From Nitrospinaceae bacterium (GTDB taxonomy: Bacteria; Nitrospinota; Nitrospinia; Nitrospinales; Nitrospinaceae), in the NCBI GenBank assembly GCA_965237905.1, contig OZ250172.1:2592001-2656000 (forward strand): a stretch of DNA of 64,000 nt, given 5' to 3'. Position 1 is the stretch's first letter; every line of letters begins with the position of its first letter. Of the stretch, positions 1-64,000 are shown one piece after another. The notes below the pieces were generated by a model that searched no databases, had not been told where the DNA came from, and was given only the letters and a program-made list of their open reading frames with translations. Both the position numbers and the translations under genes were made by a program.

Positions 1-21
1 GGGGAGCAAGATCAAAAATCT

Positions 22-285
22 CCTCTCCCCTCACAGGAAGCACCCACGGGATGACGGGCAGGGTGGGGGCGGTTTTGAATGGGGTCTTTATAAATGAAGT
101 GTCTTATAATTCCCCCTCACCTTAATCCTCTCCCCCTGGGGAGAGGAGATATCAAGCACGTCATCCTGACGCTTGAACGGCGACTTATGCAAAGCTCTCC
201 TTCACAAAGGGGGAGTTCAAATCCTGTGATCCTGTCCCCCTTCGACAGAGCCTGTCCTGAGCTTGTCGAAGGACTCAGGGTGACA
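22..285. repeat. Mosaic cluster of REP-like palindromic repeats (CCTCTCCCC..GGGAGAGG family and GTCATCCTGA..CTTCGAC..CTCAGGGTGAC family)
   Basis: 22-69 matches 20396-20443 (41/48 by eye); 112-150 matches 20902-20939; 160-285 resembles 12854-12991. Confidence 0.75.
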
Positions 286-361
286 CGGTTACGCGCGGAA
301 AAGTAACTCGGGTTGGTATTTCCAAAGGGAGAAGGTGGGGGAGATTGTAAAGAAGTCTGGA

Positions 362-436
362 AAACTTATTCCGGTCCGTGGTCACAGCGCTGGAAGGCTG
401 TGCCACTTTATGGGACCGGAAGTTTGTTTGTAATAG
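362..436. repeat. ~75 bp hairpin element downstream of pilX copy 1 (REP-like core GTGGCACAGCCTTCCA on the minus strand)
   Basis: Near-identical to 2247-2321; outer arms TTCCGGTCC..GGACCGGAA, inner arms GTGGTCACAGC..GCTGTGCCAC. Confidence 0.85.
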
Positions 437-441
437 TGTGC

Positions 442-1833
442 CTATACCTCGTTCCACGCAACCACGTCAATGACGACTGTAGTCGTGGGTGTGGTCAAAC
501 CGCAATCATACGTGATGGTAGGGTTACCAGAGATTGTGTTTGATCCGTTCACCAGATTTTCTACATTAGCAATGTTGTAAGCCATTATGGCCCCAGTCAT
601 ATCGGCATTTCCGCTCACGTCTATCTGCTCGATAGCATAGAATACACCTTGGACAGTCTGACCGGAGTTGCCATTGAATTTGACGTCAGTACCCCCGATG
701 AAATATAAATTTTGAATATCCACCGGATGGCTGGGATTCCTCTTGTTTACGATATTATCATTCCCGGACACGTCAACGTAGCCGGTGGCGACGAGGGTTA
801 GCTCCCACTTGTTACCGGGCGTACCCGCGGTACCATTGTTCATTGAAACGTTCCCTTCAATATAAATAAAAGCGTCCAAAGCATCATTGCCGCTATTATT
901 TACCCATTTTTGAGGGCCGATTTGATATTTCCAGCCGTTCCAGCCTGGACCTGAACCGCTACCGATTGGGCCGGCGGCTGGGTCGTGGTCGTCATAGACA
1001 TTTCCGTCTGCCTTGAATATGTAATCCGCGTAGGGTTTAAATTCAGTGACATCGAGAAAGGGGACTATAATCTCAGCTTGACTACTTAAAGCCACTCCAG
1101 TAACGGTTGCAGTCCCTGGGTCCGTGGTCCCGGTAGAGGTGGCATTTCCGTTAACGGTCCCACTTGCCCCTGACAGAGTTAAATCACCGTTGGCATGAAC
1201 GTTGCCACAAGCTCCAGTGACAGTCGAGTTCCCTGAAATAGTAAGATCTCCGTTCGTGGTGACCGCACCTATTGGAATGCCGGGAGGATTGAAAACCAGG
1301 GCTTCCACCCTGGTGGTGGTGCCATCAACAATCCCCACTGCCGACAAGAAAACCATGTTGTCCTTATCTGTCGTCAGGTCACCATCGCCATCATCATTGT
1401 CAAAGGCCCGGATATAATAGGTAGTGCCATTTAAGACTGCCGTGTCATACAGGTTGCCATCATCTACGGGCAAAGCGACCGGTGCCCCGAGGCCGAAGGT
1501 GCCGTTATCGTCATTTTCGGAATCACTGGGCGTTGCAGTTACCAGGTCGTCCGGACCGGCCAGAGCCGCTCTCAGGGAAGTCTCCTCGGTCAGGAATTTG
1601 GCATGCTCCAATCCCGCCTCGGCGACAAAAAACGCTTCCCGGTTATCCTTGAAATTACTGGTCCGGTCGATTTCTCCTGTGGTCAATCGTATGGCCGCAG
1701 GTATCAGGGCGATCATGACAGTCATGAGGAGCAGGGCCGTAACCATCGCGAACCCGGATTCATTATAAAGAGACTGGGAAAGAAAACCCTTCCCAGGGGG
1801 GTGACGGGTGATTTTATTTTTGGTGGCTATCAT
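442..1833 (-). CDS. pilX: PilX-family type IV minor pilin with long C-terminal extension (copy 1)
   Basis: NESG|FAMVTALLLMTVMIAL prepilin-like segment without E5; AFFVAEAGLEHA PilX N-terminal motif; start placed at ATG 1833, downstream of the sigma54 site. Confidence 0.8.
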   Translation of the reverse strand: MIATKNKITRHPPGKGFLSQSLYNESGFAMVTALLLMTVMIALIPAAIRLTTGEIDRTSNFKDNREAFFVAEAGLEHAKFLTEETSLRAALAGPDDLVTATPSDSENDDNGTFGLGAPVALPVDDGNLYDTAVLNGTTYYIRAFDNDDGDGDLTTDKDNMVFLSAVGIVDGTTTRVEALVFNPPGIPIGAVTTNGDLTISGNSTVTGACGNVHANGDLTLSGASGTVNGNATSTGTTDPGTATVTGVALSSQAEIIVPFLDVTEFKPYADYIFKADGNVYDDHDPAAGPIGSGSGPGWNGWKYQIGPQKWVNNSGNDALDAFIYIEGNVSMNNGTAGTPGNKWELTLVATGYVDVSGNDNIVNKRNPSHPVDIQNLYFIGGTDVKFNGNSGQTVQGVFYAIEQIDVSGNADMTGAIMAYNIANVENLVNGSNTISGNPTITYDCGLTTPTTTVVIDVVAWNEV

Positions 1834-1869
1834 CTTAATATTCCTCTTATTATTGGTTATGGGATATAT

Positions 1870-1885
1870 TGCAATCCCCAAGCCA
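1870..1885 (-). promoter_or_regulatory. sigma54 (-24/-12) promoter for pilX copy 1
   Basis: Minus strand TGGCTTG-GGGA-TTGCA with exact GG-N10-GC spacing, 37 nt upstream of the ATG. Confidence 0.65.
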
Positions 1886-2246
1886 AAACTGAATAATGAT
1901 TAGGAATAAATTGAAAGTAGATGTAGTGTTATTTTTTACAAGTACTTCGGGAAACCGAATTTTTAGGCCTGAGAAAGGCTCTCTAACGAATACCCCAAGT
2001 GAGTTATAATATATTACAATTTCGTAACAATAATCATACAGGAGTCGAATGAGCATTCTAAAATACGAGGGGGATTCTTCTGATATTTTATAACTATTTG
2101 AAAATAAAGATGATGTTTACAGTTTAAAAGTGGGAGGTAGAACCTTGGGGCATTTGGGGGAAACGGGCAGATTGTATGAAAATTCACAACTACAGAGGTT
2201 GAACCGATAAGTCTTTGAAAAAGTGGGTAGGAGGGGGGTGGGGAGA

Positions 2247-2321
2247 AACTTATTCCGGTCCGTGGTCACAGCCTTGGAAGGCTGTGCCACTTTATGGGAC
2301 CGGAAGTTTGTTCGTAATAGT
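2247..2321. repeat. ~75 bp hairpin element downstream of pilX copy 2
   Basis: Near-identical to 362-436. Confidence 0.85.
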
Positions 2322-2323
2322 AC

Positions 2324-3700
2324 CTATAACTCGTTCCACGAAACCACGTCAAGGTTGACTGAGGTAGTAGGTGTGAACAAACCGCAGCTGTAAGTGACTT
2401 GAGAGCTACCAGAGATTGCGTTTGAGCTTACCAGATTTTCTGCGCTTCCACCGTTATAAGCCATTAAGGCCCCAAGAAAATCGGCATTTCCGCTCAGTTT
2501 TAACTGCTCCCAGGCATAGACAAAACCCTCGATATTCTGATTGACCGCGCCTGCTAAATCGACATCGGTACCTGCAGCTATAAATAAATTTTGAATATCT
2601 GGCGGAAGGGCAGGATCCTTTTTGTTTATGATATGCTCATTTCCGCCTATTGAAACAAAGCCGGTGGCGACAAGGGTTAGCTCCCACTTGTCACCTGCGT
2701 TACCCGAGTCAATATTGCTTATATCGACATTCCCTTCCACATAAATGAAAGCGTCCACAGCAGCAAAACCGTTGCCATTTCTCCATTTTTGTTGGGCCAT
2801 GTTATGAGACCAATCGGCCCAGATTGGGCCGGCGACAACAGGGTCTCCATTTTTATCCTCGATAGTTCCGTCTGATTTAAATACGTAATCCGCATGATCT
2901 TTGTATTCAGTGACGTCGATATTGGGGACTGGAACCTCAGGTGCACCACTTATAGCCGATCCATTAACGGTTGCAGTACCTACGTCCGTGGTTCCGGTAG
3001 AGGTGGCATTGACATCAATGATCGAAGTACTTCCTGACAGAGTTAAATCACCATTGGCATGAATGCTGCCACAAGCTCCCATTACATGAGTGTCGCCGCC
3101 ATAAGTAGTATCTCCGTTAGTCGTGACCGCAGCTACTGGAAGTCCGGGAGGATTGTAAACCAGGGTTTCAACCGAGGTGGTGGTGTTATCAACGATCCCT
3201 ACTGCGGACAGGAAAATCATGTGATCGAAATCTTTCGTCAGGTCGCCATCGCCATCATCGTTGTCCCAGGCCCGGATATAATAGGTGTTGCCTTTGTAGG
3301 TCACCTCGTCATAGACGAATCCATCGGGTCCGGTGAACAAGGTTCCGGCGCCAAAAGTACCGTTATCGTCGTCATCGGCGGCAGTACCGGTCACTGCAGT
3401 TATAAGATCGTCCGGACCCTTCAGAACCAATCTTAGGGTACTCTGCCCGGTCAAGTATTTGGCATGTTCCAATCCTGCCTCGGCCAGGAAAAATGCTTCC
3501 CGGTTTTCCTCGAAATCACCGGTCCGGTCCATTTCTCCCGTGGTCAATGATATGGCTGCAGGTACCAGGGCGATCAGGACGACCATGAAGAGCAGGGCCG
3601 TAATCAGCGCCACGCCAGATTCGTTGGCCAACGTCCGGATGCCGGAAGATTTACTTCCGTTAAAATCTTCAATTTTATAGTTTTTCAGATGTTTATTCAT
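2324..3700 (-). CDS. pilX: PilX-family type IV minor pilin with long C-terminal extension (copy 2)
   Basis: NESG|VALITALLFMVVL; AFFLAEAGLEHA; overlaps the pilW stop; colinear paralog of 442-1833. Confidence 0.82.
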   Translation of the reverse strand: MNKHLKNYKIEDFNGSKSSGIRTLANESGVALITALLFMVVLIALVPAAISLTTGEMDRTGDFEENREAFFLAEAGLEHAKYLTGQSTLRLVLKGPDDLITAVTGTAADDDDNGTFGAGTLFTGPDGFVYDEVTYKGNTYYIRAWDNDDGDGDLTKDFDHMIFLSAVGIVDNTTTSVETLVYNPPGLPVAAVTTNGDTTYGGDTHVMGACGSIHANGDLTLSGSTSIIDVNATSTGTTDVGTATVNGSAISGAPEVPVPNIDVTEYKDHADYVFKSDGTIEDKNGDPVVAGPIWADWSHNMAQQKWRNGNGFAAVDAFIYVEGNVDISNIDSGNAGDKWELTLVATGFVSIGGNEHIINKKDPALPPDIQNLFIAAGTDVDLAGAVNQNIEGFVYAWEQLKLSGNADFLGALMAYNGGSAENLVSSNAISGSSQVTYSCGLFTPTTSVNLDVVSWNEL

Positions 3701-4608
3701 AATCCCATATTCCTCAAATGGATGTCAGTCACTAAAGTTGTGGTTTGATCGGCGTGAACGGGGTCCGTTGTGGTGATCGAGACTTGTACCTTGCGTATTT
3801 CCTGGGTCAAACCCGTACTATCGTCAGGGTCAGTCAAGGGAAGGGCGGCGGGAAGGATCTCGACTCCGTCCTGATCGAAATAGCGGAACACCAGACCCGC
3901 CACATTGGTCGCTATGGTGGTCGTCGTGTCATCCCCGACGGCGGCGGTGCCTTGATCGTCCGTAAAAGTGATCGTCTGAGGACCCGAGTTAAAGGTGTAA
4001 GTAAATGTATGGAATTTGTTGACCACCGCAGGGACGCCGCTTGAAATAGGATTGAGTGGAAAGTTGTTTGCGGAGCCGAGACCGATAACGTCATAGGTCG
4101 CAGGAGGAACATCGCCCCAGTCAAAGTTGTTTATCACTACAGCGACCGGGCCCTGGCGCCAACTAGCCGGGGCATTCACATCGAAATAAACCACGGTGTC
4201 GTCTACAAGAAATATAGTGGGTGCGGTGAAAGCACTGTTAAGCGGCACAGTGATGCCGGTTGAAAGAGCAGCGCTGTCCCGAGCGGCATAGAGCTTAACA
4301 TCCTCTGTATTGGCCCGGAAGGTGAAGGTTGTGACGTCGGCATTGGTAATTCCGAGTGCAGGTCGGCCGGCACCCGAGTCGCCGGGAGGAAACCCTAAAC
4401 CTGCCAGGCGGATATTAGGTACTATATCGTCCATGGCCAGGCGGGCAGAATCCCTCAATTGCAGGTTTGTATTCTCATCCCGCAATAATTGGTCCTGCTG
4501 GGTATAGGTGTACATCGCGCCCCCCAATATAACGAGCCCCAATGCCATTGCCAACAGCATTTCAATCAGAGTAAAACCCTTTTCGTTTTTTACCTGCCTA
4601 TCGATCAT
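3697..4608 (-). CDS. pilW: PilW-family type IV minor pilin
   Basis: NEKG|FTLIEMLLAMALGLVIL N-methylation motif; DIVPNIRLAG; lies between pilV and pilX. Confidence 0.85.
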   Translation of the reverse strand: MIDRQVKNEKGFTLIEMLLAMALGLVILGGAMYTYTQQDQLLRDENTNLQLRDSARLAMDDIVPNIRLAGLGFPPGDSGAGRPALGITNADVTTFTFRANTEDVKLYAARDSAALSTGITVPLNSAFTAPTIFLVDDTVVYFDVNAPASWRQGPVAVVINNFDWGDVPPATYDVIGLGSANNFPLNPISSGVPAVVNKFHTFTYTFNSGPQTITFTDDQGTAAVGDDTTTTIATNVAGLVFRYFDQDGVEILPAALPLTDPDDSTGLTQEIRKVQVSITTTDPVHADQTTTLVTDIHLRNMGL

Positions 4609-4624
4609 GTAAAAACCTCAAAAA

Positions 4625-5041
4625 TCAATTATTGATGTAAGTGTTTATAACGACTTGGGAATTTCCCACGGCGTCCCAAGCGACAGTAACCGCGATATCA
4701 TCCGGTGTGGTGAGAACGGTATCGTCAACGGTCCAGGTCAGTGTGTAGATTTCTCCGGACTGTGGGCTGGCCCCAAGTTCGGCTCCAGAGGTATCTATGG
4801 CGATGCCTACAGCGTTACTGTCCGCTACGGTCAAGTCGACTTGCCGCGCTTGGTTGCGCAAATCCTCGATTTTTTGTTGAGCGATGGACGTGGCCATGGT
4901 TTTGTGTTCATTGCCTGCATTCCGGGTCACCAGGTTGCCCAAAAAGGTACCCATCGCAAGCAAGCCGAATACCAGAATGAGGCCGGCGATTAACACTTCG
5001 ATCAGCGTGAATCCTGAAGAGTTATCGATTTTTTGTTTCAT
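4625..5041 (-). CDS. pilV: PilV-family type IV minor pilin
   Basis: SSG|FTLIEVLIAGLILVFGLLAM; ATSIAQQKIEDLRN; VTVAW. Confidence 0.85.
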   Translation of the reverse strand: MKQKIDNSSGFTLIEVLIAGLILVFGLLAMGTFLGNLVTRNAGNEHKTMATSIAQQKIEDLRNQARQVDLTVADSNAVGIAIDTSGAELGASPQSGEIYTLTWTVDDTVLTTPDDIAVTVAWDAVGNSQVVINTYINN

Positions 5042-5178
5042 TGTTTACCTGATAAGTTGATTTAATAATGAACTTGAAACCAGCACCGCTTAAGCCATTG
5101 ATATGTTGGCTTATAAAAATAGTATAAAGCCGATTTCCTGCACATTCATAACTTTCTGCAATTACTTGGGTAAATCTA

Positions 5179-5194
5179 TGCAAATCTCAAGCCA
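5179..5194 (-). promoter_or_regulatory. sigma54 promoter for pilV-pilW-pilX
   Basis: Minus strand TGGCTTG-AGAT-TTGCA; TGACAA..TTGTCA-like sites at 5314-5349 could be enhancer-binding sites. Confidence 0.65.
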
Positions 5195-5502
5195 ACTCTC
5201 CCCTGATTTATCTGAATAAAGGAGTCCCCCAATAACCTATTGAATTCTTAGGGTATGGGAGGTAATGAAACCTGAGAGGTCTTTTAATGGGTATACCTAA
5301 TACCCCATTAGGGTGACAAAATTAGAAAATAAAATTACAAAAATTGTCAAAATGTTTCATTTCTGGGAATTGATTGAGCGACGGAGGACGGACTTAGAGG
5401 TAAATCATTAATTCTTAATGGGTTGCAATATCGCACGACTGAGGAAGTGGGCGGCCTGGAAATCTGACTTCTGTCTACATTTGTTTAACTCGGGGTTGGA
5501 GC

Positions 5503-6072
5503 TCACTTCCAAGGCGGGGAATCGGCGGGGGAAATCTTCAAAACAGATATTTCTCCGTTGGCGCCAATTATTTTTAATGCCCGGATATCGGCATTACTGT
5601 GTGCCACATCCCTTTTGGCAATAAAATAAACCGCGCCGGTACTGCTGGCCTTGCCGCTGGGCTCGAAGTAAATCTTTTTCTTGCCGCCTGTAAACTCAAT
5701 CGGGTGGGATATGGTTCCTGTTCCCCAGACGTTCTCGACGGGTGGCTCCAGAGTGATTCCAAACTGGATTTCGGGGTTCAGTTTGATTTTACGGGTGGGC
5801 TCACCTGTATCTGCAGTCCCGTTTTTGTTGGTGTCTTCAAAGACCGTATATCCGGAGGTTCCATGAAATTCAATCCAAACCCGGTGTTTGGTTTTTACCG
5901 CCGTATTTTTTGCTGTTTCAAGATTGTAATACAGCTTGGAAATCTCATCGCCGATTGCCGATCCTTCATCCCAACTCATGAACCGGGGAAGGGCGTAAAC
6001 GATCAGGATGATGGTAATGATGACGCCGGTAACGATTTCAGCGAGGGGCAGTGGTTTTTTTTCTTCAGCCAT
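5503..6072 (-). CDS. FimT/GspH-like pseudopilin with degenerate leader
   Basis: E-containing hydrophobic helix LAEIVTGVIITIILIVYALP; LETAKNTAVK; VFEDTNKNG; IYFEPSG; lies upstream of pilV. Confidence 0.7.
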   Translation of the reverse strand: MAEEKKPLPLAEIVTGVIITIILIVYALPRFMSWDEGSAIGDEISKLYYNLETAKNTAVKTKHRVWIEFHGTSGYTVFEDTNKNGTADTGEPTRKIKLNPEIQFGITLEPPVENVWGTGTISHPIEFTGGKKKIYFEPSGKASSTGAVYFIAKRDVAHSNADIRALKIIGANGEISVLKISPADSPPWK

Positions 6073-6208
6073 ATACGGGATGCGGGGTTGGAATTCAGAC
6101 AAAACGTTCCATTTATTGTAACAAATGAATTTTCATTCAGAAATAAAATGTAGGGAATATCCGGCGCCTCCGACTCAACACTATACGAATTTTTAGGAGG
6201 TATGGACG

Positions 6209-6574
6209 ATGAGCACATTGGAAAGCGTTGAAGCCATCATAGATAAAATTCCCTGCCCGATATGCCTGAACTCCCGCTTCGAGGCCAGCCTCAGTTGCGA
6301 CCTGCCGAAAGCCCCCTGCGACGTTCACGCGCTCTGTGGCCACTGCGGCTATCGTTTTGTCGTCACCAACGATACCCGGACGATGGAGGAGTTGTGGCCG
6401 AAGATTCAACAGGAGGTCAAAAAGAACAGGTGCCCGGAATGCGGCGACGACCAGTTCAGCCTGGAGTTTTTGTGCGACTTGAAATCGGAGGATTGCTATT
6501 TTCTGGTGCGTTGCTCGAACAAGGGCCATTACAGCCGGGTGAGCCGCGATTCCATCCAGTACCTGTTCGGCTGA
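6209..6574 (+). CDS. Cys-rich double zinc-ribbon-like protein
   Basis: 11 Cys including CPIC, CGHC and CPEC; AGGAGG RBS upstream. Confidence 0.7.
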   Translation: MSTLESVEAIIDKIPCPICLNSRFEASLSCDLPKAPCDVHALCGHCGYRFVVTNDTRTMEELWPKIQQEVKKNRCPECGDDQFSLEFLCDLKSEDCYFLVRCSNKGHYSRVSRDSIQYLFG

Positions 6575-6583
6575 GGCAGGCGG

Positions 6584-7114
6584 TTACTGGATCTGCGGAT
6601 TGATGGGAATGAGCTGGGCGTTCATCTCCTTTTCGGAGGTCAGGCGGTCGAGAGCCGCGTACAGCGGGTCCAGCCCCTTGGAGACGGTGCCCTCGATATG
6701 CAGGTAATAGGTTTTGTTTTGTGATCCCTTTTCCGGGTCGGTATTCGAATCGAGATGCAGGATGTTCAACCCCGCCTCCGCAAGCGCGGTGGTCACGTCT
6801 TCCACAATACCCAGCCGGTCATTGGCATACACGCTGATCCTTACGTCCGGTTCGACATAGTGTTCCATACCGCCGGACAGTTCATCGATATGCGGGGTGA
6901 GGGTTAGCGCCTGGCTGATCGGCTGGACGATTGCTTGTAACCGTTCGATAGGTCCGTCCCATTGCACCATGACCATGATGGAGAAGTTGGTTCCCAACCG
7001 CGCCATCGAGGAATCTCCCAGGTTGCATCCGGCCTTGCACAAGGCCGCACTGACCTGGGCAACCAGTCCCGGCCGGTCTTTCCCCACCAATGACAGCATG
7101 TACCAACGTTCCAT
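6584..7114 (-). CDS. gcvR: GcvR-like tandem ACT domain protein
   Basis: LSLVGKDRPGLVAQVS...CNLGDSSMARLG; second ACT domain NDRLGIVEDVT. Confidence 0.75.
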   Translation of the reverse strand: MERWYMLSLVGKDRPGLVAQVSAALCKAGCNLGDSSMARLGTNFSIMVMVQWDGPIERLQAIVQPISQALTLTPHIDELSGGMEHYVEPDVRISVYANDRLGIVEDVTTALAEAGLNILHLDSNTDPEKGSQNKTYYLHIEGTVSKGLDPLYAALDRLTSEKEMNAQLIPINPQIQ

Positions 7115-7353
7115 AGTTCCCGTGCCTTTTATTTGTGGAATCAGATTTGCGGGCCACATTGTGGCAAAAAACAGCGGGCGTGTAAAGTGCGGCAAGAGGT
7201 ATGAAGTTTTAAAATGACCCGCGAAGGCACTCCGCATTCCCATTTTTTTCGCATGCGTACAGGTCATTGTTTTTCAATTCAATAGATGGTTCCCGGCTTC
7301 AGGATGCGGTTTATTTGATAGGCGGCATCAAGAATTGCCCTATACTTATTGGC

Positions 7354-7968
7354 ATGATTAGAGATTGGATTTATAAAATCAGTTCGTTAAGGCTTTGGAC
7401 ATGGATCGGCAATTTATGGCTGAGGGTGCACTACAGCTGGTCCAATATGAGGATCAGGATGTCCACATTCTGGTCTTTGACCGACCGGAGCCTGTGGTTT
7501 GTTTTCGGCGCATTGGGCCTGGTGTTCACCACGATGGGTCTGCTGATGTACAGCACCATCGATGGCAAGGAGGTCAATCGCGATCTCACCTGTCTGGCGC
7601 GCAATGTGTATTACGAAGCCCGCGGCGAGTCCGAGAAAGGGAAATTGGCAGTGGCCAAGGTGACCCTCAACCGTGTGAGCTCCAGCCGTTTTCCCAATAC
7701 CATTTGTGAGGCGGTGTATGAACAGCGGTGGGATAAACGCCGCCGTCGGTATGTCGGTGCTTTCTCCTGGACCGAGTTTGATACGGTTCCACAACTGAAA
7801 AGCAAGGAATGGAAGATCGCCTGGAAAGTGGCGGAAACCGTTTACGAAAATCCGGAATCGGTCCAATTAAAGGGAGCTTTGTTTTATCACGCCACGCGCA
7901 TCAAACCGAGATGGGCCAAACAAAAGAAACGCATCAGAAAAATCGGTCGTCACATCTTTTATCGGTAA
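7354..7968 (+). CDS. Cell wall hydrolase, SleB/Hydrolase_2 family
   Basis: CLARNVYYEARGE, VAKVTLNRV, FPNTICEAVY, GALFYHA, IGRHIFY; start uncertain. Confidence 0.88.
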   Translation: MIRDWIYKISSLRLWTWIGNLWLRVHYSWSNMRIRMSTFWSLTDRSLWFVFGALGLVFTTMGLLMYSTIDGKEVNRDLTCLARNVYYEARGESEKGKLAVAKVTLNRVSSSRFPNTICEAVYEQRWDKRRRRYVGAFSWTEFDTVPQLKSKEWKIAWKVAETVYENPESVQLKGALFYHATRIKPRWAKQKKRIRKIGRHIFYR

Positions 7969-8174
7969 CGCTACCCCCGGGTCCTGCTCAGGACGCTTCT
8001 TGATTGCCAAATCACCCTGAAATTGTCGCAACCCCCTTATCAAGAGTAATTTTTTCTAATAAATCGACAAAAAATACTCCCATTGGGGGTTTTTGCAGGC
8101 CATTGAATTTGAAGGGCTTCAGGCCCAAGATTCGGTTCTGCGGGGAATCTTAAATGATGGATTTATATGGATAA

Positions 8175-8203
8175 TTGACAACCTGTCAGAATCTTCTTAC
8201 AAT
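8175..8203 (+). promoter_or_regulatory. Near-consensus sigma70 promoter with an overlapping TGACA-N3-TGTCA palindrome
   Basis: TTGACA-17 nt-TACAAT upstream of 8272. Confidence 0.7.
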
Positions 8204-8271
8204 TTAAGTAAGTGTAAAGGTTTAGATTTACATTGAATTATTTGAGCTTAACAGAATAGGAGACTCAGAAA

Positions 8272-8511
8272 ATGGATAAGTTTGATGATGTTGTCAAATG
8301 GATCAAAAAGGCGACCGAAGCGGGTGTTGCGTTAGTGGCCTTGGCCATCGTCCTTCAAGTTTTGTTTGGGAAGGCCGTTCCCTTCATTGGAGGTGACGTG
8401 ATTGGCAGTATCACCGGATTCGTTGCCGCCCTGGGTGCGCAAGGTCTGGTAGGTTTGGCCGCTGTCGGTGTGATTTATGCGATTTTCACGCGTCCGGCAC
8501 TGAGCAAGTAA
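8272..8511 (+). CDS. Small hydrophobic membrane protein (paralog 1)
   Basis: AGGAG RBS; two hydrophobic helices; clear paralog of 8623-8856. Confidence 0.85.
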   Translation: MDKFDDVVKWIKKATEAGVALVALAIVLQVLFGKAVPFIGGDVIGSITGFVAALGAQGLVGLAAVGVIYAIFTRPALSK

Positions 8512-8622
8512 GTTTTCTGGAAAATTTTTTGTAGTATTTAACAATAGTCCACTCGATCAACAATGAATATTGCTTTGGATGGACTATGCTTTTGTTGAAT
8601 TAAAAAATTTTAGGAGAAGAAA

Positions 8623-8856
8623 ATGTTAAACAATATGGATAAGGTGTTTAAGACAATTACTGACGTGGGAATTGCTTTGCTGGGTCTGGTTATTGTTGCT
8701 CAGATTCTGTTTGGTAGCTCTATTCCCTTTTTTAGCGGCAATGTGATTAATAGCATTGCTTCAGTTATTTCTACTCTTGGAGCGCAAGGTCTGGTCGGCC
8801 TGTTGGTCGTTTGGTTGATCTATGCGATTTTCACCCGACCTGTAGGGCAAAAATGA
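8623..8856 (+). CDS. Small hydrophobic membrane protein (paralog 2)
   Basis: AGGAG RBS; shares LFG..PF..G.VI.SI, LGAQGLVGL and IYAIFTRP with paralog 1. Confidence 0.85.
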   Translation: MLNNMDKVFKTITDVGIALLGLVIVAQILFGSSIPFFSGNVINSIASVISTLGAQGLVGLLVVWLIYAIFTRPVGQK

Positions 8857-9005
8857 CCCGATTTTCGGGTTTGTTGCTCCATAATCATAGTTCCTCTTTT
8901 GGGAGGATCAGTTTGTGGAACCTGTTGGAAGGAAAACACTTATAAATGGAAGGCTTGTTGCAACTCCTATTTTTCTTAATACTGCTGATCCATACTCCTC
9001 CTGCT

Positions 9006-9053
9006 TCAAGCCTTCTCCTTCCAGCGCCTCACATCTTTTAGGTATTTTTCCCT
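9006..9053 (-). pseudogene. Displaced duplicate of the MBL hydrolase 3' end (REKYLKDVRRWKEKA*)
   Basis: 39/48 identical to 9850-9897 (REKYLKDVRRWKGKA*). Confidence 0.85.
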
Positions 9054-9097
9054 GAAAAATATTCCTCATAAATTATCCGCGCAAATTGTCATGAGAA

Positions 9098-9691
9098 TTA
9101 ATGGCCAGAATTCTTGGATAGGTTCTTATCCACAATTAGATATTTACCCTCATCGTCCAACCGCAAATGATCCTTGTTTTTCAACCACCAGTCAAACCAC
9201 TCTTTCGAGGTCATCTCTAATCCAGTTACCTCTTTTAAACTAGGAAAATAGTATTCTAATCTTTTGTAAATTTCTTCTTTGGGTCCCGGAGGCTTGTCTT
9301 TAAGACGTCGATCAACTCCCCTAAGCGCTCGGATCACCATCTCTTTATAGACATCCTCTTTGGCCTTCAAATCTGCTATCTCACTGAGAGGAAAAGCGAA
9401 ATGAGGCATCCCCCGGATACCATGCACAGCAATTTGGAACTGCCCACACAAATACTCTTCAGATTGATAAACATTTCTCAATCTTCCCTCAACCTTGCGT
9501 ATCCAATACCACCGGGGCTCTACCGGTATATAAAACTGCCGGGGGTCCGGGCAAGGCTTTTTTATTTCTTTTCCCGTTTCAGCGGGATATTTTTCGTCTT
9601 GCTTGGTGCCTTCCTGAGAGCAGGCGGAAAAAAACAAAGCCGTGGAAAAAATAAAAAGACTGGGGATTAATGGAAAAAATAGACGTGGCAT
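9098..9691 (-). CDS. Hypothetical lipoprotein
   Basis: Signal peptide with FSAC lipobox; AT-rich codons. Confidence 0.7.
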   Translation of the reverse strand: MPRLFFPLIPSLFIFSTALFFSACSQEGTKQDEKYPAETGKEIKKPCPDPRQFYIPVEPRWYWIRKVEGRLRNVYQSEEYLCGQFQIAVHGIRGMPHFAFPLSEIADLKAKEDVYKEMVIRALRGVDRRLKDKPPGPKEEIYKRLEYYFPSLKEVTGLEMTSKEWFDWWLKNKDHLRLDDEGKYLIVDKNLSKNSGH

Positions 9692-9849
9692 AACGTTAAT
9701 CCAAAAGTTTAATGGGTAGGTGCTTAAAATCAGGATAGGGGTTTAATACCGGATTTGCAATATGAGGAGAGTCAAAACGGACAAAAATTCAAAATGGATC
9801 GGGCTTTAGGAGGTGGTCTGAAATTTGGCGGAGCCAATGGGTAATCCGG

Positions 9850-11256
9850 TCAGGCTTTACCTTTCCAGCGCCGCACGTCTTTCAGGTATTTTTCCCGGTC
9901 CATGGTCAGGTCTGCGGGGAAGGTATCCATGAGGGGTTCCAGAGCCTGGTTGATTTTCTCGGACGGAAAATATTCCAGACTGCCGTTGGTGATGCGATAG
10001 ATATTATTAAAGGTCCGGTAGTTGCCGCACAGGGCAACATAATCCCAAGAGGTGGTCTTCTGAATCAACGCATAAAGTTCTGAAGAGGCAACCCCCTCGT
10101 ACAGGTTGATCTTGCCCAGGTCTCCCTTTTGAATGCGAAGCTCGGGCTGGCCGAAATCAATACTCCATACCTCTGACTCTCCCTGCCCGAACACTTCCAA
10201 CTGATACACCATCCGCCAGTGCTTCCAGCCTTGTAGAATCTCGCTTTTTAAGATTCGGTCCATGAACTGGTTTTCAATAAAATCCCGGATCACGTTCATT
10301 TCCTGTTCATGCTGTGCCGGATCGGTGGTTTGTGTTCTAATCGGTGACACCTCCAGAACCGGTTTGAAAGCCACCCGGTAGCTGTCATCCTCAACGGTTC
10401 GGACGAAATCCGAGCCTTGGGATTCCACACGGACTCCATTGGGTGTGATATGGGCGACATCCCCGGACAAAAAGGTACTGCTTTGGATCTCGGGACAGAA
10501 CTCTGAAAGATCGCTCAGAAACTGCTCCTGGGTAGTGGGAAAGGTGTAATGATTCATAAAGGCGAACTCGTCCCGGTAACGGAAGGCGGCCGAGCCGGGG
10601 ACCACAAACCGGGGCGACAGCGCCCGCATGGCGTTCAGGAACGAGCAATACTCGTCGAACGGCAGTATCACCGGTTTGTGATAAGTGAGGTTTCCTTCCA
10701 GCAAAGGCAGAAACCGCGAATGTGCCAAATCCACCCCGCCGTATAACTGGCTGATATGGTCGATAATTTCAGGGCTCACAATGGTGTCCACCTGGTTCCA
10801 GGCGGTCACCTGGCCATCGTGAACCAGCAGGCCGTGCTCCGGAAAATAATCCTGAGACGTGCTCGCCTGATTGAGCGAAGGGGTCGGGGTGATGATGACA
10901 TCCTTCACGGGGATCGGTTCGAAGTCGGCCAGGATCTCGATATTTTCAAATTCCAGTTCCTTGAGAACTTCCAGAACAATATCGTCGTTGGGAGCCATGA
11001 TGCGGACATCGGGTTTGAGGATGCGGTTGTTCCGCTTGAGATAGGCCAGGGTGCGCACATCAAAATGGTCCTGATGCCGATGCGACAGAAATAGAACGTC
11101 GACAGGAGGGATGGCGTCCTTGTTCAATTCGGTGCGGGGGCACAGCACATTGATCTCCTCCCACAAGTAATCGAACCAGACGGGGTCCGTCAGAATCGTC
11201 GTCTCCTTGGACTGTATGAGCAGGCTGGCATGCCCGACCAGGGTGGTTTTAAGCAT
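9850..11256 (-). CDS. MBL-fold metallo-hydrolase (UlaG-like, long)
   Basis: VGHASLLI, ILTDPVW, LSHRHQDH (HxHxDH). Confidence 0.85.
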   Translation of the reverse strand: MLKTTLVGHASLLIQSKETTILTDPVWFDYLWEEINVLCPRTELNKDAIPPVDVLFLSHRHQDHFDVRTLAYLKRNNRILKPDVRIMAPNDDIVLEVLKELEFENIEILADFEPIPVKDVIITPTPSLNQASTSQDYFPEHGLLVHDGQVTAWNQVDTIVSPEIIDHISQLYGGVDLAHSRFLPLLEGNLTYHKPVILPFDEYCSFLNAMRALSPRFVVPGSAAFRYRDEFAFMNHYTFPTTQEQFLSDLSEFCPEIQSSTFLSGDVAHITPNGVRVESQGSDFVRTVEDDSYRVAFKPVLEVSPIRTQTTDPAQHEQEMNVIRDFIENQFMDRILKSEILQGWKHWRMVYQLEVFGQGESEVWSIDFGQPELRIQKGDLGKINLYEGVASSELYALIQKTTSWDYVALCGNYRTFNNIYRITNGSLEYFPSEKINQALEPLMDTFPADLTMDREKYLKDVRRWKGKA

Positions 11257-11340
11257 TCATTTTTGACAGTTAGGGTTCAGAAGCAGGTAAGACTACCCGA
11301 AAGGAGGGCTTAATTCAAGTCTTGGGTCGTTTTATGAAAG

Positions 11341-11412
11341 TAGCCCCAAGGGGAATCGAACCCCTGTTTCCGCCGTGAGAGGGCGGCGTCCTAACCGCTA
11401 GACGATGGGGCC
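11341..11412 (-). tRNA. tRNA-Glu (anticodon CTC); CCA not encoded
   Basis: GGCCCCA..TGGGGCT acceptor stem, CCGCC-CTCTCAC-GGCGG anticodon arm, GGTTCGATTCC T arm. Confidence 0.95.
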
Positions 11413-11455
11413 ATAATCAATTTCAATGAAACGAAAGAAGGGCGTGCTCAATTTC

Positions 11456-11941
11456 TTAAAACCGGTCGCGATTCATAATGGGTGGTCCGCCGCCACCTTT
11501 CCGGTTCTTCTTCTTTTCTGTCCGGATGCGGTGCTCTTCCTCCAGGTCGCGCTTGTTGAGTCCGTGGACCTGGTAGACCATCAATAGGTAAGCGGGGACG
11601 GACATGGCGACCCAGGTAGCCATAAATTTACCAGCCGTGGAAGGCGGAGAGGAGTCGGCTCCCTGCTCTGCCCCCGTGAACATCATCGACATCGCCCAGA
11701 GCACCAGGCCAAAAACGATCCCCAACAAAGAGGAAACGGCCACCTTGTGCACCACCTCGTTGGGATACAAACCGCTGACGATGGGAAACTCGGTCACATA
11801 AGCCCCCAGCAGACCCAAAGTCGCCATGATGAACATGGCCCCCATCAGAAAATCGTTGGTGATGGCCACCGTTCCCACCAGGAGATACGTCGGTGCCCAT
11901 ATGCCGAGAATAAACGGATTGCGATAGATATTAACTGCCAT
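11456..11941 (-). CDS. Hypothetical membrane protein (about 4 TM)
   Basis: Hydrophobic segments and a charged C-terminal tail; lies between two tRNAs. Confidence 0.75.
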   Translation of the reverse strand: MAVNIYRNPFILGIWAPTYLLVGTVAITNDFLMGAMFIMATLGLLGAYVTEFPIVSGLYPNEVVHKVAVSSLLGIVFGLVLWAMSMMFTGAEQGADSSPPSTAGKFMATWVAMSVPAYLLMVYQVHGLNKRDLEEEHRIRTEKKKNRKGGGGPPIMNRDRF

Positions 11942-11968
11942 AATTTAACGTTCCCCAAAGAAAAAAAA

Positions 11969-12042
11969 TGGCTCGGGTACAGGGAGTCGAACCCCAACCT
12001 TCAGATCCAGAAACTGACGTCCTACCATTAGACAATACCCGA
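11969..12042 (-). tRNA. tRNA-Gln (anticodon CTG); CCA encoded
   Basis: TCGGGTA..TACCCGA-G-CCA acceptor stem, TT-CTG-GA loop, GGTTCGACTCC T arm. Confidence 0.93.
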
Positions 12043-12273
12043 ACGCTTTTCCCAATTCTATGGGGATTGCCGCCCGGATTCAACCTAAATTGACATTGGC
12101 CGGCGAGCATATTACAACACAGAGCCGGAGCCCTGTAAAGAACCGGGACCGGGCAAGGCCCGGAGCCAATGCGCTGAGGCGTGATTGCGATTTTTTTGTG
12201 CAGCTTTCGCCATCCGGGGTTCTTGTCATCTGTGGCGGTTCGCCGCCAGAAACCTGATTCGAATGGACCTGAT

Positions 12274-12849
12274 ATGCGCGTGATCGGCGGTACCGCGAAA
12301 AGCACTCCACTGGCAAGTCTCAAGGGGGCGAAGGTGAGGCCGACCCTCGACCGGGTGCGGGAATCGCTGTTCAATCAGATCGCCGGGGAGATCGCGGGCG
12401 CCTGTTTCCTGGACCTGTTCGCCGGGTCCGGGGCCATCGGCATCGAGGCCCTCAGCCGGGGCGCGGAGGAGGTGGTGTTTGTGGAACTCAATTCCAAAGC
12501 CCAGGCCATTATCTACCAGAATCTGGCCAAATGCCGGTTTCTGGATTCCGAAAGCGAGGAGAAAAAGTCGAAAAACTGGATTCTGCTCAAATCCAATGCT
12601 CTGCATGCCCTCAAGCTACTGGCGGAGCGTCACCATCAATTCGATCTGGTGTACGTCGATCCGCCCTACGCCGACGGCCTGTATGAGGAAACCCTGACGG
12701 CGCTGGCGCATTCCCACCTGCTTGCGGAATCGGCGCAGGTGATCGCCGAACACCATCACAAAACGGCTTTGCAGGAAAATTATGATAAACTGAGCCTTAC
12801 CAAAACCCGGCAAATCGGCGATACTTGTTTGTCGTTTTACGAACTTTAA
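12274..12849 (+). CDS. rsmD: 16S rRNA (guanine(966)-N2)-methyltransferase
   Basis: MRVIGG, RPTLDRVRESLFN, LDLFAGSGAIGIEALSRGA, DPPY. Confidence 0.93.
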   Translation: MRVIGGTAKSTPLASLKGAKVRPTLDRVRESLFNQIAGEIAGACFLDLFAGSGAIGIEALSRGAEEVVFVELNSKAQAIIYQNLAKCRFLDSESEEKKSKNWILLKSNALHALKLLAERHHQFDLVYVDPPYADGLYEETLTALAHSHLLAESAQVIAEHHHKTALQENYDKLSLTKTRQIGDTCLSFYEL

Positions 12850-12853
12850 TGAT

Positions 12854-12991
12854 GTCATCCTGAACTGGTTGAAGGGTGACAGGAAACCAAGATATATTAA
12901 CCACAGATGAACACCGATAGAACCTATATATCTATCCGGTTTTATCCTGTCAAAATTTTTTATGTCGTGCTTCGACAGGCTCGGCATGACA
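12854..12991. repeat. Cluster of REP-like repeats between rsmD and mnmA
   Basis: GTCATCCTGAAC..GAAGGGTGACA, TTAACCACAGATGAACAC and CTTCGACAGGCTCGGCATGACA. Confidence 0.7.
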
Positions 12992-13000
12992 ATTAATATA

Positions 13001-14089
13001 ATGAACGTATCCATTCCAAAAGACAAAAAGATCGTCATTGCTATGAGCGGCGGGGTGGACAGCTCCGTCGCTGCGGCCCTGCTCAAGGAGCAGGGTTACG
13101 ACCTTATCGGCGTCTCGCTCCAGCTGTGGAATTACAGCTGGGATACGGACCAGCGTTTCGGCACCTGCTGTTCGCTCGACGATCTGGCCGATGCCCGCCG
13201 CGTGGCGGAGAAGGTCGGTATTCCGCATTACATCGTGAATCTCGAAAAGGAATTCCGCAAGGAAGTCGTCGACTATTTCGTCTCGGAATACATGCAGGCG
13301 CGTACGCCCATCCCCTGCACCGCCTGCAACAAGAAGCTCAAGTTCGACGAGCTGATGAACAAGGCGCAGATTTACGGCTACGATTACGTTGCCACTGGAC
13401 ACTACGCTTCCATCGTTCAGGATGAAGCAGGACGCTACACTGTGAAGCGCGGTCAGGACCGGAACAAGGATCAGAGTTACTTCCTGTTCAACCTGTCGCA
13501 GGAGCAGTTGGCGCAGAGTTTGTTCCCGCTGGGAGAAATGGATAAGCCGGAGGTACGGCGGCTGGCGGAATCGATCGGCCTCAACGTCGCCGGCAAGTCG
13601 GAGTCGCACGAAATCTGTTTTATCCCCGACAACGATTATGCCGGGTTCATCGCCGGGCAGGTGGATAAGGAAGCTTTTCAGCCGGGCAACATCGTCACCG
13701 CCGGTGGGGAGGTGCTGGGCACGCACAAGGGCTACCCCGCCTTCACCATCGGTCAGCGTAAAGGACTCAACCTCGGCGGATTATCGGAGCCGTATTATGT
13801 GACGGCGATCAGTTCGGTGAAAAACGAAATCACCGCCGGGCCCAAAAACGATCTGTTCCGGGAAGAGTTCACCGTTAGTGATGTGAGCTGGTACCTCGAC
13901 CACTGTGAACCGTTCGAAGCGGAAGTGCAGATTCGGTATCGTCACCGGGCGGTGGAATCGGTAGTGACGCCGCTTCCTAATGGACGCGCCCGCATTCAGA
14001 TGAGTATGCCTCAGCCCGCCGTAGCTCCCGGCCAGTCGGCGGTGTTCTACAAGGACGACTGTATCATAGGCGGGGGCTGGATCGAATGA
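13001..14089 (+). CDS. mnmA: tRNA 2-thiouridine(34) synthase
   Basis: AMSGGVDSSVAA, TPIPCTACN, ATGHY, KDQSYFL, TIGQRKGL, PGQSAVFY. Confidence 0.95.
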   Translation: MNVSIPKDKKIVIAMSGGVDSSVAAALLKEQGYDLIGVSLQLWNYSWDTDQRFGTCCSLDDLADARRVAEKVGIPHYIVNLEKEFRKEVVDYFVSEYMQARTPIPCTACNKKLKFDELMNKAQIYGYDYVATGHYASIVQDEAGRYTVKRGQDRNKDQSYFLFNLSQEQLAQSLFPLGEMDKPEVRRLAESIGLNVAGKSESHEICFIPDNDYAGFIAGQVDKEAFQPGNIVTAGGEVLGTHKGYPAFTIGQRKGLNLGGLSEPYYVTAISSVKNEITAGPKNDLFREEFTVSDVSWYLDHCEPFEAEVQIRYRHRAVESVVTPLPNGRARIQMSMPQPAVAPGQSAVFYKDDCIIGGGWIE

Positions 14090-14862
14090 GCGACACCCCG
14101 CTCGAGGTCGCGGTGGAGGCGGCCCGCGCGGCGGGGCGCATCCTGAAAGAACGGGCCGACCGCGTCGGCAAAATCCAATACAAAGGTGAAATAGACCCTG
14201 TTACCGAAATTGACCTGCTGTGCGAACAGGAAGTCATCGGTCGAATCCAGAAAGCGTTCCCAAGTCACGCGTTTCTTGCCGAGGAGTCCGGCGCGACGGA
14301 AGGCGACGCCGATCATCTGTGGGTCATCGATCCACTCGACGGCACGGTGAACTATGCGCATGGCTATCCTTGTTACTGTGTGTCGATCGGCTACCAGTGC
14401 AAGGGCGAAGTGCTGGCGGGCGTGGTCTACAACCCCTGTCTCGACGAATTGTTCGTCGCCGGGAAAGGGCAGGGCGCGACCCTCAACGGCAAACCGATTA
14501 CCGTTTCCACCACTACCGAATTGAAACAGAGCCTGCTGGCAACGGGGTTTCCCTACGATATCAACGAATCAGCCGACAACAACCTCGATCACTTCCGGAA
14601 TTTCATCACGGCGTGCCAGGCAATACGACGTCCGGGATCGGCGGCGATGGATTTGTGTTACACGGCGATGGGCCGGTTCGAGGGGTTCTGGGAATTGAAA
14701 CTGCATCCGTGGGATTACGCGGCGGGCTGGCTGATGGTCGAAGAAGCCGGCGGAAAAATGACGCGCTTCGACGGCTCCCCGTTTCAAATGGGCGACCGCT
14801 CCATCCTCGCCTCCAACGGCCATATCCACCAAGCCATGGTCGATGTGTTGATGAAACGCTAA
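14086..14862 (+). CDS. suhB: Inositol monophosphatase family protein
   Basis: WVIDPLDGTVNYAHG, GSAAMDLC, WDYAAG. Confidence 0.92.
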   Translation: MSDTPLEVAVEAARAAGRILKERADRVGKIQYKGEIDPVTEIDLLCEQEVIGRIQKAFPSHAFLAEESGATEGDADHLWVIDPLDGTVNYAHGYPCYCVSIGYQCKGEVLAGVVYNPCLDELFVAGKGQGATLNGKPITVSTTTELKQSLLATGFPYDINESADNNLDHFRNFITACQAIRRPGSAAMDLCYTAMGRFEGFWELKLHPWDYAAGWLMVEEAGGKMTRFDGSPFQMGDRSILASNGHIHQAMVDVLMKR

Positions 14863-14870
14863 AGCTTTAT

Positions 14871-16817
14871 TTATTCCAAGGTCGGTTTGAGGAGGTAGGT
14901 GTAGCCGGCCAAGCCTGCTTTGTAGAGGGTGAGGAAGCGGTCGGCTTCGTCCTGGCTGATGGTGCCTTTTTGAACGCTGTGGATGAGAAATCCCGCCATG
15001 CGTCCCGCCAGTTCGTCGGCGCGGAACGAAACGTAATCGAGCACGTCGGCCACGTTTTCGCCTTCGATGATCTGCTCGTACTTCAGCGAGCCGTCCTTGT
15101 TCATCGAAATATGAACGGTGTTGGTGTCGCCGAACAGGTTGTGCAGGTCGCCCAAAATTTCCTGGTACGCGCCGGTCAGGAAGATGCCGATGCGGTACGG
15201 TTCGCCCGGTTGCACCGGGTGCAGAGGCAGAGTCGGTTCGGTATTTTGCGAGCCGATAAACCCGTCGATGATGCCGTCGGAGTCGCACGTCAGGTCCATC
15301 AACGTGCCCTGCCGGACCGGTTCCTGATGGAGTCTCTGGATCGGTGCAATGGGAAAGACCTGGTCGATGGCCCAAGAGTCGGGCAGGGATTGAAACACGG
15401 AAAAGTTGCAGAAATATTTATCCGCCATTTTCTGCGGCAGATTTTTGAGTTCGTCAGGCATGTATTTGAGGCGCGCGGCCATATCCTGAATCTTGCGGCA
15501 GATGCCCCAGTACAACTGGTCCGCTTGTGCCCGGTCCTTCAGCGAAATCAGCCCCATGAAAAACTGGTTCTGCGCCTGCTCTTTGAGGTCCGCCGCGTCG
15601 TGCCAGGATTCAATGATGTTTTTGTTGGACGCCTGCTTCCAGACGTAGTGCAGATCCTGCACCACCGTGGGGGCCTCGTCGCTGATACTCAGATCGCGAT
15701 CCAGATCGGGAAAGGAAGCGACGTCCAGCACGTTGAACACGAGCATGGAGTGATAGGCGGTCAACGCCCGTCCCGATTCGGAAATGATATTGGGATGCGG
15801 CAGTTTTTCCTCTTGGCAGATTTCATACAGATGGTAGACCACGTCATTGGCGTATTCCTGCACCGTATAGTTGGCGCTGGAAGCGAACGTGGAGCGGGAG
15901 CCGTCGTAATCCACCCCCAGCCCGCCGCCGACGTCGATGAATTCGATGTTGCATCCCTGTTGCATCAATTCGGCATAGTAGCGGCAGACTTCCTTGAGGC
16001 TGGTTTTGATGCGGCGGATGTTGGTGATCTGGCTTCCCAGATGAAAATGGATCAGCCGGATGCAATCCTTGATGTTCTCTTGCTCGGCAATCTCCAGAGC
16101 TTCCACCAGTTCGATCGGGCTCAGGCCGAATTTGGAGTATTCGCCGCCGGAAGAAGCCCAGCGGCCCGATCCGGCGCTGACCAGCTTGATGCGCAGACCG
16201 ATGTTGGGCCGGATATCGAGTTCTTTTGAGACGCGGACGATGGTTTTCAATTCCGACAGGCGTTCCACCACGATGAACACTTTTTTGCCCAGCTTTTGAC
16301 CCATCAGCGCCAGCCGGATGAATGCCTCGTCCTTGTAGCCGTTACAGATCAGCAAGGCTTCCGGATTGTCCATGATGGCGAGGATGGCATGCAGTTCCGG
16401 TTTGGAACCGGCTTCCAGTCCGATGTTGTAGGGGCGGCCGAATTTTACAATTTCTTCGACGACCTGCCTCTGCTGGTTGACCTTGATCGGGTACACGCCA
16501 TGATAGGTTCCTTTATACTGGTTTTCCTGGGAGGCTTTTTGGAAGGCCTCGGCCAATCCGGCGATGCTGGATTTGAGAATGTCCGAAAATCGGATCAGAA
16601 CCGGGAGCGAATAACCCTTCGATTGGATATCATCCACCAGACGTTTCAGGTCGATGGAATGCCGGCTGGATTTGTCGGGGCGGACGACCATATGGCCTTC
16701 CTCGTTGATGCCGAAATATCCCGCACCCCATCCTTCGATGTTGTACAGTTCCAGGGATTTTTCGACGGTCCATTTTTGCATACGAATTTTCCGGGTAATG
16801 AAGGTTGATATTGCCAC
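14871..16817 (-). CDS. speA: Biosynthetic arginine decarboxylase (start possibly 16781)
   Basis: YPIKVNQQ, GLEAGSKPEL, SKFGL, DVGGGLGVDYDG, TCDSDG, GAYQEILG. Confidence 0.95.
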   Translation of the reverse strand: MAISTFITRKIRMQKWTVEKSLELYNIEGWGAGYFGINEEGHMVVRPDKSSRHSIDLKRLVDDIQSKGYSLPVLIRFSDILKSSIAGLAEAFQKASQENQYKGTYHGVYPIKVNQQRQVVEEIVKFGRPYNIGLEAGSKPELHAILAIMDNPEALLICNGYKDEAFIRLALMGQKLGKKVFIVVERLSELKTIVRVSKELDIRPNIGLRIKLVSAGSGRWASSGGEYSKFGLSPIELVEALEIAEQENIKDCIRLIHFHLGSQITNIRRIKTSLKEVCRYYAELMQQGCNIEFIDVGGGLGVDYDGSRSTFASSANYTVQEYANDVVYHLYEICQEEKLPHPNIISESGRALTAYHSMLVFNVLDVASFPDLDRDLSISDEAPTVVQDLHYVWKQASNKNIIESWHDAADLKEQAQNQFFMGLISLKDRAQADQLYWGICRKIQDMAARLKYMPDELKNLPQKMADKYFCNFSVFQSLPDSWAIDQVFPIAPIQRLHQEPVRQGTLMDLTCDSDGIIDGFIGSQNTEPTLPLHPVQPGEPYRIGIFLTGAYQEILGDLHNLFGDTNTVHISMNKDGSLKYEQIIEGENVADVLDYVSFRADELAGRMAGFLIHSVQKGTISQDEADRFLTLYKAGLAGYTYLLKPTLE

Positions 16818-16998
16818 TCTGGGAAAGGATATTTTACCGTTCGTTTCATTTAAATGAGATTACGGGAAAATGTCAAACAAAAATCGAAGGTCTTAAAAAG
16901 AAAGGCTTTTTCTGGGGAATCAATTACATTTCCCAGGGGAAGCAATGTATGATATAAAATTCCGAATTTTGCAACTGATCGTTTTTTCAGGAACATAA

Positions 16999-18234
16999 AT
17001 GAACATCGAAAAAGTGGATGTCCGGGACATTGCCAAACAGTTCGGCACCCCGGTCTATGTCTATAGTTTGAGTATTCTCCGCAAATCCATTGCGGAAGTC
17101 CTGCCGTTGTCGCCGGTGGTCCGTTTTTCCATGAAGGCCTGCTCCAATACCAGGATTCTTCACGAAATGCTGAAATCCGGAATCAAGATCGACGCGGTGA
17201 GTATTCCCGAAATTCAAAGAGCCCTCAAGGCCGGGTATCCCTCCGAGGATATCTGCCTGACCAGCGATGTCTTTTTTAATTCCGGGGAGGCTGAGTTTTG
17301 TCTGAAGAACAATATTTTCTGCTCCTGCGGTTCGTTAGGCATGCTGGAGGAATATGGAGAAACCCGCAAGCGGCTGGGCCTTGGATCGGACGGCGTGTCC
17401 ATTCGTATCAATCCCGGTGAAGGGGCAGGGCACTCCAAAAAAACCAATACTGGCGGGCCCTACAGCAAACATGGCATTTGGTACGAAAACCTGGATGAGG
17501 CCAAAGCCATCGCCAAAAAATACGATCTTAAGATTACCGGGGTGCATACCCACATCGGTTCCGGTGGGGATATGGAACATCTCAGCCGTATCTCCGGCAA
17601 GCTGGTCGACTTCGCCAAACAGTTCCCGGACTTGGAAATCGTCAATTTCGGCGGTGGCCTGCCCTATGAATATGATCCGGACAAGCCTCAAGTGGCCATC
17701 GGCGATTACCAACCCATTCTCAAGGAACGCACTCAGGAGTTGGAAAAACATTTCGGTCGTCCCATCACCTGTGAAATCGAACCGGGCCGGAGATTCGTCG
17801 CCGGGTGCGGTTTTCTGATTGGGGAGGTGCGGTCCCTCAACCATACCTTCGATGAAAATAAAAAGCGGCTGGATTATGTGCTGACCAATGTCGGGTTTTG
17901 CCACCTGCTCCGGCCCATGGCGTATGGTTCTTACCATCCCATTTGGTTTGCCGGGGACGGCCTGGGCAAAGAAACCGACGTCATTGTCGCGGGACCGGTT
18001 TGCGAATCCGGCGACGTGTTGACCCAGAAAAACGAAGAACCGGTACCGCGCCGGCTACCCCTTCCCAAGCGCGGCAACTTGATCGTGATCGGGGGTGCGG
18101 GGGCTTACGGACACGTCATGTCCTCCAACTACAATTCCCAGCCGTTGATTCCGGAAGTGATGGTGGAGGGTGACCAGATGACCTTGATCCGCCGACGGCA
18201 AACATTGGATGATGTGATTCGGGAAGAAGAGTAA
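16999..18234 (+). CDS. lysA: Diaminopimelate decarboxylase
   Basis: FGTPVYVY, FSMKACSN, HTHIGSG, EPGR, GPVCESGD, AGAYGHVMSSNYN. Confidence 0.9.
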   Translation: MNIEKVDVRDIAKQFGTPVYVYSLSILRKSIAEVLPLSPVVRFSMKACSNTRILHEMLKSGIKIDAVSIPEIQRALKAGYPSEDICLTSDVFFNSGEAEFCLKNNIFCSCGSLGMLEEYGETRKRLGLGSDGVSIRINPGEGAGHSKKTNTGGPYSKHGIWYENLDEAKAIAKKYDLKITGVHTHIGSGGDMEHLSRISGKLVDFAKQFPDLEIVNFGGGLPYEYDPDKPQVAIGDYQPILKERTQELEKHFGRPITCEIEPGRRFVAGCGFLIGEVRSLNHTFDENKKRLDYVLTNVGFCHLLRPMAYGSYHPIWFAGDGLGKETDVIVAGPVCESGDVLTQKNEEPVPRRLPLPKRGNLIVIGGAGAYGHVMSSNYNSQPLIPEVMVEGDQMTLIRRRQTLDDVIREEE

Positions 18235-18256
18235 GAGGAAAATCAGCAGGTATATA

Positions 18257-19225
18257 TTAAACCCCCTGGCGCATAAAGCGGTCAGGGGGATTGTTTTCTA
18301 GAAGAGTTAAACCCCGGATAAGGTTGATTTGGAGTTTTGGAACTTTACGACCACCGAACCGCTTCCTGAAAAAGGCGCCAAAGGTCCCCAAAGCGATCAA
18401 AACAGGTATCAGCAACTTTTTGCCGAGGGCCATCAACCCGGCATAGAGCGCCGCCAGGCCCACTTTCTGCGGGTTGCCGCCGGCGGTAACCGCCACCAGA
18501 CTGGCGACACCGAACGCCGCCATTTGATCCCCTAATGAATAGTCCGCGTACCGGTGACCTTCATTGAATTTATATTGGTCCACGAGGAATGCCATCGCAT
18601 CCATGGACTTCAGGTAATTGTCGTAGGAGCTGACCCAGGTGATTTTTTCGTAACCTTTGCGTCCCAGCTTGATGGAAACGGCGTTGACCGTTGTTTCCTC
18701 ACCATCGATGACGTCGAACACCCAGGACACGGAATGGTTGTCTTCGTTCAGGCGGGGTTTTTGAAGCCAGCCGCCGATTCTCAAAGGGGGAGTATTGTGT
18801 TTGGCTCTTTCCGTATTGATCTTTTTTGCATTGTCGGAAATCTCCTGCATCAGGATATTGGCATCCAGATCCTCCCAGTTTTCCAGCGAGACATAGCCGT
18901 CGGGGTAGTAGTTTAAAATCAACTGGACTCCGGTATTATGATTGAAGACCAAGGCTTCCGTATTTGGGTCTTCTTCCGCCCCCTGAATGATATGGTCATA
19001 ATGACGGGCGGCATCTCCCATGAGCAGGGAGTATCCCTTGGTAAGTTTAAAAGTGCTGCTCGACGAGTCTAGGGAATACTGTTTCAGTTCATATTTCCAG
19101 GGCAGGCTGATGATCTCTTCGTTGATGGCTTGCTGAGTGGCCGGAATAGCCGGGTTCACCGCCTGAGCCACCGAGGCCATGCTTAAGATCATCCATACCG
19201 CTATCAGGGTATATAGATTTTTCAT
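18257..19225 (-). CDS. DUF2167-like membrane-anchored protein
   Basis: Signal peptide; DGYVSLENW, GWLQKPR, KLGRKG, FNEGHRYADY..GDQMAAFGVASLVA. Confidence 0.75.
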   Translation of the reverse strand: MKNLYTLIAVWMILSMASVAQAVNPAIPATQQAINEEIISLPWKYELKQYSLDSSSSTFKLTKGYSLLMGDAARHYDHIIQGAEEDPNTEALVFNHNTGVQLILNYYPDGYVSLENWEDLDANILMQEISDNAKKINTERAKHNTPPLRIGGWLQKPRLNEDNHSVSWVFDVIDGEETTVNAVSIKLGRKGYEKITWVSSYDNYLKSMDAMAFLVDQYKFNEGHRYADYSLGDQMAAFGVASLVAVTAGGNPQKVGLAALYAGLMALGKKLLIPVLIALGTFGAFFRKRFGGRKVPKLQINLIRGLTLLENNPPDRFMRQGV

Positions 19226-19518
19226 ACTGTGAACCCTCATGGGAATTTCCAATCAAGTGTTTCCCTGAATCAAACTTTGCCAAAGGTTAAAAATTATTAG
19301 CCTGATCTCTTCTATATTCGTGGAATTCTTCGGAATTTCAAGCAGAAAATTGGTATTTTTATCAATAAAATCAACTAGTTAAGAATTACATGGAAATCCG
19401 CGAATGTAACCGGTTGGTGGGGGTGATGGGAAAGAATTTGATATAGGCGAGGATGGGGGAAATGATACCCCCCATCAAAATCCCCGTCGGCTTGGGGTAT
19501 TGTGGGGTATTGGCTTCG

Positions 19519-19974
19519 TCAGAACCGAACAACCTTTGGGTGGACAAGGGTTTCGAAATCCTTGTACGCCAGTTTGACGATTTCGGAATGAGTTCCTGCG
19601 TTGAACCCGATTTTGTCGTCCCAGCTCAAAGCCTCCTCGACATAGACGTCCATGTCGTACAGATTACCGAAGGGCGGCATGGCGCCGACCTCGCAGTCAG
19701 GAAATTGATTTTTGAACTCCCGCTCTTTGGCCAGTTCCACATGGTTGGCCTTCGTGGCCCTTTTCAGCAGTTGAAAATCCACTTTATTGGGAGCGGGTAA
19801 AACCGCCATGGCCAGTTTGCCGTCCAGCTTGACCATCACCGTTTTCGCCAACAGCTTCCCGGAAATGTGTGCTTCCGCGGCAATTTCTCTAGCGGTGTAG
19901 GCGGGCGGGTGGCTGAGGGTGACGTATGGGACCTTGTGACTTTCCAGATATTCTTTGAGTTTGGTCGTAGGCAT
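19519..19974 (-). CDS. YbaK/EbsC aminoacyl-tRNA deacylase family protein
   Basis: HPPAYTA, LAKTVMV, CEVGAMPPFG, FNAGTH. Confidence 0.9.
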   Translation of the reverse strand: MPTTKLKEYLESHKVPYVTLSHPPAYTAREIAAEAHISGKLLAKTVMVKLDGKLAMAVLPAPNKVDFQLLKRATKANHVELAKEREFKNQFPDCEVGAMPPFGNLYDMDVYVEEALSWDDKIGFNAGTHSEIVKLAYKDFETLVHPKVVRF

Positions 19975-20061
19975 AACAACCCTCCCTTAAGGACAATTAT
20001 TCACCCCTAATATAGGCCCCGGCAGGAAAGGGCGCACCTGTTCAATTAGGGTGAAAAGGGA

Positions 20062-20370
20062 TCAGGAGAAAAGGGGATCGATCTTCTGCGCCATCTGGAC
20101 GTCGGCCAGGGTGACGCCGGAGGCAGTGTGGGTCCAGTACCGGACGGTGATGCGCCGGTAGTTGATGATGATGTCTGGATGGTGATTTTCCGCTTCCGCC
20201 GCCTCGGCCACCTTATGGACGAAGTCGATGCCGGCCATGAACGCCGGCGCATGATGTACGCGGTATATAAACGGGATGCCCTTTTCGCTCACGCCCTTCT
20301 TCCACTCCGGGGCCAACTCTTTTATTTTTTGATCGAGCTCCTGCTCGGTCAACGCTTTTTTTTCTACCAT
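20062..20370 (-). CDS. Pterin-4-alpha-carbinolamine dehydratase
   Basis: AEAENHHPDI, WTHTASGVTLADV. Confidence 0.88.
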   Translation of the reverse strand: MVEKKALTEQELDQKIKELAPEWKKGVSEKGIPFIYRVHHAPAFMAGIDFVHKVAEAAEAENHHPDIIINYRRITVRYWTHTASGVTLADVQMAQKIDPLFS

Positions 20371-20395
20371 ATTAAACCTCTATGAATCAAACCCC

Positions 20396-20443
20396 CCTCT
20401 CCCCTCATGGGGAGCACCCGTGGGGTGACGGGCAGGGTGAGGG
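20396..20443. repeat. REP-like repeat
   Basis: Matches 22-69. Confidence 0.75.
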
Positions 20444-20475
20444 GTGGTTTATTTTAACTTCCTTTTACTCATGGA

Positions 20476-20727
20476 TTAATGGTTTCCCAATAACTTCTCC
20501 AGTTTTTTATGCAGGGTGATGGGATGGACCTTGTACACAAAACTTTCCTCGCCGTTGATCAGGACGACAGGGATTTTTTCTTTATAGCGTTCGAACAGTT
20601 CGGGATCGGATTCGATATTGGTCATCTTTAATTCCGCTGGCATCTCAGTGATGACCTGTTCGATCACTTTCTTGGCGTCATCGCATAGACAGCAATCTTT
20701 TTTTGTCAAGATCTCGATTAGGATCAT
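20476..20727 (-). CDS. Glutaredoxin-like protein (DUF836)
   Basis: TKKDCCLCDDAK, YKEKIPVVLING. Confidence 0.85.
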   Translation of the reverse strand: MILIEILTKKDCCLCDDAKKVIEQVITEMPAELKMTNIESDPELFERYKEKIPVVLINGEESFVYKVHPITLHKKLEKLLGNH

Positions 20728-20747
20728 TAATTCCCTTGTCCATTTTT

Positions 20748-21006
20748 TTGTAGTTGTTCGATTTATCGGCGGAGAACCTCCGCGAGTAATTTTAAAAACT
20801 TCTGTCGGCGAAGATAACGATGTAATTCGCCAATCTGCCTGGGCCAAGCTGGATCCAGCGTCACGCGGGCGCCCCATGAATGAGGCAACTACAATATTTT
20901 GCCCCTTCACCCGGCCTCTCCCCCAAGGGGAGAGGAGATTTTTGGAATCCTGTTCATCCTGTGACCCTGTCTGCTTAAGGTTTTCTCTGCGTCCTCTGTG
21001 GTGAAA
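20748..21006. repeat. REPIN-like element with GTAG-type ends followed by further REP fragments
   Basis: TTGTAGTTG (20748) and CAACTACAA (20894) are inverted ends; then CCTCTCCCCC..GGGGAGAGG, ATCCTGTTCATCCTGT and CTCTGCGTCCTCTGTGGT. Confidence 0.65.
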
Positions 21007-21024
21007 TTATCCTGTCTTCCAGCC

Positions 21025-22038
21025 CTACATACTATGCGTCATAGTGGTGAACTTGCCCCACAGGATGAGCGCGACGGACAGCACGATACAAGCGACCAGC
21101 ACTGCGGTGGCGACCGGCCGTTTTTCCCAATGTGTTTCCGGTCCGCGGTCGATGAGTGGCACCGCCAGCAGAAAGAGGATGCACAACACAGGCGCCACCA
21201 CCAGAAACGGCACCCACACATTTTCCAGTGCGTACAACCAGACAAACTGCCACGGCGGTTTGGTGACCTCCAGTCCCGCCACCGGCGGGTCGCCGAGCGA
21301 CGGGGCGATCGTCAAGGCCAGCACGCAGATCAAAAGAAATATTCCGGCTCCCGCACGATTCAAATAAACCAGATGACGGCTGAAAGGAATTTTCTTTCCG
21401 CCTTCCGGCTGTTCCGGGAGCGGGGACAGCTGATGATATTTGATGTAAAACAGGTGCAGGCCGATCAACGGAATTGTGAGCAGGGGAAGCAGGGAGATGT
21501 GCCACATATAAATGCGGCTCAACAATGGCACGCCCTGCGCGAACTGTTCGGTGAGCGGTATACCAAAACTGCCCATGGCTTCTGCGACCCAGGTAAAATG
21601 CGCCAGCGCCTCGTACGCTTCCTGATCCCATTTCAACACCGTGCCGGTAAACAGCAGGCCAACCATCATCAACAGCAATCCCACACCGACGTACCAATTA
21701 ATCTCGCGCGGCGCCTTGTACGATCCCGTGAACGCTACCCGGATCATGTGAAGCAGGAGGGTGATGGTCAGCACGTCCCCCGACCAGAAATGAATGCCGC
21801 GCAGGAACCAGCCGAGCCATACCTGATCCACCAGGTAATGGATGCTGGGGTTGGCACGGTCGGGGTCGGGCACGTAAAACTGGGCCAAGAGGATTCCGCT
21901 CAACACGAGAAGCGAGAATGCGCTGAGCGTCATTCCACCGAGCGAGTATTTAAATGAATTGGCGTGCTCCGGAATTTCGTATTCGAGCACTTCGAATCCG
22001 AGCCGTTCCTTCAAGGTCTGGAGGGGGCCGTTGGGCAT
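21025..22038 (-). CDS. Cytochrome b (bc1/b6 family), stand-alone
   Basis: [15 protein letters not shown] and [12 protein letters not shown] heme-ligand pairs; [18 protein letters not shown] at the PEWY position. Confidence 0.88.
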
Positions 22039-22071
22039 AACAGCCTCGGTTGGTCCGGCCAGGGCCGGAGA

Positions 22072-22494
22072 TTATTCACACGGGCGTCTGAGAGTCAAAA
22101 ACCCGAACAGCGCACCTGATAACAGAGTCAATGCCGCCGCCCATCTGTATCCTTTTTGCGAGGTGGCAATCCATTTGTGTTCGGCGGGCTCCACATGTTT
22201 CATTTGCGGCATGTCGTGGCCTTCGTGTTCGGACATCTTTTGTTGCTGTTCTTCTCCCCATAGGGGACCGCCACCCGTCACTTCTTCTGTCTCGAAAGCG
22301 TCCATGGCATTGCCCATACCGTACTCGGCGCCTCCCGATTCAGTGGCTTCCATACCGAGGGTTGCCTCAGGCAGTTCCGGAAGCGTGGTTTTTTCTTTTG
22401 GCACCGGATCATGACTTCCGCCATGGGCCCAAAGCGATCCTGGAGCGCTGGAGATGAGCAAGGCGATCAGTAGAGTGGATACGAAAGTTTTCAT
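22072..22494 (-). CDS. Exported His/Met-rich membrane-anchored protein
   Basis: Signal peptide then AHGGSH; MSEHEGHDMPQMKH; C-terminal TM. Confidence 0.7.
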   Translation of the reverse strand: MKTFVSTLLIALLISSAPGSLWAHGGSHDPVPKEKTTLPELPEATLGMEATESGGAEYGMGNAMDAFETEEVTGGGPLWGEEQQQKMSEHEGHDMPQMKHVEPAEHKWIATSQKGYRWAAALTLLSGALFGFLTLRRPCE

Positions 22495-22495
22495 G

Positions 22496-23059
22496 TCAGG
22501 ATTGTTCCACCAGTTGTGCGAAGGCCGCCATGGCATCGTCCGTGGCCCAGTCCTTGGGACCGACGGCCTTGTGCACGATGATCCCATGTTTATTGACGAT
22601 AAAGGTTTCCGGCACCCCGGTGGTTTTATAATCTTTTTTGGCAACGCTGCTTTCCGGGTCCAGCAAAACGGGAAAAGTGAGCTTGTATTCGTCCATGAAC
22701 GGCTGAATCAGGCGCTGATCCTTGTCGATGCTGATGGTCAGCATTTCCAGGCCCCGGTCTTTAAACTGGTCATACACTTTTTGCATGGAGGGCATTTCCA
22801 CCTTGCAGGTGGCGCACCAGGTGGCCCAGAAATTGATGAACACCACTTTGCCGCGGTAGTCCTTGAGGTCGATCTTGCCACCGGAAAGGGAGGGCAGTTC
22901 AAAGCTGGGAGCGATGAAACTCTCCTGCGGATATTCCGTTTGAAACGGTTTCAATTCCTCTTTGTTGACGGATGCGATTAAAAAAGCAAACAGCGCGGTG
23001 AACAGAACCGCGTACGGGATGAATATATGAACGGGTTTTTTTTGTAGGGCTTGTTCCAT
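22496..23059 (-). CDS. TlpA/ResA thiol-disulfide oxidoreductase
   Basis: INFWATWCATCKVEMP, GVPETFIV. Confidence 0.9.
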   Translation of the reverse strand: MEQALQKKPVHIFIPYAVLFTALFAFLIASVNKEELKPFQTEYPQESFIAPSFELPSLSGGKIDLKDYRGKVVFINFWATWCATCKVEMPSMQKVYDQFKDRGLEMLTISIDKDQRLIQPFMDEYKLTFPVLLDPESSVAKKDYKTTGVPETFIVNKHGIIVHKAVGPKDWATDDAMAAFAQLVEQS

Positions 23060-23067
23060 AGGAATGA

Positions 23068-23553
23068 TTACAGTTGCCTTTTATAGGGGCGGTAGAATTT
23101 CTTATCTACGGCAACGACAATTTCATCGAGGCTTAGACCATCCTCATACAGCTCGTGGGCGTAGATTACTTCGTCCATGCAGGTTTCGCATTTGGATCCA
23201 TGCATACTGGTGAAGCAGGTCAACAGGGTTTTGTGGTTGTGGTTCTTTTTGCAGTAACAGTAACAAAACTGGCTGTCGATGACCTTGGGAATTTCCGCGG
23301 CGTATTTATAGGCCAGCGCGGTCTTGCCCGAGAACAGAGCGGGGCTCAGCACCGGCCGGTTTTCGATCAGTTGACCTTTTGCCGGAGCGGGATTGGAAGC
23401 TGTGGCACGTCCCGAGGGTTTGGTATAAACGTACACCCCGCTCAGCACCATTAAAATGACCGCGATAAACGCCGCAACGGTCCCAATGGTTTTCCGGTTG
23501 GTGGATTTTTGCCCGCCGGATTTCTTTTTCTTGTTGGGTTTTCGTTTACCCAT
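23068..23553 (-). CDS. PCYCGC-motif-like membrane-anchored protein
   Basis: FCYCYC..HKTLLTCF..HGSKCETC after an N-terminal TM. Confidence 0.75.
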   Translation of the reverse strand: MGKRKPNKKKKSGGQKSTNRKTIGTVAAFIAVILMVLSGVYVYTKPSGRATASNPAPAKGQLIENRPVLSPALFSGKTALAYKYAAEIPKVIDSQFCYCYCKKNHNHKTLLTCFTSMHGSKCETCMDEVIYAHELYEDGLSLDEIVVAVDKKFYRPYKRQL

Positions 23554-23627
23554 TTCAATCTCGCGTGTTCAGGTTGATAGAGTCATTATATCTGTTGCCC
23601 CCGACGCCATGCAAGGCCTGCTTTGGG

Positions 23628-24335
23628 TCACCGTTTGGGCGGGTACCAACGGCTCAGGGTGGCGGGGGAGAACCCTATCAGAAAAAGAGAGACGATGGCG
23701 ATATTTCTCAGGGTGGTGAATCCGATACCCTCGGCCAACCAACGGCGGGGGGAGGTGAATGTTTTTTCCTTGAGTAGAACCACCGGGCCCTTTTTTTTTA
23801 ATCGGAGGAAAAAGTCAAGGTCCTCACAGATCGGAAGAGGGGAAAACCCCTTGAGTTCATGGAACGTTTCCCTTCGCACGAAAATGCCCTGGTCGCCGTA
23901 TACCAGGTTCAGGTAACGGGATCGCCAATTCGCCCAGCGGGAAATCCTTTTGAGAGCGGGCAGGGGCGAATCGATTTGCAGACTGAATGCCCCGCCCAAA
24001 TAGGGTCCGCTGGCCATGGTTGCAATCATTTTCTGATAGCCCCGGGGGTCCACATGGCTGTCGGCATGCAGGAACAGAAGCAGATCCCCTTTGGCTTCTC
24101 CGGCGGCGGCGTTCATTTGTGCCGCCCGGCCGCGCGGACTCTGGATCACTGTGACCTCGCAACGGCGGCCAATAGCGGTGGTATCATCCTCGCTTCCGCC
24201 GTCTCCGACAATGGTTTCAAACGGTTGGTATTGTTTCAAGCGGGTCAGGGTTTCGAAAAGAACAGTCGATTCATTGTAAGTGGGAATGATGACCGATACC
24301 TTCAAAGGTGATTTTGTCTGTTCCGAGTTTATCAT
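23628..24335 (-). CDS. GT2 glycosyltransferase, TIGR04283-like
   Basis: VSVIIPTYNE, DGGSED, GRAAQMNAAA, LLFLHAD, YGDQGIF, TSPRRW. Confidence 0.85.
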   Translation of the reverse strand: MINSEQTKSPLKVSVIIPTYNESTVLFETLTRLKQYQPFETIVGDGGSEDDTTAIGRRCEVTVIQSPRGRAAQMNAAAGEAKGDLLLFLHADSHVDPRGYQKMIATMASGPYLGGAFSLQIDSPLPALKRISRWANWRSRYLNLVYGDQGIFVRRETFHELKGFSPLPICEDLDFFLRLKKKGPVVLLKEKTFTSPRRWLAEGIGFTTLRNIAIVSLFLIGFSPATLSRWYPPKR

Positions 24336-24566
24336 TTCCAGATGGGGGGATCTCCGCACTATTTGTGAGGCTGGTACACGCGCGGCCAGTAAATCATAAA
24401 AACCCTGATGATACAATGATATAGGGGCATGCGGCGGTTTTCCTGGCACTGAATTTTCACCGGGGCAGAAAGGGTTTAAGAAACCTTTCTTCCATAAAGG
24501 CTCTCTGGTTCTGTATTTCGCCGGGAAAATGTTATAAAATTACTCAAATATTTTGGTGACTTAGAT

Positions 24567-25346
24567 ATGCTGGCTCATTTTATCGATTCCAAACCATTCC
24601 AATGCGGGTACTTCAAGGACCGCAAATCCCTCTTCGAGGAGTATCTTTTAGAGGATATTTCCGAGGTGGAGTTTGAGTACCTGCTTGCCCACGGGATGCG
24701 GCATTTCGGGGAATATTATTTTCGCCCCCGGTGTCACAACTGCCACGACTGCGTGCCCATCCGGCTTCGAACCGACGACTATTACATGACCCGCAGTCAG
24801 AAGCGCGCGCTCCAAGCCTGCTCGCAAATAGAAATCCGTCTGGGCCAACCGCAATTTTCAAAGGAGAAATTCAAGCTGTACTTGGACCATAAAATGCGGT
24901 TTGTGTCTCTGCAGGATGATGTCGAGGACGAGGAGAATTTCCGCTTGTCTTTTTACGGGAAGACCCGGTTCGGGATGGAGTTCGAATATTTCCTGGACGG
25001 AAAATTGATTGGTGTCGCTCTGGCCGACGTCACGCGTAAAACCTTCTCCGCCATTTACACCTTTTATTCGATGAAGCATTCGCAGTTAAGCCTGGGTACG
25101 TTCAGCATCGTCAAGCAGATTCAGTTCTGCCAGAGCCGCGGTATTCCGTATTTTTATATGGGATATTTTATTGCGAAGAACAAGTCACTCGCCTACAAGG
25201 CCAACTTCCGGCCGAACGAGGTCTATATCAACCACGAATGGCGACCGTTCCGCAATGCGGAAGGGGACTCCCTGGTTGCGGAAGAGGGTCTACAGTGGGT
25301 CAACGCCGATACCCTCGTTAAAGCGACATCTACCCGCGAGTTTTAA
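24567..25346 (+). CDS. bpt: Arginyl/leucyl-tRNA-protein transferase (Bpt/ATE1-like)
   Basis: CGYF, FRPRCHNCHDCVPIR, SAIYTFY, SLGTFSI, YMGYFI, YKANFRP. Confidence 0.85.
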   Translation: MLAHFIDSKPFQCGYFKDRKSLFEEYLLEDISEVEFEYLLAHGMRHFGEYYFRPRCHNCHDCVPIRLRTDDYYMTRSQKRALQACSQIEIRLGQPQFSKEKFKLYLDHKMRFVSLQDDVEDEENFRLSFYGKTRFGMEFEYFLDGKLIGVALADVTRKTFSAIYTFYSMKHSQLSLGTFSIVKQIQFCQSRGIPYFYMGYFIAKNKSLAYKANFRPNEVYINHEWRPFRNAEGDSLVAEEGLQWVNADTLVKATSTREF

Positions 25347-25365
25347 AGCGCAGGAATTTCCCCGT

Positions 25366-26436
25366 TTATTTCCCGATTTCTCTTCGTTTAATGGCTTCCC
25401 GCACGATTAAATCTGCAATCCTTTGATTTCTATTGTTGATAGCCACATCCAGAGGTTTATCCCCTTTCGAATTTTGCAACTCCAGCTTGGCGCCTTTTCG
25501 AACCAGGGCACTAGCCGCCCCGACATTTCCCCTTTCGGCCGCCAAATGCAAAAGAGTGCCCTCAGGAATCTTTTGATCCACGTTCACCCCTTGGTCGGTA
25601 AGTTCCTGGATGACATGAAAGCGGTCGTTGTAGATCGCATAATAAAGAGGCGTCTTGCCTTTGGCATCCTTGCGGTTGGGAGTTGCCTTTTTTTCAAGGA
25701 GCAATCGAACGATATCGGGATAACCCTTTTCAGCTGCCAGATGGAGCGGAGTTGTGGCGGCTCCGGGTGGGCCATGCACCAGGACTTTTTTTTCGAGAAG
25801 CACTCTCACCACCTGAGTATGGCCGTCCATCACCGCTCCCACCAAAGGCGAAGGACCTATTTTGGGATTGACGTTGGCACCTTTGTTGACCAACAGCTCT
25901 ACCATTCTCGGAAGGTCATTTATGCTGGCCAGGTAAAGCGGCGTCCAGCCTTTTTTGTCTCTGGCGTCCACGGCGGCGCCTTTTGAAAGCAACAGCAGGG
26001 CGGACTCGTTTCTGGTCCCAAGAACCGCATAGTGTAGGGCAACGCGGCCGTTTTTGTCCTGGCTGTGGACACGGGCTCCTTTAGTGATCAGTAAATCCAT
26101 CATGGGTGTGTAGCCGGTTTCAGCGGCCAGATGCAGGGGACTTCGGCCTTCATTATCCCTGGATTCCACCCTTGCCCCTCTTTCAATGAGGGTTTGAGCG
26201 ACTTCCGTGTATCCGCTCTCTGCGGCGTAGTGCAGGGGGGTTTGACCGTTCTCATCCTTTTGATTGACGTCTGCGCCTTCATTCAGGTGGCGGCGCACTT
26301 CCTTGACATTTTTGTATTGGACGGCCTTTTCCAAAGAAGACGTTTTGATTAAGGAACAGGACGAAGCGAGAAATGCAAAAAGGATCAAAAAAGTAAAGCC
26401 GGGTCGAGCAAGAGGATATTTTTTCATTGGACTCAA
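25366..26436 (-). CDS. Ankyrin repeat protein, probable lipoprotein (copy 1)
   Basis: Multiple G.TPLH.AA repeats; LASSC lipobox-like. Confidence 0.9.
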   Translation of the reverse strand: MSPMKKYPLARPGFTFLILFAFLASSCSLIKTSSLEKAVQYKNVKEVRRHLNEGADVNQKDENGQTPLHYAAESGYTEVAQTLIERGARVESRDNEGRSPLHLAAETGYTPMMDLLITKGARVHSQDKNGRVALHYAVLGTRNESALLLLSKGAAVDARDKKGWTPLYLASINDLPRMVELLVNKGANVNPKIGPSPLVGAVMDGHTQVVRVLLEKKVLVHGPPGAATTPLHLAAEKGYPDIVRLLLEKKATPNRKDAKGKTPLYYAIYNDRFHVIQELTDQGVNVDQKIPEGTLLHLAAERGNVGAASALVRKGAKLELQNSKGDKPLDVAINNRNQRIADLIVREAIKRREIGK

Positions 26437-26463
26437 ACTCCCTTATAAGTTTTAAACTGGCTT

Positions 26464-26492
26464 AATCTAAAGGATAGAGAAATTATTGTCAA
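26464..26492 (-). promoter_or_regulatory. sigma70-like promoter of ankyrin copy 1
   Basis: TTGACA-17-TAGATT; upstream ACCTTCATTGACAA is shared with copy 2. Confidence 0.55.
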
Positions 26493-26617
26493 TGAAGGTT
26501 TGAAGGAGGGAAGTAATACAGGAAGTCGGATGTCTCAGTAGAGACAGGACCGCTCCGGCATTCTATTGAAAAAGCGGTCCGTTTCCGTGAGTTTCAATCA
26601 GTGGGGATGTAATTCTT

Positions 26618-27682
26618 TTAATTTCTAATTTTTTTTCGCTCGATCGCCGTTTCCGTGATTAAATTGGCAACCTTTTTATGGCCATGATTGATGGCGACCT
26701 CCAAAGGCGTGTCTCCCTGAGAATTTTGAGCATTCAGTACGGCACCCTTTTCAATCAATAGTTCGACCACGTCGGCATGCCCCTTTTCAGCTGCCAGGTG
26801 CAATAGGGTGGTGCCGTTAGGGATTGTTTGGGTGATATCCTCTCCATAGCTGATGAGCAATTTCACCATATCGTGGTGACCATGGTAGGTGGCGTAATAA
26901 ATCGGAGGTTTTCCCGAGCGGTCCTTGGTGTAGGGATCGGCTTGAAAATCGAGCAGGACCTCGGCGGACCGGGTAAAACCTTTTTCAGCGGCCATATGCA
27001 TGGGCGTTTTGGTGGCATTGGGTGAGCCCTGAACCGATGCTTTATGCTTCAAAAGTACCTCAACCACTTCACTGTGGTCATTCCAAACGGCTGCATTCAG
27101 AGGCGTGGGTCCGCTTGGGGGATTGACTTCGGCCCCTTTCTCGATCAACAGTTCTACATATTTCGGGAGGTCGTTCAGGCTGGCCAGGTAAAGCGGAGTC
27201 CATTTTTTCTGGTCCCTTATATCCACCATCGCCTTTTTTAAGGTAAGAATAAAAGCGATGTCGTATTCTTCATTAAGCACCGCATAATGCAAAGGACTCC
27301 CGCCGGCCTTATCCTGGCTGTTTAAATCGGCTCCCTTGTCAGTCAGATAGTCCACCATGGGGGCGTGTCCTTCCTGAACTGCGAGGTGCAGGGGCGTCCG
27401 GCCCTGATTGTCTTTGGCATTTACATTGGCGCTTTTTGCAATCAACATCCCCGCCACTTCTTTATATCCATCCTCGGCGGCGAGGTGCAAAGGAGTTTTA
27501 CCTTCCGCGTTTGCTTTGTTAACGTTGGCGCCTTGGTCCAAGTAGTTTTGAACCTTTTTGATGTCTTCGGATCTCACCGCGTTTTCCAGAGTGTCTGCTC
27601 GGAACAGAGCACAGCCGGAAGCAAACAATCCGAAAAGAACCAGAATGGTTAAGCCCGAATGGGTAAGGGAGGACTTATGCAT
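26618..27682 (-). CDS. Ankyrin repeat protein, probable lipoprotein (copy 2)
   Basis: Colinear paralog of 25366-26436; FASGC lipobox-like. Confidence 0.9.
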   Translation of the reverse strand: MHKSSLTHSGLTILVLFGLFASGCALFRADTLENAVRSEDIKKVQNYLDQGANVNKANAEGKTPLHLAAEDGYKEVAGMLIAKSANVNAKDNQGRTPLHLAVQEGHAPMVDYLTDKGADLNSQDKAGGSPLHYAVLNEEYDIAFILTLKKAMVDIRDQKKWTPLYLASLNDLPKYVELLIEKGAEVNPPSGPTPLNAAVWNDHSEVVEVLLKHKASVQGSPNATKTPMHMAAEKGFTRSAEVLLDFQADPYTKDRSGKPPIYYATYHGHHDMVKLLISYGEDITQTIPNGTTLLHLAAEKGHADVVELLIEKGAVLNAQNSQGDTPLEVAINHGHKKVANLITETAIERKKIRN

Positions 27683-27719
27683 GGTTTAGAAGCTCCTTTG
27701 TAAATTATTGTATTATAAT

Positions 27720-27748
27720 AAATTACTGGATTGAGGCGGGGTTGTCAA
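27720..27748 (-). promoter_or_regulatory. sigma70-like promoter of ankyrin copy 2
   Basis: TTGACA-17-TAATTT. Confidence 0.5.
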
Positions 27749-28014
27749 TGAAGGTATTGAAAAATGGGAGATTCTACGAATCCTGCCCATCCTAAATGGG
27801 ATTAATCAATGCTGGTACCTTCCGCCAAAGCCGCCTCATCTGCTAGTTTTAATGCCACAAAAAATTAAGTTTTATTTTGGTTGGAATTTAATTTCGATTG
27901 TTGAAAAGAGTTTAGTGCTTAAGTTATTAAACCACGGGTACGGAGTAAGAAGAGTTTGTTTTTTAAGCTTAATTTAGACTGGCATTTGTATGGACAAATG
28001 TCGCTGAGTCGATT

Positions 28015-28335
28015 ATGATGAATCTAGGAATAGATGGGTTTGATTGGGATTCTGGAAATTCCAAAAAAATTAAGAAGCATGGTGTGCTCCCGGAGGATAT
28101 CGAGGGTTTTTTTCAGCAAGACAGTATTTATGTAGCTCCGGATATCAAGCATTCTCAAAAGGAAGAGCGGTATTTGGCTGTGGGGTCTTCGCCCAAAGGA
28201 CAACCCATGGTGGTGGTTTTTACCTTCCGGGAAAACGAGGGGAAACGGTTGATTCGTCCCATCAGTGCCCGGTTCATGCATGACAAGGAAGCGAAACGAT
28301 ATGAAGAAGAAAATTCCAAAATTCAAAAGCGATAA
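28015..28335 (+). CDS. brnT: BrnT family toxin
   Basis: FDWDSGN..KHGV, HSQKEERY, VVFTFR, IRPISAR. Confidence 0.88.
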   Translation: MMNLGIDGFDWDSGNSKKIKKHGVLPEDIEGFFQQDSIYVAPDIKHSQKEERYLAVGSSPKGQPMVVVFTFRENEGKRLIRPISARFMHDKEAKRYEEENSKIQKR

Positions 28336-28552
28336 GGAAGCCGAGAAGTTTCTGGACCAGGATTTGACAGACTATCTTGATCTCAAAAACTTTCAAAGGG
28401 TGAGTTTTGAGTTTCAGCCCAAAACCAAAAAAATCAGTATCCGGGTTTCCGAGGAATTGCTGGAGGCCGTAAAGAAAAAGGCCAAGCGTCAAAAGATTTC
28501 CTACCAAAAATACATACGCAAAGCCGTGGAAGAATCCTTGGTGCCGAAATAG
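28301..28552 (+). CDS. BrnA/CopG-type antitoxin
   Basis: KIPKFKSDKEAEKF, KTKKISIRVSEELLEAVK..SYQKYIR; overlaps the toxin gene. Confidence 0.85.
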   Translation: MKKKIPKFKSDKEAEKFLDQDLTDYLDLKNFQRVSFEFQPKTKKISIRVSEELLEAVKKKAKRQKISYQKYIRKAVEESLVPK

Positions 28553-28651
28553 GGGGAATTAGCACCCAAAGGCTGTTTGATGATAGTCTTAACGGGTACC
28601 GCTGTTAGCGAATAGTATTATTAAATATAAAAAATACCAATTTTCTATTAA

Positions 28652-29329
28652 ATGGGAAAATCTCAATTGGAAGCTATTAATCCAGACTTTGAATGGTACG
28701 AATCTTTAAGTCAAAAGAAAGGTCTTCATCCACGGTGCCCTTTTGCTTCGGTAAACAAATGTCCAAGATATTTTGAAAGCCTTTCTCTTTTACAAGAAAC
28801 TGGAGCGACAGAATTAGATCCCGAAGAAGAGGAAAGGCTCCTCAATCATTGGAAAACTTCTGACCTTTGGCCCCGGTTGGGGGAACAAGCATCGAGTGTT
28901 TGGGGTGGGGAAGGAAATAAGCATATCTCGAATTTCTGTCCAGAAGTTTCCTTTTTAAGATTCAATCTATTTGCCTCAGACTTATACAGGTATTCGGATG
29001 AAATTGATTTGGGTGTAGCCCATTCTCGCCTCGGCGAAATTGGCGCTCCGATAACGGATTGGAGATGGGCCTGGGGACATGTTCGGCCCATGCATTATTC
29101 AGAATGCCCTCTTTATTCTCCCTTAGCCCACCAATCATCATTAGATGGAAGCTCGGAAGAACATAACGAAAATTCGGATATTATTCAGGGGAAACCGACT
29201 TATTTAGGGATGCAATTAAATTATCGTGTACTTTTGGGGCAAATTAAAAAATGGAAATGGGTAAGGAAGGTAAAAGAAAAAATTGAAAGTTGTTTGAATA
29301 AATTAAAAGAGAAACATCAGCAAAATTAA
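28652..29329 (+). CDS. Hypothetical protein (AT-rich, Cys-containing)
   Basis: 225 aa ORF with RCPFA, KCPRY, FCPE and ECPLY. Confidence 0.7.
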   Translation: MGKSQLEAINPDFEWYESLSQKKGLHPRCPFASVNKCPRYFESLSLLQETGATELDPEEEERLLNHWKTSDLWPRLGEQASSVWGGEGNKHISNFCPEVSFLRFNLFASDLYRYSDEIDLGVAHSRLGEIGAPITDWRWAWGHVRPMHYSECPLYSPLAHQSSLDGSSEEHNENSDIIQGKPTYLGMQLNYRVLLGQIKKWKWVRKVKEKIESCLNKLKEKHQQN

Positions 29330-29392
29330 ATTTTTGTTCATACCACCGGTCGGGCCAACAACAATTTATATGATGAGGATGACGCTAATATC

Positions 29393-29920
29393 TTACAGGA
29401 CGCGTTGGTAGGTAATCACCACCACCTTTTTCTTTTCGCCTTGGGCAAATTGCGTCCAGTGTTGGTTCATCTCATTCTTTCCGGCGAAGGTAAGAGTGAG
29501 GGCATGCATATGCGGTTCACGGGCGGCATCGATGCCAGTGTCTTGAGCCAGGTCGAACTCCAGGGCATTTCCCTTGTCTCCGATGAGAACCATTTTGGGT
29601 TGGTTATTGAGTCCGCAGTAATGGGTCAGGCCCAGTCGGCGGTTTTTGTCATCGTGGTAGATCGTAACCATCTCATTGGGAGTGCCTTCAAAAATGGTTT
29701 CCACCAGAGCACTGCCGGCAGAAGTAACCCGGTAGCTGGCCTTGATTTTTTGAGGCCCTTTTCCCATATCAACGGTGCCTTCCCATTTCCCGGCCAGTTG
29801 TTTCATTTGCTGGAAAGCCTTGGATCCTTCATAAAACTGATGCTCTTCTCCGGTCACACTCAGGGGTCCTGAAGCCAACAGGACGATCAAACCGGTAAGA
29901 ATATATTTTGGAATTTTCAT
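29393..29920 (-). CDS. Hypothetical exported protein
   Basis: Signal peptide; LAGKWEG, EMVTIYH, LTHYC..NQPKM, PHMH. Confidence 0.75.
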   Translation of the reverse strand: MKIPKYILTGLIVLLASGPLSVTGEEHQFYEGSKAFQQMKQLAGKWEGTVDMGKGPQKIKASYRVTSAGSALVETIFEGTPNEMVTIYHDDKNRRLGLTHYCGLNNQPKMVLIGDKGNALEFDLAQDTGIDAAREPHMHALTLTFAGKNEMNQHWTQFAQGEKKKVVVITYQRVL

Positions 29921-29968
29921 AGCGCATTCCTTTAATTTAATTAAATCGTGTGAAATAGGAGACGAGGG

Positions 29969-30097
29969 TTAAATCACACCGAAAAAGATGAGGTAGAGCC
30001 ATGTCACGAGAGCGACGTTGATGATGACGCCAATGTGAAAGAGAACATTGAACAATTTGCCGTAGGTCGGTGTGTATTCCTCCTTGAATTCATCCAT
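29969..30097 (-). CDS. 42 aa single-pass membrane protein (not in ORF track)
   Basis: MDEFKEEYTPTYGKLFNVLFHIGVIINVALVTWLYLIFFGVI*, preceded by GGAG/AGGA RBS, fills the operon gap. Confidence 0.65.
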   Translation of the reverse strand: MDEFKEEYTPTYGKLFNVLFHIGVIINVALVTWLYLIFFGVI

Positions 30098-30109
30098 AAT
30101 TCCTGTCTC

Positions 30110-30931
30110 CTAATCCATGACCAGGGTTTTGAGCCGTTTCGCCAGATCCGATCCGCGAATAATTTTGCGCACCGGACGTTCCATCAGGTTGAGACTCATG
30201 TACAGCCGTTCCAGATTACCAAAAGTTTCGGATTCTGCAATGGCTTCTCCGCCGGCATCCCGAATTTCGTTGCGCCAGATACTCAGCACCTTTAAGGTTT
30301 TCAGGTTATCAGAATTCGATAAGGCTTTTGCGCCCTCGTCCCCGATTCCGTTACTGCACAGATACAACCGCCTCAGACCGGTCAGGGTTTGCGAGTGCGC
30401 CAGTGCCACCGCCCCGCCATCGCCGCTTTGCGTGCTGTCCAGATGCAAGGCTTCCAGCTTTGGGAAATTATCCGATTCCGCCAGGGCCTGGATGCCCTTT
30501 GCACCGATCGGATTGAAATCGAGAAACAGTTCTTCCAGATTTTGGAAATGCTTCGATTCGGCAATCGTCCGCGCCCCCTCGAAGCCGATATTATTGGCCT
30601 CCAGCATCAGGCAGGTCAGGCCTTTCGCTATTTCCGAGTGTGCCAAAGACCGTGCCGCGTCGTCGTTCAGCATGTTGTGGTTGAGGTACAGCGACCGCAC
30701 ATTGCCCTGGAGGTTCTCCAGCGCCTCGATTTCGCGTTCGCCCAACTGATTGTTGCTGAGGTACAGCTTTTCGACTTTAGGGAATGATTCCCATTCGGCC
30801 AGCAGTTTTAACTCTTCCAGGCCGATATTTTTATTTTCCAGATCCAGCAGGCTCTGCTCTTCCACAAATGCTTTCTGAAAAAGCACCTCCGCCTCCGGAC
30901 GGTCCAATTTTTCCAAAGATTTCAACTCCAT
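30110..30931 (-). CDS. Leucine-rich repeat protein (ribonuclease-inhibitor-like repeats)
   Basis: Repeated L.L..N.IG..GA.ALA.S. Confidence 0.85.
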   Translation of the reverse strand: MELKSLEKLDRPEAEVLFQKAFVEEQSLLDLENKNIGLEELKLLAEWESFPKVEKLYLSNNQLGEREIEALENLQGNVRSLYLNHNMLNDDAARSLAHSEIAKGLTCLMLEANNIGFEGARTIAESKHFQNLEELFLDFNPIGAKGIQALAESDNFPKLEALHLDSTQSGDGGAVALAHSQTLTGLRRLYLCSNGIGDEGAKALSNSDNLKTLKVLSIWRNEIRDAGGEAIAESETFGNLERLYMSLNLMERPVRKIIRGSDLAKRLKTLVMD

Positions 30932-31052
30932 TTCTTGTATAGTAACAACCGCAGTGTGATACTAATTTATAGGATTTTACTGAAAAGATCAAATAGTCTC
31001 CGGGGCCGGGCCAAGGCTTCCCGGAAGGCCGGTTGCAAAGGATTCGGAGTCT

Positions 31053-32165
<1,113 letters not shown>

Positions 32166-32185
32166 ACTTAGGCCAAAATCGCTTC

Positions 32186-32209
32186 TTCCCCGGAATTTCT
32201 TCCGGGGAA
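32186..32209. terminator. Perfect 10 bp hairpin after ald (possible terminator)
   Basis: TTCCCCGGAA-TTTC-TTCCGGGGAA. Confidence 0.5.
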
Positions 32210-32239
32210 ATCCATCAATCCCTACTCTTCATAACGTGC

Positions 32240-35200
32240 ATGCGGCATTCTAACTTCGTCCATTTACACGTGCATACACATTACAGCCTGCTGGACTCGT
32301 CCCTGCGTCACGAGGCCTTGTTCCAGCGGGCCGCCGAGTTCCGGATGCCCGCCGTTACCATGACCGACCACGCCAATCTGTTCGGCGCCATGGAGTTTTA
32401 TGCCGGCGCGAAAAAGCATGGGCTCAAACCCATCATCGGGTGCGAGGTGTATGTCGCTCCGGAGAGCCGCCTGAAAAAAGACACTAATCACAGTCTGCGC
32501 GATGCGTCCTACCATTTGATTCTGCTGGCCAAAAACGATACCGGTTACAAAAATCTGCTGAAGCTGGTGACGCAGGGATACCTGGAAGGATTCTATTACA
32601 AGCCGCGCATCGATAAAGAACTATTGGCGGAAAACGCCGAAGGGTTGATCGCGCTCTCTTGCTGTAATCGGGGCGAGGTGGCGCATCACCTCAACAAGGA
32701 GAATATTCCCCGCGCCACCAAAATGGCCGAGCAGTACCGGGACATCATGGGTGAGGACAATTTTTATCTGGAACTGCAGGATCATAAACTGGAATGGCAG
32801 GAGGGGATCAACAGGGGATTGCTGGAGATCAGTAAAAACACCGGCATCCCGGTCGTGGCGACCAACAACTGCCATTACCTCGACCGGGACGATTTTCGTG
32901 CCCACGAAATCCTGTTGTGCCTGCAGACCGGTAAGACCATGGATGACCCGTACCGGATGAAGTATCACTCCGACGAATATTATTTTAAATCGGCGGAGGA
33001 GATGACCGAGCTGTTCCAGCAGGTGCCGGAGGCTATTGAGAACACCGTCAAAATCGCCGAGCGGTGCAATCTGGAGATGGAGTTGGGCATTGACAACCTG
33101 CCGGAGTATCCCGTGCCCGAATCCTACACGCTAACGACCTACCTCGAAGAACGGGCGCAGGAAGGCCTGCAGGAACGGTTCGATAACATGAAACGGCTGG
33201 GGCAGACTTTCGACCTGGAAGTTTATGAGGCCCGCCTGGAGGAAGAACTGCAGATCATCCAGAAGATGGGATACCCCGGATATTTTCTGATCGTGTGGGA
33301 TTTCATCCGTCACGCGCGGGAGCATGGCATACCGGTAGGTCCGGGACGCGGCTCCGCCGCGGGGAGCCTGGTGGCGTATTCGCTGAAAATCACCGACATT
33401 GATCCTATGCAGTATGGGCTGTTGTTCGAGCGCTTCCTGAATCCGGAACGGGTGAGCATGCCGGATATCGATATTGATTTCTGTATGGACGGGCGCGACG
33501 AGGTGATCAAATACGTTTCGGAAAAATACGGCGGCAACGCCTTCGTCAGCCAGATCATCACTTTCGGAAGCATGAACGCGAAGGCGGTCATCCGCGACGT
33601 AGGCCGGGTGTTGGGGATGACCTACGGCGAAGTTGATAAAATTGCCAAACTGATACCCAACCGGTTGAATATCACACTCACCGCAGCGTTCAAGGAGGAG
33701 CCAAGGTTCAAGGAAATGCGCAAGGAAAGCGCAAGCGTCGACGAGTTGTTGAATATCGCACTCCGGCTGGAAGGCCTGCCGCGCCACTGTTCGACCCATG
33801 CGGCGGGCGTGGTGATTTCTCCGAAGCCGCTGACCGAGTTCCTTCCTCTTTATAAAGGAAGCAACGACGAAGTGGTCACCCAGTTTTCAATGAACAACAT
33901 CGAAAAGCTGGGCCTGCTCAAGATGGACTTCCTCGGCCTGCGCACGTTGACAGTCATCCATAATGCTCTCAAACTCATTCAATCCTCTATGGAGATGGAG
34001 CTGGATATCGACGCGATTCCCAAGGACGACGCCAAAACGTTCGCGCTTCTCAGCGATGCCCGTACGCGCGGCGTGTTTCAATTGGAAAGTTCCGGCATGC
34101 GCGATCTACTTAAGAAAATGAAGCCGGACAGCTTTGAAGACATCATTGCCCTGCTGGCGTTGTTCCGGCCCGGTCCGCTGGAGAGCGGCATGATCGACGA
34201 CTATGTGAAACGCAAGCACGGCACGATGGATGAGAAATACGACCTGCCGCAGTTGAAGGAAATCCTGCAAGAAACGCATGGCGTGATTCTCTATCAGGAA
34301 CAGGTCATGAAAATTGCCAACGTTCTGGCCGGGTTCACCCTGGGCGACGCCGATCTGCTTCGCCGCGCCATGGGGAAAAAGAAACCGGAGGAGATGGCTC
34401 AGCAGAGGGAAAAGTTTGCCAAGGGATCAGCGCACAACAAAATTCCCGAGAAAAAAGCAGAACGCATTTTCGATCTGATGGAAAAATTCGCGGGGTACGG
34501 TTTCAATAAATCGCACAGTGCGGCCTATGCGTTGATCTCCTATCAGACCGCATACCTGAAAGCGCATTATCCCCTGCAGTTTTTCGGCGCGTTGATCACC
34601 AGTGACATGGACAACACGGACAAAGTCATCCGTTACATCAACGACGCGCGGGAGATGGGTATCCAGATTCTGCCGCCGGATGTGAACGAAAGCCAGAAGG
34701 ATTTTTCAATTTCGAAAGACGCATTACTGTTCGGGCTCGGGGCGATCAAGAACGTCGGGTCGGCGGCTATCGATCAGATTATTGAAACCCGTCAGGAGTT
34801 GGGTCGGTTCGATTCACTCAAACAGCTTTGCGAACAGGTGGACCTCCGGCAAGTCAATAAGCGGGTCATCGAAAGCCTGGTTAAGAGTGGCGCCTGCGAT
34901 TCCCTGGGGGAAGGCAGGGCCAGCATGATGCATCACCTGCTGTTGTACATGGATATGGGCCAGGCCCGGCAAAGAGACAAACAGTTGGGGCAGTCCAACA
35001 TGTTCGATACGTTTGAGGAGGAAGTGGCGAATGAGGCGCCGCCTCCATCCAGCGAGATTAAGGAGTGGAGCGACCACGACCGCCTGCGATTCGAAAAGGA
35101 AACCATCGGCTTTTACGTGTCCGGGCATCCCTTGACGCGGTATCAAAAGGACATCGACTGGTTCACCGATTCCAGTTCGGCCAGTATTTCAGAGCAGGAC

Positions 35201-35704
35201 AACGGCAAGAGCGTCAGCCTCGCCGGGGTGCCGTTCAAGATCATCCCGAAAACGACACGCAGGGGCGACAAGATGGCGCTGGTGACTCTGGAGGATTTGC
35301 AGGGTACGGTGGAAGTCACCCTGTGGCCGGAAATTTATCAGGCGTCCGCGGAACTTCTGGCGGCGGACGAACCGATTCTGGTCAAGGGCACGGTGGATTC
35401 GGTTGACAACGTGCCCAAGGTGATCGCCACGGCAGTGTTGCCTTTATCAGAGGCGAAGAACCATTGGGATGGTGAGGTGCACCTTCGGATTCGAACGCCG
35501 GGTCTTGAAAAAGATATGATGGCATCGGTCAAAAAAGTGCTCGCCGGGCATCAGGGAACCAATCCTCTGCTGGTCCATTTCATTTTTCCGGACAGCAAGA
35601 ACCGGGTTCGGACGGTGAAATCCGACATGAAAGTGAAGCCCAGTGACGCTGTGATTCACGAGGTCGAAGCATTGCTGGGGGAAGAGTCGATTTACTTTAA
35701 GTGA
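32240..35704 (+). CDS. dnaE: DNA polymerase III alpha subunit
   Basis: FVHLHVHTHYSLLD, GPGRGSAAGSLVAY, PDIDIDF, KMDFLGL, YGFNKSH. Confidence 0.97.
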   Translation: MRHSNFVHLHVHTHYSLLDSSLRHEALFQRAAEFRMPAVTMTDHANLFGAMEFYAGAKKHGLKPIIGCEVYVAPESRLKKDTNHSLRDASYHLILLAKNDTGYKNLLKLVTQGYLEGFYYKPRIDKELLAENAEGLIALSCCNRGEVAHHLNKENIPRATKMAEQYRDIMGEDNFYLELQDHKLEWQEGINRGLLEISKNTGIPVVATNNCHYLDRDDFRAHEILLCLQTGKTMDDPYRMKYHSDEYYFKSAEEMTELFQQVPEAIENTVKIAERCNLEMELGIDNLPEYPVPESYTLTTYLEERAQEGLQERFDNMKRLGQTFDLEVYEARLEEELQIIQKMGYPGYFLIVWDFIRHAREHGIPVGPGRGSAAGSLVAYSLKITDIDPMQYGLLFERFLNPERVSMPDIDIDFCMDGRDEVIKYVSEKYGGNAFVSQIITFGSMNAKAVIRDVGRVLGMTYGEVDKIAKLIPNRLNITLTAAFKEEPRFKEMRKESASVDELLNIALRLEGLPRHCSTHAAGVVISPKPLTEFLPLYKGSNDEVVTQFSMNNIEKLGLLKMDFLGLRTLTVIHNALKLIQSSMEMELDIDAIPKDDAKTFALLSDARTRGVFQLESSGMRDLLKKMKPDSFEDIIALLALFRPGPLESGMIDDYVKRKHGTMDEKYDLPQLKEILQETHGVILYQEQVMKIANVLAGFTLGDADLLRRAMGKKKPEEMAQQREKFAKGSAHNKIPEKKAERIFDLMEKFAGYGFNKSHSAAYALISYQTAYLKAHYPLQFFGALITSDMDNTDKVIRYINDAREMGIQILPPDVNESQKDFSISKDALLFGLGAIKNVGSAAIDQIIETRQELGRFDSLKQLCEQVDLRQVNKRVIESLVKSGACDSLGEGRASMMHHLLLYMDMGQARQRDKQLGQSNMFDTFEEEVANEAPPPSSEIKEWSDHDRLRFEKETIGFYVSGHPLTRYQKDIDWFTDSSSASISEQDNGKSVSLAGVPFKIIPKTTRRGDKMALVTLEDLQGTVEVTLWPEIYQASAELLAADEPILVKGTVDSVDNVPKVIATAVLPLSEAKNHWDGEVHLRIRTPGLEKDMMASVKKVLAGHQGTNPLLVHFIFPDSKNRVRTVKSDMKVKPSDAVIHEVEALLGEESIYFK

Positions 35705-35711
35705 GGTTACC

Positions 35712-36353
35712 TCAACCCAGCAGATGTTGCTGTATCAGTGCTTCCGCTTGGGTGAATTCTTCTTCAAGGGTGGATGGCGGCAGAAGCATGGGGATAGTGA
35801 CGACCGGCCCATGGCGTGAAACAATCTGGAGGGCGGGAACCGTTGGTCGACCCAGCAATAGTGCAGGAAGAAAGAAACGGGACGCTCTTTGAACCGATTC
35901 GACATCCTTCCATGCGATAAAAGCTTTAGGAGGGGCCGCCGGAAAATGGATGCGTGAAAAGTGCATGGCAAGCCCCTCGGGCCCCAGCGTGACGAAGTAG
36001 GCACGGGGAAACATGTCGCGGTTGTTCAGCATCACCAGAATCACCCGCATCAGACCGGCCAGCATCAGCAGGCACAACGCAGAGATGCCCAGTGTGGTGC
36101 CGTTGACTTTCCACTCGCCGAGAAATCCGGACAGCGGAAGAAAAATGACACAGGCCATTAACAGCGGTAGCGGGGCGATCATGAACAATCCATGAAACCG
36201 GATTTTCAGTGCCGGTAAACCTTTCGGCAGGACGGCATGGACTCCATCGCCGCAATCGATCACCGCGCGGGTTTGGGTTTCTTCTTCGTGCTCCGCGATA
36301 TAAGCATCGGCCTGGTCGTAATTTTTGGAAGCCCAGTTTTCGCTGTTCATCAA
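35712..36353 (-). CDS. Hypothetical membrane protein
   Basis: Two TM helices followed by a soluble domain. Confidence 0.65.
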   Translation of the reverse strand: MMNSENWASKNYDQADAYIAEHEEETQTRAVIDCGDGVHAVLPKGLPALKIRFHGLFMIAPLPLLMACVIFLPLSGFLGEWKVNGTTLGISALCLLMLAGLMRVILVMLNNRDMFPRAYFVTLGPEGLAMHFSRIHFPAAPPKAFIAWKDVESVQRASRFFLPALLLGRPTVPALQIVSRHGPVVTIPMLLPPSTLEEEFTQAEALIQQHLLG

Positions 36354-36428
36354 TTTTATTCCGGCGCGCCGGGACTCCGTTTATGAGATAATAAAAACTT
36401 TATTATTTCGTTTAGATGACAGGTTTCA

Positions 36429-37742
36429 TTGAAAATTCAGACCGACACTGAAATCAAAAGTTTTCGAAGCACCCTGGCCAACGGCCTGACAGTGGTGGCG
36501 GTGGAGATGCCGCATATCCATACGATTGAGGTCGCCATGTTCGTCCGTGCCGGTCTGCGTTTTGAAAATGAGAAAAATAACGGAGTTTCCCATTTCCTGG
36601 AACACATGATGTTCCGGGGCAACCGGAAATACCCGGATTCCATCTCTCTCAATCTGGAATTCGAGAAGATCGGCCGCGACCTGCGTGCCTCCACCCTCAG
36701 CGAGTACACCTACTACGGTTTCAGCCCGCATTATGACCAATTGGAACGCGGAATGGAATTGTTTGCTGAATTTTTTACCGATCCCACTTTTCCCCATATC
36801 GAGCTGGAGCGCGGAATCATTCTGGAAGAGTGTCTGGAGGACTTGAATGCCGAGGGTGAAAATATCGACATCAACAACGTCGCCTGCGCCCTGATGTACC
36901 CAGACAATCCGCTCGCTCTGCCGACCATCGGAACAGAGGAGTCGATCGAATCCATCGATGCTGCGATGCTCCGGGACTACTTTGAGAAATACTATTGTCC
37001 TTCCAACATGGTATTGGTCGGGGCGGGATGCCTGGCGCAATCGCAATTCCATCAACTGGCGCAAACGCATTTCGGAAAAATTCCGCGCCGGGGCACCGCC
37101 GTGCCCAAAGATTATTTTTTGAATAGCATGCGCGAAGACCAAACAAAGCCGCAATTTCGTGTTCAGGAAGATGTCGACAGTCAGGATGAGGTGCAAATCT
37201 GTTTCCGGTCTGTTTCCTACAATCACCCGGATTATTACACCGCCTGTTTGGCCGGCCGGTTGTTCGACGACGGCGTCAGCTCCCGTCTGCAAAAGGTACT
37301 GCGGGAAGAGCAGGGCCTGGCCTATTCGGTGGAATGCCGCGCCACCAGCCTGGCGGATATCGGGACCATCGATTTTGACGTGACTGCGCGCCCCGAGAAA
37401 GTATCGGCCATTGTCCAGGTGATTTTCGGCGAAATCAAAAAGTTTTTAGATTCCGGCGTCACGCTGGAGGAACTGGATCACGTTAAAAAAAGATACATGT
37501 ACGACCTCGCGCTGGAGTTGGACGAGCCCGGCAAGCAGGCGGCGCGTTATGGATTCTCCGAGCTGTATTCCAAAGTCATCACCCTGGAAGAAGAAAGGGA
37601 TCTCGTCGAGTCGATCACTCTCGAAGATATCTGCCGGGTGGCCGAGTCGATTTTTAAAGCCCGCAACCTCAACGTCGTTCTGGTTGGTCCCCACACTCCG
37701 CAAATCGACCAGGAACTCGAACGATTGATCCGCGAATTCTAA
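36429..37742 (+). CDS. M16 family zinc peptidase
   Basis: GVSHFLEHMMFRG (HxxEH), SSRLQKVLREEQGLAYSV. Confidence 0.9.
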   Translation: MKIQTDTEIKSFRSTLANGLTVVAVEMPHIHTIEVAMFVRAGLRFENEKNNGVSHFLEHMMFRGNRKYPDSISLNLEFEKIGRDLRASTLSEYTYYGFSPHYDQLERGMELFAEFFTDPTFPHIELERGIILEECLEDLNAEGENIDINNVACALMYPDNPLALPTIGTEESIESIDAAMLRDYFEKYYCPSNMVLVGAGCLAQSQFHQLAQTHFGKIPRRGTAVPKDYFLNSMREDQTKPQFRVQEDVDSQDEVQICFRSVSYNHPDYYTACLAGRLFDDGVSSRLQKVLREEQGLAYSVECRATSLADIGTIDFDVTARPEKVSAIVQVIFGEIKKFLDSGVTLEELDHVKKRYMYDLALELDEPGKQAARYGFSELYSKVITLEEERDLVESITLEDICRVAESIFKARNLNVVLVGPHTPQIDQELERLIREF

Positions 37743-37759
37743 TCCAAACCCTTTGATTC

Positions 37760-38569
37760 ATGTTGAACGATTTCCACCTTCAATTGATATTCAAAAAGAG
37801 TGGGTTGACCGTGGTCTTGTTCTTTTGCTTTGTTTGGGGATGCGGGACTCCGGACGCACAGTATTCAAGTTGTATAGACGACGGCGACTGCACCTCACAG
37901 TTGCAGGTAAAAAAATTTTCCGGTGACATTCCGGTGTCGCCCGATTCCAAGTTCTGGAGCTCCCCACAGGGGTCGGGGAAAACCACCGTCGATTTGGGAC
38001 CGCAATTGATCACCAATCCGCAATGGCCCAATCCTTTCGTTAAGAAAGTTTTCATCAGTGTTGCGCGGACGGCGACACAGATCGCGGTTCGCCTGGAATG
38101 GGAGGATAATTCGGTGGACAACGGGATTGACCAATCGCGTCTGTACACGGATCAGGCGGCAATCATGTTTCCCCTTAACTCGAATAAGAAAGTGCCGCCC
38201 ATCACCATGGGTGGTGAAGGTTTTCCGGTCAATATCTGGCAATGGAAAGCGGTGCGTCAAGTGACGGCCGACGCCGCGCAGAAGGATTCGGCCGCGAGAT
38301 TGTCCCCGATCGAAGATTTGAATGCAGAGGGATTCAGCACCCTCACGCGCCAGGATGAGCAGAACGTTTCCGGCAAAGGATTACGTACGAACAAAGGCTG
38401 GCAGGTGGTGTTCAAAAGAAACTTAACGAATGCGGACGAGCATGACGTGCAGTTTACGGGATCGACACCGATGGCCGTCGCCATCTGGAACGGCGGCAAC
38501 CGCGAAACCAACGGCCAGAAGGGACTTGCGGGTTGGATTCTTTTGCAATTCGGGAACGGGGCAGATTAA
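37760..38569 (+). CDS. DMSO reductase type II heme b gamma subunit-like (EbdC/NxrC-like)
   Basis: VRLEWED, DQAAIMFP, ITMG, VNIWQWKA, AVAIWNGGNRETNGQK. Confidence 0.8.
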   Translation: MLNDFHLQLIFKKSGLTVVLFFCFVWGCGTPDAQYSSCIDDGDCTSQLQVKKFSGDIPVSPDSKFWSSPQGSGKTTVDLGPQLITNPQWPNPFVKKVFISVARTATQIAVRLEWEDNSVDNGIDQSRLYTDQAAIMFPLNSNKKVPPITMGGEGFPVNIWQWKAVRQVTADAAQKDSAARLSPIEDLNAEGFSTLTRQDEQNVSGKGLRTNKGWQVVFKRNLTNADEHDVQFTGSTPMAVAIWNGGNRETNGQKGLAGWILLQFGNGAD

Positions 38570-39501
38570 TCTTTTTTGCCAGCGAGGTTTTTGCGGAAGC
38601 GTTCAAACGTTCCTTCCAGGTAGGGAATCATGGTGTCCTTCAACTCCTGCGGCACGAAGTTGATCTTGTCCGCCGGCCAGTTTTCGATCTGGTGAATGTC
38701 CAGACCCGCCTTTGTGTACGGCCCCTCCAAAGCTTCTTCATAGCCATAGACCAGCGCGTTGGAATGAACCTTATGGTACAACTCTTCGATTTTCGCGGGA
38801 TCGTGCAGTCCGCCGATGAAACAGTCGAATAATTCCTGGACGAGGGGTTCAGCGTGCTCGGCGAAGTCCGGTGACAGAGCAGGTTTCAGGGTGAAGTAAA
38901 TAATCATCGCGTCCTGCAACATGAATTTCAATTCATCAGTCGCTTTTTTCAGAGGACGGTGATTGATGTCGAGCAGTTCTTTGATCTGTTTGACGTTTCT
39001 TATGGCGTCGTAGATGATGGACTCCGCCCAGGTGGCGCTGTTCCAAACAAAAAACGCGCGCACGAATTTGACCCGCCGTGTGGCGTCCCACATCTGAAGT
39101 GTGGTGGTGGGGCGAATCTTGTTGGTGCATGGCACCTTTTCTCCCCAATGGGGATCAGTCAGCTTCAGTTGATACTTACCGAAATTGGTTTGCAGGGTGT
39201 CACGGTAAATCTCCATGAGCTTTTCGAAATTGTCCGGCTCGTCCAGCGGGGTGTTCTGTGGCAGGCTGACCAGCGAATACAAGCGCACCACGTTGGTCCG
39301 GGAGACGCCGATGTCATCCGCCACCAGGTAAGTTCCGCCCCACATCCCGGCGGTGATGGGGATGTCGATCCCCGTTTCGGCGTTCAACCGGTCCCGTACC
39401 ATCTGCGCGGTCTGACCGAACAGTTCGTGAAGGTGGAACAGGTTGATGTTGCGCGGGCCGGCGAATAAGGTTTCGGGCAACTGCGTGTCAAGGCTCATCA
39501 T
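38566..39501 (-). CDS. Hypothetical protein
   Basis: Long ORF with host-like codon use directly downstream of ilvD. Confidence 0.7.
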   Translation of the reverse strand: MMSLDTQLPETLFAGPRNINLFHLHELFGQTAQMVRDRLNAETGIDIPITAGMWGGTYLVADDIGVSRTNVVRLYSLVSLPQNTPLDEPDNFEKLMEIYRDTLQTNFGKYQLKLTDPHWGEKVPCTNKIRPTTTLQMWDATRRVKFVRAFFVWNSATWAESIIYDAIRNVKQIKELLDINHRPLKKATDELKFMLQDAMIIYFTLKPALSPDFAEHAEPLVQELFDCFIGGLHDPAKIEELYHKVHSNALVYGYEEALEGPYTKAGLDIHQIENWPADKINFVPQELKDTMIPYLEGTFERFRKNLAGKKD

Positions 39502-39524
39502 GGATGGAAGTGTGCGTTCTCGGG

Positions 39525-41216
39525 TTAATCCGTCACCGCTCCACGGGACGCTGTAGAGACTAGCTTGGCGTATTTGGCCAATGCTCCGGATTTGTATTTG
39601 ATCGCCGGTGCCTGCCATTGTTTTTTGCGTTTGTCCAGTTCTGCGTCGCTGACGTTGAGCTGGATCAGGTTCTTCTCAATGTCGATGGTGATGGTGTCGC
39701 CTGCCTGCACGAGACCGATGGTACCGCCGACCTGTGCTTCCGGCGCGACGTGGCCAACCACCAGTCCGTAGGAGCCGCCGGAAAAGCGGCCGTCGGTCAA
39801 CAACCCGACGCTTTCTCCCAGTCCCTTGCCGACCAATGCAGACGTTGGCGCCAGCATCTCGCGCATGCCCGGGCCGCCTTTCGGACCCTCGTAGCGAATA
39901 ACGACGACATCGCCCGCCTTAATTTTGTTGCCGATAATCGCGTCCAGGCATTCTTCTTCCGAGTTGAAAATCTGCGCGGGACCTTCGATCCGGTGCGTTT
40001 TAATTCCGGAAATTTTGGCGACGCATCCCTCCGGCGATAGATTGCCTTTCAGGATGACGAGATGGCCTTCTTTCGACTTCGGTGCGCTGAGCGGTAGAAT
40101 GACATCCTGTGTGGAGGCCGGTGCGTCGGGAATGCTCTTCAGGTTTTCCGCGACGGTTTTTCCGGTCACGGTCATGCAGTCGCCGTGCAGGATTCCCGCC
40201 TTCAACAGCATCTTCATGACCTGAGGAATACCGCCGGCCTGATGCAAGTCGACTGTCACGTATTTGCCGGACGGTTTCAGGTCGCAGAAGTGCGGCACTT
40301 TCTTGCGGATCGTTTCGAAATCGTCGATGGTCAACTCGATGCCCATGCTGTGCGCGATGGCGAGCAGGTGCAGTACCGCGTTGGTCGACCCGCCCACCGC
40401 CATGACCAGGGCAATCGCGTTCTCCAGCGATTTGCGTGTGATGATGTCCGACGGGAGTATGTTTTTCCTTAATAACGTGAACAGCGCCAGACTGCTCTGC
40501 TGGGTGCTCAATTCTTTTTCTTTGTCCTCGTTGGACATGGTGGAGCTGTAAGGCAGGCTCATCCCCATGGCCTCGATAGCGGACGACATCGTGTTGGCGG
40601 TGAACATGCCGCCGCAGGAACCATGCCCGGGACACGCGTTTTTCTCGATGGCGGTCAGTTGGTCCTTGTCGATCAATCCGCCGCTGAACTGACCCACCGC
40701 TTCGAACGCGCTGACGACGGTCAAATCCTGATCTCCCAGATGGCCGGGTTTGATGGTGCCGCCGTACACAAAAACGCTGGGAATGTTCAGACGCGCCAGG
40801 GCGATCAAAGCGCCGGGCATATTTTTGTCACATCCGCCGATGCAGATCATCGCGTCCATGCAGGCGCCGCGGCCGACCACTTCGATCGAGTCGGCGATCA
40901 CTTCACGGCTGATGAGCGAGGCCTTCATGCCCTCGGTGCCCATGGAGATGCCGTCGCTGATGGTGATGGTGCCGAACATCTGCGGCATGCCGCCATTATT
41001 TTTGATTTCCGCCATGGCGACGTCCGCCAGCTTGCCCAGCCCGGCGTTGCAGGGGGTGATGTTGCTCTGGCCGTTGGCGACGCCGATGATCGGCTTGTCA
41101 AAATCTTCGTCGTTGAATCCGACACTGCGCAGCATGGCGCGGTTGGGCGAACGTTTGTCGCCCGCCGTGATCAGGCGGCTTTTTTTGTTCAGTGCTTCTT
41201 TACTGCTCTCCGGCAT
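39525..41216 (-). CDS. ilvD: Dihydroxy-acid dehydratase
   Basis: [42 protein letters not shown]. Confidence 0.96.
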
Positions 41217-41320
41217 TCTCGGTACTCCTGTTCAGGCCCCGGAGGGGGTGTTGGGGTAATTTTGTCTGGAAAATCGACATCATAACCCCTCGTGGGGGAA
41301 AATTAAAATAAAATGTGGGA

Positions 41321-42961
41321 TCAGCCCTCAACCCGCTCGATTCGGGGCCGGGAAATGTAGCCGGAGGCGGCTACGGTGTGGGCCACGGCGTAATACACAG
41401 GGGAGGGCGCGGGGGTGAGCTTCGGCTCGGGACCCTGCCATTCCAGCGTGTGGCGGAACGGCACCACCATCGTCTTGCGGTCGCCGTCCCAGGTTTTGGA
41501 GCGGGAGGAGCCGTTCGATGCCAATCGCGCAGTCATGAATCCCGGCAGGCGAAAACTGCGCTGGTGGTACAGGTAATCGAGTTGCAGCAGGTCCCAGGCC
41601 AGGGGGTCGGCGTCGAGGTTAAAGGTCTCGGCGAAGATGCGGTACTGGTGGTCGAGCGACAACGCGTTCAATACCCGGTTTTCTTTTTCGAGTGCGGTCA
41701 TCAGTTTCTTGAAAACTTCTACGGGCGCCTGACTTTGGAGCAGACGGTCGAGGGAAAACTGAAACCGTTTGGTGTTGTAAAACAGGTCAAACGTCTCGTT
41801 GAACTGTTTCAGGAACCGGACTTCCTCCGCCGACAGGTTTTTGTGCGACAGAAATTCGTACGGTGGGAACGACAGGTAGCGGTACTCGTGAGATTCGATT
41901 TTGTCGCGAATCGGCGCGCCAGGCAGGAATTTCAGGAAGCCGAGTTGCAGTTCGTGCGGTTTGAGTTTCAGAACCTCGGTGAACGATTCCATCAGTTCGT
42001 CCAGGGTTTCTCCCGGTAAACCAAAAATGAGATCGCAATGGAGATGCACGCGATCCTGCTGGATCAGCGCCTGTATTGTTTTAAACAATTTTGCGTTGCT
42101 CTGTTTGCGGTGGACGGTGGTCTGTACTTCTTCCGTCGTAGTCTGAATGCCGATCTCGAACTGGAACATGCCCTGCGGCACGGTTGCGAGGAAGCGCATC
42201 ATGTCGTCATTGAGCAAGTCGCCGACCACTTCGAAATGAAACTCCGTGCCTTCGAACTGCGTCAGCCATTGCATGAGGCTCATCATGCGTTTTGGTTGAA
42301 GATTAAACGTCCGATCGACGAACTTGATCTTGCCCGTGCCGTTCTGGATGAGACGCTGGATCTGCTGGCGGATGTCGGCGTCGTCGAAGTACCTTACCTT
42401 CTTGTCGAGCGCCGACAGGCAGAACGAGCACAGGTAGGGGCATCCGCGCGAGGCTTCGATATACGCGTAGCGATTTTTAAGTGTGGGGTAATCCTCTTCG
42501 ATGTACGGCGGATGCAGGTCCGGCAGGTCATTGCCGTAAGTGTTCCAGTGGTCCAGCGTTTCCCGAGGCGGCGATTCCCCCTTGGCGGCGAAGTTGAGGT
42601 ACTCCACCCACTTGCTTTCACCCTCGCCTGCGATCAGGGTGTAGCCGTCCGGTAATTCCGGTTCGAAAGACACCTCCGGTCCGCCCAAAACAATTTTCAA
42701 ACCAGGATTTTGTTTCTGCAGGTATTCTAATAATTCGAAGCTTTGCTTCCGGTTCCAGATGTAGACACTGAGGCCCAAAATATCAGGCTGTTGTTTCAGG
42801 ATGTCCGCGGCGATTTTCCAGACCGGCTGGTTGATGATGAATTCTTGGACCCAGACGTTCTCGAATCCCGCCCGCCGCGCCGCATTGCGCAGGTAGCGCA
42901 GGCTCAGCGATGAATGGATAAACTTCGCGTTCAATGTGACAATGCCGATGGATGGGTTCAT
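41321..42961 (-). CDS. B12-binding domain radical SAM protein
   Basis: LNAKFIHSSLSLRYL, GGPEVS, RGCPYLCSFC, DRTFN; start placed at MNPS, 7 nt after an extended -10 TGGTATGCT. Confidence 0.88.
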   Translation of the reverse strand: MNPSIGIVTLNAKFIHSSLSLRYLRNAARRAGFENVWVQEFIINQPVWKIAADILKQQPDILGLSVYIWNRKQSFELLEYLQKQNPGLKIVLGGPEVSFEPELPDGYTLIAGEGESKWVEYLNFAAKGESPPRETLDHWNTYGNDLPDLHPPYIEEDYPTLKNRYAYIEASRGCPYLCSFCLSALDKKVRYFDDADIRQQIQRLIQNGTGKIKFVDRTFNLQPKRMMSLMQWLTQFEGTEFHFEVVGDLLNDDMMRFLATVPQGMFQFEIGIQTTTEEVQTTVHRKQSNAKLFKTIQALIQQDRVHLHCDLIFGLPGETLDELMESFTEVLKLKPHELQLGFLKFLPGAPIRDKIESHEYRYLSFPPYEFLSHKNLSAEEVRFLKQFNETFDLFYNTKRFQFSLDRLLQSQAPVEVFKKLMTALEKENRVLNALSLDHQYRIFAETFNLDADPLAWDLLQLDYLYHQRSFRLPGFMTARLASNGSSRSKTWDGDRKTMVVPFRHTLEWQGPEPKLTPAPSPVYYAVAHTVAASGYISRPRIERVEG

Positions 42962-43036
42962 GCCGCCTAGCATACCATTTTGAGGTATATTGCTTTACAA
43001 TTAAATATACTCGAGGTCAATTGAGAGGATAGCGAA

Positions 43037-43891
43037 ATGAAGTGGATCAGGTGCCTGGTTTTTGTGAGTGTTGTGTTGTTTTCAAGCATTGCGGGTGCAG
43101 GGAATTGTCAGGAGGAAAAGATGAAAAATCTCATGCAGGAGCTGGATAAGTCAAAAGTAGAATCAGCGCTCACCCTTTCAAAAGAGATAAAAGCCTACTC
43201 AAAGGGGAAGGAATTTGAATGTGTTGAGCCCTTGATCGTCGATTTCATATCTTTTTATAACCAATCGCTTAATGAATTCTCAGAGGCCAATGGTATTTCG
43301 GATTTGCCCTATCCCATGCCTGATGAGAAGAGAAGTGAACTTTCTTCCAGGATTGAAAAAGTCGGGTGGGAGCTCAGGGAATCAGAAGAAATGTATTACA
43401 TTGCTGAGCAGGGAGACTGGATATCAAAGGAGTTCGAGCCAATTCTCAATCAATCATGGAAAGATTATTTCGCCTTAGTCGCGGTGGAACTCAAAGAGGC
43501 GTTTTTGTCGGAAACCGACATCGTGCTTGTTAGCTGGAAAAAGCTTTGTGACCAGATTATCAAGTGGGACGAGTTTATGGCCAAATATCCAGAGTTTCCT
43601 TTGATCGGGTCGATTCAATACCACCATGCAGTTTATGTTGAGGCGCTTCTTACAGGTCAGGAGCCGTCAGGAGGGAGTGATCGGAACAATCACAAGTTGC
43701 AGCCTGAAGTTAAAAAAGAATACGAGCGTTTTATTGAAGTGAATACCCAATCAAAATATCACCCTATAGTTAAGGAGTACTATGATTTTCTCTCAAAGAA
43801 TGATTTTATGGTTAATGAGGGAACGATCTATTTTCTTCTTCAGGACCATGTTAAAAGTCTATTCGATGTCAAGCCGCCTCTCGACTACTAA
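43037..43891 (+). CDS. Hypothetical exported protein
   Basis: Signal peptide, GAGG RBS, AT-richer codons. Confidence 0.75.
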   Translation: MKWIRCLVFVSVVLFSSIAGAGNCQEEKMKNLMQELDKSKVESALTLSKEIKAYSKGKEFECVEPLIVDFISFYNQSLNEFSEANGISDLPYPMPDEKRSELSSRIEKVGWELRESEEMYYIAEQGDWISKEFEPILNQSWKDYFALVAVELKEAFLSETDIVLVSWKKLCDQIIKWDEFMAKYPEFPLIGSIQYHHAVYVEALLTGQEPSGGSDRNNHKLQPEVKKEYERFIEVNTQSKYHPIVKEYYDFLSKNDFMVNEGTIYFLLQDHVKSLFDVKPPLDY

Positions 43892-43903
43892 AAATGTATT
43901 GAA

Positions 43904-43976
43904 ATGAATCAATAAACTTTGCGTTTAGTGTGACAATACCGATCGATGGATTCATGCCGCCTGGCATACCATTTTG
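43904..43976 (-). pseudogene. Displaced duplicate of the radical SAM gene 5' end and -10 region
   Basis: 64/73 identical to 42910-42982; MNPSIGIVTLNAKFIDS versus MNPSIGIVTLNAKFIHS. Confidence 0.88.
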
Positions 43977-44023
43977 CGGAGAAGGAGGGAAAATATTGGA
44001 CAGGATAACAGGAGAAATTCGGA

Positions 44024-44058
44024 TTAACCACAGATGGACACAGATGAACACGGATAAA
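44024..44058. repeat. TTAACCACAGATG-type repeat (left arm)
   Basis: Inverted counterpart at 44695-44728; another copy at 12897-12919. Confidence 0.8.
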
Positions 44059-44082
44059 CAAAGATCCTTCGTTACACCGTAG

Positions 44083-44622
44083 TCAAGTGCATTTCTGATC
44101 AGGAAGTACTTTTAAGACTTTTCGGATATTTGCGGAGGTGACTTTAGAAGAATTATTCCTGTCCATTTGCCTGGCCACTCCCGCCATTTTTCCTACCTCT
44201 ACCCAGCTTTTGTACCGATAATTCCCTCCGTGAACATCTAAAATGAAAAGGGAATTATCCTTTTCGGAAAATGATAGAATAGCCATGTTAACGACCACTC
44301 CGCTTTTATTTTTTTCGATTAAAAACCCTTGCCGGGTTTCTTCAGTATTTCGATTTCGCAATTTTCTTATGGGCTCGGAAGGAAAAATCAAAGAATACCA
44401 ATGCTTTTCGCTATTGTAATCCGGGTCGAGGATGTAATCCGCGTCGATGATATAGCAGGAAGTAACGGGTACTTGGGCTCCCCGCTTTTCAATATCACTC
44501 AACAAATTTTCATAAGCCTCGTCGAAAGCTCCGGAAGATGCTCCTAGGGAAAGAATAAGAATCAGGGTCATCCATGTTGTTTTGATAAGCCGGTTGCTGT
44601 GGAAAGTTTTGGGTTTTGGCAT
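44083..44622 (-). CDS. Hypothetical exported protein
   Basis: 179 aa ORF with a hydrophobic N-terminal segment. Confidence 0.65.
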   Translation of the reverse strand: MPKPKTFHSNRLIKTTWMTLILILSLGASSGAFDEAYENLLSDIEKRGAQVPVTSCYIIDADYILDPDYNSEKHWYSLIFPSEPIRKLRNRNTEETRQGFLIEKNKSGVVVNMAILSFSEKDNSLFILDVHGGNYRYKSWVEVGKMAGVARQMDRNNSSKVTSANIRKVLKVLPDQKCT

Positions 44623-44694
44623 AAGTGATTTCTCAGTGCTTCTGAATCATACTGCTAGTATAAAGGATAAAGGGGCGCATCTGGAAAGTTAAAT

Positions 44695-44728
44695 TCATCG
44701 GTGTTTATCTGTGTTCATCTGTGGTTAA
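44695..44728. repeat. ATCTGTGTTCATCTGTGGTTAA repeat (right arm)
   Basis: Reverse complement of 44024-44058 with few mismatches. Confidence 0.8.
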
Positions 44729-44744
44729 TAGGTTTTTTGGGCGG

Positions 44745-45563
44745 TTATCTTTTCTGACAGGTTTTGCAGAAGAAGGTGGAGCGGGCAGTGTGGACGCTGC
44801 GACTGATCGGGTTTCCGCACCGGGGGCAGGGCTCGCCTTCCCTGCCGTAGACGGCCAAGTCGAGCGCGAAGTAGCCGGGCTTGCCATCGGTATTGAAAAA
44901 ATCGCGCAGGGTGGTGCCGCCCGCTTCGATACTTTTCCGCAATACTTTTCTCACCTCACTTAATAGTTTCTCCCAGTGCGGCCGGCTGAGTTTGTTCGCG
45001 GGCTTTTTGGGATGAATCCCCGCCTCGAACAGCGCCTCGCAGGCGTAAATGTTGCCGATGCCCGCGATGCGCGTCGCGTTCATCAGAAATCCTTTGATGG
45101 GTCCTTTGCAGGTACGCGCACGTTCCTTGAATAACTCGGGTGTCGCCTCGTCGGAAAATGGGTCGGGTCCCAGGTGATCCAGCAAAGGATGCCCTTCATC
45201 CTTCGGCACCCACAGGATGCACCCGAAGCGGCGCGGGTCGATGAAATGCAGATACGTTTCCGGCGCGAAATGAAAGATGGCGTGCGTGTGTTTTTCTTCC
45301 GCTTGCAGGGAGGCGCGTTGGGTCACGCGTCCGCTCATCCCCAGATGCCAGAGCATCGCGCCCTGATCATTGTGTAGTAGGAGGTATTTGCCTGTGCGTG
45401 TGACGTCGCCCACCACCGACCCTGTCATCTCTTTCTGCAGTTGCTTACGCGGTATGGGAAAGCGCAGATCTGCGCGCAGGAATTTGAGATCGACCAGCGT
45501 TTGGTTGCGGACCAGCGGGATGAGCGCGTTTCGGAGCGTTTCGACTTCGGGTAGTTCAGGCAT
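44745..45563 (-). CDS. mutM: Formamidopyrimidine-DNA glycosylase
   Basis: MPELPEVET, HLGMSG, DPRRFG, GIGNIYACE, C-terminal zinc finger. Confidence 0.96.
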   Translation of the reverse strand: MPELPEVETLRNALIPLVRNQTLVDLKFLRADLRFPIPRKQLQKEMTGSVVGDVTRTGKYLLLHNDQGAMLWHLGMSGRVTQRASLQAEEKHTHAIFHFAPETYLHFIDPRRFGCILWVPKDEGHPLLDHLGPDPFSDEATPELFKERARTCKGPIKGFLMNATRIAGIGNIYACEALFEAGIHPKKPANKLSRPHWEKLLSEVRKVLRKSIEAGGTTLRDFFNTDGKPGYFALDLAVYGREGEPCPRCGNPISRSVHTARSTFFCKTCQKR

Positions 45564-45674
45564 GGATATTTAAACTCGTATATAGTTCTAAGTGAGCCGT
45601 AGTGTACCACTTGGGTTTATTGACTTTGTGGATTTTGGTTGACTTGAATTTATGCCCAAATTAACCTGTAGACT

Positions 45675-46266
45675 ATGGAAACTATAAATAAATTAACATT
45701 AAATTATGCGGATCTGGGTTTATTTGCACCAGTCATTCTGTTTGCCCTACTTGCTATTTTACATGTAAAGGTTTTTTTGCACTTTTCCATGTCGTTGCCG
45801 TATTTTAGGTCGTTCCTGAAGTTGAAAGAGTTGAAGCATAATTTCTTTCCGCTGAAAGAAAAGGTTTTATCGAGTGAGAGACATTCCTTAGCTAACCTCA
45901 TGGTTAAGTCTGATGGAGAGCAGACTTTATGGGCGAGGACGTCTATGAAGGGCTCTTGGAACGCTGGTTTTGTTTTGAAAATGGCCTTATCGAAAGCCAA
46001 GGACGAGGTGATCAAAACAGAAGTGATGTTTTCCCCTTTTAGTAACATTTCTTGCTTGTGCGGTTTTCGCATTTCTTTCTTTCAATTTTGCGTTTCCTTT
46101 TTTCAATACGGTCACGGGTCAACCGGATGATGGCGTTATAAAGTTTGCTCCTTATTTAGTGTTCCCAACTCTTTTGCTTGGCTACTGGTCGATGCTAAGA
46201 CAGTATTTCAAGCAGGCAGACCAGTTTTTGAGTGAAATGACTGCGTCAACTGGTCGGAGTCAATAA
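45675..46266 (+). pseudogene. Frameshifted membrane protein gene
   Basis: ORF 45675-46130 continues in another frame from the TTTTCCCCTTTT tract (about 46029-46040) to TAA at 46266, adding two TM helices. Confidence 0.55.
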
Positions 46267-46324
46267 GATAGTTGTTGAATCCGGTTGACGCTGAGCGCTG
46301 CAGGTATGGCGCGGGATTATTCGG

Positions 46325-46951
46325 TCAGGCCGGGGCTTCGGCTGAGGTCGAGGCGTTGTCCGAGTCCTTGTCTTTCGGTTTTTCGCCTTGCGGTTTTTTA
46401 GCGGTGACCACCCGGGCGGGCAGGAGGACGCGGCCGTTCATGCGGTAGCCTTTCGAGAATTCTTCGATCACTGTATTTTCTTCGTGGTCGGGCGATTCGA
46501 TTTGGCTCAGCACTTCGTGAATCGAAGGATCGAAGGGTTCGCCGACGGCTTTGATCGGTTCGACGTTTTCTTTTTTGAAGAGGGCGAGGACCTGGTTGGA
46601 CGTCAACTGTACGCCTTCTTTCAGGCTTTCGACGTTGGTGTCGGGTGCCTTCAGGGCGCGATCCAGATTTTCAAAGATGGGAATCAGTTGCTTGATGAGC
46701 CTCTCGTTGGCGAACTGGACGCTGTCCTGTTTTTCGCGTTGCAGGCGTTTGCGGAGATTATCCGTTTCGGCCCGCATCCGGAGCATTTCATCGCGGAGAT
46801 CTTGCGCCTCCTGCTGTGCCTGTTCGAGTTCCGACGGGCCTTCCTCTTCCTCCACGATCTCGGCGACGGGAGCTTCTTCTGTGTCGGCGGGCTCCTCTTC
46901 GGGAATTTCTTCTTCTTCGGTTTCTATGTGAATCTTTTTCTTCTTGCTCAT
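46325..46951 (-). CDS. grpE: Nucleotide exchange factor GrpE
   Basis: RAETDNLRKR, ENLDRAL, FDPSIHE, KGYRMNGRVLLPARV. Confidence 0.95.
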   Translation of the reverse strand: MSKKKKIHIETEEEEIPEEEPADTEEAPVAEIVEEEEGPSELEQAQQEAQDLRDEMLRMRAETDNLRKRLQREKQDSVQFANERLIKQLIPIFENLDRALKAPDTNVESLKEGVQLTSNQVLALFKKENVEPIKAVGEPFDPSIHEVLSQIESPDHEENTVIEEFSKGYRMNGRVLLPARVVTAKKPQGEKPKDKDSDNASTSAEAPA

Positions 46952-46959
46952 AAATCCGG

Positions 46960-48018
46960 TTACTCTCCTTTATATCTTTTGCTCGACAGGATTTGCGACA
47001 CGTTATTGGCGGTGGAATTGACGATGCCGATGATTTTCTGGTAGTCCATGCGCTTCGGGCCGAAAATCGCCAAGGTGCCGATGTTCTGATCGTCCAGCTG
47101 ATAGCTCTGGGCGATCAGACTGCCCGCCTGCATTTCCTCCTCGGCGTTTTCTTCGCCGATGATGATGCTCAGGCCGTTTTGCTTCATGCACAGATCCAGC
47201 AGTTTGATCAGTTTGTTTTTTTCTTCCACCGTTTTCATCAGTTTTTTCATGTTTTCCAGATCGGCGGAAAACTCGGGCTGGTCGAGCATGTGGGCCATCC
47301 CTTCGATCAACAGTTCGCCGTCTTCTTCCCTGTCGGTGAACATCCGGCTCCACAATTCGTTGGCCTTCTTCATCAACTGGTCGTGATGTTCTTTTTCGGT
47401 TTGCATGCGGCGGCGGAGTTCGACCTGAATAGAGTTCAGGGAGCAGCCGGCAAATTCTTCGTTCAAGTATGCAGCAAGGGCGTTCAGGCTGTCCTGCGGG
47501 ACTTCTTCTTTGAGGCGCACGACTTTTTTCTTTACCACGCCCATTTCCGAGATGAAGACGGCCAGCACGCGTTTGCCTTCGATGCGCATGAACTCGATGT
47601 GTTTGAGCGACAGGTTCCAGAAACCCAGGGTCATCACCAACCCGGTCTGATGGGAGTTCTGCGACAGCAGACTACAGGCGGAGCCCAGCACTTCTTCCAG
47701 CGTCTCGGTGTTGCGGTAGGGTTGGGAATCGCTGACGATCGATGCGACCGGTTGCAGTTTCTGCGCGTTGAGGATTTGATTGACGAAATAACGGTAGCCC
47801 CGGTCCGTCGAAACGCGGCCCGCGGACGTATGGGGTTGGTACAGGTAGCCCAACTCTTCCAAGTCCGCCATCACGTTGCGGATGGTGGCAGGGCTCAACC
47901 GTTTCGACAATTTTTTGGAGAGCGTGCGCGACCCCACCGGTTCGGCGGTGGCCACGAAATCGTTGATCGTCTCCAGCAAAATGGTCCGGCTTCTGTCGTC
48001 AAGAATCACTGGGCTCAT
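46960..48018 (-). CDS. hrcA: Heat-inducible transcription repressor HrcA
   Basis: EPVGSRTL, SPATIRNVMADLEELGYLYQPHTSAGR, GPKRMDY. Confidence 0.96.
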   Translation of the reverse strand: MSPVILDDRSRTILLETINDFVATAEPVGSRTLSKKLSKRLSPATIRNVMADLEELGYLYQPHTSAGRVSTDRGYRYFVNQILNAQKLQPVASIVSDSQPYRNTETLEEVLGSACSLLSQNSHQTGLVMTLGFWNLSLKHIEFMRIEGKRVLAVFISEMGVVKKKVVRLKEEVPQDSLNALAAYLNEEFAGCSLNSIQVELRRRMQTEKEHHDQLMKKANELWSRMFTDREEDGELLIEGMAHMLDQPEFSADLENMKKLMKTVEEKNKLIKLLDLCMKQNGLSIIIGEENAEEEMQAGSLIAQSYQLDDQNIGTLAIFGPKRMDYQKIIGIVNSTANNVSQILSSKRYKGE

Positions 48019-48060
48019 AACTATTCAATATATAAGGATTAAGGATCGATTATGTATTCT

Positions 48061-48116
48061 AAACTAGCAAGGTCCGAAAGCGTTGTCAACTCCTGCCCGG
48101 AGGGGGAACTTGCTAA
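48061..48116 (-). promoter_or_regulatory. hrcA promoter with a flanking CIRCE-like inverted repeat
   Basis: TTGACA-17-TAGTTT on the minus strand; CTAGCAAG (48064) and CTTGCTAA (48109) half-sites. Confidence 0.45.
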
Positions 48117-48250
48117 CAGTTAACGGCTAACGATGTTTCTTGAGCGCAAGCGGAGTACTTCCGCAGGTAATTTTAAAACCCTAGCTGGCGGAGATAGCGG
48201 TGCGACCTGATATTCCGTTTCAGCAAAGTAAGCTCCGGCGCTACGCCGGT

Positions 48251-49135
48251 TCACTTTTCGATGATCTGGGTGCCGACGCCGGCCTGGGTGAACATTTCCA
48301 GCAGAATGGCGTGCTTCACCCGGCCATCGACGATGTGGGTTTTGGTCACACCTTCCTTGAGTGCGTCGAGGCAACAGTTCACCTTGGGCAACATGCCGTC
48401 CTTGATGACCTTCGATTTGATCAGCTTTTGCGCGTCTTTCCTTGTGAGGCCGGTGATCAGCTTGCCGTCCTTGCCTTTAACGCCTTCGATGTCCGTCATC
48501 AACAATAGTTTTTCCGCTTTCAGCGCTCCGGCGACTCTGGCGGCGACGAAGTCGGCGTTGATGTTCAGCGTTTCGCCTTGTTCTCCCCGGCCGATGGGAG
48601 CGATGACGGGAATGAACTCCGCCCGGTCGAGGGTATTCAGGATATTGGGGTTGACCTGTTTGATGTCTCCCACCAATCCGAGGTCGATAATCTCCGGCCG
48701 GTTGGTTTCGGGGCATTTTTTGACCTTGCGAAACTGTTTGGCTTGGATCAGGTCGCCGTCCTTGCCGGTGATGCCGACTGCGTTGCCGCCGTGCCGGTTG
48801 ATGAGGGAGACGATCTCCTGATTGATTTTACCGCCCAGTACCATTTCCACCACGTCGATCATCTCTTCGCTGGTGACGCGCTGGCCATCGACGAATTTTG
48901 ACTGGATGCCGAACAGCTCCAGCGTTTTTCCGATCTGCGGTCCACCGCCGTGCACGATGACAGGGTTGATGCCAATGTATTTCATCATCACCACGTCCAG
49001 AGCGAAGTTGTTTTTCAACTCTTCGGACACCATGGCGTTGCCGCCGTATTTGATGACGATGGTCTTGTTATAAAACTTTTTGATGAAGGGAAGCGCCTCA
49101 ATCAGGACTTCCGCTTTCTGGATGCTTTTTTTCAT
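48251..49135 (-). CDS. argB: Acetylglutamate kinase
   Basis: VIKYGGNAM, VHGGGPQI, NINAD, GMLPKV. Confidence 0.96.
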   Translation of the reverse strand: MKKSIQKAEVLIEALPFIKKFYNKTIVIKYGGNAMVSEELKNNFALDVVMMKYIGINPVIVHGGGPQIGKTLELFGIQSKFVDGQRVTSEEMIDVVEMVLGGKINQEIVSLINRHGGNAVGITGKDGDLIQAKQFRKVKKCPETNRPEIIDLGLVGDIKQVNPNILNTLDRAEFIPVIAPIGRGEQGETLNINADFVAARVAGALKAEKLLLMTDIEGVKGKDGKLITGLTRKDAQKLIKSKVIKDGMLPKVNCCLDALKEGVTKTHIVDGRVKHAILLEMFTQAGVGTQIIEK

Positions 49136-49142
49136 AGTTTGA

Positions 49143-50555
49143 TTAAAGGATATAGCGGCTCAGGTCTTCGTTTTCGATAATGTCTTTCAGCTTGTCCCGG
49201 ACGGTAGCGGCATCGATTTCAACTTTCTGGTTTCTCATGTCCGGCGCGTCGAACGAAATGCTCTCCAGCAGTTTTTCCATGACCGTTTGGAGCCGCCGCG
49301 CTCCGATGTTTTCCGTGCGTTCGTTGACATAGGCGGACATTCGTGCGATTTCCCTAATGGCGGCGTCCTCAAATTTCAAATGCACCTCTTCCGTTCCCAA
49401 CAGCGCGGTGTACTGCTTGATTAATGCGTTGTCCGGCTCGGTCAGAATGCGGTAAAAATCCTCCTCAGTCAACGATTCCAGCTCGACGCGGATCGGGAAG
49501 CGGCCCTGGAACTCCGGGATCAGGTCCGACGGTTTCGACGCATGAAACGCTCCGGCGGAGATAAACAGAATGTGATCGGTTTTCACGATGCCGTATTTGG
49601 TGTTGATGCTGGAGCCTTCGACGATCGGGAGCAGGTCGCGTTGCACCCCTTCGCGTGATACGTCCGGCCCCTGCATGCCTTGGCCTCCGGTGATCTTGTC
49701 GATCTCGTCGATGAAAATGATGCCGCTTTGTTGAGCTCGGTCGATGGCCATCTGCACGACTTTATCGTGGTCGATCAGGTTCTCCGCTTCCTGCTGGATG
49801 AGAACCTTCAGTGCATCGGGCACCTTAACTTTTTTATTCTTTATTTTTTTGGGCATCAGGTTGCTGAGCATATCCTTGATGTTGTTGTCCATGTCGTCCA
49901 TTCCCGGAGGAGAGACGATTTCCATCATGGGGCCTGATTTTTCCTCAATTTCGATTTCCACCATCCGGTCCTCGAATCGTCCGTCATGCAGATACCCCCG
50001 GAATTTCTCCCGCGTTTGTTCGTATTGCTGTTTGCCCAGCGTGTCGGATGCGAACTCCCGGTTCTCCGGCGAATCATAGCTGGGGTGCGGGGGCAGGAGA
50101 ATATCCAGCAGGCGCTCCTCGGCATACTGGTTGGCTTTTTCCTGCACCTCCTGCTCCATTTCTTCCTGAACCATCCGCTTGGTCAACTCGACCAAATCAC
50201 GCACCATCGATTCGACATCGCGGCCGACGTACCCGACCTCGGTGTACTTGGAGGCTTCCACCTTAACGAAAGGGGACTGGGCCAGTTTGGCCAGCCGTCG
50301 CGCGATTTCCGTTTTGCCGACGCCCGTGGGACCGATCATCAGAATATTTTTGGGCGCCACTTCGTCGCGCATGTTATCCGGTAGTTGTTGCCGCCGCCAC
50401 CGGTTGCGCAGGGCGATGGCCACGGCCCGCTTGGCTTTATCCTGCCCGACAATAAAGTTATCCAGTTCGCTGACGATCTTCTTCGGGGTCAACGACGCCA
50501 TAAAATCCTGTCGGGACTGTTCGCCGGTCTTGGGTGTTTCTACCGCATGTTCCAT
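49143..50555 (-). CDS. hslU: ATP-dependent protease ATPase subunit HslU
   Basis: [42 protein letters not shown]. Confidence 0.97.
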
Positions 50556-50558
50556 GAA

Positions 50559-51101
50559 TTACAATTCCTCAATCGTGAGATTCGAGTTGGTGTAGATACA
50601 AATGGACCCGGCAATTTTCATAGCCTCTTCCACAATTTGCCGTGCGCTCATATCCGTGTGTGCCGCCAGGGCCTGAGCGGCGGCCTGGGCGAACATGCCG
50701 CCGGAACCGATGCCCATGATGCCATCGTCCGGCTCGACCACGTCGCCGGTCCCGGAGATCAGAAACGATTTTTCATCATCGACCACCACCAGCATGGCTT
50801 CGAGACGGCGGAGCAATTTGTCGGTGCGCCAGTCCTTGGCCAACTCCACTGCCGAGCGGGCCAGGTTGCCGTTGTACTTTTCCAACTTTTCCTCGAATCG
50901 GGCGAACAGGGCGAAGGCGTCGGCGGTGCCTCCGGCAAAGCCGCCGATGATTTTATCTTTATACATCCGGCGCACCTTGCTCGCGGTGTGCTTCATGACG
51001 GTGTTGCCGAGAGTGACTTGGCCGTCGCCACCGACCGCTACTTTTCCCTGGGTCCGGACCACCAGTATGGTGGTACCGTGCATTTCCAGTTGCTCACTCA
51101 T
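50559..51101 (-). CDS. hslV: ATP-dependent protease subunit HslV
   Basis: [32 protein letters not shown]. Confidence 0.97.
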
Positions 51102-51267
51102 AAAATTATTTTACCTTTTTCAGTGCCGGTTTTCATGTTGGAGATTCTGTCCTCCCTTACATTTCAGTTCATGCTTCTGGCAAGCTGAATGGAGGCTTTT
51201 TACTATACTATAAGCGAAGAGAATCTTATAATAATTTAGGGGGATAACAGGTTTGAGGAGATTGATC

Positions 51268-51756
51268 ATGAAAAAGCGACTCAGTTTTCTAGTTTTTTGT
51301 GTGCTACTTAGTTTTCCGATGGTTTGTTTCGCGGAGGAATTGGGTGGAGGATATTCTCTTGTTCCTTCAGAGAATTGGATCATCAAGAGCCCTCCTGCGT
51401 CCAAATATAAAGTTGTCCTAACCGATCCTGCAGATAATTTCGCACCTAATATTAACGTTGTGGAGGAAGAGTTTAGTGGCTCAATGGAAGATTATATCCG
51501 GTTATCGATGGAGACTTTAGTGAAAATGATGATGGCCAAAAAGATTAGTGAATCGTCTTTTTCCTCCAAGAATGCTGATGGGGTTAGGTTAGTCACTCAT
51601 ACGCAGATGAATGCTTTAAAGTTAAGACAGGTGTTTTATTTTTTTGAAAACTCCCAGGGGCAAAAAGTGGTGGTCACGGCCTCTACCAGCAGGGACTCGG
51701 GAGATAAATTTGATGCCGCATTTGATAAAATGCTCCATTCCTTTAGAGTCAAATAG
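51268..51756 (+). CDS. Exported DcrB/PsbP-like protein
   Basis: Signal peptide; FAPNINVVEE; C-terminal FDKMLHSFRV. Confidence 0.6.
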   Translation: MKKRLSFLVFCVLLSFPMVCFAEELGGGYSLVPSENWIIKSPPASKYKVVLTDPADNFAPNINVVEEEFSGSMEDYIRLSMETLVKMMMAKKISESSFSSKNADGVRLVTHTQMNALKLRQVFYFFENSQGQKVVVTASTSRDSGDKFDAAFDKMLHSFRVK

Positions 51757-51903
51757 CTAACCTTCTTTTCTTTAAAAGCAATTTTCATCAGTTTCCCCAA
51801 TTGATGAGAGTTGTTTTTTTAAAACCAGTCTCTATGGGATTTCCAAACAAAGGTTGAAGATTTACTTTTTTGGATTTGTCATTCGTGCAGGGCGTTGTTT
51901 GAG

Positions 51904-52848
51904 TCATGGTTTTCTGGAATGGGCACCCGAATGTTGCGCACGGGGGTGGGCCTGGTCGTAAGTTTCGATCAGCCGGTCGACTGTCAGGTGCGTGTATTTC
52001 TGGGTGGTCGACAGGCTGGCGTGGCCCAGCATCTCCTGAATGGTGCGCAGATCGGCTCCGCCTTCCAACAGGTGGGTCGCGAAGGAATGGCGGATGGAAT
52101 GCGGCGAATGGCGACCTGAGACCAGTTGGTCCAGATACTTTCCGACGATTTTTCGAACGCCCCGGGAGGTCAAACCGTTTCCCCGGGTATTTAAAAAGAC
52201 GGCGGAGGGGAGCGGATCGGGTTTCATCTTTCGGATCAAGGTTTCTCTCCGGCTCAGGTAAATGCTCAGAGCGGCAATGGCTTTTTTCCCCAAGGGCAAC
52301 CAGCGTTCCTTTTTACCCTTTCCCAGAACCCGAACCTTTTGGCTTTCGAGATTTATGAAATCCATTTGCAAGGTGACCAGTTCACTGATTCGCATGCCGG
52401 TGCTGTAGAACATTTCCAGGATGGCGCAATCCCTCGACCCGATCCAGGTGTTCGATTCCGGTAATTCCATCAGGCGGAAGATGTCATCCACTGATAAGAA
52501 GGAGGGCAGATAGTTTTCCTTTTTTGGAGCCGGTATGGATTTGACGACATTGTTCTGGAGGTGGCCTTCGCGGCACAGAAACTTGAAAAACGAACTGAGC
52601 GAGGACAGCTTCCGGCTCATGGTGGTTCCGGTAAACCCCTGGCCGTGCAAGTGGACCATATAAGAGCGTACCGCCAACCGGTCGATCTGTTTTATGTCGA
52701 CCGCTCCCTTCGAGTTGCAGGCGTGTCCGGTTTCCTTTAAGAACAGGGAAAACTGGTGGAGGTCGTTGAGATAACCGGCCACCGTATTTTCCGAAGCGCT
52801 TTTTTCCGCGACGAGGTATTTTCTGAATTCCTCGATATATTTCTGCAA
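51904..52848 (-). CDS. xerC: Tyrosine recombinase XerC
   Basis: TGMRISEL, LGKGKKER, HSIRHSFATHLL, LGHASLSTTQKYTH; upstream of hslVU; TTG start inferred. Confidence 0.88.
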   Translation of the reverse strand: MQKYIEEFRKYLVAEKSASENTVAGYLNDLHQFSLFLKETGHACNSKGAVDIKQIDRLAVRSYMVHLHGQGFTGTTMSRKLSSLSSFFKFLCREGHLQNNVVKSIPAPKKENYLPSFLSVDDIFRLMELPESNTWIGSRDCAILEMFYSTGMRISELVTLQMDFINLESQKVRVLGKGKKERWLPLGKKAIAALSIYLSRRETLIRKMKPDPLPSAVFLNTRGNGLTSRGVRKIVGKYLDQLVSGRHSPHSIRHSFATHLLEGGADLRTIQEMLGHASLSTTQKYTHLTVDRLIETYDQAHPRAQHSGAHSRKP

Positions 52849-53035
52849 GAAAGACCCCTTTAGAATCAATGTATTATAAACTTTAACGTGATGGTCAATG
52901 GATGTCAAGCAACGCCCTTTGGGGAGCTATGGGGATACTTTTTTCAGGAAATAGAGTATGATTTTCGGGGAATCATTCCCTTTTGTGAATCGATCATGAG
53001 CCAAGGCATCTAACAGGTACGAACCCATTTAACGA

Positions 53036-53599
53036 GTGAGTGTTATGACAACCTCTTTGCCCGAAGACGAGCAACGCGCCCGCGAAACGCTGAGAATCTT
53101 ATCCGAGCTCAAGGAAAAAACCGAGCTGTTGTCCGAGCATGTCGAATCGCGCAAGGATGCGCTGGAGGAGGAGATCGAGGAAAGCCTCCACGAGGCCATT
53201 CAGAATGCCCGCGACAGCCTGGAGCGGATTCAGGAAAATATCGAGCCCAAGCTGGAGAAAATCATTCAGGAGCGGTTGGACGTAATTCGTCACCAGATGG
53301 ATGAATTGAAATATGAAGCGCGGGAATCGGTGCGCCATGAAATCGATAAAATGTCGGACGCCCTGAACCAGAAACTATTGGGTGCGCTGGAAGGAACGGT
53401 CCGGGATCAGGTGTCCCAGGGGATGGTGGAATTGCGGGCGAAACTCGGCGACGCGGTTCGCGAAGAAGTGGACGGCTCTCTTAAAGATATTCGGGAAACC
53501 ACCCGCGATAGCCTGGCGAAGGTTCAACAACTGGTTTGGGTCGGTTTGGGTGCCGCTGTGCTAGCTGGGGTTGGGGTGGTGATTTTATTTCTGACTTGA
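53036..53599 (+). CDS. Helical coiled-coil protein with C-terminal TM anchor
   Basis: Charged amphipathic repeats and a hydrophobic C-terminus. Confidence 0.7.
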   Translation: MSVMTTSLPEDEQRARETLRILSELKEKTELLSEHVESRKDALEEEIEESLHEAIQNARDSLERIQENIEPKLEKIIQERLDVIRHQMDELKYEARESVRHEIDKMSDALNQKLLGALEGTVRDQVSQGMVELRAKLGDAVREEVDGSLKDIRETTRDSLAKVQQLVWVGLGAAVLAGVGVVILFLT

Positions 53600-53603
53600 T
53601 AAC

Positions 53604-53765
53604 TCAGGTGATAAACCAGAACAGGAAAAACAGCAGTAAGGAAGCGAGTAGCACCTGCCAGACGAATCCGAAGCCCGGCCCGGTAAACAAAACCCCGAAA
53701 GTCATCACGCAAAGAATAATAAAGGCGATTATCAGACGGGTTTTCTGGTTGAGTTTGGTTTTCAT
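53604..53765 (-). CDS. 53 aa two-TM membrane protein (not in ORF track)
   Basis: MKTKLNQKTRLIIAFIILCVMTFGVLFTGPGFGFVWQVLLASLLLFFLFWFIT*. Confidence 0.55.
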   Translation of the reverse strand: MKTKLNQKTRLIIAFIILCVMTFGVLFTGPGFGFVWQVLLASLLLFFLFWFIT

Positions 53766-53850
53766 GGAGTCACGGGAAATTCACGCAGAGGGGAGTAGAG
53801 TGTAGGGTCTGTTAAGGAAAGAGATGAATTTCCCGGTTCAAGCCCGAGCA

Positions 53851-54363
53851 TCAGCAAAAGTACTTTTTGATTTCTTCCACCATGAAGATATCGTTGACTT
53901 CCGACATCACATCCTCGATTTCCAGGCTATCGGCATCCTCCTCCAAAGATTGCTCCCAAAAAGGTTGCTTTTTGTCTTTGAAGCCCAGCCGGGGGTAGGA
54001 CTCCAGGAAATCCTGAATATCGGAAAGTTCAAACGCTTCTTTGATTTCAGAAATAAAATCATTCTGCAAATGCTTTAAATCTTCCAACCGTTCAAGAGAT
54101 TTCTGATAAGTACTTTCTACTGTTAGAGAATAATTCTCCTGAACTGCCGAATCATTTTTGCTGGTCGGATTGTAGATGGCGTCTTCTTCTTCGGAACTGT
54201 ACAGATACTTGGTTTTGGATTCCGCCTGCTTTACCGCAACAATAAGCGGACAGAATTTTTCACCGATCAAATAGGACAGGCCGTCATGTACGCCATACTC
54301 ATCAGAAATCTCCAATGCCTCCCGGCAATATCCTTTGATTTGGTGATAGTCTAAGGAATCCAT
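53851..54363 (-). CDS. Hypothetical acidic protein
   Basis: Long ORF; GLSYLIGEKF. Confidence 0.6.
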   Translation of the reverse strand: MDSLDYHQIKGYCREALEISDEYGVHDGLSYLIGEKFCPLIVAVKQAESKTKYLYSSEEEDAIYNPTSKNDSAVQENYSLTVESTYQKSLERLEDLKHLQNDFISEIKEAFELSDIQDFLESYPRLGFKDKKQPFWEQSLEEDADSLEIEDVMSEVNDIFMVEEIKKYFC

Positions 54364-54657
54364 GATGTCCGCCCTGTGAGTTGCGTTGTAATCTTGCACC
54401 TTTATTCTCTGCAATCCTGACCGCAAGTTCAACCTATTATTGTGATTTTAAAGGAGATGTAAATAAAATTGTGGGCAAGCATTGTTCGCTTGAGACACAA
54501 CTCCTTTATTAACAATAGGATAATAGATTTCCCCGCACGGTTCAAGCAGAGAAGAGCACTGTCCACTCATAAACTGGAGTAGAGGAGGGTTTAATGCTCG
54601 TAGCCCAAAAAAGCCCGCCAGAAGTTTCTGGCAGGCATGGATTAAAGGCAAGGTACC

Positions 54658-55008
54658 TTACTTTACCTTGGCATTACACTTTTTCTCGAGTTTGGGATCA
54701 ACCAGATTAGCGCACTGGGATTTGGTTTGGCTGGCTACCGCAAAACAATATTTTTGGAGTTCCCGGTCTTTGATAAGAGAACAGTAATACGTGGTGTGGT
54801 TTTTATTCTGATAGCGGTTCTTTTTCTGCTTTGCCGTTTTGGCTTTGTCGATTTTAAAAGCGCGGCACAGATTCAGTTGATCCAAATCTTTGTGCTCCAC
54901 GCAGGGATCACCGGCTTTTTTGGAATCCGCCGCCAGCACGGCGCTTGGAACCATGAGGACCAGGCCCATTATTAATCCCAGCAGTCCCAGACTATTCAAG
55001 TTCTTCAT
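54658..55008 (-). CDS. Exported Cys-repeat protein
   Basis: GGAG RBS, signal peptide, three C-x11-C repeats. Confidence 0.7.
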   Translation of the reverse strand: MKNLNSLGLLGLIMGLVLMVPSAVLAADSKKAGDPCVEHKDLDQLNLCRAFKIDKAKTAKQKKNRYQNKNHTTYYCSLIKDRELQKYCFAVASQTKSQCANLVDPKLEKKCNAKVK

Positions 55009-55353
55009 AGTGTTCTCCCAGTGGATTCTGAAAATGGAATTCATTCGGGTAACCGCCCGCTTCCCGGAATGTGCGGGGTGAGCCTGGACTGCGTAAATCC
55101 CGACGGCATAAAACTGTCTCTTTAAACCGCTATAAGCTAGGATATACGTTTTCTGGGGGGTGGGTCAATAGGGGAGAGGCCGGAAATGACCCGTTTTTTG
55201 ATTTTTTGCGGGTTAGGGCGGCGGGATTTGCAAGCGCTTTTGGGAGTAGAGTCAAAGACAGGTCGTTATAAACTGGATTATTCAGACCGGGTTTACTGAG
55301 GTGGAATTGGAAATCACCACCACCGAAACCATTAAGGTGACCTGCCGGAAATT

Positions 55354-55686
55354 TTACAGAAACACCTTGAATGCGCTGTCTATGATCAAATTTATGAATC
55401 CGGATCGAAAGCGTTCTAATTTCGTCAACGCCACGCCTGCTTGCCTTAAAGCATGGATCTCGGCAAGCGCTTTTTTCGCTTGCACCAAATCGCTAAAATC
55501 CTGTTCGTTTAACTCCGATCCCGCAAGCAGTTTTGTCCAGCGTTGCAAGTCGGCTTTTGATTTATCAAGAAATGTCTTGGCGTCATTGGCGGCTTCTTTC
55601 TCAAAGCCATCAAATACCTCCCTGGCCAATTCTTTCGATCCTTCTTTTACCGCTTTTAAAAAATCATCGAAATCAGACATGATCAC
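55354..55686 (-). CDS. Small helical hypothetical protein
   Basis: Overlaps the stop of the upstream lipoprotein; GGGGAG RBS. Confidence 0.75.
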   Translation of the reverse strand: MIMSDFDDFLKAVKEGSKELAREVFDGFEKEAANDAKTFLDKSKADLQRWTKLLAGSELNEQDFSDLVQAKKALAEIHALRQAGVALTKLERFRSGFINLIIDSAFKVFL

Positions 55687-56147
55687 TCCCCTTTATTTAT
55701 ACTGCAACTGGATGAGGCTTTTTTATTGGCCTCAAGACAGATAATTTCATCAAAGGCATCAGAAATAGGACCCTTGAATTCCTTGATAATTGCTGAGCTC
55801 ATAGTGCTCCGCTCTTCCCAGCGCATAAAAAATTTTCCGATAAGGTCACCCTCCGGGTTTATTAGAATTCTCCACTGCTGTGCCGATATGTTATTGCTCG
55901 GCACACCCTTCACGTATTCATGCGCTTTCTGCAACTCAACTTCAAGAGCTTCAATCCTTTCTTTATGAGTCGAGTATTGCTCTGTCGCCTTGTCCATTAC
56001 GGCCAATGTTTCCGTCTTTAAAGATGTCGCGTACTTGTAGGATTCCGGGCTGTAGGGTCCAATGAGTGGGGCGCAGGCTGTAATCAATGACAACGCCATT
56101 AAGACAAAAAGGGTTGAAGCTTTAGCCGTTAAGTACCGCATAGTCAT
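55683..56147 (-). CDS. Hypothetical lipoprotein
   Basis: LITAC lipobox; AAGGAG RBS; ISAQQWRIL, AFDEIICLE. Confidence 0.75.
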   Translation of the reverse strand: MTMRYLTAKASTLFVLMALSLITACAPLIGPYSPESYKYATSLKTETLAVMDKATEQYSTHKERIEALEVELQKAHEYVKGVPSNNISAQQWRILINPEGDLIGKFFMRWEERSTMSSAIIKEFKGPISDAFDEIICLEANKKASSSCSINKGE

Positions 56148-56455
56148 CTCTCCTTGGGGGGTTCATATTTCCCCCACTCAATTTTTCAAAACAGGATGTA
56201 GTACGCAAAAAAAATCGGTACGCCAATATAATGAAAAGAGGGGCAAAAAGAAATAAAAAAAACCGGTTGGTAAACAGGTAACCAGTCGAGAGGTGAATTT
56301 CCTTTATATACCGCTTGTTCGTGGTTTCGGTTGTACGATTATTTATCAAGCTTACCCTTTTGTAGGCACCCCAATGGTGGTGAGCAGGGAATCGCGCGAG
56401 CGATTTGATTTTGAAAAGCATTGAAAAGACTAACCTTTTTTTTGAGTCCAAACAT

Positions 56456-56471
56456 TGGTGCGTTTTTTGCA
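56456..56471 (+). promoter_or_regulatory. sigma54-type promoter upstream of the diheme cytochrome c gene
   Basis: TGGTGCG-TTTT-TTGCA. Confidence 0.5.
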
Positions 56472-56594
56472 GCAAACCAGTACAGGAGAATTCTTTAGTG
56501 TGCAAATGGATAATTTTGGGCGTCGCGTACATCACATCGAGAGAATCCGTGAAAAGTTAAATTCTCTTGGCGCTTATCGAATAGGGGGGGATCC

Positions 56595-57965
56595 ATGGAG
56601 TATTCAAAAAAGGCTAATAGATTATCCGGTTTAATATCAATTTTTCTGTTGTTGCTTTCAGCCTGCCAGCCGCCACCTCCGGTACCGAAACCCGAAGAAG
56701 TCCTGATTGCCAAAGGTAAAGAGATTTTTTTCAACGAGACGTTCAACGGCAACGGCAGAACCTGCGGCACATGCCATCCTGAGTCCAATAACCTCACCAT
56801 TGATCCGGCGTTCATCGCCACGCTGCCCGATGATGATCCGCTCTTTGTCGCAGAGTTCATGCCCGCGTTGAAAAAGAATTTCGAAAATCCCAGACTGATG
56901 CGAGAGTTTGGGCTGATACTGGAAAACGTAGACGGGTTCGAGGATTTGGAGAATAAATTCGTGATGCGGGGTGTCCCCCACACTCTTGGCTTGCAAACCT
57001 CGGTGGATAGCCCTCAGGGGCCGCGAACCGGATGGTCCGGTGACGGCGCCCCCGAAGACGGTTCCCTGCGCTCGTTTGCGACGGGGGCGGTGACTCAACA
57101 CTTTACCAAGACCCTGAATCGTGTGCCCGGAGAGGATTTTCGACTTCCAACCGAGAAAGAACTGGATGCCCTGGAGGCGTTCCAGCTCTCATTGGGACGA
57201 CAACAGGATTTGGCTTTACCGCTTCCATTAAAAGGCACTGTACCCAAACGTGGGCAGGCAATTTTCCTGGATAACTCGTTGGGCAAGTGTAACCTTTGCC
57301 ATGCCAATGCCGGAGCCAACGCGAGTATTGGCGGTCAAGATCTTGGAAATATGAACTTCGATACAGGTGTGGAGAATCTCCCCGATCAGCCGGCGGATTT
57401 GACAGGGGAGCGGGTTCCGCCCGATGACGGATTCGGCAGGCCCGGTGATGGTACGTTCAACACCACCCCTTTAGTCGAAGCCGCCGATACCGGACCTTTT
57501 TTCCACAATAATGCGATTGAAACCATCGAGGGAACCGTGGCTTTTTACAACGGGGATGCCTTCAACAATTCAGCGGCAGGTATTTTCCTGGCGAGTATGG
57601 ATCCCAATCAAGTTGGCATCAAGCTGGACGGAACTCAAGTGGTGGCGGTGGCTGCGTTTCTGCGGGTGATCAATGCCCTTGAGAATATCAGGCAGAGCAT
57701 TGAACTTTTAAATTCAGGAAGTCGAAAAGGTTTTTTTGAAAAAAGCGAAGCGGGTGAAGTGCTGAAACTTGCTATTCAGGAGACCGATGACAGCATCGCG
57801 GTTCTCGCCGGAGCGGGTCTGAATCCTGCGGCCGTGGCACACTTGAAAAAAGCCAGGAGACTGACTCAAAAGGCAATCCACAGCTTTTTTTTCAGACAGA
57901 AAACCCTGCGTGAAGCCATTTTGGAACAGCAAAAGGCGAAACAGCAACTCGTTGAATCATCCTAG
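56595..57965 (+). CDS. Diheme cytochrome c lipoprotein (bCcP/MauG superfamily-like)
   Basis: LLSAC lipobox; NGRTCGTCH and KCNLCH; FNTTPL..ADTGPFFHNN. Confidence 0.8.
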   Translation: MEYSKKANRLSGLISIFLLLLSACQPPPPVPKPEEVLIAKGKEIFFNETFNGNGRTCGTCHPESNNLTIDPAFIATLPDDDPLFVAEFMPALKKNFENPRLMREFGLILENVDGFEDLENKFVMRGVPHTLGLQTSVDSPQGPRTGWSGDGAPEDGSLRSFATGAVTQHFTKTLNRVPGEDFRLPTEKELDALEAFQLSLGRQQDLALPLPLKGTVPKRGQAIFLDNSLGKCNLCHANAGANASIGGQDLGNMNFDTGVENLPDQPADLTGERVPPDDGFGRPGDGTFNTTPLVEAADTGPFFHNNAIETIEGTVAFYNGDAFNNSAAGIFLASMDPNQVGIKLDGTQVVAVAAFLRVINALENIRQSIELLNSGSRKGFFEKSEAGEVLKLAIQETDDSIAVLAGAGLNPAAVAHLKKARRLTQKAIHSFFFRQKTLREAILEQQKAKQQLVESS

Positions 57966-58002
57966 CCTTCCCGGTCGAGGGAGCGGTACTGGATGGCTTC
58001 GG
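57962..58002 (-). pseudogene. Displaced duplicate of the comM 3' end ([12 protein letters not shown])
   Basis: 57975-58002 is identical to 60432-60459 over 28 bp; 33/35 with extension. Confidence 0.88.
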
Positions 58003-58039
58003 AGATCGGGGTTGGTATAATTCTTGGGTTTTGTGTGGT

Positions 58040-60364
58040 TTAGTCGTCCTTTCCTATTTCAGCGGCCTCCAATAGTTCTTCAGCTAAAGCCTTTTCCTTA
58101 TCCGTTTCGTTTGCGTTTTCGGAAATACTCTTTAAGCGTTCCAACGCTTCATCGTAATCAATAAAATTTTTTAAATCTCTACGGTTCAAAGGGTAGTATG
58201 TTTTGTCTGAATGCATCCAGCTACGGCAGGCATTTAAGAATTTTAAGAATCTCTCGTCTGTGCTTTGCTGCTCCTTTACCCATTCTAGGACACCATCTTT
58301 ATCATTTGATTCGAGCCAGCTATACATCAGCTCAAGAACCTCCGGAGTATCAATAATTTTCTCGCGGTCTGAAGATTTAAATCTTTCCAGCATTAAATTA
58401 ACTGCCGTATCCAGTTCTTGCTTTGAAAATGCCCATTCATCCTCGGTTTTGGGATTGTTTCCGGTTCTACCTTGCGCAAATAATTGATCCCTAATGACTT
58501 CTGACATGAGCCAACCAATCGCTTCGCACGTTGAAAATATTTCATTGATAACCTCGTTGCGTTTGTCGCCGGGTAGTTTGGTAACTAATTTTTTAAATAA
58601 GTCTTTACCGGCACGCCATGACCATCTTACGCCCCATTGGCCTTTGCCCTCTTTCTGCCCCACCTCATCCATGTGATTCGCCAATGCCTTCAAAATTGAC
58701 GGAATGGCATCATTTGGTAGCTTTTCCTCGTCAAGGTTTTTGAGGCGGTCTATCAGCACATCAAATTTAGTGCCACCTTGTGGACGTGCCTGCTGTATGA
58801 GAGCCCTAGAAAGGTCTTCAAGGCTTTCGCCTTTTTTCGCTGAAGCTATAAAACTATACAGCTCTGTGTCTTCAAGGCCTCCCGCTGGCTGGGCAAAAGC
58901 AAAATAGTATCTGCTGTGATGGGGGCTGCCTAGCCGACAGTCCCTTTCTAATAATGAAATGTCGTCTCCACTTCCAAAATTAAAGAGACGATCCTTGTCT
59001 TCCACAGTTGCCCCTGGTTGAATTCCGGGAATGAAATCCGCAAATGACCATATTGATCGTGCGGAACTAACGCTGCTTTCCGGTAGGAGTTTTTTTAGTT
59101 CTTGCGCTAGTTTAGTTCTTTCGGTCTCATCGATAAAAGCGCCCTCAGAACCGGCAACAAATTCACGGAGGTATTGCTCAATCCATGAATATAAGGCTTC
59201 ATTTTTCAACCGAATCATTTGTAGCCAAACGAGGTCTGGGAAATCGGCTTTGTCACATATAGGCGGCCAATAAAGTTTAATCGCGTTTATAGCCCGTATT
59301 ACATCGCGGGGAGTCTCCAGAAGTCCGCCTTCCAAATCGCATACCTCATGTAATCTTTGTAAAACATCTCCTGATAACTGTTTTTCAGAAATGGCATTGT
59401 AAAATGAGAGACATTCTTCCAGAAGCCATCTTCGCAAGTCAAAAGCTTCTGGTTGTGGAACTTTAAAGCTGACTTGGATCATTTTTTTGAGAAAATCCTT
59501 GCCATTATCAATTGAAATGGCTTCTTGAAGACTTCGTGCCAGGATTTCCTGATCGAAGCAAAGGACATAGATAACATTGGGGAAATCAGCAACCGCCCTT
59601 ATGAGACGCATAACTTCGGCAGCTTCTCGTGGCTCAAGCCGATCCAAATCATCAACAATCACTACAATACGTCGGTTGAGTTTACGAAGGCCTTCTGTAA
59701 GCTCTTTCTTGACTTCCGGTAACGGTTTGCCTGAATCAAATGCATCTGCCGCATTTGCAACCTGTTCAAGTGTTGCACCCGCAAGTTGTCCCAGTGGGAT
59801 TCCAAGGGTTCCTGCAAGCCGAGCTATAGGAGCTAGCCCGCGTGATAGTTTCGAACCGTATCCGCGGAGTTGTTTGGAGAGTTTTACCGTCTCTTCTTTG
59901 AGTTTTTGTCCTTTCCCCTTTTCTGGGGCTTCGATTGCCTCCACGGCTGTAGCCAGGTCCGACATAAGTGCAGCCAGCATGCCATCCCTGTCACCCACTA
60001 ACCAAGGTTCAAACCGGACAATTTTTGGTGCTTGCTCTCGGTTATTTTCCAATTCCTCTGCTAGCAGATTAACTAAACTGGATTTGCCTGATCCCCATTT
60101 TCCCTCGATGGATATAACTAGTCCATGGTTTGCCACTTGCTTAATTAGGGATGTTGCCAGCTCTTTGGCGACAGACCGAAAACCCAAGCGATCTTCCTTA
60201 TACCCAGATGAAATTGAATGGTCAGGATCGAATTCTCCGGGGCCTAGTGGAATAGGAGTCTCAGAGTCACTTCCTCCCTCAGCCTCTTTCTGTGGCATGT
60301 CTTTTAAATCATCATCGTTTGCCATTCTCAGAATCTTTCGTCCAAAATTCAAAAGCCATTTCAT
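58040..60364 (-). CDS. KAP family P-loop NTPase
   Basis: DRLGF, IEGKWGSGKSS Walker A, VVIVDDLDRL Walker B, FLKKMIQVSFKVP, TPRDVIRAIN. Confidence 0.9.
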   Translation of the reverse strand: MKWLLNFGRKILRMANDDDLKDMPQKEAEGGSDSETPIPLGPGEFDPDHSISSGYKEDRLGFRSVAKELATSLIKQVANHGLVISIEGKWGSGKSSLVNLLAEELENNREQAPKIVRFEPWLVGDRDGMLAALMSDLATAVEAIEAPEKGKGQKLKEETVKLSKQLRGYGSKLSRGLAPIARLAGTLGIPLGQLAGATLEQVANAADAFDSGKPLPEVKKELTEGLRKLNRRIVVIVDDLDRLEPREAAEVMRLIRAVADFPNVIYVLCFDQEILARSLQEAISIDNGKDFLKKMIQVSFKVPQPEAFDLRRWLLEECLSFYNAISEKQLSGDVLQRLHEVCDLEGGLLETPRDVIRAINAIKLYWPPICDKADFPDLVWLQMIRLKNEALYSWIEQYLREFVAGSEGAFIDETERTKLAQELKKLLPESSVSSARSIWSFADFIPGIQPGATVEDKDRLFNFGSGDDISLLERDCRLGSPHHSRYYFAFAQPAGGLEDTELYSFIASAKKGESLEDLSRALIQQARPQGGTKFDVLIDRLKNLDEEKLPNDAIPSILKALANHMDEVGQKEGKGQWGVRWSWRAGKDLFKKLVTKLPGDKRNEVINEIFSTCEAIGWLMSEVIRDQLFAQGRTGNNPKTEDEWAFSKQELDTAVNLMLERFKSSDREKIIDTPEVLELMYSWLESNDKDGVLEWVKEQQSTDERFLKFLNACRSWMHSDKTYYPLNRRDLKNFIDYDEALERLKSISENANETDKEKALAEELLEAAEIGKDD

Positions 60365-60412
60365 AAAGAGTACTTCAGAGAAAAGGGTATCATTTTATAA
60401 GATTTTCCTCAT

Positions 60413-61300
60413 TCAAAAATGATTTTCCCTATCGAGGGAGCGGTACTGGATGGCTTCGGCGACGTGCTCGGCGGTGAGGGGTTCCACGCCGTCCAGGTCG
60501 GCGATGGTGCGCGAGACTTTGAGTATCCGGTCGTGCGCCCGTGCGCTCAGTCCCATCTTGTCGATCGCTAGCGCCATGATCTGCTTCGATGCGTCGTCCA
60601 ATTGACAATGTTGCTTGAGCTGTTTGGTAGTCATCCCGGCGTTGAAAAAGGTTTGAGAGTCCTTAAACCGGCCCAACTGCACCTGCCGCGCTTTTTCCAC
60701 CCTATCGCGGATGTTCGATGAAGGTTCGCCCCCCGCTTCCGATGACAGTTCCTTGTATTCCACCGACGGCACCTGGATGTGGATATCGATCCGGTCCAAC
60801 AGGGGGCCGGAAATCTTCGACACGTACTTTTTGATCATCGGCGGCGTGCAGGTGCATTCGCGTTTGGGATCGGTCCGGTATCCGCACGGGCAGGGATTCA
60901 TCGCCGCCACCAGCATGAAGTCGGTGGGATAGGTGATCGACCTGGAGGCGCGCGCGATCGACACCTTGCCGTCCTCGATCGGTTGCCGTAAAACTTCCAG
61001 CGCGTTGCGTTTGAATTCCGGCAGTTCGTCGAGGAACAACACGCCGTTGTGCGCCAGCGACACCTCGCCCGGCATCGGCACCGTGCCGCCGCCGATCAAT
61101 CCCGCGTCGGAGATGGTGTGGTGCGGCGAGCGAAACACGCGCGTGGGGATCAATCCTTTGCCGTTGTCGAGCAGTCCCAGCACGCTATGGATCTTCGTGG
61201 TTTGAATCGCCTCCTCCAGTGAGAGCGACGGCAGGATGGTCGGCAGGCGTTTCGCCAGCATCGACTTGCCGCTTCCCGGCGGCCCGATGAGGATAATATT
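60413..61300 (-). pseudogene. comM: 3' portion of comM/yifB (Mg chelatase-like AAA+ ATPase), 5' part displaced
   Basis: [67 protein letters not shown]; the N-terminal domain is replaced by AT-rich DNA. Confidence 0.9.
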
Positions 61301-61648
61301 ATATAGTATTAAAATGATTAAGCTCAGCCTCTTAAACCGCAGGTCATACTGTGAAGTTGTTTTTGGCGTGGAGAAAAAATTAATTCGTAATGCTTTATAT
61401 TTCAATATCTTATGAGCTCACTTTTTATAAAAAAATGATCGAAAACTCTTGAGCTTGATATAATGTAGTGGAAGTCATGCAGTACTACATTATGTTCGAC
61501 AAAGGGTCTGCTCCACCCCAATTACACCAGCATTGAGATTGGTGAATCGTGACTAGTGAAGCCGGTTGAGGATAAATAAGCCGGACACCACGTCTGGGGT
61601 AGCCCCACAACGTAACATTTGAGCTTAAAACCATAAGTCGGGCTGAAC

Positions 61649-61724
61649 AAAAAACCGGCTCTAGGTGAAGCATCTGCATTGGATTGATCTTCTTTGCGTA
61701 TGCAGCACCTAGAGCCGGTTTTTT
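61649..61724. other. Long stem-loop with 19 bp perfect arms upstream of the DUF3102-like gene
   Basis: AAAAAACCGGCTCTAGGTG..CACCTAGAGCCGGTTTTTT plus inner CTGCAT/ATGCAG. Confidence 0.8.
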
Positions 61725-61768
61725 ATTCACCCAACAATCTATTTATCACTTATTGAAAGGACAAGACA

Positions 61769-62338
61769 ATGAACAACTTAAAGCAGGCTGGAAATAAAAA
61801 TATTCACTTGGTACGGACATCTCCAGATCAATACAAGGGAAAAATAGGGGAAAGTTGGAGAAAAACCCTAAAGGGCATTTTGGAAACGGCAAAATTATTG
61901 GTTGAAGCAGAACTCCATCTCCATAAGGAAGACTGGAATGCACTTCTAGAAGATGGGTTACCATTTCACCGGACCATAGCCTACAAATTGATTAAGGTAG
62001 CAAAGGATAGCCGAATTAACGATCCTGCACATGTGCATCTGATGCCCTCGTCTTATGGAACTTTATATGAAATTGCCAAATTGAAGGATGAGGAGTTTGC
62101 CAAAGCAAAAGAAAGCCATGTATTAAATTCCAAGGTTCAGCGAAAAGACATAATCTCCTTTATAAAGAAAGAAAGAGGACTTGAGAACAAACCAAAAACT
62201 AACCAAACTTCGGGCAAAAAAATTGCGGAATTGTTTGTGGACGAAGAAAAGGTAGATCCCTTAAAAGCACTGAAGAAATTAGCAGAAGTTTTCGCGGAAA
62301 TGGATGGAGTTCATATAAAATACATTCAGGCTAAATAA
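61769..62338 (+). CDS. DUF3102-like mobile-element protein
   Basis: ILETAKLLVEAE..W...L....PF.RTIAYKLIKVA..MPSSYGTLYEIAKL; AAGGA RBS. Confidence 0.6.
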   Translation: MNNLKQAGNKNIHLVRTSPDQYKGKIGESWRKTLKGILETAKLLVEAELHLHKEDWNALLEDGLPFHRTIAYKLIKVAKDSRINDPAHVHLMPSSYGTLYEIAKLKDEEFAKAKESHVLNSKVQRKDIISFIKKERGLENKPKTNQTSGKKIAELFVDEEKVDPLKALKKLAEVFAEMDGVHIKYIQAK

Positions 62339-62354
62339 TTGGCAAAGCGATCAA

Positions 62355-62380
62355 GGGGTCCTGTAATTAGAAAGGACCCC
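62355..62380. terminator. Hairpin between the DUF3102-like gene and the recombinase
   Basis: GGGGTCCT..AGGACCCC. Confidence 0.45.
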
Positions 62381-62450
62381 CTAATCCAATATATTGTGTG
62401 GAATCCATTGCTAATTTAAACTCGAATATTTACACACTTTTTTTACAAAA

Positions 62451-64000
62451 ATGCCAAAAGCTTACTCATACATCCGAATGTCTACCCAAAAGCAGTTGAA
62501 GGGAGACAGCTTAAAAAGGCAGCTTGACTTATCAAAGGAATATGCCAAGCAACATAACTTAGAGCTAGACGAATCTATAAGAGATATCGGGATATCAGCG
62601 TTTAAAGGGAGAAACATCGAGGAAGGAGCTTTAGGGAAGTTTTTAAAGAAGATCCAAGATGGAGAAATCGAAGGTGGATCGTACTTGTTAGTTGAATCAC
62701 TTGATCGGCTATCAAGGAATGATGTCTTGACTGCCTTGAGCCATTTCATCTCAATTATTAATGCAGGGGTTAGAATTGTCACCTTGGCGGACAACAGAAT
62801 TTATTCCACTGAAGCGATAAAAGCCAATTACACAGAGTTAATAATCAGCCTTACCATCATGAGTAGAGCGCATGAGGAATCTTTGCAAAAGAGTCAACGT
62901 GTTTCAAAGGCTTGGGAAAGCAAAAGAGATAATCTGGAGCATAAAAAGATGACCTCAAAATGTCCAGCATGGTTGCGTTTGTCAAAAAATAAAAAAGAAT
63001 TCGAAATCATTGAAGACAGAGCAGAGTTGATCCGCAAAATATTCTCAGATAGCTGTAATGGGATGGGAAATTATTCGATTGTAAGAAACCTGAATGAAAA
63101 AAAAATTAAAAGCTGGGGGAAATCAACTGGATGGCAACCCTCTTACATCCAAAAAATATTGAATAATCGTGCTGTATTAGGAGAATTCCAACCGCATAAA
63201 TTAATCGAAAAAAAAAGAATCCCAATTGGCGAACCGATTAAAACGTATTACCCAAAAATAATCAATGAGGATCAATTTTATGAGGTGAAAGAAGGAAAAA
63301 ATAATAGAAATATAGGCGGCGGAAGGAAAGGAATAAATATATCAAACCTGTTCTCCCAAATAGCCAAATGCGGATATTGCGGAAGCTCTATGCACTATTT
63401 AAATAAAGGCAGGCCGCCGAAGGGAGGAAGGTATTTAGTTTGCGATAAAGCAAACCGAAAGCTCGGATGCTATATGTCTCTGTGGACATATGATGACTTT
63501 GAGATAAACTTTTTAACATTCGTTTCGGAAATCAATTTAGGAGAGTTATTCAAAGATAAACCCGATACCGAAATTGAAAACTTAAATAAATTGCTGACGT
63601 CCAAAAGGCAGGTGTACCAAGAAAATCAATCAAAAATTCAAAAGTTCACTAATCTGTTTTTGGAAATGAAAGAACCCCCAATATCTTTTGCAGAGAATGC
63701 GAAGGCTTTGGAAAGCGAAAACTCCGAGATTGAAATTGAAACTAAAGAGCTAGAGAGAAAAATAACAAAAATTAAAAGCAACCCTCAGGAGATAAAGGAT
63801 TGTCAGGGAGAAATCCAATTGTTTCTAAGTGAATTAAAAAACTTGGAGGGGGATGACCTCCTTATAGCTCGCTCAAAGATTAACCAAAACATTAAAACTT
63901 TAATTGAACGGATTGATGTGTTTTCCGTTGGCTTTGTGCAGGACGAATCGAGAATACGATTTTTGGAGAGTAAATTGGCGGAAATTGGTTTCAATGAGAG
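62451..64000 (+). CDS. Large serine recombinase/integrase (3' end outside the window; not in ORF track)
   Basis: MPKAYSYIRMSTQKQ..GDSLKRQ catalytic Ser; VESLDRLSR; RAHEESLQKSQR; KILNNRAVLG; zinc ribbon CGYCG..C..C; coiled coil. Confidence 0.92.
   Translation, partial: MPKAYSYIRMSTQKQLKGDSLKRQLDLSKEYAKQHNLELDESIRDIGISAFKGRNIEEGALGKFLKKIQDGEIEGGSYLLVESLDRLSRNDVLTALSHFISIINAGVRIVTLADNRIYSTEAIKANYTELIISLTIMSRAHEESLQKSQRVSKAWESKRDNLEHKKMTSKCPAWLRLSKNKKEFEIIEDRAELIRKIFSDSCNGMGNYSIVRNLNEKKIKSWGKSTGWQPSYIQKILNNRAVLGEFQPHKLIEKKRIPIGEPIKTYYPKIINEDQFYEVKEGKNNRNIGGGRKGINISNLFSQIAKCGYCGSSMHYLNKGRPPKGGRYLVCDKANRKLGCYMSLWTYDDFEINFLTFVSEINLGELFKDKPDTEIENLNKLLTSKRQVYQENQSKIQKFTNLFLEMKEPPISFAENAKALESENSEIEIETKELERKITKIKSNPQEIKDCQGEIQLFLSELKNLEGDDLLIARSKINQNIKTLIERIDVFSVGFVQDESRIRFLESKLAEIGFNE

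What the first reader, a model, noticed from the sequence alone, without database searches (positions are those of the whole stretch)
9006..60459. Recurrent integrase-free single-gene cassettes bracketed by synonymously diverged copies of a host gene terminus
Seen: three independent loci share one architecture, host gene | AT-richer foreign gene | 35-73 bp direct repeat of that host gene's terminus (MBL hydrolase 3' end, radical SAM 5' end, comM 3' end). Of about 19 coding differences counted by eye across the three pairs, 16 are synonymous. None of the cassettes encodes a recombinase or transposase. Inference: both copies diverged while still functional, so they come from different alleles rather than from target-site duplication and decay. 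This fits homology-facilitated illegitimate recombination during natural transformation (homologous anchor in the gene, illegitimate far joint leaving the old end behind) or a trans-acting integration system targeting gene ends. The cargo (exported proteins, a KAP NTPase) suggests a route for swapping surface and defence genes.
Basis: partly seen in the sequence, partly recalled or inferred. Interest (0 to 1): 0.8.

Follow-up and report, generated by a model that had tools for sequence, protein, structure and literature searches.

The report
Displaced gene ends mark gene captures
At about 36 places in this bacterial genome a small foreign cassette with no recombinase of its own sits between an ordinary gene and a short, silently diverged second copy of that gene's end, likely the scar left when DNA from a sister species recombined into the gene on one side and was joined without homology on the other.

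Summary
The three repeats are real (47, 76 and 38 bp; 14 synonymous against 4 non-synonymous codon differences) and belong to a genome-wide class: 30 cases at 3' ends and 6 at 5' ends, at unrelated genes (ligA, rnr, glnS, gltX, mnmE, serB, asnB, comM), with 0 of 2,587 hits in a distance control. Relatives show empty sites, and in 13 of 26 testable loci the far copy is the one continuous with the conserved backbone. Polarised changes show that the far copies evolved mostly under selection (42 of 75 synonymous, 23.8 expected), so the two copies are different alleles. The genome has comEC and dprA but no IS, RT, Ku or RecT hit. Joints vary at mnmE and glnS and share no motif. This fits one-sided, homology-anchored capture (HFIR-like; inferred) or an Rhs-type circular intermediate. 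Two extras point further: four different joints at comM fall within 2 nt of each other, one PifA cassette moved with its comM end to another locus, and 6 of 45 joints carry a spanning hairpin (post hoc). Verdict: a new variant of a known kind, extended from toxin loci to housekeeping genes, with a scar that can be scored.

The parts
9850..11256 (-). Host gene 1: metallo-beta-lactamase-fold hydrolase, 468 aa
   Evidence: Pfam Lactamase_B_2/B_3; 92-93% identical orthologs in G001, G002, G008
9850..9896 (-). Attached (likely incoming) copy of the last 47 bp of gene 1, with stop codon
   Evidence: 8 differences from G008 against 2 for the far copy
9098..9691 (-). Cargo 1: 197-aa orphan with a lipoprotein-like signal (FSAC; read by eye)
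   Evidence: no Pfam, NCBIfam or PADLOC hit; only itself among 85 candidates; absent at this site in G001, G005, G007, G008
9043..9061 (.). 8-bp perfect inverted repeat with 3-nt loop spanning the cargo / far-copy joint
9006..9052 (-). Far copy: displaced original 3' end of gene 1, continuous with the conserved backbone
   Evidence: relatives' alignments run through it into 8011-9005; last codons match G001, G005, G007, G008
41321..42973 (-). Host gene 2: B12-binding radical SAM protein (DUF4080), 550 aa
   Evidence: 87-90% orthologs
42910..42985 (-). Attached copy of the 5' end of gene 2 (12 upstream bases and first 21 codons)
43037..43891 (+). Cargo 2: 284-aa protein with a signal-peptide-like N-terminus (by eye), unknown function
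   Evidence: no family hit; 5 homologs at 52-79%; Atlas look-alikes are unnamed clusters
43897..43914 (.). 6-bp perfect inverted repeat with 6-nt loop spanning the joint
43904..43979 (-). Far copy: displaced 5' end of gene 2, continuous with upstream sequence shared with G002 and G008
   Evidence: alignments 43906-44013 (G002) and 43906-43997 (G008)
56595..57965 (+). Cytochrome c-like lipoprotein convergent on the far comM copy; likely an earlier resident cassette
   Evidence: weak Cytochrom_C / CCP_MauG hits below cut-off; follows the same remnant in contigs L195 and L201 at 88-91%; not at this site in G001, G008
57968..58005 (-). Far copy: displaced 3' end of comM (reads on to an in-frame TAG)
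   Evidence: 97% to G001 and G008 alleles
58040..60364 (-). Cargo 3: PifA-type KAP NTPase, 774 aa (anti-phage family)
   Evidence: Pfam KAP_NTPase; PADLOC PifA E=2e-224 over 5-714/720; 79% homolog in G010 only, 3 of 81 genomes with any match
60425..60462 (-). Attached copy of the comM 3' end
60413..61297 (-). Host gene 3: 3' part of comM (YifB-family Mg-chelatase-like ATPase)
   Evidence: Pfam Mg_chelatase and Mg_chelatase_C; TIGR00368 on the G008 ortholog
61298..64000 (.). Start of a separate 18.4-kb island that splits comM; carries a large serine recombinase; not part of the scar class
   Evidence: comM alignment breaks at 61302 and resumes at window-relative 79721; PF07508 at G000 2655012; ORFs

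Best explanation
These are small insertions bracketed by two alleles of one gene end, likely made when DNA from a sister species recombined into a conserved gene on one side and its cargo-bearing tail was joined without homology to the recipient just inside that gene's end. Steps: (1, inferred) a linear donor fragment [gene' end + cargo] enters, probably by natural transformation; (2, inferred) RecA anchors it in the conserved gene; (3, inferred) the non-homologous tail is joined to the displaced recipient strand 24-170 nt inside the terminus, sometimes at a short direct microhomology, sometimes through a fold-back; (4, shown) the gene keeps an intact, diverged end, the cargo follows, and the old end is left attached to the backbone; (5, shown) the old end then decays. 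Joints that fall beyond the gene end leave no scar, which would be the other four fifths of lineage-specific segments. Short, diverged duplicates likely persist because they are poor substrates for deletion.
For: 30 curated 3' and 6 curated 5' cases at unrelated hosts. Empty sites in relatives for all three window loci; G008 runs from the gene into the sequence behind the far copy at 13 of 26 loci with an ortholog. Far-copy-private changes 42 of 75 synonymous against 23.8 expected, 0 of 200,000 simulations as high; attached 44 of 56. Joint position varies between genes (24-358 nt, all three codon phases) and within genes: mnmE edges 193/195, 169, 164, glnS 102 and 175, comM 239-241 and 115. 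One joint fuses the ends of two convergent genes at a 10-nt GC-rich microhomology; one cuts a cargo gene in its last codons. Overlap or gap at empty sites is continuous from -132 to +143 nt; 27 of 135 G000-side segments carry a scar. comEC, dprA and pilin-like genes are present; no Y1, IS110, DDE_1, rve, RT, Ku or RecT hit; only 1 of 30 loci has a recombinase within 3 kb.
Against: The donor tract that should run from the repeat into the gene was not shown: relatives are about 87% identical and equally far from both copies (224 against 271 differences, with four rows later dropped); the one hint is a 56-nt perfect match to G002 beside the MBL repeat, and 8 such runs occur in 31.7 kb. Direct microhomology could be judged at only a few joints and is clear at one. 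Four comM joints with different flanks lie within 2 nt. comM, which aids heterologous integration, is now split here. GC at joints is only slightly raised (0.60 against 0.56, p=0.065). Experimental HFIR mostly deletes recipient DNA (recalled). Competence of this organism is untested. Some far copies show only decay.
Confidence: 0.55

Rival explanations
1. Circular intermediate (Rhs-type model): a circle of [gene end + cargo], formed by pop-out between the two copies or by end joining, enters a new cell and integrates by one crossover in the short homeologous end.
For: Gives exactly this end structure; proposed for rhs tips in PMC2935791 (passages). The unit [comM end from position 241 + PifA] lies at a non-comM locus in G010, as a released unit might. 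A cargo gene sits at cysH in G000 and at mnmE in G008.
Against: Needs crossovers in 24-70 bp at 75-96% identity; no RecT hit. Re-integration would carry the same flank with the same edge, but the four comM joints have four flanks. The first joint still needs an illegitimate step. The G008 copy of the cysH cargo carries no cysH end. No joined or empty form in run X22's contigs, which drop rare variants.
Confidence: 0.2
2. att-site elements: the cassettes are integrase-less remnants or trans-mobilised satellites of site-specific islands whose attP carries a replacement gene end; most plausible at comM and mnmE.
For: Displaced fragments are the standard mark of islands (PMC4383910, passages). comM edges at 239, 239, 240, 241 with four flanks; in two of them an inverted repeat frames the edge, one with a 7-nt spacer like a tyrosine-recombinase core. 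comM/yifB is a known target (PMC12378983, PMC11551731, passages); mnmE is one too (recalled).
Against: About 30 unrelated target sequences, no shared motif (by eye) and only 5 tyrosine and 2 serine recombinase hits, two of them XerC/D-like. Edges vary at mnmE and glnS and comM also has an edge at 115 and one 9 nt further in. The serine-recombinase island uses a different, mid-gene site. No comM-end or mnmE-end pattern in viral contigs.
Confidence: 0.13
3. Target-site or tandem duplication of one allele followed by neutral decay of the far copy.
For: Fits single loci: far-copy changes 0:5 (G000 861660), 1:4 (ligA), 1:3, 0:2; far copies carry more non-synonymous changes than attached ones (33 against 12).
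Against: Pooled far-copy changes are 56% synonymous against 32% expected; all pairs 148:118 exceed the 43% expected for one live and one dead copy, p=1e-5.
Confidence: 0.07
4. Assembly chimera of co-occurring strains.
For: Two alleles 15% apart in one genome; run X22 may be the source of this DNA and so is not independent.
Against: One contig spans each of the two loci laid, with 0 differences at depth 187 and 287; remnants recur in G002, G004, G008, G010, G048 and in contigs L195, L201; far copies show decay.
Confidence: 0.02

Closest known systems
Homology-facilitated illegitimate recombination (HFIR) in transformable bacteria
   Same: One homologous anchor, one illegitimate joint, no element-encoded enzyme (PMC2884548 and PMC6382021, passages); one clear GC-rich microhomology here.
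   Different: Shown in the laboratory with engineered donors, usually with loss of recipient DNA (recalled); here the joint lies inside the anchor gene and duplicates its end, at dozens of natural loci, and some joints carry inverted rather than direct matches.
C-terminal / sequential displacement at rhs, CDI and T6SS effector loci
   Same: Incoming end replaces the old one, which is pushed downstream; arrays form (two mnmE remnants in G008). PMC2935791, PMC5361080, PMC11751169 (passages).
   Different: There the swapped tip is the variable payload of one toxin gene family; here the end is conserved, the payload is a separate gene, the hosts are housekeeping genes and 5' ends are used too.
Integrase islands with displaced target fragments (Islander; e14/phage 21 at icd, SXT at prfC, SGI1 at trmE, CIMEs: recalled)
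   Same: Restored gene plus displaced fragment, silent differences, 3' and 5' forms, comM and mnmE among targets.
   Different: No integrase in the cargo, median cargo about 1.2 kb, no fixed crossover at mnmE or glnS, about 30 unrelated targets.
MGE-free HGT hotspots renewed by double recombination at flanking core genes (PMC5635113, passages); Neisseria minimal mobile elements (recalled)
   Same: Variable single-gene slots between core genes, no mobility genes; 13 of 26 loci hold other sequence in G008.
   Different: Double recombination replaces and leaves no scar; this scar records the additive step that can create or extend such slots.

Membership tests
HFIR product | Homologous anchor on one side (donor tract inside the host gene) | tested here: inconclusive
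   Attached end is a different allele, but no tract upstream could be shown with 87%-identical relatives
HFIR product | Illegitimate far joint at variable positions | tested here: met
   exception: cluster at comM 239-241
HFIR product | Short direct microhomology at the joint | tested here: inconclusive
   A homolog reached the joint for 8 of 34 rows, 3 of them later dropped; clear at one joint (10 nt, two rows), imperfect at two, absent at one, and absent at the G008 mnmE joint
HFIR product | DNA uptake machinery | tested here: met
   comEC, dprA, pilin-like genes; comM split; competence itself untested
HFIR product | RecA dependence | not testable with these tools
   needs experiment
Integrase island (att-site) | Integrase gene within the element | tested here: not met
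Integrase island (att-site) | Fixed crossover site per target gene | tested here: inconclusive
   not met at mnmE and glnS; four of six comM edges within 2 nt
Integrase island (att-site) | Restored gene plus displaced fragment in the correct orientation | tested here: met
CIME / trans-mobilised satellite | Cognate integrase elsewhere that uses the same att site | tested here: inconclusive
   none of the 7 recombinase hits in G000 is tied to these sites; other genomes not scanned for it
Rhs/CDI/T6SS displacement array | Polymorphic toxin core with variable tips and immunity genes | tested here: not met
   hosts are ligA, rnr, glnS, gltX, mnmE, serB, asnB, arsC and others
Rhs-type circular intermediate | Excised circle | tested here: inconclusive
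   no such joint in contigs of X22; contigs drop rare forms
Insertion sequence / transposon | Transposase, terminal repeats, short identical target duplication | tested here: not met
   no Y1, IS110, DDE_1 or rve hit in G000; repeats are 24-358 bp and diverged; other transposase families not searched
Integron cassette | attC sites and integron integrase | not tested
   no attC search was run

The most novel reading that the evidence does not exclude
A dedicated end-capture pathway: the tail of incoming DNA is joined to the displaced host strand by fold-back pairing or templated synthesis (hairpins of 6-12 bp across the joint), with a preferred site at the comM 3' end, and the resulting [gene end + cargo] units are re-mobilised to other loci without any element-encoded enzyme. 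That would be an enzyme-free, gene-end-addressed cassette system for defence and surface genes in a genome almost free of insertion sequences.
Probability: 0.2. Interest if true: 0.8.

Novelty: new variant of a known kind. Interest (0 to 1): 0.55.

Why it matters
Many hotspots of gene gain lack integrases, and double recombination explains how they turn over but not how a gene is first added. This scar (a short, silently diverged gene end beyond the cargo) marks about one in five lineage-specific segments here (27 of 135), can be scored in any complete genome with a simple scan, fixes the joint to the base, and names the anchor gene. It makes the natural rate of one-sided capture, its link to competence and comM, and cross-species replacement of the ends of essential genes directly testable. 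It also explains short pseudogene fragments that annotation would file as decayed paralogs or att sites.

Tried and rejected
Shared sequence motif at joints: none seen by eye in 34 rows. First hairpin test (centre within 10 nt of the joint, 30 joints): null, p=0.3; the tighter test came afterwards and is post hoc. Replication-strand bias: 14 of 30 on the leading strand against 51% genome-wide. Ectopic gene-end fragments elsewhere in G000: 9 hits, by eye dispersed repeats or paralog pieces. Donor tract by sliding identity: not resolved. Rows dropped: 37 3' candidates were picked by eye; three left before (internal tandem repeat, weak match, duplicate of a convergent pair) and four after (two tandem paralogs, one dispersed repeat, one repeat array), leaving 30; of 10 rows, six were kept as 5' cases; of 10 rows, four were set aside (dispersed repeat, paralog, N-gap, one G001 row). 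Seven gene ends bordering four other indels of the window have no terminal copy (best score 13). Relatives of cargo 2 and PifA by pattern scan: none confirmed. No MBL far copy in the other genus genomes; single rSAM 5' copy in 9 of 10; their flanks were read only for G001, G002 and G008. Viral contigs: no comM-end or mnmE-end match. Atlas hits for cargo 1 were below 0.9. Runs X1-X4 hold relatives only, with no cover of the cargo. Literature: no paper met the term sets; searches listed none describing this scar at housekeeping genes genome-wide; the library lacks most subscription papers, and PMC122325 was not held. No supplements were read.
Full report
Observation. The three direct repeats are in the sequence: 9006-9052 / 9850-9896, 42910-42985 / 43904-43979 and 57968-58005 / 60425-60462. 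In the host frames they differ at 14 synonymous and 4 non-synonymous codons. Hosts are an MBL-fold hydrolase, a B12 radical SAM protein and the 3' part of comM. Cargo is AT-richer: an orphan 197-aa protein, a 284-aa protein with five unnamed homologs and a PifA-type KAP NTPase. comM is also split at about 61298 by an 18.4-kb island with a large serine recombinase, a known kind of insertion (PMC11551731 and PMC12378983, passages). G000 is one unnamed 3.09-Mb contig; named records with the same comM end are mostly labelled Nitrospinaceae or Nitrospinota.

Genome-wide extent. With my own gene calls (2,717 genes) a scan of 3' ends scored >=18 for 78 of 2,617 genes downstream, 0 of 2,587 at 40-46 kb, 5 of 2,617 inverted and 34 of 2,608 upstream. 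At score >=17, 38 of 82 downstream and 25 of 35 upstream hits were flagged as tandem paralogs, and 6 of the other 10 upstream hits lie in a same-strand gene. Curation by eye left 30 3' cases and 6 5' cases. Edges lie 24-358 nt before the stop (median 50), identity 75-96%, cargo 0.25-11 kb, 25 of 30 below genome GC. Hosts include ligA, rnr, glnS, gltX, mnmE, serB, asnB, cysH, arsC, an SDR, a ferredoxin and a Nif3-like gene (G008 orthologs). The 2.21 Mb of G008 held gave 6 cases among 1,892 genes plus a second mnmE remnant; the lower rate may reflect its fragmented assembly. Remnants also occur in G002, G004, G010 and G048, the last in another family.

Which copy is old. G001, G005, G007 and G008 run from the MBL gene straight into the sequence behind the far copy, and their last codons match the far copy. 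G001, G002 and G008 are empty at the radical SAM site. At comM, G006 is empty and G001, G008, G010 and G002 hold other cargo; contigs in X1, X3 and X4 join comM to the backbone. Genome-wide, G008 continues into the sequence behind the far copy at 13 of 26 loci, holds other sequence at 13, and 4 had no ortholog held.

Two alleles, not decay. Polarised with G008 over 26 loci, attached copies have 44 of 56 private changes synonymous and far copies 42 of 75, against 23.8 expected for the same mutation types; none of 200,000 simulations reached 42. The excess of non-synonymous changes on far copies (33 against 12) is decay after displacement, and about four loci show decay only. Both copies are about as far from G008 as from each other, so donors were likely sister species.

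The joint. No motif is shared, all codon phases occur, and edges differ within a gene: mnmE 193/195, 169 and 164 (the first two share about 21 nt of flank and count as one event), glnS 102 and 175. One joint fuses the truncated ends of two convergent genes at the 10-nt microhomology GGCATGCGCC, so that both alleles of the slot between them are kept. Another cuts a cargo gene in its last codons; that cargo lies at cysH in G000 and at mnmE in G008. Among 52 clean G000 insertions the empty site shows a continuum from 132 nt of overlap to 143 nt of gap, and 27 of 135 extra segments carry a scar. G000 has comEC and dprA, five tyrosine and two serine recombinase hits, and no Y1, IS110, DDE_1, rve, RT, Ku or RecT hit (96% complete).

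Results that do not fit a random joint. At comM four joints with four different flanks fall at positions 239, 239, 240 and 241 of the query (G000; G010:C100; L195/L201; G010:C147), beside one at 115 in G002 and one 9 nt further in for G048. In G010:C147 the comM end and the same PifA gene (81% DNA identity) sit between two other genes, about 95 kb from comM in G000's order, and both of those genes carry scars of their own in G000. A perfect inverted repeat of 6 bp or more spans 6 of 45 joints against 2-3% of controls (p=0.002; 4 of 41 in G000 and G008 alone, p=0.036), including the MBL and radical SAM loci and a 12-bp arm in G010. This test followed a null one and needs an independent set. A donor tail and a displaced strand have the same polarity, so an inverted match is what would pair them (inference).

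Mechanism. Shown: the anatomy, the empty sites, the two alleles, later decay, variable joints. Inferred: entry by transformation, RecA anchoring, joining to the displaced strand, survival of short diverged duplicates. I put one-sided capture at 0.55, the circular-intermediate model of PMC2935791 (passages) at 0.2, att-site remnants at 0.13 overall but higher for comM, plain duplication and decay at 0.07, and a chimera at 0.02. The first two give the same end structure; only same-species strains can part them, and the 56-nt match to G002 beside the MBL repeat is a weak hint, since 8 runs of that length occur in 31.7 kb.

Comparison with what is known. HFIR is described in PMC2884548 and PMC6382021 (passages) and invoked for displacement at T6SS loci in PMC5361080 and PMC11751169 (passages). 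Displaced fragments define integrase islands in PMC4383910 (passages). MGE-free hotspots are explained by double recombination in PMC5635113 (passages). I found no paper describing this scar at housekeeping genes genome-wide, in a library that lacks most subscription journals. An earlier, unchecked note of this scan (e1-5589654) reads a displaced actin tail in an archaeon the same way; I did not test it. It works like displacement at rhs loci but is not a member of that family, and it is not an integrase island by the integrase test.

Verdict. Real, general in this genus, and best read as a new variant of a known kind. Interest 0.55: no new enzyme is shown, but the scar makes integrase-free gene addition countable, and the comM cluster and hairpin joints leave room for something more specific.

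Noticed in passing
window 61298-64000 (to G000 2671721): 18.4-kb island splitting comM mid-gene, with a large serine recombinase, a small tyrosine recombinase and several defence-like ORFs read by eye; its ends are long AT-rich inverted repeats.
   Followed up: partly
window 44014-44720: 179-aa ORF between inverted copies of a dispersed ACCACAGAT-type repeat, absent in G001 and G008; no family hit.
   Followed up: no
window 1-3700 and upstream: Tandem array of at least four diverged PilX-like genes with a 76-bp 96% repeat after each stop; possible variable pilus-tip locus.
   Followed up: no
window 11345-11412: tRNA-like gene, empty here, with about 57 kb (G008) and 12 kb plus a rearrangement (G001) inserted in relatives.
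   Followed up: no
window 28015-29329, 45675-46130, 51253-51756: Three more AT-rich integrase-free insertions relative to G008 with no terminal copy; the slot after xerC holds different cargo in G001 and G002.
   Followed up: partly
window 8272-8511 and 8623-8856: Two small hydrophobic paralogous ORFs (about 63% identical) conserved in five genomes behind the MBL gene.
   Followed up: no
G000 3038705-3042747: A cassette inserted into the overlap of two convergent genes (serB and a partner): each copy of the repeat completes one gene; G008 is empty.
   Followed up: partly
G000 against G008: G000, with comM split, has about three times the scar rate of the G008 sequence held, where comM is intact; two genomes only and assembly bias is possible.
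   Followed up: no
G001:C20:38029-38062: A 34-bp internal mnmE fragment 1.7 kb downstream of mnmE, not reaching the gene end.
   Followed up: no
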